Of a stretch of 64,000 nt of DNA, positions 1-64,000 are shown one piece after another. A model generated the notes under the pieces. It was not told the DNA's origin, did not search any database, and saw only the letters and a program-made list of their open reading frames with translations. The DNA lies in the NCBI RefSeq assembly GCF_021869535.1, contig NW_026262723.1, positions 23,002,001 to 23,066,000 of the forward strand, in the 5' to 3' direction. Position 1 is the stretch's first letter, and each line of letters opens with the position of its first letter. The DNA is from Mytilus californianus. Lineage: Eukaryota. The position numbers were made by a program, and so were the translations under genes.

Positions 1-270
1 TGAAGCTAATATTCGATTTTTTGGGTTGATTATACATATAAATTCATTGGAATTATATAAAGTTGCAGCCAATACAGAATAAGTATTTGTTTTGAAATGA
101 ACACCTACCATGCCTACTATGAATATCATAATATACATGATATATTGGACTTCTATTTGTCTGATGTGTTTTTAATTATATTTCAATGACGTCACAATCA
201 AAATTGAATTCATGGGCAAAAACTTATTCATGCATATAAATTTAAAGTTAATTAACATTAGTGTTCATAC

Positions 271-539
271 CTTCACTTTAAGATATGTCTCTACAAATTC
301 TCCGATAGGATTGGAAATTCTAACTACAACATCATGAAAGAAATCATTGTCTACAGGTCCAAGAGAAAATTTGCTTTTAGGGGTGAAGGAATCTTTTCCG
401 TAATACAAAAGCTGCGTATCAAAAGATCCCTGCGGACGAGACCAAAATCTGTATAACAAACCACGTCCTTGTATAGCCTCTTCTCCAGGGTTAAGCCACC
501 CGCTACAACGTATTTCAAACTCCGTTTCTAGTGCGAAAC
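271..539 (-). CDS. Exon, distal REJ module
   Basis: ttttcag|GT..AAG|gtatga, phase 1-0. Peptide (G)[89 protein letters not shown]. Confidence 0.9.
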
Positions 540-685
540 CTGAAAATACATTTAAAGATTCACCGACACTGTTTTATAAGAGACATCACAAGATTTTTCA
601 AAAATGTTAATAAATGTTAGTAATAGGAAATAAAATAAAATGACATATCAAATCATAATTGAAAACAAATTTTTGATATTATTAC

Positions 686-720
<35 letters not shown>

Positions 721-3700
721 CAATTAAGGAATGACTGTAATATTTTTTCTGTCTATGAAGAAATAACATCAAAAATGTGCTGCACACTGAATAACCGGCG
801 TAGCGGGTTATTTTAAAGTGTGCACCACATTTTTTATGTTATTTCGAATAGACAGAAAAAATATTAAAGTCATTTCTTATAATTTAATTTTTAATTCCAT
901 TTTAAACCGGAGTAAATCATGAAAAAACGTTGATGACGTCAAGGTCACATGACAAAATTATGTCTATGTGCTGATAAACAAAACAACGTCAGCCAATCGG
1001 AAGACGCGTTACATCCGAAATTAAATTATATGATAATAAAAATAATAATAACAATAATGATACAAATGATAATAATAATAGTTATACAAATGATAAAAGT
1101 ATTAAATTAAATGATAATACGCAAGTTTTTAATGTTTATTTATACCTGATATTGGATCAATGTTGCAAGTTCCTCCATATGGTGGCAGATTGGTTATAAA
1201 TTCATATTCGGTAAAGCTAGGAGCGTAACCATACACTTTGCCATCTATTCTAAATCGATATATCTCTCCTCCAATGAGGGATCCCTGTTTAATTTTTATC
1301 GCCTGAGAGGATGTCCCTGAAAATAAAAAATAATCATGATCAAACTTGACAATCGATTTGAGAAGAGTTAAGACTTAATTTAAGTAGAGGGGGATTCTAA
1401 ATTAAAAATGATACAATTTCATAATATTTTGCAAAAGTATAGTTAGGTAAATGTACTGTAAATTCTTTTATTAAACAAAATTGTCTGAGTTATCTCCACT
1501 GATTTAAGCATTTAAAAATAAATTGATAAAAAAAATGTCATAATAGTATAAAATCGTAATAAGGTGTTTATTTTGACAAATTCAATTTCTGCAGCAAATT
1601 TGTTTATTTCAGTAATTGTCTACACCGATCATTTGAAAGCGAAGATTAATTTAGACTCTAACTGAAATGAATAGTCTAAAAAATATCAAGAATTCAAAAA
1701 ATTGAAAACAACACGTTTAATAATTTCATGCGTCCGAAGAGCTTTTCTGGATTTACCTTCATCAGGAACGCTCAATGCCAAACATTTGAAATCCGAGGGA
1801 TGTATAAGTATAGAAATAGTTGAAGAGCTATATGACAAAAATACCTAAAACAAATAGCCAAATTCAAATTTCGATAGTAACTGCAAAAATATAAAAGTTT
1901 TGTCAAAACAGAAATCATACTATTGTAAAAATGAATTTGTCTTAAACATGTTAAATAGCTTGCATGATTAAAACAAGTAATTGGATGCAAGGTACTTAAA
2001 ACAACTACAGGTCACAGTTTCATATGTATATATTGTCTATAGGTGTACCTGCTTCGGTCAGACCATCTAGGTTCTTGACAGGATAAAAACCTCCTAAGGT
2101 CTCATTCTTCAGATAAAGGCTCCATTTGTACTCCTCTTTATCGTAGTTAGTACATTCAGCGCACGTGACCGATAAAGTGAATTCACCAGACGGATTCATC
2201 TTTGATTTGCAATTTACATGACAACTGCAAAGTATAAAAAGAATACTAAGAGAATTCCCTGGGAGTTGGATAAAAATTCTTAACATTAAAATGAGTTGTT
2301 TATAGTTTCTATACGTAAAATATTAAACGTTTGGGATAATAAAAAAACAAAAAGGAATAAATAGAACAGCCAAATCCGTCTTATTTCAAGTTTACATTAT
2401 ATTATGCATCTGCAATATGTTTGTGACTATCCTCTTTTGTGAACTTGTAGTCTTGCAGTGTTTGTCTTTATAAATGTTTCATTGTAATTTATTGAACAAA
2501 ACCGTTGATCATTTCTGCAGAACTGCTTTTTCACATTGAATTTTTCTTAAGGATCATATACAGTGAGTAACATCAAGGGGAACGTATTCTGATTATCAAA
2601 GTGTGCATTTTGACAAATAATTTCTATCCAATAATGCTTAATTTTTTATTCATTTAATCCTAAGCAATCACCAAATGGCTAAAAGAATAACCACTTTTAA
2701 ATATTATCCTGTTTACTAAATGAAATTTGTTATTCTGCTATCTTATCAACAATACATATCATAATTATATTGATGCATTGAAACCAAGTAATAAAATAAA
2801 AAAAAAAACTTACTTAATAATAAGCGTTGGTGGATCTCCCTCAACAACATAAACTAACTGTTCAAACGAACCCACTCTGTCATCTTTATACACTTCTACT
2901 TCAAACACATTCTCTGTATTTGGTTCTAAATACAAAGTACTTATTTTTAGTTGTGACTCGTGAAATGGCAGAATGCCAATTCCTGTTCCGAAACAACCAT
3001 CCTGTCTAGACATGTTGACATATATATCCCATTCAGGAATATCAATCTGCGAAATTGTTTCTTCGTATACGTTTGTAGACTGTCGGCATTTCCATATAAA
3101 TCTCATTCCTGTCTTGTTGTTGGGGTCATCAATATCTGGATCAAATGATTGTTCTCCTGCATTCATAACCAGCATTTGATTATAACCAACAACTCTAGCG
3201 TTGCCACCGCTTATTTTAACCTTGAGTGGAGTTGGTATAATTTCTAAGTAGGTGAAGTCTTCAGCTGACAATCCATATATTTCAGTCATTGAAACATTTA
3301 AATTAATTCTGTATTGTCCAGTCGGTAGTATTCTTGGTATGAAAACTAAATTCAAGTTATTCAATTCGACAGAATCGTCTATCTTGTAGTTTTCAAATAT
3401 ATAATCTTGATAGGTTTCTCCTTGGCTAATTTTGTAAATATTCCAAAGATATGAAACCGTCTGGGAAACTTTACAATTAACTTCTGCAGAACTTTCTAGT
3501 GTTATCCTTTGTGATTTTTGGATGACTTCTGGTTCATCAATATCTTGTCCACCTCCGTTTATATGAACAACCGGATAAAAACAACTTATTCCACTTATTA
3601 TGGCCATTGATGATATACTTTTAGATGAAATAAGATTAGAACCTGTGAGTATGACATGATAGGTTGAATTTTTACGATACATATGCGTATGAATAAGACT

Positions 3701-6700
3701 TGACGACGGTTGCCAGTACATGTATTTGTAATTCAATGACGCTGCGATATCTTCACAGTTCTTCTCACCATACAAAACAATTGGTGAATTATCACCCAAG
3801 TCCCATTTATAGCAAGATTCTGTACCAGGTTGACTTAATTGAAGAGTAAAAGTAGTAGTTTCAAATGCATTTGTAGGTCCGTTGTTACTTAATGTAGAAA
3901 TCAGGACAGTCTGGTAAATGGACATATTGAACGTTCTAGTAATGTGCGACAGTTGATTACTGGCGTTTACAACAATTTTAAAATTCCCGCCATTTACAAA
4001 TTGATATGTCAAGGTAGGATTTTCAGTTTCCCTTACAACGTTATTTCCCAAGTCCCACACATATTTAATATAGTTTCCGCTCACGGTTGAGGCATCAAAT
4101 ATTATATCTCGTTCAGTTGGATAAATATTTTCCTCGTCCCCATAACCGAAACTTACGTCAGAGCTGTAATCCGACAAATAAAAGTATTTTGTAATTTTCA
4201 GTCCTGTCACAGCTTCTAACACCCAAACATACGCTTCTGCATACTTTTGAGATACAATATTGCTAGCATGGAATGTTATTTGATATTTTCCTTTTTGAAA
4301 ATAAGTTTGAGTTTTATTTATTTGAAAATTACTAACAAAGTCTCGATTTATATTATCCGAATAAACTGTACCATCTCCTATAGAATAGTTGTATTTTACT
4401 TTACTTCCGCTTTCAATGTTAAACATGAAATCTATAGAATTTCCGGATGGAATGTACGGTGTGGTGTGGTAAATAGATATACCGGAAATCGGTTGTTGTA
4501 GAGAAGTCCATGTGGTAAGTGACATGTGACTTATTTTGTTTAAACAGTTCATATCTATCTTGACTTCCCCAATGAAGCTGGCATTATCATATTTAATGTT
4601 GAACTGTTCCGATTTACCAACTTGCATCTGATTTACGTAAAATATATCCGTAGATATGTTTCCAAACGTAACATTGCATTTCACGTGAGATGGTGGATTT
4701 ATAATTCCATTGTAATCCACTGTTAGAATTATGTCTCCAGGTGGATTAGCAATTACAGGAACTGTAGATAAAATCATATCCTGCACCACATTTTCGACGT
4801 ACACCTGGTCGTTCATGGTAAACGTCTCAGAAGAAATATTATTTGAAGCTTCAACAGACACATTGTATATCCCAACTTCGTTTATTGATATTGTGTGATA
4901 AAATAATGTTATTCCACGTTTCTCATTTCTAATGTATACGGTGTCATAATTTTCATCGTTAACAAATATGTCAAAATTTAAATTTGATCCATTACTAGTC
5001 CGTATGGTAAGAAGCACATCACTGTTTGGTATAACTGCATACGAGTTTGCTGTCACAGTTAGATCATGGACAACTTCATCCACAGTAAAGTTGGCCTCTA
5101 TTATCTGAATACTCACACGATTAGATATATTTACTTTTAAAATGTATGTTCCAACGTCATAATAATGAGAATCCGATACTTGTTGAAATTCTGAAACAAA
5201 CTGGTTTAAGATTTCACCATCACCAAAGTTTATCTGGAGGAGTAAATTACTGTAGCTATATTCTGCAGAAATGATGTCAATCATTAAGTATCCAGAATAC
5301 ACTGGATCAAGCTGTGTTGTGTTCAGAATTAAGCCAGCAACTACTTTCTGTATGATGAGATATGTACTGGTTTGAACATGACTGACGGCATTTGATGTAT
5401 TAACCGTTATAGTAATATTCCCTTCATTCGTATATCTTAAAAACAGAAAGTAGAAAATATAGCATAAATTTTGACTTACTCTTTTGCTCAATCCACCATT
5501 ATCTACATAAGAAAATGCCTGTACCAAGTCAGGAATATGAAAGTTGTTATCCATTCGTTTGATGTGTTTGAGCTTTTGATTTTGCCATTTGATTAGGGAC
5601 TTTCCTTTTGGAATTTTCCTCAGAGTTCTTGTTTTGTGATTTTACTTTTTGCTGTAATTCACTTTAGAGTATTTAGACAAATGACGCATGACCACGATCT
5701 CAGCAACTTTATTTTAGTTCGTGCAACCCAAACCTGTTTATCTCCCATATTTTGTTGTGTATTTACGATAATTTAGCTGTGACTTGAAAACACCATTTTC
5801 ATACGTGTTTAATTCCTTTGTAGAAACAAACACAGTCTTACGTACATGATTTTTTTTTCGTTGTTATTGGCTTTGAACTAGTTGTCAGTAACTGCGAGTA
5901 CTCTCAGATCTGTATTTATAGTCTTTTTGTTGCTGGGATGTATAATTACCTGTCCACGTCCACTCTGTGTTTTTGTTATATGTATTTCTATTTGTATCCA
6001 TCTGATGAATTAAGCCTTTTTCAACTGATTTTTATAGTTTGTTCTTATGTTGTACTGTTACACCACTTTCCCAGGTTAGGGGAAAGGTTGAGCGCTCACA
6101 AACATGTTTAACCCCTCCACATTCTTTACGTGCCTGTCCCAAGTCAGGAGCCTGTAGTTCAGTTGTTGTCGTTGGTTCATGTCTGTCATTTTTGTTTTTC
6201 GTAAATTGTTTTGTTATAAATTAGGCCGTTAGTTTTCTCAATTGAATTGTTTCATATTTTTAATTTCGGGGCCTTTTATAGCCGACCATACGGTATGGGT
6301 TTTTCTCATCGTTGAAGGCCGTACGGTTGCCTATAATTGCTTACATCCACTTCAATTGAACTTTGGTGGATAGTTGTCTCATTGGCAATCATACCACATC
6401 TCCATATTTTTATACAGATTATGGTTTAAGTTGGTCTTATTAATGATTGAATATGTTTTATTTCATGTCAGATGGTTGGAAGTTGTTGTTAGTTTATTCA
6501 TTAAATTTTTAAAGAAATTTGTAAGCCTCAGTTATAGTTGAATCACCTGTCTTTCCAGATAGCATTATGTAGTTACTATCTTAAAGGGGCACTAGCTACG
6601 AGAAAAATAAAAAATCTAAAGTATGATTTTTTTGTTCAATCATTAATGAAAGTGAAATAATGGAATAATAAATAGCTTTTAGCAGCAAGTATGGTTCAAT

Positions 6701-9700
6701 TTTGTCAAAATAAGCTAAGAAACATTGATGATGAATTATTCACTTGCAAGTGAATAATTCGACCTCATTGAATCCGTATTCATGTGAACTTCAATTTAAC
6801 CCCTTAGCTAGAGATGGATAATGCATGCATCGTGTGTGATCAGTTATTTAAAGGAAAAAAATGTCAACATTGAAAGTGAAACAAAGGTATATCATTTGAT
6901 TGACAGATTCGATCCACAAAAAACATTCTTATACAGATAAAAACCATGATTAACATGTATTTTTAATCTATAACATGAAACTAAGTAGACCTAGAAAAAT
7001 CCAATTGCACGAGTTCGCTTAATCTATTTATATCTAAATTTATGTTTATATCCCTTATATGACCATCGGAGGTTTTCGGAGGTCAACTCGATAGTTAATT
7101 AGATGGCGTCTAGACTAAATACACACAAAACGAAGCTACATATTATCGGGCCCATGTCTTGTAAGTTGTTTATTTTAGACTTTTAATAATTTTGATAAAT
7201 GTTTTACATTGTTATAAATCAAATATGAGAATTTGAGTCAAATCGGTGAACATGAATTTGACTACTAGTGCCCCTTTAAGTATTTTTAACAGATTCTTCA
7301 AGTCACTCAAATTTAAAAAAAAAGAATATAATAGTTTAAGTTCTATTCAACATACTAATAGTAACTTCACTACTTAAACAAATGATTTCGTTATTCAAAC
7401 AACACCAACTTTATTATTGATATAATAAAAGAACAGAGTTCAAATGTCCCCCGCGTTGCACATATTTTATATTTCCAAGGGGCATAACTCTTTTAAAAAA
7501 GTCGATCATCCACCATTATAGAACTTGTCCGAGATACTGCTGATATTAACCTATAGTATAAGTTTTATAAAAATCTGGCAAGAATTGTACCATGAGAGCG
7601 CTAACGAGGCCATTTTCCATAAATTTAATATTTCCAAGGGCCATAACTCTTTTAAAAAAAGTAGATCGACCACCATTATAAAACTTGTCCGAGATATTGC
7701 TGATATTAACCTATAGTATAAGTTTTATAAAAATCTGGCAAGAATTGTACCTGTGAGATCGCTAACAAAACCCGACGGACGGACGGACAGACGGACACAT
7801 GGACGCAAGGACGGACGGTCGGACGCCCGGAATTCCCATGTCCCCCGCAACGCGTTACGCGGGGGACAAAAAGTTAAATAGCCCAATTGTCTTTTTGAGA
7901 GGAAAATATAGAAATAAGATATCTTACTGATGAGAAAATGTCCATGGTGACATGAATGACAACATCTCTGGATCAGTATAGCTGGAACTTGTTCCGTCAC
8001 CAAAATCAACGTTATATGATACATCTGATCCTCTTGTTATCGTTACTGTACATGTAACTATGTCTGATAGTTTGTAATATTGCTTATCACAGGCAAGCTT
8101 CACATCACTGATGGGATCGACATTGATATTATCAATTACTGAAATTTAAAAAAAAAAACGTGTCTATTTTTAGAACTTAATCAATGAACGGACATGTACA
8201 ATAAATGTTTGTTGAAATAAATTTTCCTGGTTGGTGAATTTAGAATGCATTTTATAAAGACAGTTTAAATCGCCATTTTGGTTTGTTTACTGTAACTTAA
8301 AAAAAAGTAGATTTGTTGGAATATAAATGTGAGTACTTACACCGTCATTTTTTAGAATTCTTCCCTTTTATTTACTTACAAACTAGGAAACTGACCCCCT
8401 TTTTACAGATTTGCAAATACATGTAGTTCTACTTATCCCGGATAATAGAAAAAATCATTTATCTAACTGTTTTCCTGTCTGTGTGTTTAAAAAACTTTTA
8501 TATTGAAGTACAAATTTTAAAATGAAATAAAATGTGATACAATTGCAAATTCTAATATGTTGCCTAACTACTATGAAACAAAGCCTGGTGAATTAAGCTG
8601 TAGTTTCAAAATAGAAGTAATAAAGTGATAGATATTTCTCCTTTTATATGTTTATGTTGTACATTACGAAAAAAATATTCTTTTTATTATCTTTATAGTT
8701 TGCGATAGACTTAATAAAATGTAATGGAAAATATGACTTCCTAGTACATTCAGCTAATTGTTCTTACTTCCACATAAACGTCCAGGCCGACTTTTTTCAA
8801 CTGATATATCCAAATACCCTGTTTTACAGGTACAATTATAACGGCCCTCATAATTCATACAGTCTGCATTCACGTCACAGTCGTTCCACAGAGAACTTTC
8901 GCATTCATTGATATCTGAAATAACAAAGTAAATATGCATTTTCAATTAAGAAACTAACGGCCTAACTTATAACAAAATAATTAACGAAAAACATAAATGA
9001 CAGACATGAACCAACGACAACCCCTGAACTACAGGCTCCTGACTTAAGATTGACACATAAAGAATGAGGTGAGTTTAAACAAGTTTGAAGGACAACATAA
9101 AAACAAGTTTGAAGTATAACATAAAAACAATATATTCAAATCAGTTGAAAAAAGCTTAACTCATCAGATGGATACAAAGCAGAAAGACAAAGACCAGACG
9201 TGGCAGGGTATTTATACATCCCGTAAAACAAACAAAAAACACAAAATAAAGATCTGAGAGTACTCGCAGATACTGACAGCTAGTTCAAAGCAAATAACAA
9301 CAAATAAATATTCATGTATCTAAGGCTAAAATATGAATCAGTACACATACAACATACAACGGGTTTAGTACAAAGACGTCATTAACAGTCAGAGAAAAAC
9401 ATAACCTTGTGCAATGACAAAATTTTTGTAATGTTGTTGCAAAGAAAGGTTGATCATCTGCAGGTGAACAATTTGTCTCTATTTGATACTGTCATATGTA
9501 TAATTGATTTCACTTTTGCTATAATTGTTTAATGATTAATTTTCTCTTTGAAATATTTATAGAAAAATAACGATCACCCAACTTTTATCTTGTTATCGGA
9601 ATTGGCCAAAAACATACACATAGTTGATTAAAGACGAGTGTAATTGATTATGTAAGCATTATTTAAAGTTGTAAAAAGATTACTGTTACTCAGTATTAGT

Positions 9701-12700
9701 TCCATAATCCGATTTATTTAGACTTTTAAATCCCTTCACTTCGATCACACCTGAAGAGGAGTCACAATCACACGAGGACACGGTTTTTACAAGCAGTTTC
9801 GTTGCTGCACAAAGAGAATATTTCAGTCTCTAGTATATTACTTTTTAAATAACTTTTACCATATGTCTTGTAAGAGATAAATAAAGGCAACAGTAGTATA
9901 CCGCTATTCGAAATTCATAAATCGATTAAAAAAAAAAAAACAAATCCGGGTTACAAACTCAAACTGAGGGAAACACATCAAATATAAGAGGAGAACAACG
10001 ACACAACAGAAACTCAACACTAAAATGCAACACACACAGAAACGAACTATTATATAACAATGGCCATTTTCCTGACTTGGTACAGGACATTTTAAGAAAA
10101 AATGGTGGGTTGAACTTAGTTTTGTGGCTAGCCAAACCTCCCGCTTTTATGGCAATGTTAGATATAACATTAAAATGACAAAATTACATGACAGGACTAC
10201 ATAAAAATAAATGGGAGAACATACAGGAAAGAGACACACACAAACAATAGCTATCAAAAGGTACCAGGCTTATAATTTAATACGCCAGACGTGCGTTTCG
10301 TCTACATAAGACCCATCAGTGACGCTCATATCAAAAAAGTTCGAAAGCCAAAACAAGTACAAACCTGAAGAGCATAGAGGACCAAAAGTTCCAAAAAGTT
10401 GTGCCAAATACGGCTAAGGTTATATGCCTTGGATAAGAAAATCCTTAGTATTTAGAATAATTCATACTTTTACATACTTATAAATTTCCAAAAAATAGGA
10501 TAGAGTTTAAGATTAGGTTTGTAATACTGATATAACATGTATTAATAACAATGAAAATTACAAAACATATTAATATAAAATTGTGGGAGAAATTAGATAA
10601 TTAATTGTATTATCAAGCATATACAAAACTTTCAACCAATAATGTTCAATCAATAATGTTAAACCTATCAAACCTTTTGTTATCTGTACAAATATATTGA
10701 AAATATGCATACCCTGTACCGTCAAGTTGTCTGCTGTGAACTCAATCCCATAATCCAGAAAATCCCCGCCCCCGTTAGTGACAGCTGTATATAGATCCAT
10801 TGCTGAAGCGTTTGTTGTTAATTTGTAGTATACATATATGTCCACTATAATACTACCAGGCAGTATGCTATGAATTGCAACGTCTTTGTATGTTGTGTTC
10901 ATAAAATTGGATTCCATTAGCTGTGTGAACTGTGGGTAAAAGTTTATGAAGTGAATTTCTTCTAAATTGAACTATTATTATATGCGAACAATAATAATTG
11001 TTTCCGCCTAAGAATAATTTCATTAAAAAAGACAATTTTGTGTTTAAAATTTACATTTAGTTGAACAACCCACCTTAAAGGAACACAAGAGAAGAACATT
11101 TTATCGTTTAAACTTATTCTATCTAAAACTGTTTGCAGTAACTACTACATCTAATCTATAAATATCATATTAACTTACGGAATTTTGTAACTGTTTCAAC
11201 AATTGCTGATACACAGGTGAGGATGTATTTTGCATATCAGAGGTATATATAGCCTGACTATCATTTAATTTCGTGATCTTCATCCCCAACTCAAATATTT
11301 GTAGATCTACGAAAATCAATATCAAGTAATCAAAAGCTAAAATTGCCGAATATGTAAAGGACAGTATATAGATGACAATATGTTTTTACTCTAAATGAAT
11401 TACCTATGTGCGTATGTGTTTTTCGAAAACAGAACCAGTTATCTGCATCTTTTCGACTTTATAAACCCTGTAACCTCTATAGGTGTAATACCACCATTGA
11501 TTTTCCCCTATTAGTCTTTGTTAAATTTGCACTTTTCAAAAAATTGTGCAGAATTTATCTTTGTTTCAAATAAAGAAATACTTGGCATGAGTAAAGTTTG
11601 ATCCTGTCCAGTACTATAGAAAAAATTTCACATAACATTTCATTGCATATAAGAAAATAACCATCACTGGAAGTTAACCAATCAAATTTTCCCCCTTTTT
11701 TAACCTGTGTACAAGCTTTAGTAACCATGTAACCTCAAGTTTCCAAAATATTCTATAGAAACCCCAAATAAAAAAATAATGGTGCTTTGAAATACCCAAG
11801 ATATATGTTTATGACCCAGAAATGTTTTACTGCAATGAAATGTAGGATCAATTACCTACAACTGTCAAATTCAAGGGAATATTTTTTTTCGACCTATTTT
11901 CGTATGCAACCGGATGTGACGTACTATGATTTGGTGGTATTACACCTAAAGAAGACTTTTTTGTTAAATAAACTGAATGTGACTTTTTTCCTTTGTAATA
12001 CTGGTTATTTCAAGCATTCCTGTCAAGTTTTGTCATAATCAGTCCAATAGTTTGAGAAAAATCTAGTATAATGTAAGACGACATCTACAGCGATTCGAGC
12101 TAAATTTCTTCGAAAAATCCAAACCAAGCCGCATCATGATAGAATATAGTGTGGACCAATAAATGATCAAATATTTATCTCATCTGCCTACAAACAGTTG
12201 AATATGATACAAAAGATGACTTTAGGATGATAAATACTACTAATGGACCTCTTTGTCTTCCTTATAAGGTCTCTTTTGGTCCATTTATACCTCTCATTTC
12301 CTCAAAATTTCTACTTTATAGGCCAATAAATAAACATTTTGGGGTAACTTTCACTCATTTATGATAGAAATGTTATAATAAATGATTAATTGAAGTATTC
12401 AAGCTGAATGAACTATCCGTATAAAAGTTTACTGTCTCCAAGGAGGTTTCAATAAGTCCTTACGTAAAACTTAAATTTACGCCGCGTTCCAGAGAGGGAC
12501 ATAAAAAGCTTCTCTTTTGGTGAATAATTTGTTGTTACTGCTTTAAAAATAACTTCATTTACTTAAAACTATATATTTATTAAAGTATTTCTTAGGAAAA
12601 ATTTTCTAGTATAGCAGAATATAAGAAAAAAGGAGAAAAAGCTCCCCAAACTCTAAGTATGGCTTATTCTGTCAACTAATATTCATGGTAAAGTCCTATT

Positions 12701-15700
12701 TCAAGGAAATTTTCTCATAAAATGTGTTTTGGAGACTCAATCCACTCAGAATATTTCATTATTAGTAATATTTCACTTAAATAGCAAGAAATTTTAACAC
12801 ATGAGAGTACTCACAAGGTCAAAGGTGCATGTACAGCTTCCCATATTAGGTGTAATACCACCATTGATTTTCCCCTATTAGTCTTTGTTAAATTTGCACT
12901 TTTCAAAAAATTGTGCAGAATTTATCTTTGTTTCAAATAAAGAAATACTTGGCATGAGTAAAGTTTGATCCTGTCCAGTACTATAGAAAAAATTTCACAT
13001 AACATTTCATTGCATATAAGAAAATAACCATCACTGGAAGTTAACCAATCAAATTTTCCCCCTTTTTTAACCTGTGTACAAGCTTTAGTAACCATGTAAC
13101 CTCAAGTTTCCAAAATATTCTATAGAAACCCCAAATAAAAAAATAATGGTGCTTTGAAATACCCAAGATATATGTTTATGACCCAGAAATGTTTTACTGC
13201 AATGAAATGTAGGATCAATTACCTACAACTGTCAAATTCAAGGGAATATTTTTTTTCGACCTATTTTCGTATGCAACCGGATGTGACGTACTATGATTTG
13301 GTGGTATTACACCTATAGGCTTGTATGCAGAATACGTATAATCTACGATATTAAGTATAAGAGATAGGCGAAAGAAATCAAAGTGACCTTCAAACTCATA
13401 AGTCGAAAATAAAGTGACAACGTCATGGCTAAAACAAAAAAAAACAATAATCTATGTAATACAATTTTTCCTTTTCTGTATGACGTTTTATTGACGTTGT
13501 TTTTGTTTTCGTCGGTTTTCTGTACGTTGTCGCTTTTCTTAGACTTGTGGTTCTATTTTGCCTTCTATGCAACTTCTCAATAATAGCGGCAACTCAGAAA
13601 ATCTTGAAACAGCATCAATGTGCTTCTTTATAATGCAGGAAAGTGTTATTTTGTTTCATTTCTTTTTATTGTTTTTGCCTCAAGAATTTTTATGATTAAA
13701 GTGCAAAATAGTTACACGCACGCTTATGATTAAGTCAATAAACAATCTTGTCTTCTAAAAAAAGATTTATTTTTGTCATGATTCACTAGAAAATAATTTT
13801 AAAATCATGAAATGTAATGATGCTGTAATGGTTTATGTGGAAAAATGTTTTAAAAAACATTCTTTACAATTGGGAAAAGATACGAGTGTGCCAAAAACCT
13901 TGAGTCGAAGAAATAAAAATGAATTGACGCGACAGTAGTTTACGATGTTCAAATCTCGTTACTCAATTCAGGGGAAACAAATCAAGGTAACAAAAAAGGA
14001 AAGAAAAAAAAACTAACGGCATCGCATCAACTCCAAAATGAGCGAGTCCAGGTATGTAGACGTCTCCTGCTATTTCAAAATCAGTAGTAGAATATATAAA
14101 ATCAGAATAAAAGAAAAATATTGAAAACAAAACCGTCCTACAAACACCAAACAGACAACTAAGATCAAACAATACAAACCTCATCAAAACTGGGGGTCTG
14201 AACAGGTAAGCAATTCCTACTTAACTACTTAACTAGAAACAAGTACATATATGATAACATTCTTGGATGTCATGCATTTATTAAACTGTTGCAGGATTTT
14301 TCAGAGTTTTAAGAAATAAAACATTTACTCAGATGATGACATCGTATTTGACAAGTGGATGGTTCAGCTACCTACAAAAACTAGGTTTTACCCACCATTT
14401 TCTTCGGAGAATACCTGTATCAAGTCAGTAATATGACAATTGTTTTCCATTCGTTCGGTTGGTTGGTATTGTCGAGCGTTTTATTTTGTCAGGCTTATAG
14501 ACTTCCCCCTTTTTTCATTTACATTGTAGTTTGGTATTTTTGTTAATACTTTGTTTTAGTACTTGTATCGTGGTCGAATATCGGTAGCATGGTCATTGTT
14601 TGTGGTAATACTATAATAAACAGATACATACCTAGACAAGTGAAATCATTCTCTTGATAGAATCCATCATGACATCCACACCAATAGTTTCCCTCTGTGT
14701 TGGTACAGTTAGAGTGCAATGGACAAGGGCTCTCCTTACATTCGTCAATGTCTGTCAAATTTTAATGTTTAAATAGATCTAGTGTCTATTTGTCTAGTTT
14801 GCAGTTGCATAATGTCTTATTTTTATACTAACTATATTGCCAAATCCATCATATCCTTAAGATAATTAGTAATACAATGACATACAAACGATTAGCACTC
14901 GAAAAATGGAATTTATAAATATTCCAAAGTTAAAAATCGAAATCTGATTCAGAAACTGTCAACAATTGAAAAACTCTACATATAAACAAAAAGTATAATT
15001 ATCACATATTGTATTTACGATGAAAAGCGCTCTCCAAGTATCAAGTAAAGATGGAACACTCATGCTTATGATAGATGCTTTGAATACTAGCTTATTTTTT
15101 GAAGTATTCATATTTTCACTATTAATATCAAAACCATGTTGACATCATCTAAACCATTGTATCTATAGTACTGTACAAAAATTCCTCCAGAATTATTCTA
15201 ACATGTAGTAGTAATACAATACATAATAAACCGTTGACACAGAGATATGTCTCGCCAGTCGGCTGAAATTCAGAAAACACTATCATATGGACAGCAACAT
15301 GGTTTATTAACTCAGTCGCTGGTAATGCAATTTTATACAAAATATCATTGATCTATCACATGCAGTTCTTATCAAACTGACTTAAGCAGAAAACTTAACA
15401 TTGAAAATTGCTAATTAATTCAAAGTGACTAGACCATGACCTAGGGGGCAGGGCCCCAAAATAGTCGTCAAACTGATATTCAAAGATAGTAATGCAGCTT
15501 TATAGAAAATATCATTGATCCATCACAAGTAGATCCTATCAAACTAACTTAAGCAGAAAACTTAACATTGAAAATTGCTAATTAATTCAAAGTGACTAGA
15601 CCATGACCTAGGGGGCAGTGCTCCAAAATAGTCGTCAAACTGATATGTAAAGATAGTAATGCAACTTTAAAGAAAATATCATTGATCCATCACAAGTAGA

Positions 15701-18700
15701 TCCTATCAAACTAACTAAAGCAGAAAAATTAACATTGAAAATTGCTAATTAATTTAAAGTCACTGGAACATAACCTAGCGGGCAGGGCCTCGAAATAGTC
15801 GTCAAGCTTATATGTACTGATAGTAATACACCTTATCGCTATTCCCGCTTGACCCGAGAATCTGTCCCACTCGAACTTTTGACGTCATACAACAATCACT
15901 TTTCCATAGTGGCGTTAGACATTTTCTATTATGACGTCAAAATTTTACGGGAACTTGTGTGGTGTCCAGTAATGGCGGACAAATAGCAATAAGGTGTATG
16001 CAACTTTACATTAAATTTCAATGATATATTACATGTAGTTCCTTTCAAACAAACTGAAGCATAAAACTTAACAATTGTTGACGCCCCGTCGCCATCGCCG
16101 GAAAAGAAATCCCTATGTCCTGTTTTCTGCGACTTTTGTTGCAGGCGAGACAGAAATCATTTCTTATAAATAAAAATAACATAATACCCTGACACTGTCC
16201 ATTAAGCAACTGAAATCCTGTTATACAGTTACATGCATAGCTACCAATCGTATTGATACACTCTGTATGATCTGAACATGGAGAAGCCAGACATTCATTT
16301 AAATCTGAAATAAACAACGAATGTGAAAGTGTGACAATCTCAGACATTTGATTAAAAAACAGATCTTACTAAACAAAATTATAAGGTGGAATTTAATATT
16401 AACTGGTAATGTATGTGCCTTTCTTAAATCCTTCATCCTATTTTTGACAGATATAATGACCAGAGAATCATTAAAGAGTTACTTCTTTTAGTGTTTTCAA
16501 TAACTTAGGAAGCCCTACAAAAATTGGTGGAAAACTATGACGTTATAATATAATGCTTTCAAATATTTGTGATAGCTTTCTGGTGCATTATTTCTCAAGT
16601 TTATTAAATTTATTTAATAAAATTTACCTTTGCAATGGTTGTCAATCATCTGATAACCAGAAGTACAGTTACAAGTATAACTGCCATCCGTGTTAATACA
16701 TTTCGATTGTGACGGACAGATTCCATATAAGCATTCATTAACATCTGAAAAAACATTTTCACGTACACATGTAATGTTTTTAAGGTAAGAATATATTCAT
16801 AATTTTCTGTAATTAAATTGGTATATATTTACAATCAAATAAAAACATAATAATCACTACGTTTAAAACTTAAAATATATACTTCCAATAAAATACTTTC
16901 AAAATATAATTGATATTTTGGTTTTTTATCATTTTTATACTTTTTTCTAAGATAATGATATCACCTTGAAAAAGAAAGTTAACTCACCGCGGCATTCTGT
17001 TCCTGTGTTAATGTAACCAGTCAGACACGTACAGGTAAAACTTCCATTAGTGTTCGAACAACTTGAATGTTCAGGACATGGGTTGTTCTTGCATTCATTG
17101 ACATCTACAAAAAGACCCATACATTAGATTGGATATCAGTGGGTACAAAGAAATTTGGGAAAGTCAACTTTATTTTGGGTAGGTTATGACTATTGCATTA
17201 TTTTTATTCCGTCTGTTATTTAACAAAAACCCAATGAGATAGACAATGACAAAATGCGGTGATACCTGAACAATAAGTTCAGGTTTCACCGCATTTTAAA
17301 TTCCAATATTATCAATAATAATGAAATAGTAATATTTTCATAAAATAGCGTATTTTTTCACATCAATAAGTATTACGATAGTTATATTTTTTGCATCCTG
17401 ATTTAAAATTATGTTGTTTTCTGCGTTTGTGACATTTGATACAAAATCGAGTGTGTAGACAGGTTTAAATCACCATTTTCTACATAAGTAAATGCCTGTA
17501 CCAAGACAGGAATATTACAGTTGTTTTCCATTCGTTTGATTTGTTTGAGCTTTTGATTTTGCCATTTAATAAGGGATTTTCCATTTTGAATTTTCCTTAG
17601 AGTTTGGTATTTTTGTTATTTTATTTTTTAACAACATCTAAGTGGTAAAAGTCTTATTTCATACTAGAGAAATTTTTTTTAATTAATCTCTTTTATCATA
17701 CATCGATTAATATGTATTGTATTTGTAAAGAAAACCAATAACATTTGTGCTGATACAGCTGTATAATGAAGTTGAACAATAAAGAGGAACTACTATTAGT
17801 TTATATTAGTCCCAGTTTTGTCGTCATAACTTTGGAATGTTCGCAAAATATCAAAAGGGACAATAAAATAAGCAAAACAGAGTAATTGGAACTTCCAATA
17901 CGCTTCTTGAAAACAATAATTTGAACGACTTAAATCTCAGTATGTTACCTATATTTTAAATTGGATTTAATTAATACTAGTATATTTATTTTTTTCACCA
18001 ACTGGTAACAATAAAACAAAACTTAACTTTCAATATATATGCTTTTTTAAGTGTGATTTTTTTCCCCGAATATTGCCATTTTTTGTATACACTAATATGA
18101 AATATACCTATACAAACGCCACTTGATTCCTGGTAACCATCTCTACAGGTACAACCATAACTTCCCTTTAAGTTGTGGCAAACAGAGTTCATAGGACATG
18201 GGCTATATAAACATTCATTTATGTCTGCAACATATTAGGAAATGTTTTAAAATTAATAATATATAATGTCTTGAACTACATCCCTTTTCGGTTTCCTATT
18301 AATAGATCGCATGCCATTATCTTCTATTTTTTCATGTCATGATTAAAGGTATTTTATTATGCAAGGAAATGCGACGTCAGTCTTAATCAGATTGAATAGA
18401 TAAATAAAAGGTGAACGAAAAAAATTTTATTCGGGTAACATTCTGGTTTTGTTTAAATACTCTAGTATGTTAAAATTATTTGTTTCTATGTTCACTCACG
18501 TATATGTGAACATCAATCGGTGTTCTTGCAATCGTCAGTGTATTTTATGATAAAAAGATATCAAACTCCATGTAAAGTTGAGAACAAAGGATGTGTTATT
18601 CAAAAATGTAAATACTACTCATCTTATTTTTCTTATTTTGTTATTAGCACAGAGGTATAAATACAATTCATTACAAACTGAAAGGCATTACAATTCTTTG

Positions 18701-21700
18701 CTTCATTGAAACCAGGCAATTGAAATCATGACAACATACTATAAGTTTAAAATCACATGAACAACTTTTATCTTAATTCTACAAGGCTGCTAATACAGTG
18801 ATATTATATAGCATAATAAACTATTTTAACTTCTTTAAGTATGAATGATACCTAGGTTTTAATTGTCTAATTTAAGAATGTACTTACCTTCACATGAATC
18901 TTGAGATTTTACAAATCCAGAATGGCAGGTGCATATATAACTTCCATCTGTATTGTTACAAGTTGAATCAGGAGGACACACGTCTTGCAAACATTCATTT
19001 ATGTCTGTAAAATAAAAAAAAATAAACTGTTAATGTATTCTAAATACATAAAGCTTACAGATCTCTCATACATATAATACATATATCTGAAGTGATGTAC
19101 ATAAAACTGAAATACATTATTTTTTTGTCTTTTATATAAACAGATTAATGTTTTTATATTTCTACATTATTTAGGTTTATCAATCAATATTAATCACTAT
19201 AAATGATAAGGCGGATACATTTGAATGAATATTTACGCACCTGTACATACACCACCTATCTTTTGATATCCCTGATGACAAACACAGTAGAATCCACCAT
19301 CTATATTAACACATGTGGAATGGTTATGGCAGACTTCTGGGTCTGAACATTCATTTATATCTAGAAATTAAAAAATCACAATAACAAAGACAAAAGCAGT
19401 AATGAAAAGAAAAACAATCTGAGGAAACGCGAAAGATATTACGGTTCAAGTTCATACACTAGGTATTCGTTCCATATTGACCTTAAGTTTATGTAATAAG
19501 TAGTTTCTATATTCTTTGACAATACTATAATATCATTTGTCACAAAAATATTTAGACATCTAACTGTCTTTTGTAGACTAAACGACCGTCTGGCGTACAC
19601 AATTCTAATCCTGGTATCTATGATGAGTTTATTTAAGTATATTTATCTAAACATTGCATTTTCGTCCAGGTTTTTAGAATGGTAAATACTGGTACGTTTT
19701 AAAACTGTTCAGCTACTTTAATGAAGGAGACTTTGGTAAAGCTATATAATTAAATTTTGGATGTAACACGTCTTCTGATTTGTTTTTTTGTCTTTCAGTT
19801 CATAGACATAATTGTGTCATGTAACCGTGACGTCATCAACGTTCTGTCATGAATTACTTATTCAAAATGGAATTTAAAATAAAATTATAAGGAATGACTG
19901 TATTATTTTTTCTGTCTATTCGAATATTATCTAAAAAATGTGGTGCATAATTTTAAATAACACGCTACGCGGGTTATTCAGTGTGCACCACATTTTTTAT
20001 GTTATTTCTTCATAGACCGAAAAAATATTAGTCACTCCTTAAATAAATCTTGAAAATATCTGGTAAATTTGTGACAACTATATGCATCAATTTACTCTTA
20101 GCTTCTAAGTAACACGTTCATTATTTAAATTCTGTTCATGGATGAAACTTACTATTACAAACTAATAACTGATTTTAAAGAGTTATCTTCCTTAACCCAG
20201 GTTTATGCCCTTAAATGTCGTTAAACTGTTTTTAAAGATAAAATGTACATTTGCAAGTAACCATTGATTATCTTAATTTTATCTTTAAAATACCTAGACA
20301 TGCGCCACTAGACTCATAGAAGCCTTCTTCACAGGTACAGGTAAAACTGCCAACGGTATTGTTGCAATAAGCATGACTTGGACAAGCGTAGTCTAAACAC
20401 TCATTGATATCTGCAAATAAATAATATATTATATTGATTTCGTCAACGTATATTAAGAAAAGTTTTATATATATAAGCAACATGTCGGAGTTTATTAGTA
20501 GGGGAAAATACTTACTCTTCAGGGAAGCCTGCTTATCACTCCTCTCGATTTTTGTTTAGTTTTTCCTTGATATTGCTGATAGTAGCGTTAAACATCAACA
20601 CTCAATCAATCCATCCCCCTTTTTGTAACATTTTGCTCTCGTCATGTCCTTGACAAAAACATATACTACATGCACTACTCGTTGAAGTCATTATTCGGAC
20701 TCACAAAATTATAAAGTGTTATATGAAAGTTTTTTTCTGTTTTCGTGATCATTTTATATAACATTTGAATAAAGAAAATGTTTAAGTCATCCTCTTAATG
20801 GATTGATCGTTCCATAAGTTTACGACTTTTGTGAGGTTTTCCTTCAATGAAATACAAACTAATATAAAACCTTACCTTCACAGAGCTCAACACTGGTTTT
20901 CTTGAAGCCTTCATCGCACATACATTTGTAACTTCCGACAGTGTTCAAACAAGAAGAATTACTTGTGCATATATCTGCCGTCAAACACTCATCCACATCT
21001 GCAAAATTTATTAATAATCAATAATATTTACGCATTCGTCAAATAATTTCTCTTCATTGATGCTCGAGGCCAAAATATTTGAAAGTCTAAAACCTCACAA
21101 CCAACGATGAATAGTTGATAAAACCAAAAAGAACCAAGAGTAAAGCCAAACCAAGACAATAAATCAGAGCTATGCGTGAGGAAGATATTAAAAAACAACA
21201 AATTTAAATATGTATCCTATTAACGAACATGGAAAGTCTGGTAATATGGCCAAATTAAAACATTTGTCAATTGTTTTTATCCTTAAACGCATCCACTGTT
21301 TGTCATAGTCACATCCCGAACCGTCATAGGTCAACTTCAACTACAAGAATTCAGCTAAAGTTCTAAAAGAGAGGCGAAAGATACCAAATGGACATTCAAA
21401 CTCATAAGTCGAAAATAAACTGACAACGCCATGGCTAAAAAACAAAAAGACCAACAGACCAACAGACAAACACTAGTACACAAAACACAACATAGAAAAC
21501 TAAAAACTAAAAGATATGTTATGATAAGATCTAAAACGTCTGAATCAAAGACGACCATAGCAAAGTGATGGCTGTTTCTTTCAATCTTTTTTTAATTTCC
21601 TTTTTCTTCTAACGATTTAATGGTTCCTTTGCTTTTTGAATTTAATAACTTTCATCGTTGCTGTTGAAGATTGACTAAGAATTGCACTCCGAAAGCAATC

Positions 21701-24700
21701 ATTTCGGATAAATCTATCAATACGTCTCATGCACAATATCGTCTTACCTTCACATATGTCATTTTCTTGGTAGAATCCTTCTCTGCATGTACATGTATAA
21801 CTCCCTATTGTATTATTACAAATGGAATACGGTGTACAAAGGTAATTCGTGCACTCATCAATGTCTAAAATAGAACAACAAAATTATCAACAATTTGGGA
21901 AAACATATAAAGATATGTATATACTTTGAAAGACAGTTTATGATATTTTAAAGTGGTAAAACTTCTTACTAAGTCATATTAAGAAAACACATCTGATTCA
22001 ATACTAATTTTGATAAGATAAAGTTTCAGCTAGAAGATATTGTCTACTTTTGGTTATAATCATTTAACTATCCTTATTTTTGAAAATATTGAACGTTTAC
22101 AGTTATTTGTCTACCTGTCAATGAAGCACATGATACCTTAATTGTTGTCAATACACTCATACGAAATATGTACAATAAATACTTGCGAATCTACTCTCCA
22201 GTCGTATTTGTCTATAGTTCACTCAGCATTTAACCCGTAAAGTCTATACCAAAACCTCATCAAAGATGGTAGTTTATTCATCTAAATCTGTTACTTAAAC
22301 GATGAGGATCACAATTTACATACTGATACAAATAATGTCTATTGAACGACAGTTTTTGTGTGACACCTTACTCATACATCTACGATAATGGTCTTCAAAC
22401 GTTCTCACATCAATGCAGCTTCCATGTGACAGCTAACCCACACTGTGGTAAGCATCCGAACGTAATTTTTACGATGAAAATCACAATGCTCTTACCCTTA
22501 CAAGTGCCAACATCCCAGATGTATCCAGGATGGCAAATACAAGTATAATCGTGTCCAGCACTGGAACAATTACTGTTTCCTGGACATGGAGCAGACAAGC
22601 ATGGATCAACTAAAATATCATTAATCAACGTTATATTACTATATTATAAAGTGCGCAACAATGTGTAAACATACACAAATGTAGTATAAATATTAATTTA
22701 TTCAAAGCGTCTGGCGCCAATCACATCGTAACATTCATATTCTTATAGGACGTCCTGTTTTCGTTTTATCGTATGTTCTATGTTAAAATATTTAGGGATA
22801 AGTTTGACACAAAGTCTAATAAGTGTGTCTGTCAATTTGACCATTGACCCTTTTAAGCAAAAGTATGGCCTAAGAATGGTAAATTACAAGTAAACTGTGG
22901 GTTTCGTAATTCATTTCTAAACAAAAGATTAAAAAAGTTCAAAATGTTATCCTAATATTAAGCACGAAACTGTATCTACTTTCAGTTTTTAATGAAAATT
23001 GTCGAGGTTATTTTGTCACGTGCTCCTCGCATATTCTAAATCCTTGCCTTTTCATGTTTTGTGGTTTGAACGTTCCTGGTGAAGGTAAATTGAGAAAAGC
23101 TTCGGGAAAATTATCAAGTGGTTTTTTATTTTAATTTTAGAACGGTTTCCAATTTTCAAAAATATCAACATATAGAAATAATGACCAAATCCCCATATAC
23201 TTTTACTGATAATAAAAAAAAAACAACTACTGACTTGGGCATTCAGACAGGCACATGCAGGTTTTAACTAGTCTTTTTTTCTATTTTGATAGATTTAATA
23301 TTTGTCTTCGTTTTCCGGTTTTCAAAAGACAATTTGATGTGCTGATGAGTATTTTTTTTCTTATTTTGCAGGGATTGACACTGTTAGTTAGACAGATAAT
23401 TCATACAGATCCAATGCACGAATGATTTTTTCAACATTTAAGTTTGTTTCACTTAAAATTGTACAACTCCACATAAAAATCTTCCAAAAGGCGATTTTTT
23501 TTTCGTTGAAATGTGATTACTAGTATTCTGGTTTTTTTATCAGTATGTAAAGTTAAAGCAAACGCTATACACTGTTTCTACTTAACCCGTTTCAATAAGA
23601 AATATATGTTATACGAAGTGCACACTGACAACTATTTAAAGGGGGAGATAACATCATGATGTGCAGTGCATTTTCATGTAACTTTTGAGTCATCGATTTT
23701 CAATGAACGGACAGTATGAAAAAAAAGTATTAACAAAAATACCAAACTCAAACGTGTACCATTTCATGATGGGTATCTTTGCAATTTTTATTCATATAAA
23801 TATAAAAATAAGGAGATGAGGTATGATTGCAAATGAGACAACTATCCACCAAAGTTCAAATAAAGTGGATGTAAGCAATTATAGGCAACCGTACGGCCTT
23901 CAACAATGAGAAAAACCCATACCGTATAGTCGGCTATAAAAGGTCCCGACATGAAAAAACATGAAACAATTCAATTGAGAAAACTAACAGCCTAATTTAT
24001 AACAAAACAATTAACGAAAAACAAATATGACAGAATGAACCAACGACAACCACTGAACTACAAGCTCCTGACTTGGAACAGGCACATAAAGAATGTGGCG
24101 GGGTTAAACATGTTTGTGAGCGCTCAACTTTCCCCCTAACCTGGGACAGTGGTGTAACAGCACAACATAAGAACAAACTATAAAAATCAGTTGAAAAAGG
24201 CTTAACTCATCAGATCGATACAAAGCAAAAAAACATCAATTATAAACACAGACCGGACGTGGCAGAGTATTTATCCAACCCTCATCCCTAAAAACAAAAA
24301 GGACACTCAGTACAGATCTGAGAGTACTCACAGTTACTTACAGCTAGTTCAAAGCCAATAACAACTAATAATAAAAATCATGTATCTAAGACTAAAATAG
24401 CAATCAGTACACATTCAACATCCAATGGATTTAGTGTAAAGACGTCATTAACAGTCAGAGAAAACATGACCTTGTGCAAAGCCAAAATGACAAAGGATCA
24501 ACAGATTATAGTACCGTTAAAGTGCATATGTGTATAACAAACTTATTAGTATGATTTTAATTTACTGATAACAAAATCAATATTTATACCAATAAAAACA
24601 ATATTCAAAGATCTAATTACAGTTTTGAATTGGTAACCTTTTAGAATAAGTTTATTTAAAGGATTCATAAGTTTACCCGGATCGTATATAAATTTCCGTG

Positions 24701-27700
24701 CTCGGTAAACAACATCACCGTAAAATTTAGGATGTGCTATTCCGTCTGAAATAAGTTTTTTACAGGTACAGCCAAACTTGCAACCAAATCTTTGTATCTA
24801 TGAAAGAATTTAGTAAAGGTTTTAAGTAATTTGTGGTTACGAAATCCCTGACTAAATAATTTACCAGTAATACATAGATTACGCTCATTGAAATCCAAAA
24901 CGTCACTACAGACACGAGTTGGGATATATAAACACCCTAAGATGGTGCCAGAGGAACATCACAGTCCAAAAATGGAAAATTAACAATAGGAAAAGAAAAA
25001 TCATACCTTTTGTCACTTTTTTCAAAATTTGCCTGTTTGTTTGATGCACTACTACCTAATTAAAAAACTTACTGTAAGGTGTTGTTAAAGGTGGAGTTGT
25101 AACAACATCTTCAGCAGAGGTCGTTCTCGATCCTTGTTCTTATAAAAAATAAATGTGTAAATCTGATTTCAATACAAGTTCTAGTTCTGCTTATAAGCTA
25201 AACATTTTCGTCATTGCATTGCACAGATAAAACATACATAATGTCTGGTTAAGTAGATGATTAAACAAACTTAAACAAAACATCATATCATAAAAAGAAA
25301 AGTACCACACTTTCACATTGATGAACCTAGGAATTCCTCTTCGGAATCAGGGGTTGGATTATGCCTAGCGGTCATAAAAATTTTGAGCACGATTATCGTA
25401 CTCAGACTAAAACATCAAACAATCACAATACTGAATTTGGTGTTTCGAGCACAAGTTATGTTCACCGAGTACTGAGTAAAGTTTTATGACCGAGGGCCTA
25501 GGGCTAGACACACATTACTGTCTTGTCATAATATATATCAACAAAATGTCCTGCGTACTACGACGGGTGATATAAGTGGAGCAGAAAATGATTAGCTAAC
25601 CAATTAGCATTCCTCTACCTCCAGTTTTTAGTAAAATTCGTGTTTTCTTTCTTCTGTTTTTTCTTTGTACTGTTATGTTTTGTCTTAGTATTTGGTATAG
25701 GCTTACTTGTTCATGCCATTAGTCCGGTCACTCCTCTTTTCTCAATTCGAACAAATCAACTTATTCTACATGTGTTCTCATTTTGATTATGCGTTTGATA
25801 ATTGTTGAACAAATAAAATCAATCAAATGTAGTAGACCCTTTTAAATCGTTCTATTTTGAAGCAATATTATATTAATGAACTAGTAACAGAATATTATTA
25901 AACAATATATTTTCAATGTACGGCATTTAAACGCATAACGTAAGAATGACGTTTTTAATTGCTATTACGTTTATTTATTTATTAAAAAATAGTCATCTTA
26001 CCTATAAAGGAAGTCTCTTGGTCTTTAATAACGTATCCAGGATTACTGACGGCATGATACCCTTGGTTGAGCTTCGTCTTCATAGTTGACGCATCATATT
26101 CTACATTAATCACTATGACGTCAAACCGTACTATTATACTGCCAGGTCTATAAATCATACACATGGAACATTGCATCAAATTGTTCACCTTGATTTTCTT
26201 AATTTTGTTGAATTTAGGCACAAAAATGGTACCTTTTATTCGTTCCATTTGCATTTGATTTTTGTAATTTGATCTTTCAACAACATTTCCACATGAATTT
26301 TGTAAAACTAATTTATATGAATACAAACCAAAACAAAATTTAGGGTATATTATATGAGAAAAAATTCATTCAACATTAATTGTTTACTAATAAAATCTGT
26401 CTTCGTATAAAAATACTAATAAGGAAATTATTGTACATCCGCAATTGCCATTATAGTTATTCAAATTGACCAATACGTAATTTTCTTCATATCAATTCGC
26501 TTAGTTTACTTCAGTGATAGAAAGAGCTACATATCTATTAGATAAATACATGTACAAGTAATTTCAGATGCTATCATAACCACATCAGGGAACTTAGTCA
26601 AAATTACAAACAAAATCAGTGCATTCAATGTATCTGTGTTTGATAGATTTAATCAGTTGTCACCATTTGTCGGTGGTTTTCTGAGATTGTACGCGACAGA
26701 TGTATCAAGCAATCAATTAAATGTTATGTTGAGGCGAATATAGCATAATAATACTTACTCGAAACCTGTTATAATGATATCATCTATGAGTCCTGCTAAG
26801 TCGGAATTGGCGAAAAGCATCATTAGCTGAAACAGAATGATTAAAACTAAAGTAAGATTATCACAAAACATCAAAGAAGTGCACAATCCTGTTGAAACTT
26901 TATTTTTAGATAACAGAAAGACATTGTTATGTTAACTCTTTTGTATTGATAAAAATTTGATAATAAATTATACAAATATAATGCAATTTTCAGCATATAA
27001 AAATGATTGATGATTATAATCAAACATCAATAAAACAAATGTTGTCAGCAAACTATACTTACAAATTGCCTTATGTGTTCAGCTTTATCCTTAAATGCTT
27101 GTGAATTAGGATCATCAAGGTTATCATCCCATTCTTCATCTGTTACAATCTGTCCTTGGTATTCTGTTTTAGATACTTCACTTCCCGAATCTGTTACCAA
27201 TCCGTTATTGGTCGGAGTAGTACTTTTATAAACCGTATTTTCTGTAGTTTTCCAATTCGCCTCTTCTACCGTCGACAAATGTGCCAGATTTTGCAATGTT
27301 GATGTATCTACTGTGGCCACACTACTTTTGTCAGTTGTTGTTTTAACCTTCGGTATTGTATATAACTCAGTTGATATATCGTTTGAAGTCGTATCAGTAA
27401 TACCTGACATATTAAATATGTCTTCTGTAGTAGTAAGGTATTTATCAGTGATTGTTGTCCTGTCTGTGGTTATTTTCTGATCTTCTGTAACATCAGTGGT
27501 TGTAATAGCAGTGGTTTCTTGTTGCGTTCCTTCTGGTGTTGTTCCATAAATTGTAGTATTTTGCTTTGTTAAGGCGGTTGACCTAATCATTGTGTATAAA
27601 TTTGTTGGTGTGCTGTCAGACGTTTTTGAGATATCCACTGTTGTTTGTGTGGTCATTGAAATGGAAGACGTGTCTGCTGTAGTTTTAATTATTTTTGAAG

Positions 27701-30700
27701 TCGTAGAAGTTGTATTTTCTGTTGTTAAAACAGTGTCGGAAGTTGTAGACGTGGCATCATATGTAGTTTCCTTGGCGTAGGAGGTAGTTGAAGGTATATC
27801 ATTTGTTTGTGTAATGTGGGAATTTGAAACAGTCGTGTCATTTGTTGTCTGATTAGGGTCAGAAGTCATTGAACTTGTATGTTCTGTTGTAATCGTTGAG
27901 TGGAAAGTTGTCAAAACCGTATCATCTTGTGTTTGTCTTGTCTCAGAAATAGAAGGAGTTGTACGTTCTTTTGCCTTTGTTGTGTTATGAATTGAAGAAG
28001 TATTATCAGCTGTTTGACTGGTCTCTGTAGTGGTAGAAGTAGTTTTTTCTGTTGTCTTCGTTGTGATCTCGGAAGAGACAAACGAATCCTCTTCTGTCGT
28101 AAGCACAGTATCTGCGCTGGTTTTTGCAGTACCCTGTGATATATTTATAGTCTCTGTATCTCTTGTAGTCCCTGAATCTGTGACTGTCATCTTACTAGCT
28201 GATGTTTCAGTGGGTGCAGTACTTATTACTTTTCCTGTACTTCCTTTTATCATGTTTGAACTATTTGACGTTGTCGTGTTATCATCTGTTCTTGTTGACA
28301 TCATGGTTGTGTGTTCTACTGTAGTTACTGAAGATTCATTTGTCGTAATGTCATCTGTTAATATTTTATTCGTGATTGAGGATAAAGCCGTTGTATTATA
28401 TACATCTGTTTTTGAATTTTGTACAGAAGTGGTTTTGCCTTGTGACTGTATTGTTACAGGTGTCCCGGTAGTTTTCTCTTTTGTGTGTGCTGTAACAGTG
28501 GACTTGTCTACTGATATGGAACCCACTGTGGTCGTTTCAGTTGTAACAACTGAATCTGTCTTTTTGGAATGCGTTGATGTGTGATCTAGAGACGATTGCA
28601 TGTTTTCAATGAACGTCTCCGTACTAAATGACAAACCTGAGGATATATATTTGTCAGAAGCGTAATCACTTGATGATACACTAGATTTGGTTTGTGACAT
28701 CTCATCAGATGGAGTTTGAAAATGTAGTGTAGATGATACCTCACCAACTGATGTAACACTTTTCCCATCTTCGGATATTTCAAAAGTTGATGTTACAGCA
28801 CTAGTTGTTTTAGATGTATCTGGTTGTGTTTTCACAGTGTTTGATTCTATGATGGTAACCTCTGTATGAGATATTCCATCACTACTTTCTACTGTAGACA
28901 GCATATTAGTACTTGCAGTTTGCGTCTCAGTTTCAAGTGCTTTAGTAGTTGATGTTTTATACGCAGCCTCAGAGGATAGTAATTCTTTATTTGTCACGGT
29001 TTCGCCCAATGAAGTCTCCGCCGTTGTAACCGTTCCCTCAGAAGAAGACACTATTTCAGGTATTGACGTTGTTTGTGTTTCCTTTTCGGAATTGGTAACC
29101 ATTTCATAAACTGTTGAAATAACACCTAAATCTTCTGTACTATGAATTGATTCGGAAATATCTTTGAATGTTGTCTTACTAAATGATGTCACTTGTTCGT
29201 CGGAAGACGACAGAAAAGTCTCCTGGAAGGGCGTTACTGTCCCCAATGTTGTCTTCAGGCTTTGAGGTATGACAGTACTTTGTATTGTATTCGTCAAATG
29301 GTCAGAAGACCTCTCAGTAGATGGCGTTGTCATACTCATAATAGAAGGCGCACTAGTACCATGTAATGAAGAAGTGACATCTTGTGACAACAACTCGGCA
29401 CTAGTTGTTTTAGATGTATCTGGTTGTGTTTTCACAGTGTTTGATTCTATGATGGTAACCTCTGTATGAGATATTCCATCACTACTTTCTACTGTAGACA
29501 GCATATTAGTACTTGTAGTTTGCGTCTCAGTTTCATGTGCTTTAGTAGTTGATGTTTTATACGCAGCCTCAGAGGATAGTAATTCTTTATTTGTCGCAGT
29601 TTCGCCCAATGAAGTCTCCGCCGTTGTAACCGTTCCCTCAGAAGAAGACACATCAATTTTGGATTTTGTAGTTACTTCTGATGAAAGAACATTTGTTTTA
29701 GTGTTTGTCGCACTAACTGTTACTTCTGGGGAAATGGATACAGTACTGGGTGTTGTTATAAATATTTTAGTATTAGGTTTTTCATTTGTAGATGTCTCTT
29801 TTAAAATTGCCTCAGAGGTTAATGGAACTTCCACATTAGCTGTTGAAGATGTACTTTCTGAAAATACCATACCATTTGTTGTTCCGCCAGATTTATGTGA
29901 AGAATGTTGCTCAGTATTTGATGAAATAGCTGACATATCTGATGAAGCTGAAAAAAGGTTTGCTGTCGTAGATGAAAACTCAGTATATGGCATCGGAGTT
30001 CTCGAAGTTGTCGCAGACACGTCTTGGGAAGATGTTTCACTAAGTGTTACAAGTGAAAAATTGGGAACTGACATAGTGGTTGCAGTTGTAGCCACTGCTT
30101 TTTGAGAAAATGTCTCGGTGTTTGGTGTTATAGGTGTAACTTCCGAGGAAGTTAATTCATTTCTTAATACTGTAGTTGCAATATCTGTTGAGGTAGCCTC
30201 TGCACTTGAAGACGGTTTATGAATCATTGATGTTGTTGTTGAAATCTTAGAACTTGTCTTAGGATTAGCTGATGTTGCCATGTCATTTTCTATAGAAGTC
30301 ATCTCAGTTTGTAATGTTTCATACGATGACTTAGTAGTTGTCACCTGTGGCAAAGATGTTTCAGTACCAGATGTTACAGATGCGTTATGAGTTGACACAG
30401 CAGTTACATCAGGAAAAGTTGAAACTTTCACAACGGATACTGTAGCTTCCACCTTTTCAGAAGACGGCTTTGTTGATGTAGAAACAATATGTAAAGAAGA
30501 CACATCACTAGTCGCATGTGAAGATGTCTTACTTATTGACAATGAAGCGTCCTCCGGAGAAGTGGTATGGGTTGACGATGTTCTCAATTCTAACCCTTGT
30601 GAAGTTGCTTGAATAACTGCTACTGTATCCTCAATTTTCATAGACCGTGTGTCAGTAACAAACGTTGTAGTATACATATTGTCAGTGGATGTATGAGTAA

Positions 30701-33700
30701 TTGATTGTTCATCACTTGTCACTCTGGGAGGTGTGTCACTAATTAAAGTGGTTCCCTCTAGACCCGAAGATGATACTGGTTTGAAAGACGTTGTATCCTC
30801 AACTTTCGTTGAATGTTCTTCAGTAGTAAACATTGTACCTTCAACCTTATGAGTTGTCTGTTCCATTGATGTTGTAGGTTTCCCTTCTTCAGAGTGAGTT
30901 TTACTTATTAAGGGAGTAGTCTCCATTTCCTGGGAAGATGCAATTGTAGTAGATGTTGTACTTTCCACCTTTTGGGAATTCGTCTTACTAATAGATGTTG
31001 CAGTCTTCAATTCTACAGACGATGTTTTCGTATTTGGTAATGCAGACTCCATTTCAGCAGATGTTTCTTCAGAAACCGTTGTTTCTGGGAGGAGAGTCTC
31101 TTTAGCAAATGTTGAAGCTGCAAAGACTGCAGAAGGCATGTCACTAGTTTTACTGGAACCTGTGACATCAGTCGTCGCCTCAATGCTCGGTTTTCCATCT
31201 GTTATATCTGCTACATGAGTATGAGTATTGTATATTGAAGAATAATCACTCCCATTAGGCTGTTCCGTACTTGATTTTAAGAAGGTTTTGTCTGTTGCAA
31301 ATTTCAAATCCGCCGCTGTAAATGTTATTTCCGATGACAGACCAGTGCGCGTAGTTGTTATTTCTGAAGAGACTGCACCAGTGCCTAAAGTTGTATCGGT
31401 TGTATCTAGAGAAGATGCACTTGTGCTTGACCCTATATGCGACGTACTACTTGATGTCGAAACAGCTTGATCTAAAGAAGGTGTGTCAGACAATAATGTA
31501 GGCTTTGCCGTTATACTTGTTAAGGCACCATCAGCCTTTGATTTTGTACCCGATACATACTGTTCGTACATATGTGTTGTTTGAACCGATGGAGAAGTTG
31601 CGCCAACTATTGTTTTATCCTTTACACTTGAAGCAGATACATCTGTGGAAAATGCTTTGGCATTTGGAGTACTAACAGCCCATGAAACTTCAGTACTTGA
31701 TGTAGTGTGAATCATCATCTCTGGTGTTCCAGTCTGCACTGTCTTTGACGGCGCCTCGGTTTCTGTTTTTGTAGCCATCACCTCTGTAGACAGAAACTCA
31801 GTATCTGACGCTGTAATCAAAACTTCTTCATCTGTTGTCGTCTTAGTTATTACTTCCTCTAGTGACGTTAATTCATAATTTGACTTTGAAGACACCACTT
31901 CTGTAGAGGAAACCTCGGTATATGACGTTGTTGATACTATATTTGGAGAAGGCACTTCAGTTTTTGATGTTGTAGATTTCATTTCAGGAGATAACATTTC
32001 AACATCCGATGGTGTAGCAATCTTCACCGGGGTCGGTGAATCTGTATCTAAAGTTGTAACTACCATTTCCTGAGACGTTACATCAGACGTTGAAGATGTT
32101 GTCAACGACTTTTGGGACGGTACAACCTTTGTCGACTTTAAGTCAGTAACAAACTTTGTAGACATCTCCTCTGTAGAGGGTACCTCTGAAACTGACTTTG
32201 TAGTTGCCGCCTCTGATTCCTTATAACCTTGCGTTGTCAATGGCACATCATGAGGGACCGTTATAATTGCTGTTGAACTTACAGGTGCAGATTCTTTCTC
32301 AGAACTATGTGTAAGGGCAACGGTAACGCCTGATGACATTTCTGTGTCTGATGTCACGACTGCAGCAGTTATTTCTGTACCTGTGAAGACAAAAGAAGCA
32401 TCTTCAGATGTCATTTTAGAAGCAAATGATACAAAAGATGTTCCAACGGGAGGTGTGTATGACATTTCAGCTGTCTCACTCTTTGTTTGAGAAGTACTAA
32501 AATCAGGAGTCGAACTTTCTCTATCTAGTGAAATGTCCTTAACTGATTCTTTAGTTGATAAAGTCTCAGATGCGGATATATCAGTCAAACCATCAGTTGT
32601 GTATGTATATAAACGTCTAGTGGAAATTGACGCCGAAGAGGGAACATCCTCTGTACTGTACGTTTTAGTTACTCTACCAATATCGGTTGTAATCGAATTG
32701 CTTACAACAGTTTCAGTATTTTCAGTACGTAATGGAAAACCAGAAGAAACATCTTCTTTTACTGTGCTTGATCTATATCCATTATTAGTATCAAACGTTG
32801 ATATTTCCAAGCCCGTTGTTTTAATGCCTTCACTGTGTGAACTTGTGCTTAACTCAACATCTGAATTCGATGTTGTAATGGTAGTTTGTAAATTACTTGT
32901 TGTGACTTTTAATGACTCTAAGGTTGACATCTTTGTTGTGGATTCCTTATCTATGGATGTTGTTTTAGAGTCTGATATAAGTATGTCATTTGTACTTGTT
33001 GCTGTAGAAAAATCTGCAGACGGTTGAGTTGTCATGTCAGCTGGTAATGAACGTTTTGAATCTGTCGTCTGTCTGGATGGCGTCGATTCCGTAACATAAG
33101 CTAAAGAGCTTGTGAACTTTGTTGTCGGGATTGAATATTCTGTACCTTCATTGTTTGATGCAGTTGCTGTACTTGGTTCTGAAATAGCAGGAAATGTATT
33201 ATCATATGAATGAGAGCGCATATCTGTTTTGAAAGTATTTGTAATAGCACCAGTGTTTAATTTGTTTTTCAAAGTACTTATTGTATTTCGAAAACTCGTA
33301 GATGCCTGAGTTATGTCCCTATTTTTTGAATAAGTTGCAGAAGAAAAATCGATGTGTGTATTATCAACACTAGAGACAGTAGATTTATCAACCATATAAC
33401 CTGAATTGTTTTGACTATCCTGCGTTGTGGGAGTTTGTGAAAGGGTATATGCATTTCCACCAGGGGTTAATGCAGAGTTTTTGTTTTTTGTTGTTGAAAT
33501 GTTGAAAAATTGTAAAAATGTGTAATCAGTTTTTCTATCTGTTGGCTCACCGCCAGTTGTAAGTCCATTTGTAAAAACATCATCAGCATCTGTAACTTCT
33601 GAGGTTTGATCATTTAAAGAAGTATCAGCTGTATTTTCTACAGTTACTGCTTGTGTTGTCGGTTTTCTTTGTCCTTCAGATGTGGTTGACATATCCTCGA

Positions 33701-36700
33701 CTGGCGTTAATTTAACAGTAATTGTTGATGAATGCTGGTTTCCTGACGAAGTAGTGACTTTTGATGTCGTAGGAGTTTTGAAGAAGGCTTCTGTACGAAT
33801 ATGATTTTCAGTTGTCATTGCACTGTTAGAAATGTCTGATGTAGTAGTATAGGTATTGGTAAAGGTTGATGCTACTGTCACTGGATAGTCGGAAGTTCTT
33901 GTTGTGGAGAGTAAACTTTCTGTCATCATTGGATTACTTGATGTCTTTGAAGTAGTCACTGGGATTTTTGTTGTAGTCGGAGTGCTTTCGAATGTTGATG
34001 TTAATAGTGGTATTTCCGTTGTAAGCATACTGCTGGGCAATTTTGTTCTGGAAGTGGTGTTTATTTCTGTTGTCTTTCGATTTTCGGAATTGGTTGTGAA
34101 GGTTGTACTTTTAGTCATAGTCGGATCATTGGAAATGGTTCTTGAAACATTGGCTGCTGTTGTTGTCATCGGATTATTAGTTATTGTTTTGGTGTCAGTT
34201 GTCGGATTATTGGAAATTGTTGATGATTTTAGAAATGCAGTTATCGGTAGTTCTGTTTCTTGTAAAGATTGTGACGGTGTTTTAAAATGATGTTTAGTCG
34301 TTCGAAGTATATCTGATATACTGGAAGATATTTTTGTTTCCGTCTTTGTATGCGACTCAGCATAGCCTGTTACGGTGTTCCGTTCATTTTCAGTTGATGT
34401 TTTTTTCTCTTGCTCATTAGTAGTAATAGAAGTCGATTCTGTATTAGGAAAGAATGGTGTTGCTACAACATTATCTGTCGTCAGTGCACGTTCTTCTTTG
34501 GTAGATTGTTTAATATTCGATAAAGATGTTTGAGTTATTATTTTGGACGAATCGTCAGTGGTTGGTAGATTCTTTGTTGTACGTGTATCTGAAAATATTA
34601 CAAAATGGAAATTGTGTTAGAATTATGTTCGAATGGCGAATGGTAGAAAATATTACAGTATGTTTAACATATATTGCGTTTATATTGTCGTTTCTTTAGA
34701 ATCTCTAAAAATGTTTATGAATCTTCAAACTATTTGTCATAAGTGAAAATGATCGTTTGGCAATGTTTCATTTTAATCCTATGAATACATATTTGCCAAA
34801 AATTTCAACATACATTACTCTGTACGCCTAAAGTTAGATGTATGGCGTGTAAGTTTTTATTGTGACATCTTGTGAATTGCTGATAAAGGTTTTAATGTCT
34901 CCGACGATTATATTATAACTATATAATATACAACTGTTTTTTTTAGAACTCGTCGTCATATGATTTAAAACTGTTATTTCGTCATTAGGGTTAGAACTCT
35001 TGTGAATTTATTATTTATTTATTATCTTCATTTATTTCACTTGTAAGAGTTTAGAAACAGAAGCTGCTGTTTCATAAGCATATCTTTGAGGACTACTGTT
35101 TATATTATAGATATTAGTAGAAGCAGTTGTATATTCATTGTTTACTTCAACAGTTTTCGTCTCCAATGTGCTATGGCCATTTGCCTACAGAAGACAGCAT
35201 TGGAAGTCAAGTATTGGTCAATTATTATAGCTGCATCATGATTTTGACTTTTAACGATATTCGTTTGAAGGGTAGTTACCCCATCAGCTCTGACAGGTTT
35301 TGAAGTGGGATTTTCTGCAAGGTTGGTTTGTTCACCTTCTTTAAAAATCATTTCATGAACTTCCTCCGTAGAACTACTTTTTTCAGTTGATGTAAGTGTT
35401 TGCCCAGAGGTACTTAAATCGTTATTGTACTCACTTGTGGATGTCTTGATTGCTGTATTTCGAACAGTCACATGTGTTGTGTCACCACCATGATTTCCAG
35501 GCCTACTGAACTGCGGAGTTGTATAACCATTTACGGAAGTAACAGTATCACTGACGTATTCTGTACTTATTCTGTTCAAATAAGTAGATTGTAAGTTTCC
35601 TGAAGTAAAAATTCCAGCAACGCTTGTTCTAGTTGTAGTCCTTGGAGAAGTATCCTCATCACCAAATGTAGTCATTTCATCAATGGAAATTGCACTGCTT
35701 TCAGCTGAAGGTGTAATATGTCTATCAACAGTTGTACCACCATCTGTAATACTAATACTATTTCCACTTGTTAATTGTTCGTTGGTAGCGGTCGTTATTT
35801 CCCTGTCTAAGTTCATACTAACGTTGCTGGTAGAACTGCTATTTAAATCAAACACCGTGGTAGGTTGGTTGGTATTTTTCATAGCACTGCTTCCACCGTC
35901 AGTGGTAACATAATTATGTGTATGAAGTGAAGATTCAGTGGTTCCTCCTTCTATCAATGAGGTTGGGTGTTTTGAACTTTCTGTATTTTGATCAACAGAT
36001 TCGCGGTGTTCTGAGGTTGAAATTTTTTTTGAAGTTGATTCTTCAGATACTAAAGAAGTCGACGATTTACCTTGACTCGTTAACATTTTACCATAATTTA
36101 TAGTTGATTGTGCTCTATCTGTTTTTTCTGTATTCTCAGTAGTGTAATATCTTGTATCCCCGGTAGTGAAACCTCCTGTAGTCCTAGTACTATAGTCATT
36201 TGTAATTGGTGCAGTTGAAATGACTTTAGAAGTTGTTTCTGATTCTGATACGATGATTTTAAATGTCGTGCCAGATGTACTTTCTTGATATGTTTTATCT
36301 TGAGTAGGAATGATGATACTTTCTTCTGTATTATGAGTGTCGTCATTTTGATCAAAAGTTCCTGAACTTGAAACTATTGGTGTGTCTACCGTAGTGGTGT
36401 CTGAAAGTAAATCCAAACCCAAACTATTTTACCTGCTTCTTCAAATAGTTCATGCACTGTTGCGGCGTAAAGCAACCATCAGTCAATCAATCGAATAATT
36501 GAGCCACGTAATTGTTGATGTCAGTCTAGGTTTAAGTAATATTAATGCAGTAAAGTTCAGTTGCAATTCACCTTTTCGTATAAAGTACTAGGAGTAGTTC
36601 AATTTTTGTACACTTCTCACCCCCCCCCCCCCTTTTCCCCTCCCACCCCACACAAAAAATTCTCATCTTAATTTTCAAATCTTATCGTATTGTTTTTCAT

Positions 36701-39700
36701 AATCATTTGAGATTTGTAGAAACTGGTTTTGTATAAGCATTGAATCATGCATTACATGAGATGCTTACCCTACCTTTGCAACTAGACTCAAACCTTTCAG
36801 TTTTTATTGTGATGTGTGTTCCCGTGTACTACGAGATAACATTGCGCATTTTCTTTACTCTGTTTTAATCATAACAGGAAAATAAATACGTTTGAAAAAG
36901 AGAGGCGAAAGATACAAAAAGGGACATTCAAACTCATAAATAGATAACAAACTGACAACGCCATAGCCAAAAAAAGAAAAATATCAACAGACAAACAACA
37001 ATACACAAAACATAACATAGAAATCTTAAGACTGAGCAACACGAACCCCACCAAAAACTTGGGGTGATCTCAGGTGCTCCGTAAGGGTAAGCAGATCCTG
37101 CTCCACATGTGGAACCCGTCGTGTTGCTCATGTTAGTACAAACCCAGTAATAAGTCTAATTCGGTAGGTCACATTCGGAGAAAAAGGGACGGGATTTTAG
37201 TTACGACAATTGGAACATATCCGCTGTCATCTGTGAAACGGGTATTTCATAACAGTCAACGGTCAACCAACTCGTGATGGCGTCAGTAAAATTTACGAAG
37301 GGATGAACAATAATGAATTACTAATCAAACGATAATCAAACATTAATATTTCTTAAAAAAACATTTGCAGTCGAGTATTGATATGGGAACATAAATTAAC
37401 ACATCTAAATTCTTTATTAATACAACCAATGGGTTTTTATCTTCGTCATTTGAACTATGATGGAAAGATTTTCTCATTGGCAATCATACCACATCTCCTT
37501 ATTTTCATATATATCAAAGATGCTAAAACTACCTGTTTATAACGATTGCACTTAAATGGTAATTATGTTTTAGACTAAAGTGCACAGGTTTTGTAATATT
37601 CCAAACAGTGGTTTACAGTATGTGTTCAACGTAAATTTCAACATTTACTCTCTTACTGAATTTTTAATTTTGTACTTCTTGGTGATATTCGTTATCAAAT
37701 GACAGAAAGAGTATAATTAAGTGTTGGAGTCAATAGTTAACCTATACCATTATATGCATCTTTTTCCGTATTATTATATCTTTCAAAAAACAGAATACCT
37801 TCGTTTGTGTTACTCGTTTCAGTGTGTGAACAGCATATGAATAACATATATTGACAATTTACTTAACAATATAAAGACAAAGCTACAATGTACATGTACA
37901 CATGAAAAAGCACACACTCACAATGTGATGTTGTTTGGTTTGTTTCAAACATTATATGCAGTTAATGGTTTTTGCTTAGTTTGAGTGTCTCTATTTTCCT
38001 TCTGGCCAAGCAATTCACATTGTCATAATGGTTTACTCTTACTGTTACATTGCATTGTTGTTGATTCTATTTTTTAATTTTTTTTTTAATTTGTTGATAA
38101 CTGTAACTTGTTGTCATGTTTACTGATATGGCAAATAATTAAATACACAATTCACACATATTACAATTCTAGATAATGCGCCCGTGTTTCAAATTGCGTG
38201 CTGACGAAACATATATACGATGTAATGATCATTGAAAAATCGATTGATTGTTTTAACTAGTGCAAGATTGTTATGTGGTTATTAATTTGGATGTTAAATT
38301 TTTTAAAGAAATAATCAATAATCATTTCGCTCCATTATGCGACCATCGTTAATAAACGATTCACTAGATGAACAAAAATTAAACTGGCAAAACTGTTGAC
38401 TGCCTTTAGTTTCATGTTTTCTTCATAGACTTTTGAGTTTTCCAGCATGGTGTTTTAGTGGTTCTGATTGACATTTTGCTTGAAAAGAATTTTATGGAGG
38501 ACTCTTGTTTTTGGAAAATCTTTGTACCACTATTATCATATTTCTTCTTTATTAACTGTACCACGTTTCTTTCCAAACCCTTAATTGTTTGTGCTTTTGT
38601 GTTGTATTGTGGTACCGTAAATGCACAGCATAATTTTTAGGAACAGGTGTATTTCTAGGTATGTTCTAAATCGACAAATCACAAGTCCAATTATATGTCT
38701 CTTTTTTGTTCTATTCTAGTATCGTTATCAATATCGGTTTGCAGAATAGGAACATTTTTGTGAACTATTTACATAGCGTTGAAAGATCGAACAACGTTAT
38801 AAGAACAGCAACACATATAAGACAACACATAAATAAGGAATAAAGACGTCATCATATCCAGGGCAATCAATGCATACTACCTCATGCATGCATTCGGTCT
38901 CATATATACATGATTACGTGGGTAATTTTTTTGCTTATTACGTTATTAACCCCTGATGAAGGTTTATAATGAAAAAACGCTTTGAACGCAGCAAAATAGG
39001 TAATTTGACATTAATTTTGCTATTAATCTAAATATACTGATATTGAATTGTAACGAAACTGTTTACAGAAATTACAAAGGACAATACCTTGTATGTTTAC
39101 TTTCTTGTTAGTTGAACCTTTTTCGTTATACGTGATACCTGCATTGGTTGTATCTTGTATTATGGACAAGGTATCGACTGTTGTTGTATCGTCTCCTACA
39201 CTGGACTTAACAATTGCTCTGGTTGTATCATGTATACTGTATGTGATGGCCATTATGGTAATATCTCTTACTACTGAGGTTGAATCTTGTGATTTTGATA
39301 TCATGCTCTCGGTGGTTATATCTTGCGTATTGGAAGTTATATCTGCTTTGGACGTCATATCTGATGTGGTCGTATCATGAAAATTTGACACCATACCCGC
39401 TGATGTTGTATCTGATACGATGGACGTCATACCAGCTGTGGTAACATCTTGCACATTGGACTTTATACGCTCTGATGTTGTATCTGATACGATGGACGTC
39501 ATACCTGCTGTGGTTGCACCTTGCTCATTGGACTTTATACGCTCTGATGTTGTATCTGATACGATGGACGTCATACCTGCTGTTGTTGCATCTTGCTCAT
39601 TGGACTTTATACGCTCTGATGTTGTATCTGATACGATGGACGTCATACCTGCTGTGGTTGCACCTTGCTCATTGGACTTTATACGCTCGGATGTTGTATC

Positions 39701-42700
39701 TGATACGATGGACGTCATACCTGCTGTGGTTACATCTTGCTCATTGGACTTTATACGCTCTGATGTTGTATCTGATACGATGGTCGTCATACCTGCTGTG
39801 GTTACATCTTGCTCATTGGACTTTATACGCTCTGATGTTGTATCTGATACGATGGACGTCATACCTGCTGTGGTTGCACCTTGCTCATTGGACTTTATAC
39901 GCTCTGATGTTGTATCTGATACGATGGACGTCATACCTGCTGTGGTTGCACCTTGCTCATTGGACTTTATACGCTCTGATGTTGTATCTGATACGATGGA
40001 CGTCATACCTGCTGTGGTTACATCTTGCTCATTGGACTTTATACGCTCTGATGTTGTATCTGATACGATGGACGTCATACCTGCTGTGGTTACATCTTGC
40101 TCATTGGACTTTATGCGCTCTGATGTTGTATCTGATACGATGGACGTCATACCTGCTGTGGTTACATCTTGCTCTTTGGACTTTATACGCTCTGATGTTG
40201 TATCTGATACGATGGACGTCATACCTGCTGTGGTTGCACCTTGATCATGGGACTTTATACGCTCTGATGTTGTATCTGATACGATGGACGTCATACTTGC
40301 TGTAGTAACATCTTGCTCATGGGACTTTATACGCTCTGATGTTGTATCTGATACGATGGACGTTATACCTGCAGTTGTTGCATCTTGCTCTTTGGACATC
40401 AAACCATCTGAGGTTGTATCTGATACGATGGCCGTCATACCTGCTGTTGTTGAATCTTGTAAACTGGGCGTTATACCATCTGTGGTTGTACCTTGTACAC
40501 TGGACGTTATATCTGTTATGGTTGAATCAGGTACACTGGAGGTCATACCTACTATAGTCGTATAATGGACGTTTGACATCGTACCCTCTGTGGTTAAGTC
40601 TCTTACAGCGGACGTCATACCTGCTGTAGTTGCAGCTTGCTCTTTGGACACCATACCCTCTGAGGTTGTATCTGATACGATGGTCGTCATACCTACTGTT
40701 GTTGCATCTAGTAAACTGGGTGTTAAATCATCTGTGGTTGTACCTTGTACACTGGACATTATATCTGTTATGGTTGAATCAGGTACACTGGAGGTCATAC
40801 CTGCTATAGTCGTAAAATAGACGTTTGACATCGTACCCTCTGTGGTTGTGTCTCTTACAACGGACGTCATACCTGCTGTGGTTGCAGCTTGCTCTTTGGT
40901 CACCATACCCTCTGAGGTTGTTTGTTGTGCAGTAGACGTCTTACCTGATGTTGTTGCATCTAGTAAACTGGGTTTTATACCATCTGTGGTTGTACCTTGT
41001 ACACCGGACATTCTATCTGTTATTGTTGAATCATGTACACTGGAGGTCATACCTGCTATATGTCTATAATCATCGTTTGATATCGTACCGTCTGACGTTG
41101 TATGTTTAACAGCGGACGTCTTACCTGTTGTGTTTGCACCATGCTTTTTGGACATCATACCCTCTGAGGTTGTCTGTTGTGCAGTAGACGTCATATCTGC
41201 TGTTGTTACATCTTGTAAACTGGGTGTTATACCATCTGTGGTTGTACTTTGTACACCGGACGTTATATCTGTTATGGTTGAATCGTGTATACTGGAGCTC
41301 ATACCTGCGATAGTCGTATAATGAATATTTGACATCTTACCTTCTGATGTTGTTTCTCTTACAGCGGACGTCATACCTGCTGTGGTTGCACCTTGCTCTT
41401 TTGACATCATACTCTCTGAGGTTGTCTGTTGTACAGTAGACGTCACCTTGGCATCTTGTAAAATGGACGGTGTTATGTTTTGTACACTGGACGTTACACC
41501 TTTTGAGGTTGAATCTTGTACACTGGAGGTTATACCTGCTGCGGTCACATCATTTACTTTTGAAAATTTACCTTCTGATGTTGTTTTCTGTACACTGGGT
41601 CTCGTACCTGCTGTAGTTGCATCTTGTAAACGGAACTTAAAGTCACCTATGGTTGTATCTTGCACATTGGACGTTACACCTGCTATATTTGAATAATGTT
41701 CATTGGCGGTCATACCTGCTAGGGTCGTATAATGAACGTTTGACATCATACCCTCTGTGGTTGTGTCTTGTCTACTTGATGTTATTATAGCTGTGGTTGC
41801 ATCTTGTACACTAGGGGTTATACCTGCTGAAGTCGCATGGTGATATTTAGACATCATACCCTCTGCTGTCATACTTGTTGTAGTTGCATCTTGTAAACTT
41901 GACTTTAAACCATCAGTGGTATCTTTTTCACTGAATGTTATACTAGCTGTGGTTGCATCTTGTACACGAGAGATTATAGCTGCTGCTGTCGCACCATGAT
42001 CTGTGGACATCATTTCTTCTGAGGTTGTTTTCCGTACACTGGAGGTTTTACTTGCTGTAGTTGCATCTTGTAAACTAGACGTTAAACCTGGTTTGGTTGA
42101 ATCTTGTTCTACAGGAGTTATAGCTGATGTGGTTGGTTCAAGAAAGTTGGACATCATACCCACTGAGGTTGAATCTTGTACGCTGGAAGTTATACCTGAC
42201 GTAGTCGTATCTTGTATCATGAACGTTATACCTGTTTTGGAAGTATCTTGTACACTGAACTTTTCATCTGCTGTGGAAGTATCTTGTACACTGGACGTTA
42301 CATCTGCTGTAGAAGAATACTGCACATGGGACATGATATGCTCAGAGATTGTTTTCTGTACGCTTGACGGCTTACCTGCTGTAGTAGCATCATGTACACC
42401 GGACGTTAAACCATCTCTGGTTTGATCTTGTACACTGGAAGTTATACCTTCTATTTTCGTACCTTGTTCACTGGTTATTGGTGCTGCTGAAGTCGTATCT
42501 TGTACCCTGAAAGTTATCCCGGCTGTAGGCGTATCTTGTACATTGTTGGTTATACCTGCTGTTGTCGTATCTTGTACACTGGTCGTTATACCTGTTGTAG
42601 TCGTTTCTTGTACACTGGAAGTTTTATTTGATGTAGACGTTTCTTGTACATTGGTAGTTACAGCTGCTATGGTAGTATCTTGTACTCTGGAAGTTTTAAC

Positions 42701-45700
42701 TACTGGGGTCGTATTCTGTACACTTGACGTTATACCTGCTGTTGTAGAATCTTGAGCATGGGACATAATGTACTCTGAGGTTGTTTTCTGTACGCTAGAG
42801 GTGATACCTGCTGTGGTAGCATCTTGTATACCGGGCGTTAAACCATCTGTCGTTTTATCTTGTGCACTGGAAGTTATACCTGCTGTGATTGAATCATGTT
42901 CGTTGGAAGTCATACCATCTGTGGTTGAATCTTGTTTACTTGAGTTTATACCCACTGTGGTCGTATCTTGTACAATGGAGGTTTTACCTGCTGTGGAAAT
43001 ATCTTGCGTATGGGTCAAAAATTTATCTGAGGATTTTTTCTGTACACTAGATACCGTACCTGCTGTGGTAACATCTTGTTCACCGGACGTTAAACTATCT
43101 GTTGTTGTATCTTGTACACTGACCGTTATACCTTCTGTTGTTGGAGTTACATCATGTTCATTGGCCGTGTTATCTGCCCTTGGTGTATCTTGTTTACTAG
43201 ATGTGATTATTAATTTCGTTGCATCCCGTACGGTGGTAAAAGATGTTACTACATCTTGTGCATTGGTAGTAGTTCCTTTAGATTGTAGTAAAGTTGCCAT
43301 GGCATCTGCTTCAATAGTTTCTACTGTTATAGGAGACGTTGTGAATGCATCTTGTATACTAGATGTGACCCTATCAAAATGTGATTTTTTTTCATTTGAC
43401 GTGATGCCAACAGTGGTTTTATAATTGACACCGGGTGTAATACCAGTTGTAGCTGTAAATAGTGTTCTAGACTTGTCGCCTTGGACAGGTGACGTGTGTA
43501 TGCTGACTGCTGTACCTGACGTTCGAATGTTTGCTATATCGTCTGTTGTAGTTTTCTCTGAAAAACTTTGAATGTTTATTGATGTTTTCTTAACTATGCT
43601 TTTTGGGCTTTCAGTAATTGAATCTGATGAATCTGTTACCTCTTTAATGGGTGTACTTACAAAAGGCGTGGTTTTATAATGCGTACTTGAGTTCGGTATT
43701 TTTGCTGTGCTGACTGCTTGAAATGTCGTACCTTTGAAAGCAGTACTATTATTGATTACTGTATTTGTATCCAACATATTGGTTGTCACATTTTCGTCTG
43801 TTACATCAAAAATTGTATTTTTGGAAGTATCTGATTCCGTATTACTTCCTTTAACAGTTGACATGTCCTGGTCAGTTTTCTGGAATTCTGTTGTGAAATC
43901 TACCTCAACCTCTATCGTGTATGTAGTTGCAGTTTTGCTGTCAATTTCTCCATGTGTTGTAGACGCTACCATAAAATCATGATGTTTAGCAGTATGTTCT
44001 AAATCTGTATTTGCAAGAACGTCTTGAGTAGTAGAAATCGGTTGATACGATGTTATATCTCGTAAAGATTTATCTTGTTTTGTTGTTAATCCATTAAAAT
44101 CAGTTGTATATTCTTGATTATTAACTGCAAAATAAGGGTACGTTATGATGGCGTATGGTTTATAATGTTGTGTTGGTCTTTAACTTTTTATATTTAACAT
44201 ATATATAGGGTTATATTGGATTTTTCAACTTTGTTATGTTTGTGACTTTCCAGTGGTTTTGATCCGAGAGCCACTAATGAGTCTTGTGAAACCGAAACAC
44301 GCATCTAGGCTATAGCCTGGTATATTTGATGAGTTTTTGCGCATTGCTAGTTTGTTGCCCTCATATGTACAGACTTATTCAGAATGTAGCGCATTCTTGC
44401 TTGCAACTATGATAATATTTAACTAACCGAATAGACATTTAACTAAGAGCTTATTTATTTTAGGAAGACATACAGTTTATACAATACATCACAAACAAAA
44501 TCATTACATACATGTACATGGTATGACATTCACAAACGAAAAGACATAATTCTATTTTTTGTTATAATTGAGTATTGCTGTACCATTTCAGCAGTACTTT
44601 CTGCTGTCTTCATCACCTTTTACTGTTTGGAAAGCTTGATCGAACTGCATTTTGTAGTGTGTCATGTTATTATATCCTTTTATCTTTTGTACAATTACAG
44701 AAACAATAGCATACCTGTTGTTTGGATACTTGTATGATCATCTTGTTCTAATTTTGTTGATAATATATAAGTAGACATGAGTGACTCTGTTGCCTCTTGC
44801 GTTGTTTGTGTTGAATGCGTAGGTGTTGTTGACTGTATAATTGTCGACGTAGGAGGTTCCTGTGTTGTTGATGGAACCTCATTAGTTATGGGTGACTCAA
44901 TCGTTGTATGTGTTACATCAGAAGATCTTGTAGACTCTGGTGTTGTTGACAGTTGAGTTGCATCGGATGGTGTTGTTGAAAACTGATTGGTTTGTGTTGG
45001 TGTTTGATTTAAAATGGTAGACTGTGAAGTTTTAAACGGTCTTTGGGTAACAGTGGAAGTCCCTGGTTCAGCTGGTGGTACCTGAGTAGATGTGGCCGCC
45101 TCATTCGTAGTATGTTTTGAATGAGAATATGTGGTTGACTCCGATATTGTTGATGGTAGTTGGGTAGATGTGGTAGACTCCGATAGTGTTGACGGTAGAT
45201 GGGTAGATGTGGTAGACTCCGATAGTGTTGACGGCAGATGGGTAGATGTGGTAGACTCCGATAGTGTTGACGGCAGATGGGTAGATGTGGTAGACTCCGA
45301 TAGTGTTGACGGCAGATGGGCAGATGTGGTTATCTTTGGGTTAGAAGTCGGCAGCTGAACTGATGTCATTAAATCTAGCGTTGTTTGTGTTAAATGAGAT
45401 GATGTAGTATACTCTGATGTTGTGGACTCTAAATAATTAGACATGGTCGTCTCTGGTGTTATTGGATCTTCAGTATATATTGCTGATTCAATCGGTGTTT
45501 TTGTAGACTGAGTATATATCGTAGACTCTGCATCTTTTGTCGATGGATCATTTGATATTGTAGACTCCAAAGGTTTCAAAGACTTTGCAGCGGAATGTGA
45601 AGACTCTGACGTCATTGGTAGTTGATAAATCGATGTAGTAGACGGAGATGTCATTGGTGCAGTGATATTCGATGCTGTTGACGTTGACTCTAATATTCTT

Positions 45701-48700
45701 GATGATTTGTCTGTTATTATCTTGTGTGTTGAGGATAGGGGTTCATCAGTTGAGGACAGCTCATTGGTTGGTGTGTCAGACTGTGGTAATGTGGATAGCA
45801 GATTGATCGATGTGTCAGATTCGGAGGTTATTGGTGGAAAATATTTGGTCGACGTCGACACTGTGGATGAATGACTACTATCAGACTCCATAGTTGTTGG
45901 TAACAAGTCAGGTTCAGCTGTCGATATTGATGATAATTGGGTCGTTGACAAAACAGGGGAGGCGGTAAACCCCGACGGTGTTGACGAAACATGAGTTTGT
46001 GTGGAAATTCCTGAGGTTTTTGGTGATACATGAGTCAATTCCGTTGATTTTGACCCTGTTGATGCAAAAATGTTTGGTTTTGTCGATTGTATAGAAGTAG
46101 ATGAATACTTACTTGATACAGTGGAATCGTGTATAATTGATGACTGCTTTGTATCATTATAAAAAGTAGGCGACATATCTTGCATTGTTAAAGAAGAAAA
46201 ATCACCAGGTGTTGTCTCACTTTTGATATAATTAACTGATGTCGTCTGACGAGTAGGCGTAGAACCAGGTAAAATTTCCTGATTTGTTGAGACAGAATCA
46301 GGTGTTTCCTGTTTTGTTGTAGTAGAATCAGGTGGTATGTTATTATTGGCTGTGGTGTGTTTAAGCCACGAATCTCGAATTGTGTTAGAATCAGATGTAC
46401 TTGTCGTGGAATAAGATTTTGATTGCTTACTTGACGTTGTAGAATCGTGGACAGGCTTTGAGTTTATTGTGGTGGAATCGGCTGATTCTGTCTGACTTGT
46501 AATGGCAAACGTAACGTCTTGATGATTTGCAGTAGAAACAACAGGAGTAGTCTTTAGGGTGTTGGTTGACTTAGTAGATGTTGATTGACTTGTTATTGCC
46601 GATTCAATAGATGTTGCCGGGTCTGTCTTCGTAGTTTCAAGTAAAAGATTATGAATTGTTATGATAGAGTCTGGTGATTTGACTGAATTTATAGTGGTTA
46701 AAATAGGTAGCAATGCTTGGCTTATTTTTGAAGAGTCTGATGTTGTTTTACCTATTGTAGTAACGGCACCTGGTGATGTTTGATCTCTTGTGGTAGGGTA
46801 ACCTGACGTTGTTTTATATATTATGGTAGAGTCACCTGATGTTGTCTGATCTTTTGTGGTAGGGCCAGCTGATGTTGTTGTATCTCTTGTAGAAACATCA
46901 CCGGATGTTGACTGAACTCTTGTTGTAGATTCAGGTAATGTTGTGTGATCTCTGATTGGAGCTTCACTTGGTGTTGTTTGATCTCTTGTGGTAACGTTAC
47001 TTGATGGTGTTTGATATCTTTTGGTTGAGTCAGCTGAAGTTTGTTGATATCTTGTGGAAGAGCCAGTTGATGTTGCTTCATCTCTTGTGAAAGGGTCAGA
47101 TGATGATGTTTGACTTACTGTGGTAGAGTCAACCGACGTTGTTTGATATCTTGTGGTATGGTCAGCTAAGGTTGTGTGATCTCTTGTGGAAACATTACCT
47201 GGTGTTGTTTGATATATTGCGGCAAAGTCAGCTGATGATGTTTTATCTTTTGAGGTAACGTCACCAGATGGTGTTTGATCTTTTATGGAAGAGTCAGTTA
47301 GTGTTGTTTGATCTCTTGTGAAAAAGACATTTGATGACGTTTGACTTGTGGTCAAGTCACCTGATGTTGTCTGATCTCTTGTTGTAGATTCAGATGTTGT
47401 TTGATCTCTTGTTGAAAAGTCGTCTGATGTTGTTTTATCTCTGGTAGTAACGTGATTTGATGTTGTTTGATCTCTTGTGGAAGAGTCACTTGATGACGTT
47501 TGCCTTGTTGTGGTAGTCTCACCTGACGTTGATTGATATCCAGTAGTCAGGTGACCTGAAGGTATCTGATCTCTTGTTGTAGGCTCGGCTAATGTTGTTT
47601 GATCTCTTGTGGAAATGTCACCTGGAAATGTTTGACCTGTTGTGGTAACGTCACCTAATGGTGTTTGACCTATTGTGGTAACGTCACCTAATGTTGTTTG
47701 ATCTCTTGTGGAAGATTCAGTTGATTTTGTTTGATCTCTCATGAAAGAGTTAGTTGGTATTCTTTGATTTGTTGTGGTTGAGTCATCCGATGTTATAGAA
47801 TTTGTCCGAACGGAGTCAAGTGATGTTCCCGCGTTTGTTATGATAGAAACACGCGGTGGTGTCTGTTCTGTACTGATAGAATCATGCGGTGTTGTCTGCT
47901 CTGTATTAACAGAATTCGACAGGGATATCTGCTTTGCTGTATTAAAATCGGACAGTGTTGTCTTCGCTGAGGACATAGAATCAGACAGCGTTGTCATCTC
48001 TGTATTGGTGGAATAAGTCGGTGGTGTGAGTTCTGAGCTGACAGATTTGAATCCTGATGTCTGTTCTGTAGTGATAGAATCATACGTTGTCGTTTGCTCT
48101 GGAATGACAAGATAAGAAATTGTTGTTTGCCCTGTGGTAAAAGAATCGTCCTTTGTTGACTGAGGTAAAGAGTCTGGTCTATTTGGTGTTATTAGCTCTG
48201 AGGTTGTAGAATCATAAAATGTTGTCAGCTCTGTTATGATAGAATCAGAAGTAGTTTCCCTTTTTGTGGTTAGATCGGAAGGAGTTGTCTGGTCTGTCAT
48301 GGAACTAGACGGCGTTGTTTGTCTGGTAGTTGAGCCTTGCGTTGATTGGCTAGAAATATAAGATTCTGACCTCCTTGGTAAGTTAGTTACAGTGTCATCA
48401 TCCGCCGTTGATGAAGATTCCGTTAATGTTGTAGATTCAGATAACATTATTGATAACAAATTTGTTGTTTGTCTTTCAGTATTACTTTTCGTACCTTGTA
48501 CACTCTGGTCCAAAATACTTTTTTCAGATGCTGTAAGGTCTTTAATCGTGGAATGGGAGGCTTTTTCAGTTGTTGGTTGTTGAACTGTACCTGTTGATTG
48601 AACAGGAACAGTACTTGTCTTGAGGTCTATATCACCAGTAGTAATTTCCTGATATTCATTGGATGACAATGGCGTGGACTCGTTGGCAATGGTTCTACTT

Positions 48701-51700
48701 GTAGTGTATTCTGATGATGAGGTTGCCTTACTAACCGTTTGTCCAGTATCAACGTATGGGTTTGTTGTTGTAGGCTCTTCTTGTTTCACACTATTTGTAG
48801 AATATTTTAATGTTTCAGAATTTACAGAATGGGTACCTGACGCTGGTTCCGTACTAGATGTGATGTTTTCTAATGGTTCAACTGGCTGCATTTCTGTTGT
48901 ACTGGCTGTGATTCCAACTGTATCTGAAAGAAAATAGTACTATGGTAACAAAAAACATCTATATATTATTTCAAAAATGAAAACTTACAGTATAAAGTCT
49001 TACTTGAACAAAATTAAATATCAAGTATAAATTCGCTTCACAACGAACACTTCAGTATTTGTAATTGTGTACTTAATTCAGTATTATCATGTTATTCTTT
49101 TTTCCTTGGTATCATTGGGAGCACTTTTAAATGGTCGTTAGAAAGAGGTGTTCATAAAACAATAGGTGTATTGTTTTTCTTTAATTGTTTAACATTTCTT
49201 ACCGATATAACATGTTACTTTTATTATTCTTCCCTTAGTTTATTTATTTTGTATTTACATTGTGTCATAGGTCAAATTTATTTGTTCAGTGTATGTTCAA
49301 TGGTGTTAATATGTCCTTTGATTGAGTTAAGCTATTTCAGTTAATATGTTATAGTGTGTCTTTCTATGTTGTGATGTTACACTATTGTTTCAGAAAAAGG
49401 GTGAAGGTTTGGTACCATTAAAACGTTTAAACCCGCTGCATTTGTTTGCACCTGTCCTAAGTCAGGAATCTGATGTTCAGTAGTTGTCGTTTGTTGATGT
49501 GGTTCATGAGTGTTTCTCGTTTCTTGTTTTTTATATAGATTAGACCGTTGGTTTTCCCGTTTGAATGGTTTTACACTAGTAATTTTTTGGGGCCCTTTAT
49601 AGCTTACTGTTTGGTGTGAGCCAAGGCTCCGTGTTGAAGACAGTACTGTGACCTATAGTGGTTTACTTTTAAAAATTTTGACTTGGATGGAGAGTTGTCT
49701 CATTGGCACTCATACCACATCTTCTTATATCTACACTCTCGTAGACATAAAACACATTTCATGTTAAATTCGGTGTGCGCCTTTCAATTAACCACCATCG
49801 TAATATATCTTTCAATTAGCAACATAAATGGTTTGACAATTGCTATACAATGTATAAAAACGATATGAAGGCTAATCATTACAATTGGTTATGTTTTCTT
49901 TTACTGAATAACACTTTTAATGCAAAATCCAAATATGTAAATTTTTAGATTTTCTATGAAGGGTGTAACTGACATTTATCAACGACAGCTTTTATTATTT
50001 CATTTGGGGAAAAATGGTTACTTGTGAGATTTGCCATTATTTATAACATACCAAAAATTATCACTTGATCAGTGTCGATGGTGAAATTAAGTGAATGTGA
50101 TGAATTATGGATAGCTTGTCTCAGCAATTCAGTAATAGTATCTGCTGACTGTGTCGTTGACGAATCATTGGATTTCAGTTGAAGCACAAATAACACTTCT
50201 ATACTCCCTTGCCTGGCAAAAGGAAATACGTAATTATTACATGTTTGTCAAGTTATCGATTCTTTCTTTTATTTACACATTATGAAAATTACAAAATTGC
50301 TGAAACAATTATGAAACGAATAGATCAGGCGTAATCTTTTTTTATAATTTATCATGCGTCATTCCTTAAAAAGAAATAATAAATCAAATTGAAGAAACGT
50401 TTATTTCTTTGTAATTGCGTGCCATGTATTTTTATTTATGTAATAAATCTCTGTTTTGATTATCGATCTCAAGTTATAAGAGAAAAAACCTAAATGAATA
50501 TAAAAAATAATTAGATGAAAGCCATCTTGTTTACTGTCCTTGTCTGTTTGCATCAAGTGGGAAGATTATGCTTTCAACTACGAACTAATATGCAACATGG
50601 GCATATCAGTAATTTGAGAACAATTTGTTTATGCAAAAACCGAAACCCTTTACATTAAACTACAAAGGAGATTTTGATTGTAAAACATAGTGTGACGTCT
50701 TAAATTCAATTTCCTGTAAAGTAAACCGGGAATTAAATCATTTTTTTTGCAACATTAAATATTTATTTAGCTATATTCATTTTTTTTATTTAAACCCTTT
50801 GAAGTCACATAACAATATCATAATAATAATAGTTTATTGAAAGAAGACAACGTAAACAGGATCTGAGATAGAATGAGTTAAGAAATTACGCAGATTACTA
50901 GTACATGTGTGGCTTTAAAATACAAACGTTTTCACTCACTACAAATACAGACAATTAAAAGTTAAGAATATAGATTAAAGATAATACAAAGCAGAATTTA
51001 TCAAGATTCGTTTAATAGTTTAAATTCACTGTTTTATAAAAAAAATAAAAAAAATATAATGTATAAATTCCATGTGAAAAGTCATTACCTTTGTTCATGT
51101 GCAATATACATACAAATATATATATATTTTTTTCAATCTAAAACAACCAACTACTATTTTTTTTTATCATAAGTATATGATATTTTTTCTTCTGATAAGT
51201 CGTCTCTTAATAAAATGTTCTTAATTGTTAATCGGACATGAATTTAGTTAAATTTAAAAGAACGTTGCCGAGAGTTCTGTCCGAGTTTATCTTCACCATG
51301 CCTATGAATAAAAAAATATAATCTTCAAGATTTCAAATTATCGAAAACGAAATATAAATTTTAACAACAATTCTCCTCCCCCATGTAGTAAACCTAATTT
51401 CAACACTTATTGAACAATATGAAATATATTTACACCATAGCGAGTTCAAAACTTATGCAAAATATCATGCGTAAAATTCATTCTTTATAAATATACTCTT
51501 CCAAAAAAAGAAACGCAACAATCAATTTACTAAATTCAAAATATGAATTTTATTATAAAATTGCGTTATTGAGAGATGAAAACAGCCCGCGATAATCGAA
51601 TTCAAATTTCTGATAGTGGCTGTTGATTAAACGTGACCTTTTCGGGTCAGTATGTGTAACGCTGTACGAGAAATACGTACGGTTATGATTGGGAAAGTTG

Positions 51701-54700
51701 CACGTGCGAGTCATACATTATCTTATGCGGTTTCATTTGTATAAAAAACACCTAACCGTTTAAGTGAATTCGTTCGTTAGATTATTTCTCGAACATCGAA
51801 CATCATGCTAGAACGTGTCAAGACTCCTACTACCCGGAATATCGTCATTGGTCATCTCAATGACAGTCAAACACAGAATGCAGCCACTAGAATTTATAAT
51901 GTTCACTGAAGCACGATTTCCAGACTCTTGCAACGGTACCAGCAATCCGGTTCAACGTTCTTGCCGACCTGAGCATCCCAAGATCGGTTTAGCGTCTACT
52001 TTACTGGAGAAACAAAACAATGACAGCAACAAAAACAGCACCAAATGTCCTAGGTCTCCGACAAATATCGGATCAGACAGTCAGAAACCGTCTCCGTGAA
52101 AACGGCCAACGCGCTAGACGTCCTTACATTGACACATTTCTAAGACGCCGGCATCGACTAGCAAGGGCCCGATGATGCAACAGAATAGAGGCTGGGACGT
52201 GCAAAACTTGAGGCGATTCTTGCGATGAATCAAGATTCATGATGTAAAAAAGAAATGACCGTACAAGTGTCTACAGACGCCGGAATGAGAGGTTCGAGAA
52301 CATTTGTGGGATGATTTGGATAAACGCGTGCGCTGTCGTCTTTCAGGAAACTGTAAGAACTACAGCACGTTCTTGAGCAAGAATCGGGAAAATTCCGCAA
52401 GACCGTATTCGTCGATTGATCGAGTCTATGCTGAGACGGGTCAATGCTGTGTTACAGGCAAATGATAGGCACAACAGATATTGACTGTAAAGTGACGTCA
52501 TCTGATTGCTATGGACTTAAATGTGACACATTTGACATTGTATTAAAGAACTTTAAAGTTTGAACGACCAGTGTAGCAAGTTTCAGTGTAAAGACTAAGT
52601 GAAGCTTATTTTTGTTTTCAAAATATGGTTGAAAATTTGAAGTTATTTTTTTACATGTTGCATTTCTTTTTTAGAAAGTGTATATCAGGTACTGCAAAGC
52701 AAAAGTAGGGAAATCCAAAATATCAGAAAGTTTTTATTACCTATGATTAAAACTGGAAATAGGACCACTAAAATCAACATCACCAACCAAAATTGGGTGT
52801 AATTAGGATTACTAAAATCCATATTGACAACTAAAACCGGGTGTAAATAAAACAACTAAAATTAATTTTGCCAACCAAATAAAAAGTAAAATACGACTAT
52901 CAATATCAGTTTTGACTTTGTTTTAGTCAAAGAATCCTTACCATAACCACGTGTGGGTTTCGTCGAAAAACTTCGGGAAAAAAACTTGAATTTGTGAAGA
53001 TTGGACGTTTCAGATGAAAGTGACTTCCAATCTTCTAAAGTATTTCTCTCTGATAAATAGAGCTGCATCTTTTAAACAATGATATACAAGTAATCCCTAA
53101 TGATACAGTCACAGCAACAACAGAGAATACTTAAGCTTAAAATATGCGCTAAGGCATCTGTTTTCACGCAAAATCTCGCGTAATCATTAAATTGCTTTAC
53201 AAAATGTAAGCGTCTCTTATTTTGTCGTTGTCAAAGGAAAATCTTATTAAGGCGTTCAGAAATATTTTAGCGTTGCTATCATTATAAATACAAATTTGAG
53301 ATAGTTTTACATTTTTTTATTCCTAGGTTTACGGTTTCCAAGAAAGATGCAAGTATGAAAAAGGTGAAAGGCGAATATATAAGAAAGATATCCAAATAGT
53401 TATGAGATAGCATGCAGATATAGGTATACATACAGTCACACATCATCAAACCTGAACGACTCGACTATTGCGTACGAGTAGCTGTGTCCGAGCGGCCCAT
53501 TGGTCAAAAAATTATTAAACTGAAACAAAAAAGAAAACATCTTCAATTTTTTTAAAAAACAGCAAGAATTGTGTATACAAAAGAGATATTATCTACGTAA
53601 ATTATATACTAGTGATCTTTTTAAAAAGTGTTGAATTTTCAATAAGTTAATATATAATTTGATACCACTGAAGATTATTTTTGCATTTATTTTATTTTCA
53701 TTTCATAAAATATAATTCTAAAAAGTTAATAATTGTCAAAGCGTAAAAAATAAAACCAAAGTGTATGCAATGGTTCAAATAGAAAGTTCAATATCTACCA
53801 AAAAATGAGATTTCGACATTAATAAATAAATATGACCAAAACAGTCAAGGAAATTTGTGATTGATGTTGTAAGACGTGAAACAGAAACAAATCACTCATA
53901 AAAAATATATTTTATGACATTCTTTGAAACATGCACATAGAGAAAACGAAAAACATCAGACTTTTAAACGCAATCACTTCTTTTAATTCAAAAGGGAATT
54001 AATTTGATTCAGTAATCAGTATTATAAGGCCTGAGTTTCAATCCGAAAGTGTTGTTTAAATACCTCTCAGATAAATAAATCAATTTTTTGAATGTGCATA
54101 TATTATGTTTAATGTAAGACTGGTTGCGATAACCTCCCCACATTTATTTAGAATTTTAAGCCAATATTTCATTTCTTTCACTTCTAACTTATCTTGTTTG
54201 TGAATTATCCTTTGTAATTCCGATTTATTTATTTTGTCCCCCCCTCCTTTGTGGATGCATTTTACCGGTCTATCTTTATACCTAATGCATTTTTATGCAT
54301 ACTAAAAATATCATATAATTATTTCCATTGTTTTTAAACTTTATTTTTGCATGATATCAGTTTTTTTTCTAGCATCCCTTTTTTTTTGGTTGCTTTTATT
54401 CATATGTTATTCGTCTTGATCAATATTGATAGAATTTCAAATAATACAATGATTTATGTGCTGCTTCGGTTTAATATAAGTATTTTCAGAGAGTGGCTTC
54501 TTTTTGTTTATTTTGTTATTTTTTTGTATGTTTCAATCTAGACTGATCATTTGCAACCATCTGCAATCAAATATTAATCTAGAAACCAACATTATTGTTT
54601 GTTGCAACAAAATAAATAATTATGGTAAAATTTAGGAAAAAGTGTCGTTCGGATAAAAAAAGGAATCTCCCTTCAATTGAATTGCCAGGAAACGTGATTA

Positions 54701-57326
54701 ACCCATTATATTAAATGGTAGTTCGAGGTTTATGTCATCCATGTATGAGTTCAAACTCTGATTTAAATGTTCTTTTAATTCGTTTTAAATCTTTATTCTT
54801 TCTTACAATGACAACAAAGTGTGGAAGTCATACTAAAAATCAATTAAACAGCAATTTTCTTGGAAATGAATGTCTCGTATTGATATTTGCTGTACATCCG
54901 GGCTTTTTCTATACTACCGGAAGTAATCAACTTTTATGCATTTATTAAGATTTGTTCTTGAAGAGTAATGTTATGATAAATAAATTCTTCGATTCTCGTC
55001 CCACGGCACTATGACGTTATACAATCTATGACGTATTGTCTATAAAAGCAGCTTAATTCCTACCGTGCATGGATATATGACGTTATTCCCCACTATCTAT
55101 TTATAAATTTATAATTAAGTCAGCCATACTGAGATAAATAAATTCTATGCGACAAGTGTTCCTGTAACTTGATAAAACTTCAATGTTTCGATTAGTATTA
55201 TAAAGGCATAATTAAGTCGCAAAATGCTATTATCAGAAAGTAATTAACGACAAAATTAAACTCGGTAAACCGATCATACTATGAGATATATTTCAAAACC
55301 TGGAGACAAGCTTAAAAATTATAAGGCGGTTTGGCTTTGGAAAAAAATAGATCATTAACTCCATATTTTTCTATAAAACAGTGATAATAGATAAGCGATG
55401 CCAAATTCAATATTTTGATTGATCAGGTACGGTCGAAATCTGAATAATTTCTGAAAAGTGCAAAATACTTAAAAAATGGAAACTTCTAAAAAATAAACAG
55501 GCAATTATTAGAATAAAAAACATGAAAAAAAACCTGAATAGCATTTAAAAAAAGGTTAAGACATCAAATATCCGTACACCAACTTACATAACACGACAAA
55601 GATAACGAAATAGGATATAAAACAGGCAACCGATGGGAATATGGGTGTTTACGGCAGATCTTTGATAGTATACGTTATTTATTCGCCTCGTTTACGATTT
55701 TGAGCTATCGTATATATACACTTTTACTTTACTCGTTTTCTATGCATGTATGTTCGTTTCTGTACGTTTCGTTAATCATTGCTAAAACACTATGTAATTC
55801 TCAATTCAACACGAAATTCCTTTGACAATACACTTTCGCTAATAGTATAGTTTTTAAAAACAGTTTCAACTTTCAGTTTGATCAGCGGTGTTTCTTTTAT
55901 GCCAAAACACCATATGCAGAACGACACCAACAAAACAAAGTAAATATGTATAACGATAATATTTGCAATCTAATTATAAATCGATATAATTAACTGACTA
56001 TGTAAATATGTTAGCGACAAAAAATAGCCATTCATCATGAAACAGAACAATTCATCTGTCGGATCATTTTAATTTGATTATGAAATTTCTGATGTCATAT
56101 AATTATATTGAATCTTTTTGATAATCAGAACAACCTTTGAAACACGTTTTCCATTCCCCAAGGGTATTAACACAAAAAAAGTCAATATAGCAAAATTAGG
56201 AGATTCGGTTTGATTGTAAATGAGACAACTATCCACCAGAGACCAAATGACGTGAATGTAAGCATCTACAGGTCATCGTAAGACCTTCAATTTATAGTAT
56301 ATTACAAAATTGCCGCAACGCAATTAAGATTTGTCACGTCACCATAGAGTAATGATGACGTGAAAAGAACAGAATCTTTTGCCATTATTTAAGAATGAAA
56401 ATAAGTTCAGATCCTGGCAAACCGCAAAGGGTTGCAAACAGTTTTAAATAAGTAAAAGGACAGATAAAGATACCGATTTGTCAAATCAAAGTGATTGTTA
56501 TCTGAATTTTTGTATAATATCCAATATTACAATGACGGCACGGGTGCCTTAAACTGGATGCCTTAAAACATATGAAATAATATCCGATTGGATACAAAAG
56601 AGGCGGACGGAGCCCAGGGGACTTTTAAAACTCTAAAGCGGAACAAAAACTAACAACACAATGGCGAAAAACGACGAAAAGACAAACAAATCTACAACAC
56701 ACTATATAGAAACTTAAGCCTGAGCAACATATAACATGTTTTGTGTGACAATCATCATCCGATGCACTCGAAAATTTTGCAGTACAAAAAAAATTAACAT
56801 TGAAGAGCATAAAAACCAGATCAAAAACCAGATCCGAAGTCTACAAGCTTCCAATTTTTGGTAAAAATATACAATAAAAATCACATAAATACTACGTGTG
56901 ATGATTAAATCAAATTTATACGTACCATTTCAAGTACCTCTGCTTCGAGTTGTACAAAGGCGTCTGATGTGACATTCAAAAGATCATTGTGCCATTCTAT
57001 ACCCTGTATGATTTTCAAGCTTCCTCTGTGTCCTGGACTAATGGTCGTCTCTGCCTGTCGTTTTCTGCGCTTATGAAGATGGTGGTACTCCTTTTCTGGG
57101 ACGTCATATTCTGTTTCGTAACCGTTTGGAATTTTCACATTCTGTACAAATTCATAAATAACATTTTCCCATCCTGTTTTGGATGTTCGGAAGTCATTTG
57201 AATATTTACTGTCGTTGTAATCAATTGTATTGTCAATTTCTAGAGAGTTGTGATTTTTTGAAAGCTTTATCAATTCTGTTTCTCTTGATGACTTCTCTTG
57301 AGATTCATTTTCTGCTTTGTTACCAT
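271..57326 (-). CDS. Multi-exon gene, open at the 3' end and uncertain at the 5' end: giant polycystin-1/REJ-family-like protein with SEA-mucin-SEA-EGFx11-SEA-EGF-PKD-REJ ectodomain (about 8,000 aa in window)
   Basis: 28 exons read by eye with GT-AG boundaries. Phases join in frame throughout, except one missing phase 0-to-2 exon inside SEA1. Domains were recognised by motif: SEA G-S-I-x-V, cbEGF D-I/V-N/D-E-C, PKD FGDG/WDLGD, REJ N-x-PP-x-GG-x-C. Confidence 0.9.
680..722. repeat. (AAT)n microsatellite (a second degenerate tract at about 1030-1080)
   Basis: taataataatactaataataataataataata. Confidence 0.85.
725..1030 (+). mobile_element. Foldback/MITE-like element: about 75-bp imperfect palindrome (725-879) plus tail
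   Basis: Arms taaggaatgactgtaatattttttctgtctat... / ...atagacagaaaaaatattaaagtcatttctta. Second copy inverted at 19744-20041. Confidence 0.8.
1146..1316 (-). CDS. Exon, REJ module (not in ORF track)
   Basis: ttttcag|GG..TCAG|gtataa, phase 1-1. Peptide (G)[56 protein letters not shown](G). Confidence 0.9.
1690..1870 (-). mobile_element. Retrozyme-like repeat fragment
   Basis: Similar to the copies at 58810-59340. Contains a hammerhead-like motif at 1730-1771. Confidence 0.6.
1730..1771 (-). ncRNA. Type I minimal hammerhead-ribozyme-like motif (atypical stem II)
   Basis: GCGTTC-CTGATGA-AGGTAAATCCA-GAAA-AGCTCT-TC-GGACGC. Stem I GCGUUC/GGACGC pairs, and the CUGAUGA and GAAA core elements are intact. 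Confidence 0.55.
2049..2224 (-). CDS. Exon, REJ module
   Basis: tttgcag|T..GCAG|gtacac, phase 2-1. Peptide (N)[37 protein letters not shown]...LTEA. Confidence 0.9.
2814..5435 (-). CDS. 2.6-kb exon: several PKD repeats and start of REJ module
   Basis: tttttaag|A..ATTAA|gtaagt, phase 2-2, 874 codons. PKD-type motifs INFGDG, YSIGDG, WDLGNN, WDLGDN, then [10 protein letters not shown]... to GDPPTLII. Confidence 0.92.
5510..5650 (+). repeat. Interspersed repeat (aaatgcctgtaccaagtcaggaatatg...ccattcgtttg family)
   Basis: Related copies at about 14390-14550 and 17465-17630. Confidence 0.75.
5835..6415 (+). mobile_element. 3' non-coding tail of a Penelope-like retroelement
   Basis: Reverse-complement match to 23793-24400, which lies directly downstream of the RT remnant at 24547-25015. 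Confidence 0.75.
6585..7275. mobile_element. 691-bp non-autonomous DNA transposon with TTAA TSD (Kolobok-like termini AG...CT)
   Basis: TTAA|AGGGGCACTAG ... CTAGTGCCCCT|TTAA. Confidence 0.8.
7430..7872 (+). mobile_element. Helentron-type non-autonomous element (HINE/DINE-like) with 159-bp internal repeats and a (GGAC)n microsatellite
   Basis: 5' TGTCCCCCGC is complementary to 3' GCGGGGGACA. There is a 3' hairpin, and repeat units start at 7469 and 7628. Confidence 0.75.
7928..8138 (-). CDS. Exon, first PKD domain
   Basis: atttcag|TA..CATCA|gtaaga, phase 1-2. Peptide ...[27 protein letters not shown]...WTFSH(Q), which joins [12 protein letters not shown] of the next exon. Confidence 0.9.
8768..8914 (-). 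CDS. Exon, calcium-binding EGF after SEA3
   Basis: Phase 1-1, donor gtaaga. Peptide (D)[48 protein letters not shown]. Confidence 0.92.
8941..9420 (-). mobile_element. Partial copy of the Penelope-like 3' tail
   Basis: Matches 23970-24490 in the same orientation. Confidence 0.7.
10254..10470 (-). mobile_element. Retrozyme-like repeat fragment
   Basis: Contains a hammerhead motif at 10282-10325. Degenerate pieces of the same family lie at about 19585-19640 and 44270-44340. Confidence 0.65.
10282..10325 (-). ncRNA. Type I minimal hammerhead ribozyme, mutated core
   Basis: GCGTCA-CTGATGG-GTCT(TATGT)AGAC-GAAA-CGCACG-TC-TGGCGT. Stems I and II pair and the triplet is GUC, but core A9 is G. Confidence 0.65.
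10713..10920 (-). CDS. Exon, SEA3 C-terminal part
   Basis: cacacag|CTA..CAGG|gtatgc, phase 0-1. Peptide [32 protein letters not shown]... Confidence 0.88.
11179..11306 (-). CDS. Exon, SEA3 N-terminal part (not in ORF track)
   Basis: ttcgtag|AT..TCC|gtaagt, phase 1-0. Peptide (D)[42 protein letters not shown]. Confidence 0.88.
11480..11948. mobile_element. MITE copy 1 (469 bp including TA flanks)
   Basis: TA|GGTGTAATACCACCA ... TGGTGGTATTACACC|TA. Confidence 0.88.
12847..13315. mobile_element. MITE copy 2, same length and orientation as copy 1 and apparently identical
   Basis: Same TIRs and TA flanks. No difference found by eye. Confidence 0.88.
14632..14751 (-). CDS. EGF exon 11 (cbEGF)
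   Basis: (D)[39 protein letters not shown], phase 1-1, donor gtatgt. Confidence 0.92.
   Translation of the reverse strand, partial: TLTNVRRALVHCTLTVPTQRETIGVDVMMDSIKRMISLV
15237..16152 (+). mobile_element. Helentron-type element with three 167-bp tandem units and a nested MITE
   Basis: 5' TGTCTCGC / 3' GCGAGACA, 3' hairpin CTGCGAC..GTTGCAG, units starting at 15322, 15489, 15656 and 15823. Confidence 0.75.
15829..15996. mobile_element. 168-bp MITE with TA TSD, nested in the element above
   Basis: TA|CACCTTATCGCTATT ... AATAGCAATAAGGTG|TA. Confidence 0.8.
16188..16304 (-). CDS. EGF exon 10 (cbEGF)
   Basis: (D)[38 protein letters not shown], phase 1-1. Confidence 0.92.
16628..16744 (-). CDS. 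EGF exon 9 (cbEGF)
   Basis: (D)[38 protein letters not shown], phase 1-1. Confidence 0.92.
16988..17104 (-). CDS. EGF exon 8 (cbEGF)
   Basis: (D)[38 protein letters not shown], phase 1-1, donor gtgagt. Confidence 0.92.
18108..18224 (-). CDS. EGF exon 7 (cbEGF)
   Basis: (D)[38 protein letters not shown], phase 1-1. Confidence 0.92.
18888..19004 (-). CDS. EGF exon 6 (cbEGF)
   Basis: (D)[38 protein letters not shown], phase 1-1, donor gtaagt. Confidence 0.92.
19241..19360 (-). CDS. EGF exon 5 (cbEGF)
   Basis: (D)[39 protein letters not shown], phase 1-1. Confidence 0.92.
19744..20041 (-). mobile_element. Second copy of the foldback element at 725-1030
   Basis: Tail and palindrome (19888-20041) in reverse orientation. 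Confidence 0.8.
20294..20410 (-). CDS. EGF exon 4 (cbEGF)
   Basis: (D)[38 protein letters not shown], phase 1-1. Confidence 0.92.
20876..20998 (-). CDS. EGF exon 3 (cbEGF)
   Basis: (D)[40 protein letters not shown], phase 1-1. Confidence 0.92.
21748..21864 (-). CDS. EGF exon 2 (cbEGF)
   Basis: (D)[38 protein letters not shown], phase 1-1. Confidence 0.92.
22496..22609 (-). CDS. EGF exon 1 (lacks the calcium-binding consensus)
   Basis: (I)[37 protein letters not shown], phase 1-1, donor gtaaga. Confidence 0.9.
23793..25015 (-). mobile_element. 5'-truncated Penelope-like retroelement: RT C-terminal remnant (about 24547-25015) plus 3' tail
   Basis: Frameshifted peptides [17 protein letters not shown]..[64 protein letters not shown]. 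Confidence 0.78.
25073..25138 (-). CDS. Short Thr/Pro linker exon
   Basis: ttttataag|AA..TACA|gtaagt, 66 nt, phase 1-1. Peptide (E)[21 protein letters not shown]. Confidence 0.75.
26002..26147 (-). CDS. Exon, SEA2 C-terminal part
   Basis: tttatag|A..ATAG|gtaaga, phase 2-1. Peptide (E)[30 protein letters not shown]...TSFI. Confidence 0.9.
26759..26826 (-). CDS. Exon, SEA2 middle part
   Basis: gtttcag|CTA..TTCGA|gtaagt, 68 nt, phase 0-2. Peptide [22 protein letters not shown]. Confidence 0.88.
27063..34588 (-). CDS. 7,526-nt exon: Ser/Thr/Glu-rich mucin ending in SEA2 N-terminal part
   Basis: ttttcag|AT..CAATTT|gtaagt, phase 1-0, open throughout (extends ORF 27045..34169). Ends [33 protein letters not shown]. 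Confidence 0.92.
28798..29651. repeat. Intra-exon direct duplication: 28798-29051 and 29398-29651 (254 bp, offset 600)
   Basis: 4 mismatches by eye. Peptide [16 protein letters not shown]...PDTSKTTSA occurs twice. Confidence 0.92.
35189..36400 (-). CDS. Mucin exon, 1,212 nt (3' boundary uncertain)
   Basis: actttcag|ACACCACT acceptor. The first phase-1-compatible donor before the in-frame stop is T|gtaggc (weak). Ser/Thr-rich. Confidence 0.65.
36893..37306 (-). mobile_element. 5'-truncated retroelement end, second family
   Basis: Decayed [16 protein letters not shown]..[12 protein letters not shown] peptide plus tail. Shorter tail copies at about 13360, 21365-21510, 56590-56730 and 59970-60120. 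Confidence 0.7.
39088..44124 (-). CDS. 5,037-nt mucin exon with hierarchical tandem repeats
   Basis: ttttgcag|TT..CAAG|gtattg, phase 1-1, 1,679 codons, open throughout. Confidence 0.92.
39421..40356 (-). repeat. Coding minisatellite, 13 x 72 bp ([24 protein letters not shown])
   Basis: Units start every 72 bp from 39421 to 40285 and are near-identical. Confidence 0.95.
40357..41620 (-). repeat. Coding 252-bp higher-order repeat (7 x 36-bp monomers)
   Basis: Landmark gacgtc(a/t)tacctg recurs at 40611, 40863, 41115 and 41367. Confidence 0.85.
44715..48923 (-). CDS. 4,209-nt mucin exon (Ser/Thr/Pro/Gln/Asp-rich)
   Basis: ctttcag|AT..ACAG|gtatgc, phase 1-1, 1,403 codons. Confidence 0.92.
45131..45325 (-). 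repeat. Coding minisatellite, 5 x 39 bp ([13 protein letters not shown])
   Basis: Units at 45131, 45170, 45209, 45248 and 45287. Confidence 0.92.
46700..47720 (-). repeat. Degenerate coding repeat of about 36 bp (xTRDQTTSxDx)
   Basis: Recurrent tgttgtttgatctcttgtgg, translating as TRDQTT. Confidence 0.8.
49195..49735 (+). mobile_element. Retroelement 3'-tail repeat, related subfamily
   Basis: Near-identical to 63690-64000, with shared motifs to the 5835-6415 family. Confidence 0.7.
50052..50212 (-). CDS. Exon, SEA1 C-terminal part (not in ORF track)
   Basis: tttgccag|G..TTTG|gtatgt, phase 2-1. Peptide [53 protein letters not shown]. Confidence 0.88.
51496..52680 (+). mobile_element. Decayed, internally deleted Tc1-family transposon
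   Basis: TA flanks and 25-bp TIRs matching 21/25. Broken HTH peptide [25 protein letters not shown] and C-terminal [40 protein letters not shown]. Confidence 0.88.
56926..57326 (-). CDS. Exon: pro-segment, KRRKR furin-type site, SEA1 N-terminal part
   Basis: ttttcag|AT..ATG|gtacgt, phase 1-0. Peptide ...[54 protein letters not shown]. Confidence 0.88.
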
Positions 57327-58080
57327 CTGAAAATGAATAAAGAATTGTAGTATTCTTATAATCACAATATTCACGGAGATTTTATAGTCAGTTTATTTTT
57401 TCCGAACATCTTGGTTCAGGTTTTTCATTTCGTATTCAATAGTATGAAAAGAGGAGAATATAACAAGGGGGGGGGGATTAAAACCTAAAATCGCGGGAAA
57501 ACCAACACTACTATAGACAAAAGATAAGGGAAAGCAGAAAAACAAGTCCACGAAACACTTAACATAAAGCCAAAGATTGAGAAACACGAACACTACCAAA
57601 AACCAGCGGTGAACACAAGTTCATGCTTTAACGTGTATTGACATAGTTTTGGGATTTCCATTTTCAATTGTCTCATTTCGTTTTTTAGTAAATTTTTCCT
57701 TTGAATTTCATTTCAAGTTTTACTTAAACGATAATTCAATCGAAATTTTCAATAAGATATTAGCTGTTTATTGTACAAAACGGAGCGTTTTTAAACCTAT
57801 TATTTCGTTTCGTTTTGTTTTTAGTTTTTTGTTTATATAGTTTTTTTAAACAGTGTAAATTTCTTTTATTTTTGTTTTTTGTATTTATTGTATACCCCCT
57901 CGTACATAAAAAAAAAAAACAAAAAGAAACAAAAACTAGTCATGTTTTCATAGTTGATGCTTAATTTGAAAACAAAATAAACTGGTTTATTCTAAAATTC
58001 CAAGATGAAAAACAAAATAAAAACTTCATTCCTAAATTTTTAAATTTAAAAAAAAAATTAAAATTAGAAAATTTTCAATT

Positions 58081-58258
58081 TGTTATGAAATTAACCAATC
58101 TATATGAAATGAGTTCTCCGCACTTGCTCCTCGTTTTCGTTTGGGTGTTTATATGTCGCGCTTTAGTTAGATCTCCCATGCGCGACGTATAAACAACCGA
58201 GTGAAAATGAGGAGCAAATGCGGAGAAAATTTTAATTAGATTGTTTAATTTCATAACA
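58081..58258. repeat. About 80-bp-arm imperfect inverted repeat with an 18-nt loop
   Basis: Arms 58081-58161 and 58180-58258. Confidence 0.88.
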
Positions 58259-58809
58259 CAAACCGGAATGGGCGAAATTTCTGAAGTATTTAAACATTTT
58301 AACGCAGCGGCACCCGCTAAAATGCATTTTGAGTTAAAGAAGTATCAATGACTTTTAAATTACACTTGACAATACTTCCAGTAATGATGTTTTTCGTATG
58401 TGTAACATAATTAGATTTAAACAATAATGGATAGATACGTATAAATATCTATTCTCAAATTAAAAGTCGTTAGGTGAGGGGTTAAGACTTGTTAAAACCA
58501 AGGAGGTTGTATGAGAAACAAACCCTCTTATTTGGTCATATGAGAGACATGCCTCTGTGAATTAAGACCATTTACTTAGACAGTCACTAGCTACTGATTA
58601 ACTTTTCAGGTATTATGTTTGAGATTACATACTGCAGCCTTGATATTATAACATCATTGTACATTCAAATAGATTTTTTCCCATAACAACTTGAAAATGT
58701 TGTTCCATTTCAAATAAGAAAAGAAATTTGACATTAATATTCTGCTTGACAGAATTTCGCATATATATGCTGTTTGTCAAAATGATAAATTAAACTACGG
58801 TTTAAACTT

Positions 58810-59340
58810 CCTCAGGCAAAGTTTACCTTCGGCGAATTTGGCTTTTCTTTTTATGTAACTTTTGATCACATAGCTCCTAGCGTTTCTACGTATTTATACA
58901 TCCCTGGCTTTCAAACGTTCGGATTTGAGCGTTCATGTTGAATGTAAATCAAGAAAACTTCGAACGCACGATATTCATTAATTGTTTTTTTTTTCTTCAT
59001 TGTAAAGATGTTTGGTCATTAGATGGGGGATTGTTTTCGTTTACTAGTAACTTTTAGTTCCCCAGCGGGTATCATCAGCTCCGCACTTAGTACTTCTGTA
59101 CTGACATGAACATTTTTTTTTCATAATATTCCCCGTTGATCAATCAAAAATACTAAGAAAGGAAGTTTACCTTAGATGATTCTGGTTATTCTTTTTAAGT
59201 TCCATTTGGTTATTGAAGTTCCTAACGTTTCCACATATATATATATATACATCCATGTCTTTCAAGCGTTTTTGTTTGGGCGTTCCTGATGAAGTTATAT
59301 CAAGAAAAATGTTTCGGACGCACGAAATTTATAAATTGTA
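58810..59340 (+). mobile_element. Tandem retrozyme-like units with two degenerate hammerhead-like motifs 351 nt apart
   Basis: Motifs start at 58929 and 59280. The landmark tatacatcc occurs at 58895 and 59246. Confidence 0.6.
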
Positions 59341-59599
59341 CAATTGGATGGTCAACATAAAAGCGAGTCATTTGTTGTTTTTCGCTTTTTATTGTTTTGT
59401 TGTTTTGTTTTGATAATTTAAAAATTTCCAAACTTTGTGATTAAATTTCTTCTGAGGCATGTTTTGATGTCTAATGTCAGTTGTTATATTTACCAAATAA
59501 ATACATGAAAATTTCACCAACTTATCACATTAATTCCATTCAAATTTTTCGACAATATAACATGTTTAAATATTTTTTTTGGAAGCATAAAGCCTTACT

Positions 59600-59753
59600 A
59601 AATAACAATAATCTGGTGTGTTTCCGGTTTCTAAATAACAATAATCTGGTATGTTTCCGGTTTCTAAATACAATAATCTGGTATGTTTCCGGTTTCTAGA
59701 TAACAATTATCTGGTATGTTTCCGGTTTCTAAATAAAAATATGGTATGTTTCT
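59600..59753. repeat. 33-bp minisatellite, about 4.7 copies
   Basis: aaataacaataatctggtatgtttccggtttct. Confidence 0.9.
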
Positions 59754-62487
59754 ACCATGTTGTAAGAAACAAGGTTGAAGAATACGCTTTCAGCACGAAA
59801 ACACGTGGAATAAAATGGCAAACACGTTGAACGAAAATGATGTTTTTTTAAACTTATTTATCCGTTCTTGTATGACTAAGCTTAGTATGAACTGATATAT
59901 ATATACATTTAAAACAGAAACATTCTTTTAATATAGATAACAACAAAATGTTATATTCAACTCTAAAAAAAAGAGTCGGAAGATACCATTGGGACATTCA
60001 AAACTCATAAGTCCAAGTAAAATTGACAAAGCCATGGCGAAAAACGAAGTCCACAAATCACTTCACAGAAAACTAAAGACAGAGCAATATGAACCCCACA
60101 ATAAACCGGGGGTGATCTCAGGGACATTGATCATGTACCTAAATGCTAATGGGTAGAGAGTTTAAGAATGTTGCCTCATCTTTACCTACAAACTATTTTT
60201 TAAAAGGAAAAAAATCTGAAGTTAGAATAAGTATGATTAACTCTAAGGAAGGCTGCACAAGTGAACAATGCACTTCAAATACTAGTAATTCACATTGCTC
60301 CATGCAAGAAATATCGTTCAAGCAAAGAAGAAAATTCCTGTTAGGAATGATAATTATACACAGCCACGCCAGGTAAGTTTCCGCTTGTTGTCAAATGGTA
60401 TAGTTGAGAAAAATACTAATATTCCTAAAGTTTTTTTTTATTCTAAGAGCTTTGTCGTGTTATTTTCTTGTACAAAACATTTCAGGAATTTCATAATCGA
60501 AACGGGAGAAAATAGAAGTAAAAAAACGTATGTTATATTCATGAGCTAAACAAGTGTTCATGGAATAATCTTCATAATGTAAACCGGTGCATTACATTCA
60601 CGCGCAAAAATCCTTACGTTTGCGCGCAGCTTTTGATTACATTTGCGTGCATTCGTTTTACTGGTAAACTAAGGTAAATTCAGATAGTAGTACATTTTGT
60701 TTTGAACTAGTACTAATTCATTTAACTATTTACGAGTACCCCCTCCGTTAGTCTATGTCTCCTTCTCACCACCATGTAAACTCAAGACAAAAGATTGGAT
60801 AGTAAAAAAAATGAGAGCATAAAAATCCAAAGGCCCATAACAGAACTGCAAATCTTCTAGTTAACTTTATCTGATGGATTTGCAACATTACTTTCATCAT
60901 AATTACATAAAATTGATAATCTGGAAATTATTTTGCAGACAAAATAAATCAAATGAAACAATCCAATTTATAAAAACACAAGAAACTAGGCAGGCTACTT
61001 TAAAATGATTTTTAAGTAATGCATTAATTCATTATTGTATTTCGAAAGTTGTATCGGAAATATTAACATTCATCGTTTAGATGATGGTAACCATTTCCAT
61101 CAAGTGTATTAAGGAAAGCTTAAAGATCTCTTAACTTAAACTAATAAAATTGAGAATTGTAAGTCTTGTCGATTTTAATAAGCATGCAATTATCGTACAT
61201 GTTATTTTATACTGTTGACACACAAATTCGTATGTAATGTTCCGTCAAAGTCACACCATCTTTATTTGCTTCATAATTATTCGTTTTCGAAAATTCCAAT
61301 ATTAAACCAGGAACACACAAAGCCAAATATGTCAACTTTGCACATGACATTTACCATAGCAATGAGGAATATATTTATTTTAAAATTATTTTAGGTGAAT
61401 ACTTTTTTGTTTATATTCATATGGATTTCATTAAAAACCAAATATAACATCACATGATTAACAAACAAGCAAAATCATGGTAAACGATTGAAATCAAAAC
61501 TAAGATGACAATACCGAATTGACAAGAAATTCCAATTCAAAAGCAAGAAGATGCGCATTCACAAACATAATTAACGCAGAACAAACGGTTGGAAAATAGA
61601 AACAAAATGTACATTATAATGATATTCAGAGATATACATTATTATTGGAGACAGTTTTGATACAACATCGCAAATTTTGTATTTATTTTGTTAAATTTTG
61701 GATTCAGGAACAGCTTAAACCAACATGAATAAACTTGTGTCTGAAATACAAAACCTACTTTACTTCAAATAGAATTTTGGTTTTAGTTATCTTGACTCAA
61801 TTGTATACTATAATATTGTTTCAGTTTTTAGTCATCTTTTGTCATTTAGAATTTGATAACATGTTCAAATACACCACAACGTTGTAAGAACCTCAAGGAA
61901 CACACAAGAAGCTGGACACTACATGCATTTTAGTAAAGATTGGAAGACGATATGAAAATGGCCACGGTGTGAAATAAATTCAGGTTAAATTGGCTCTACC
62001 TCTTTATCAAGGAAACTGAAGAAAAAATCACCAGACATGAAGAAGGAGATACCGTGAAGAGGTTTCAAATGTGCACTGTGGTTTTATCTTATTGTTGTGA
62101 CCGTGCAGTAAAACACTTCCATATACAATAAAACTACGCAATAAGATGGAGTTTTTAAATGTCAAGGATCATATTTGAAGTGCTTAAAGATACAGTCACG
62201 ATACTTTTCAAAAGATGATTTAATTGGATACTGAATCATTTATATTCTATTAACATTTTATTAGTTTTTTATCAAGGCGTTGAATTCGATTTGCAAAAAT
62301 ACATCTAGATGACCTTAGAGACAACTAAATCGGAATTCCAAAATTACTATTGGGACAATGCACGTGGGACAGTGCAAAACCAATGCAGATAAATTCGGAA
62401 AAGCAGAGATGCATAAATGATTAATGTAACAAGGACAATGATTGCAGTATGACTAAAATGAGTTACTATTAGGGACATGTTACTTAC

Positions 62488-62536
62488 ACAGTAGCAGAAC
62501 GACACAAATCACATTGAGAAGTCAACATACGATCAT
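62488..62536 (-). other. Candidate first (signal-peptide) exon with an in-frame TGA at codon 5
   Basis: ATG ATC GTA TGT TGA CTT CTC AAT GTG ATT TGT GTC GTT CTG CTA CTG T|gtaagt. The phase-1 donor matches exon 57326, and TATAA lies about 40 nt upstream. Confidence 0.3.
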
Positions 62537-63689
62537 CAACGATAAACAAACGTCTATGAAGTGCGCAAACCTTATAAATGTTTCTAGTCTAGAAAAAGCA
62601 TACACATGTACACACTGAAAACTAAAGATTTACAATATAAACATGATTTGGCTTTGAAAATATTATTTTCAGAATAAACCGGGTAAACTCGTAAGCGTTT
62701 TTGCCGTTCTAAAATGAATATGCAAGGGTAAGATCACAACCTAATGCATACTTTGATTTAGATCTGTACACTGCCATCAAACCGATAATGAATTATAGAA
62801 CTTAATTTAATTTTGAAATTCAGAAATAGAAAAAAGATATGTATGCCAACTAAAATCTGAAAAAAGCGGACTTATTTAGTTTCGTCATACTAGAAGGCAA
62901 ACAGAATATTTTACAGAGGGGACCAACTTAGCTCTTTCGATACATAAATTTTCAGAGTGTTCCTGATAGTCCTAAGAATGATACAAATCGTCCCGAAATT
63001 TTCTAATTTTCAACAACTAAGTATATCTATAAGATGTTCGTTAAATTTGTTTGTCCGAATAATGGTCCTTCGAATTTGACATATTGACTTAATCTCAAAG
63101 TGTTAAGCTTTGTTTCATATGGTAAATTTACTTGAACTCCTCTGGCCTAGCCTACATAGTATACGATATTCAGATTATTGGCATGTTGTTGTGACATATA
63201 TAACGTGAGGGTACCTTAATTGTACATATTTTGACAGATTTTTCACATCCTTTTATTTATGATCCAGACAAAAGTTTCCATTCTGTGTTTATTTTGTAGA
63301 TGTACCATTGTTTTACTGTAGTTCCACCAATTTAATTTTGAATCCATATTGAATCATTGAAAAATGGGTTTGAAATGACCTCCAAACGACACTTGAGACC
63401 GTTATGAGGAGTACCCAACTTGCATCCATGCTTTTTTGTTATTTAATGTTCATTTATTCAGGGTTATATCTGGTATATATACCAGTTTTGATAAGTGTTT
63501 GGTATTACTATAAATTTTCACTTCTTCGAACTATGAACATCAAAATTATTTATTTTGTAAAAATATTTCCTTTCTCCTTTTAAACTGTATACCTCACAAC
63601 AAAATTATTTTCATTTACCTGTGTATAATATTATTGTAAATGGCGGATTTTTGTATAAGGTTATTGTTGTTTTTCTGAAATAGTTTAAC

Positions 63690-64000
63690 ATTTCACAGCG
63701 GTATAATACTGTTACTTTAATTATTCATTCCTTATTTTATTGATTTAGTATTTACATTGTATCATAGATCAAATTTATTCGTTCAGTGTATGTTCACTTG
63801 TGTTAATATGTCTTTTGATCAAGTTAAGCCATTTCAATTGATATTTCATAGTGTGCCTTTCTATGTTGTGATGTTACACTATTGTTTCAGATAAGGGTGA
63901 AGGTTTGGTACCATTAAAACGTTTAAACACGCTGCAATTGTTTGCACCTGTCCTAAGTCAGGAATCTGAGGTTCAGTAGTTGTCGTTTGTTGATGTGGTT
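63690..64000 (+). mobile_element. Retroelement 3'-tail repeat cut by the window edge
   Basis: Matches 49195-49505. Confidence 0.7.

What the first reader, a model, noticed from the sequence alone, without database searches (positions are those of the whole stretch)
271..57326. Giant mucin-SEA-EGF ectodomain fused to a PKD/REJ (polycystin-1-type) core
Seen: one in-frame chain of about 8,000 aa, in the order furin site, SEA, about 5,900 aa Ser/Thr mucin, SEA, 11 EGF, SEA, EGF, PKD repeats, REJ. Established: SEA+PTS+EGF defines membrane-tethered mucins, and PKD+REJ defines polycystin-1 family receptors. Some family members carry S/T-rich stretches (C. elegans LOV-1, PKD1L3), but I do not recall one with three SEA domains and a multi-thousand-residue mucin. 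Inference: a channel-coupled or signalling mucin whose glycosylated stalk could extend well beyond the normal glycocalyx, acting as a flow, contact or gamete sensor.
Basis: partly seen in the sequence, partly recalled or inferred. Interest (0 to 1): 0.8.

Follow-up and report, generated by a model that had tools for sequence, protein, structure and literature searches.

The report
Giant mucin-tipped polycystin-1-like receptor gene
This is a real, very large mollusc gene that puts a roughly 5,900-residue sugar-coated "mucin" stalk, three SEA modules and twelve EGF modules in front of a polycystin-1-type (PKD/REJ) receptor core. The same layout is already present, unnamed and unstudied, in database gene models of abalone and other molluscs.

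Summary
On the minus strand, 28 exons with canonical AG/GT sites and compatible phases splice into a stop-free 7,923-aa chain. Their order is: KRRKR motif, SEA1, about 5,860 aa of Cys-free Ser/Thr-rich mucin in four giant exons, SEA2, 11 EGF, SEA3, EGF12, at least 4 PKD repeats, REJ. The gene is open at both ends of the window.

There are three caveats:
- The third mucin exon cannot be joined in frame from the donor at its ORF end; an internal donor is needed.
- No signal-peptide exon was found.
- The one RNA-seq run I could lay showed zero reads on the tested exons, so there is no junction evidence either way.

The single-gene reading rests on comparison. A relative's contig (about 62% aa identity) has the same exons in the same order on one strand. 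They run from a ≥3,222-aa T/S-rich ORF ending in half a SEA domain, through GPS (HL/T), PLAT and the PKD channel. Only the predicted exons align at DNA level.

RefSeq models from Haliotis rufescens (6,593 aa, about 3,200 aa mucin), H. asinina and Gigantopelta share the architecture. So it is a new member of a catalogued but undescribed molluscan polycystin-1 subfamily, not a new kind. The sensor function is inference.

The parts
56926..57326 (-). Exon SEA1a: acidic/polar N-terminal stretch, KRRKR furin-type motif (57072-57058), first third of SEA1 from about 57021. It enters in phase 1, so at least one upstream exon is missing.
   Evidence: Spliced SEA1 matches the H. asinina SEA at 3e-8 by blastp.
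53452..53519 (-). Candidate 68-nt middle exon of SEA1 (SEA1b).
   Evidence: Best-scoring phase-compatible exon in the intron. It has the same length as SEA2b and resembles the equivalent part of SEA3. Inferred, not verified.
50052..50212 (-). Exon SEA1c, with G-S-I-E-V at 50208-50194.
   Evidence: Pfam SEA profile positions 57-106, E 0.0075 and 0.022, sub-threshold. Splice sites.
44715..48923 (-). Mucin exon 1 (1,403 codons; T 24%, S 19%, P 6%, Cys 0), with 33-nt and 39-nt coding tandem arrays.
39139..44124 (-). Mucin exon 2 (1,662 codons), with 36/72/252-nt coding tandem arrays. An alternative phase-1 donor lies about 50 nt downstream.
35435..36400 (-). Mucin exon 3, 3' boundary unresolved. 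The ORF runs to 35146, but that donor is out of phase. Phase-1 donors lie at 36071, 35435 and 35336.
27063..34588 (-). Mucin exon 4 (2,509 codons, essentially non-repetitive). Its last ~30 codons (from 27155) encode the first third of SEA2.
   Evidence: Pfam SEA profile 9-35, E 0.0038. The exon end is conserved in the relative.
26759..26826 (-). SEA2b, the 68-nt middle exon of SEA2.
   Evidence: Top candidate. Homologous exon in the relative at L007:4582-4671.
26002..26147 (-). SEA2c, with G-S-I-I-V at 26143-26129.
   Evidence: Spliced SEA2 matches the Pfam-verified SEA of H. asinina at 2e-21 and of Gigantopelta at 6e-18.
14632..22609 (-). Eleven single-exon EGF modules, all phase 1-1. EGF1 is 22609-22496 (non-calcium type). 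EGF2-11 are cbEGF: 21864-21748, 20998-20876, 20410-20294, 19360-19241, 19004-18888, 18224-18108, 17104-16988, 16744-16628, 16304-16188, 14751-14632.
   Evidence: Pfam EGF_CA passes its cut-off on EGF2, 10 and 11. EGF1 gives only sub-threshold EGF-type hits. Sequence pattern, tblastn with orthologues, splice sites, exon-only DNA conservation.
11179..11306 (-). SEA3a.
   Evidence: Pfam SEA profile 12-37, E 0.02. Splice sites.
10713..10929 (-). SEA3b, with G-S-I-I-V at 10857-10843.
   Evidence: Spliced SEA3 matches Argopecten P0004:325-445 (Pfam SEA) at 2e-12, and the same position in five other orthologues. 60% aa identity in the relative.
8768..8914 (-). EGF12 (cbEGF with a longer C-terminal loop).
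   Evidence: Pfam EGF_CA 4.5e-9. Adjacent to PKD1 in the orthologues.
7928..8138 (-). First half of PKD repeat 1. The intron splits the repeat, and its second half (the H-x-Y ... G-N-I-T-I-T-V motif) starts the next exon.
   Evidence: Pfam PKD profile 8-46..
2814..5435 (-). Large exon (874 codons): the rest of PKD1, three further PKD repeats, and the start of REJ (from about 3487).
   Evidence: Pfam PKD 8.8e-28 and REJ 1.1e-36. 33-38% identity to mollusc polycystin-1-like proteins over its whole length.
271..2224 (-). Three further REJ exons (2224-2049, 1316-1146, 539-271). The gene then leaves the window.
   Evidence: Pfam REJ profile 254-412..

Best explanation
The stretch is most of one minus-strand gene of a bivalve, probably a Mytilus mussel. 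It encodes a member of the polycystin-1 / receptor-for-egg-jelly family with an unusually elaborate N-terminal ectodomain. From the outside in, the order is: KRRKR motif, SEA1, about 5,900 aa of Cys-free Ser/Thr-rich (presumably O-glycosylated) mucin, SEA2, a rod of 11 EGF modules (10 calcium-binding), SEA3, EGF12, at least 4 PKD repeats, REJ. By homology, beyond the window come GAIN/GPS, TM1, PLAT, ten more TM helices and a polycystin channel-like end, for a total of roughly 9,800 aa.

Shown here: the exons, their phases, the domains, and their conservation.

Inferred mechanism: the glycosylated stalk would be about 1.5 um long at about 0.25 nm per residue (my estimate from general mucin knowledge). 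It would act as a drag or contact handle. The three SEA modules carry G-S-I-[IE]-V at the position of the MUC1 G|SVVV self-cleavage site, and the GPS carries HL|T in the relative and in the orthologues. All four are non-covalent joints that can part under force. Loss of the N-terminal fragment would expose the GPS stalk as a tethered agonist and activate the 11-TM core, probably with a PKD2-like partner. This is how polycystin-1 and adhesion GPCRs are thought to work.
For: Coding and splicing:
- Giant ORFs far above background.
- All 28 exons have AG/GT sites and compatible phases, giving a stop-free 7,923-aa product.
- Tandem-repeat periods in the mucin are all multiples of 3.

The critical links are structurally forced:
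- SEA2 begins inside the last mucin exon and ends two exons later.
- PKD repeat 1 is split between the exon that follows EGF12 and the large PKD/REJ exon.

Comparison with orthologues:
- They align colinearly with adjacent residues across EGF12, PKD1 and the large exon.
- Pfam on them shows EGF_CA x8-11, SEA, PKD, REJ, GPS, PLAT, Polycystin_dom and PKD_channel in one protein.
- Three gastropod models include 1,300-3,200 aa of mucin.

The relative's contig:
- It has a ≥3,222-aa T/S-rich ORF ending at the same SEA2a exon boundary, followed by every downstream exon through the PKD channel. All lie on one strand across about 67 kb.
- Its GPS reads C-L-C-N-H-L/T-S-F-G.
- DNA similarity between the window and the relative is confined to predicted exons.

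Basis for the mechanism:
- SEA domains self-cleave and need force to separate (PMC10556640).
- The polycystin-1 stalk acts as a tethered agonist, and N-terminal cleavage raises channel Ca permeability (PMC9171645, PMC11458180, PMC12513491).
- The LOV-1 N-terminal fragment separates at the GPS (PMC9829181).
Against: - There is no transcript evidence. RNA run X19 (about 1.55 Gb read) had zero depth on exons 7928-8138, 10713-10929 and 11179-11306, and 0.02 in the bin holding 8768-8914. Only interspersed repeats were covered. No indexed RNA run holds the large exon or MUC4.
- MUC3 cannot be joined in frame from its ORF-end donor.
- No start codon or signal-peptide exon was found in 57.3-64 kb.
- GPS, PLAT and the TM/channel part are outside the window and are known only from relatives.
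- Some orthologous models (H. cracherodii, Argopecten, Potamilus) start at the EGF array without mucin, so mucin-less isoforms or lineages are possible.
- Proline is low for a classical PTS (1.6-6%).
- O-glycosylation, SEA cleavage and all signalling steps are untested.
Confidence: 0.8

Rival explanations
1. One locus but several transcription units or isoforms. An internal promoter upstream of EGF1 gives the main EGF-SEA-PKD/REJ receptor, and the mucin exons are cassette or alternative 5' exons used rarely or only in one tissue. The full ~8,000-aa chain would then be a minor product, or never made in full.
For: The H. cracherodii, Argopecten and Potamilus models begin at the EGF array, although H. 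cracherodii is >=90% identical to the mucin-bearing H. rufescens model. All the mucin exons are phase 1-1, so they can be skipped freely. The MUC3 boundary is ambiguous. No RNA data are available.
Against: SEA2 is split between the mucin exon and the downstream exons, so skipping the last mucin exon would leave a truncated SEA. The arrangement, including this boundary, is conserved in the relative. Three independent gastropod models include the mucin. The short models may simply be truncated predictions.
Confidence: 0.12
2. Two separate adjacent genes: a secreted or tethered mucin (SEA1-mucin-SEA2) and a downstream EGF-SEA-PKD/REJ receptor. They would look like one chain only because the phases happen to match.
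For: The link SEA2c (26002) to EGF1 (22609) is not forced by a split domain, and no junction read was obtained. SEA plus PTS is the hallmark of the tethered mucins.
Against: Between 27063 and 22609 I noted no stop-terminated last exon or TM exon on reading the frames (there was no dedicated scan). The signal-peptide scan covered only 57.3-64 kb. The same order and strand occur in the relative and in the single gene models of Haliotis rufescens, H. asinina and Gigantopelta.
Confidence: 0.05
3. A decaying or silent locus: part of the mucin region (MUC3) is already frame-broken and the gene is not expressed.
For: There is a frame incompatibility at the MUC3 ORF end, and T/S-rich coding potential continues in another frame. 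RNA depth is zero in the one run laid.
Against: 23.7 kb of stop-free coding sequence survives in a 31-39% GC region. Exon-only conservation against the relative indicates purifying selection. One RNA sample of unknown tissue, 6% of it read, cannot show silence.
Confidence: 0.03

Closest known systems
Molluscan RefSeq/GenBank models: Haliotis rufescens XP_048238653.1 (uncharacterized, 6,593 aa), H. asinina 'polycystin-1-like' (4,628 aa), Gigantopelta aegis LOC121378529 (4,774 aa), Argopecten irradians XP_069125477.1 'polycystin-1-like protein 2', H. cracherodii XP_071106159.1 'polycystin family receptor for egg jelly-like', Mya arenaria 'AGRE1-like'
   Same: The order of modules is the same: S/T-rich mucin, SEA, an EGF_CA array (11 in H. 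rufescens), a SEA-like module, EGF, PKD x4, REJ. These continue into GPS, PLAT, Polycystin_dom and PKD_channel. Identity over PKD/REJ is 33-38%. The EGF12-PKD1 junction is at the same residue.
   Different: The window's mucin is about twice the longest of these (5,856 aa against about 3,200 aa). The window has a SEA on both sides of the mucin, whereas Pfam sees one N-terminal SEA in H. asinina and two SEA stretches (best at residues 454-527) in Gigantopelta. All of these are automatic predictions without a published description.
Polycystin-1 family proper: human PKD1, PKD1L1-3, PKDREJ; sea urchin suREJ/SpREJ1-10; C. elegans LOV-1
   Same: It shares PKD repeats plus the REJ module. In relatives it also shares GPS with HL/T, PLAT and an 11-TM core with a channel-like end. 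The family is known for modular, lineage-specific ectodomains: C-type lectin, SUEL, one EGF in SpREJ1, and a 76%-Ser region in SpREJ9 (PMC1934368). LOV-1 is cleaved at the GPS and sheds its N-terminal fragment (PMC9829181).
   Different: No described member has SEA modules, a cbEGF array or a multi-thousand-residue mucin. LRR, WSC, C-type lectin and LDL-A modules were not seen here.
Membrane-tethered mucins (MUC1, MUC3/12/13/17, MUC16)
   Same: It shares a PTS domain with coding tandem repeats, SEA modules with a G-S-[VI]-V-V-type motif, and EGF modules next to a SEA.
   Different: The anchor is not a single-pass TM with a short tail. The chain continues into PKD/REJ and, by homology, an 11-TM polycystin core. 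It has eleven fibrillin/Notch-type cbEGF modules instead of one or two EGF. It is not a member of this family.
Adhesion GPCRs with EGF, mucin-like stalk or SEA modules (ADGRE/EMR-CD97; ADGRG6/GPR126 and ADGRF with SEA plus GAIN)
   Same: The logic is the same: adhesive or rod-like modules, an S/T-rich stalk, then self-cleaving SEA and GAIN/GPS joints ahead of the membrane core. GPR126 has a SEA with a furin site (PMC6954182). The Mya model was even auto-named 'AGRE1-like'.
   Different: In the orthologues and the relative the membrane core is 11-TM with PLAT and a PKD channel, not a class B2 7-TM.

Membership tests
Polycystin-1 / REJ family | Ig-like PKD repeats | tested here: met
   Pfam PF00801, E 8.8e-28, three stretches in 2813-5641, plus a split fourth repeat at 7928-8138 and 5435 onward.
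Polycystin-1 / REJ family | REJ module | tested here: met
   Pfam PF02010, E 1.1e-36 (profile 3-209) in the large exon. Profile positions 254-412 are covered by exons 1316-1146 and 539-271.
Polycystin-1 / REJ family | GAIN/GPS with the HL|T self-cleavage site | not testable with these tools
   The window ends inside REJ. In the relative's contig the colinear downstream exon reads C-L-C-N-H-L-T-S-F-G. Pfam finds GPS in the Argopecten and Haliotis orthologues.
Polycystin-1 / REJ family | PLAT domain and 11-TM core with a polycystin channel-like end | not testable with these tools
   These lie outside the window. They are present downstream in the relative's contig: Polycystin_dom and PKD_channel at L010:12069-14960, colinear with Argopecten residues up to 3288 of 3362. 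They are also present in the orthologues.
SEA domain (PF01390) | Sequence match to the SEA family | tested here: met
   Direct Pfam on single exons is sub-threshold but correctly placed (E 0.0038-0.023). Spliced modules could not be sent to Pfam because they have no reference. In the sandbox, blastp of the spliced modules gave: SEA2 against the Pfam-verified SEA of H. asinina (66 bits in Pfam) 2e-21 and of Gigantopelta 6e-18; SEA1 3e-8; SEA3 against the Argopecten SEA region 2e-12.
SEA domain (PF01390) | G|S-V-V-V-type self-cleavage motif, and actual cleavage | tested here: inconclusive
   The motifs G-S-I-E-V, G-S-I-I-V and G-S-I-I-V are present at the expected position in all three modules. 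Cleavage itself needs an experiment.
Membrane-tethered mucins | Long Ser/Thr-rich, Cys-free PTS domain with tandem repeats | tested here: met
   5,856 aa, S+T 37-43%, Cys 0, with coding-period arrays of 33-252 nt. Proline is only 1.6-6%.
Membrane-tethered mucins | SEA followed directly by a single TM helix and a short cytoplasmic tail | tested here: not met
   Each SEA is followed by mucin, EGF or PKD exons. On reading the frames I noted no TM exon between them (there was no dedicated scan). The chain runs on into PKD/REJ.
Calcium-binding EGF arrays | D-x-[DN]-E-C start, six Cys, aromatic after Cys4; one module per phase-1 exon | tested here: met
   Pfam EGF_CA passes its cut-off on EGF2, 10, 11 and 12. 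The same pattern is read in EGF3-9. EGF1 is a non-calcium type that reaches no Pfam cut-off.
Adhesion GPCR (ADGRE-like) | Class B2 seven-TM core after the GAIN domain | tested here: not met
   The orthologues and the relative carry PLAT, Polycystin_dom and PKD_channel after the GPS, that is a polycystin core. This was not tested on the window itself.

The most novel reading that the evidence does not exclude
Molluscs possess a conserved subclass of polycystin-1 receptors built as a serial 'mechanical fuse' sensor. A micrometre-long glycosylated tether is coupled through three self-cleaving SEA joints, a rigid cbEGF rod and a GPS joint to a polycystin channel core. It would be used on gill or larval cilia, or on sperm, to sense flow, particle contact or egg coats. 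The fast-evolving mucin would tune range or species specificity.
Probability: 0.15. Interest if true: 0.7.

Novelty: new member of a known kind. Interest (0 to 1): 0.42.

Why it matters
How polycystin-1 family proteins are activated is still debated: by flow, by ligands, or by loss of the N-terminal fragment. A natural version carries an extreme drag handle plus four predicted force-sensitive joints, and it is conserved across gastropods and bivalves. It would be a useful comparative model for the mechanical-activation and tethered-agonist idea, and a candidate for ciliary or gamete sensing in molluscs. In practice, it shows that automatic annotation tends to truncate or mislabel these genes ('uncharacterized', 'AGRE1-like', 'serine-rich adhesin'). 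The subfamily is therefore invisible in the literature although it is present in the databases.

Tried and rejected
Runs were X19 (RNA), X1/X2 (possibly RNA) and X17 (DNA). Exon depth was zero and only interspersed repeats were covered, at 95-99% identity, so this is uninformative. Only one read-laying run was allowed, so the mucin-SEA2-EGF1 and MUC2-MUC3-MUC4 junctions could not be tested.
- Two run searches, with the large exon and with MUC4, found no RNA holder.
- Pfam on single SEA exons stayed sub-threshold. Spliced peptides were not sent to Pfam, PDB or AlphaFold because they have no reference and I did not type sequences.
- A scan of 57.3-64 kb for an ATG plus signal-peptide exon with a phase-1 donor gave nothing credible.
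- The MUC3 donor at the ORF end (35146) was rejected as out of phase. A frame-switched continuation (35190-35040) could not be joined either.
- A first candidate for SEA1b at 55.8-55.97 kb was rejected on phase.
- A 1,225-aa ORF upstream of EGF12 in the relative (L001:2599-6276) was considered as a mucin exon. It was rejected as an intronic satellite: a perfect repeat with H/W/Y/L content.
- The word-index protein search with the large exon found no protein of the window's own species, only unnamed relatives at <=62% identity.
- Three literature searches found no description of a mucin- or SEA-bearing polycystin in molluscs.
- The scan's notes held nothing on this locus.
Full report
WHAT IS THERE

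The window is AT-rich eukaryotic DNA (GC 0.29-0.43). Its minus strand carries stop-free frames of 1,414, 1,718, 428 and 2,523 codons between 27 and 49 kb, each with T 18-23% and S 14-18%. The longest stop-free frame that contains no predicted exon is 108 aa on the plus strand and 106 on the gene's strand. The largest mucin frame (27048-34616) has no tandem array. These frames are therefore neither chance nor satellite ORFs.

Downstream on the same strand lie short Cys-rich frames with the D-x-[DN]-E-C pattern of calcium-binding EGF. After them comes a 943-codon frame at 2813-5641.

Pfam results:
- REJ (E 1.1e-36) and PKD (E 8.8e-28, three stretches) in the 943-codon frame.
- More REJ in 1132-1374 and 268-573.
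- EGF_CA above its cut-off in each EGF_CA-type exon scanned (EGF2, 10, 11, 12).
- EGF1 is a non-calcium EGF that reaches no Pfam cut-off.

GENE MODEL

All EGF exons and all mucin exons are phase 1-1.

SEA3 is encoded by 11306-11179 plus 10929-10713. SEA1 and SEA2 each need a 68-nt middle exon, which an exhaustive phase-constrained scan placed at 53519-53452 and 26826-26759. The latter is confirmed by homology in a relative.

The first third of SEA2 is encoded at the very end of the last mucin exon. PKD repeat 1 is split between 8138-7928 and the large exon starting at 5435, which restores the canonical H-x-Y ... G-x-[YI]-x-[VI]-x-V motif. So two of the links between 'mucin-type' and 'polycystin-type' parts are forced by domain integrity.

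Concatenating the 28 exons gives 23,769 nt and 7,923 aa with no stop. Of this, 5,856 aa is Cys-free mucin with S+T 37-43%. Its tandem arrays have periods of 33, 36, 39, 72 and 252 nt, all multiples of three.

SEA MODULES

Single exons give only sub-threshold but correctly positioned Pfam SEA matches (E 0.004-0.02). The spliced modules, compared in the sandbox, match SEA domains that Pfam does verify in orthologues:
- SEA2 against H. asinina residues 84-199 (Pfam SEA 66 bits): 2e-21.
- SEA2 against Gigantopelta 443-563: 6e-18.
- SEA1 against the H. asinina SEA: 3e-8.
- SEA3 against Argopecten 325-445: 2e-12, and against the positionally equivalent segment of five other orthologues.

All three carry G-S-I-[IE]-V where MUC1 has its G|SVVV self-cleavage site. 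It is a motif only.

CAVEATS ON THE OBSERVATION

- The donor at the end of the third mucin ORF (35146) leaves two bases, and the next acceptor needs one. In-frame splicing requires an internal donor at 36071, 35435 or 35336. T/S-rich coding potential continues in another frame past the stop. This exon is either shorter than its ORF, carries an indel, or is partly decayed.
- The first exon in the window enters in phase 1 and has no signal peptide. No credible first exon was found up to 64 kb.
- The gene leaves the window inside REJ.

IS IT ONE GENE? TRANSCRIPT EVIDENCE

Only one read-laying run was allowed. The RNA run of the same study as the genome reads (X19, about 1.55 Gb read, 6% of the run) had zero depth on the PKD1, SEA3b and SEA3a exons. 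It had 0.02 in the bin holding EGF12. It covered only interspersed repeats, at 95-99% identity and with 93% of reads running off into unlike sequence.

No indexed RNA run holds the large exon or the last mucin exon. The gene is thus not visibly expressed in that sample. This neither supports nor refutes the fusion.

IS IT ONE GENE? COMPARATIVE EVIDENCE

An exhaustive HMMER search with the large exon found mollusc proteins at 33-39% identity, named:
- Argopecten 'polycystin-1-like protein 2' (3,362 aa)
- Haliotis cracherodii 'polycystin family receptor for egg jelly-like' (3,121 aa)
- its >=90%-identical cluster mate, H. rufescens XP_048238653.1 (6,593 aa)
- Potamilus and Mya models.

Pfam shows EGF_CA x8-11, a SEA, PKD x4, REJ, GPS, PLAT, Polycystin_dom and PKD_channel in single proteins. 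H. rufescens has about 3,200 aa of S/T-rich, Cys-free sequence in front of exactly 11 EGF_CA stretches.

A length-aware search added H. asinina 'polycystin-1-like' (4,628 aa: SEA at 94-169, mucin to about 1,300, then EGFs). It also added Gigantopelta aegis LOC121378529 (4,774 aa, same plan). These orthologues align colinearly to the window, with adjacent residues across EGF12, PKD1 and the large exon.

I then walked a contig of a closer relative (ENA ERZ21930238 ctg26340l, about 62% aa identity in the large exon) in seven steps. On one strand over about 67 kb it carries, in order:
- a ≥3,222-aa ORF with T 33% and S 12%, ending in the SEA2a sequence at the same exon boundary
- SEA2b and SEA2c
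- EGF exons colinear with EGF1-10 of the window (tblastn) and two further EGF_CA gene calls; an EGF11 counterpart was not aligned separately
- SEA3a/b, EGF12, PKD1, the large exon and REJ2-4
- exons colinear with Argopecten residues 1,642-3,288, including GPS (C-L-C-N-H-L/T-S-F-G), PLAT, Polycystin_dom and PKD_channel.

At DNA level the window and this contig align only at predicted exons, plus one intronic repeat. That is the signature of purifying selection on exactly these exons. The mucin proper does not align at all, as expected for a PTS region kept for composition only.

A cautionary control: a 1,225-aa ORF in an intron of the relative is a perfect satellite, not an exon. The window's mucin exons differ from it. 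They are largely non-repetitive, S/T-rich and bounded by in-phase splice sites.

MECHANISM (INFERENCE)

By homology the product is an N-out polycystin-1-type receptor of roughly 9,800 aa. If the mucin is O-glycosylated, and taking about 0.25 nm per residue (my estimate from general knowledge of mucins), it would extend about 1.5 um.

The established elements are these:
- SEA domains self-cleave, stay non-covalently associated and separate under force (PMC10556640).
- Polycystin-1 is cleaved at the GPS. Its stalk acts as a tethered agonist, and removal of the N-terminal fragment increases the Ca permeability of the PC1/PC2 complex (PMC9171645, PMC11458180, PMC12513491).
- The C. elegans LOV-1 N-terminal fragment parts from the membrane fragment (PMC9829181).

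The most likely mode of action is therefore a force or contact sensor. Drag on the mucin would be transmitted through the SEA joints, the cbEGF rod and the PKD repeats to the GAIN/GPS joint. Shedding would then activate the 11-TM core. The tissue (gill or larval cilia, sperm), the ligand and the partner channel are unknown.

COMPARISON AND NOVELTY

It is a member of the polycystin-1/REJ family. PKD and REJ were tested and met. GPS, PLAT and channel were met only in relatives.

It is not a tethered mucin (no single-pass anchor after SEA) and not an adhesion GPCR (polycystin core in relatives), although it works like a hybrid of both. Described family members have lectin, SUEL, single EGF or Ser-rich segments (PMC1934368), but no SEA, cbEGF array or giant mucin. 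Three literature searches found no description of such a protein.

However, the architecture is already in the public protein databases for at least three gastropods, and in shorter form for three bivalves. What is particular to this locus is size (about 5,900 aa of mucin, about twice that of H. rufescens) and a SEA module on both sides of the mucin.

Notes by other agents of this scan name the genome as a Mytilus mussel. I did not test that. The 31-39% GC of this region and the set of related organisms sharing k-mers are compatible with it.

VERDICT

It is a new member of a catalogued but unstudied molluscan polycystin-1 subfamily. Confidence that it is one gene is 0.8. Interest is moderate (0.42). 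Direct transcript evidence is still missing.

Noticed in passing
window 11480-11948 and 12847-13315: There is an exact (100%, 469 nt) direct duplication 1,367 nt apart, inside the intron between EGF11 and SEA3a. It is either a very recent tandem duplication or an assembly artefact.
   Followed up: partly
window 5441-5660; copies at 17471-17629 (87%) and 10054-10113 (78%, opposite strand): An interspersed repeat sits in several introns of the gene. It extends the large exon's stop-free frame upstream by about 70 spurious codons. RNA reads from elsewhere in the genome (95-99% identity, fixed differences) pile up on it and on other intronic repeats at 6.2-6.4 kb and 9.8-10.4 kb.
   Followed up: partly
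L001:2599-6276 (relative contig, intron between SEA3b and EGF12): A 3.7-kb perfect satellite gives a 1,225-aa stop-free ORF that a gene caller reported as a gene. It is a reminder that long ORFs in these genomes can be repeat artefacts.
   Followed up: yes
window 27063-34588 versus 2813-5641: A DNA run of a related organism (X18, organism C) holds 53% of the sampled 31-mers of the PKD/REJ exon but only 27% of those of the last mucin exon. This suggests much faster divergence of the mucin region between close relatives.
   Followed up: no
window 35040-35200: After the stop that ends the third mucin ORF, T/S-rich coding potential continues in another frame for about 50 codons, up to a GT. This could be an indel (real or from assembly) or a decaying exon end.
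   Followed up: partly
window 27232-48934, + strand: Many V/S/L-rich plus-strand ORFs of 80-290 aa lie inside the mucin exons. They are antisense mirror images of the T/S-rich repeats, not genes.
   Followed up: no
same genome, about 51 Mb beyond the window (scan note s1-312233): Another reader noted a polycystin gene with a tandemly amplified exon/intron junction. It may be a paralogue. I did not examine it.
   Followed up: no
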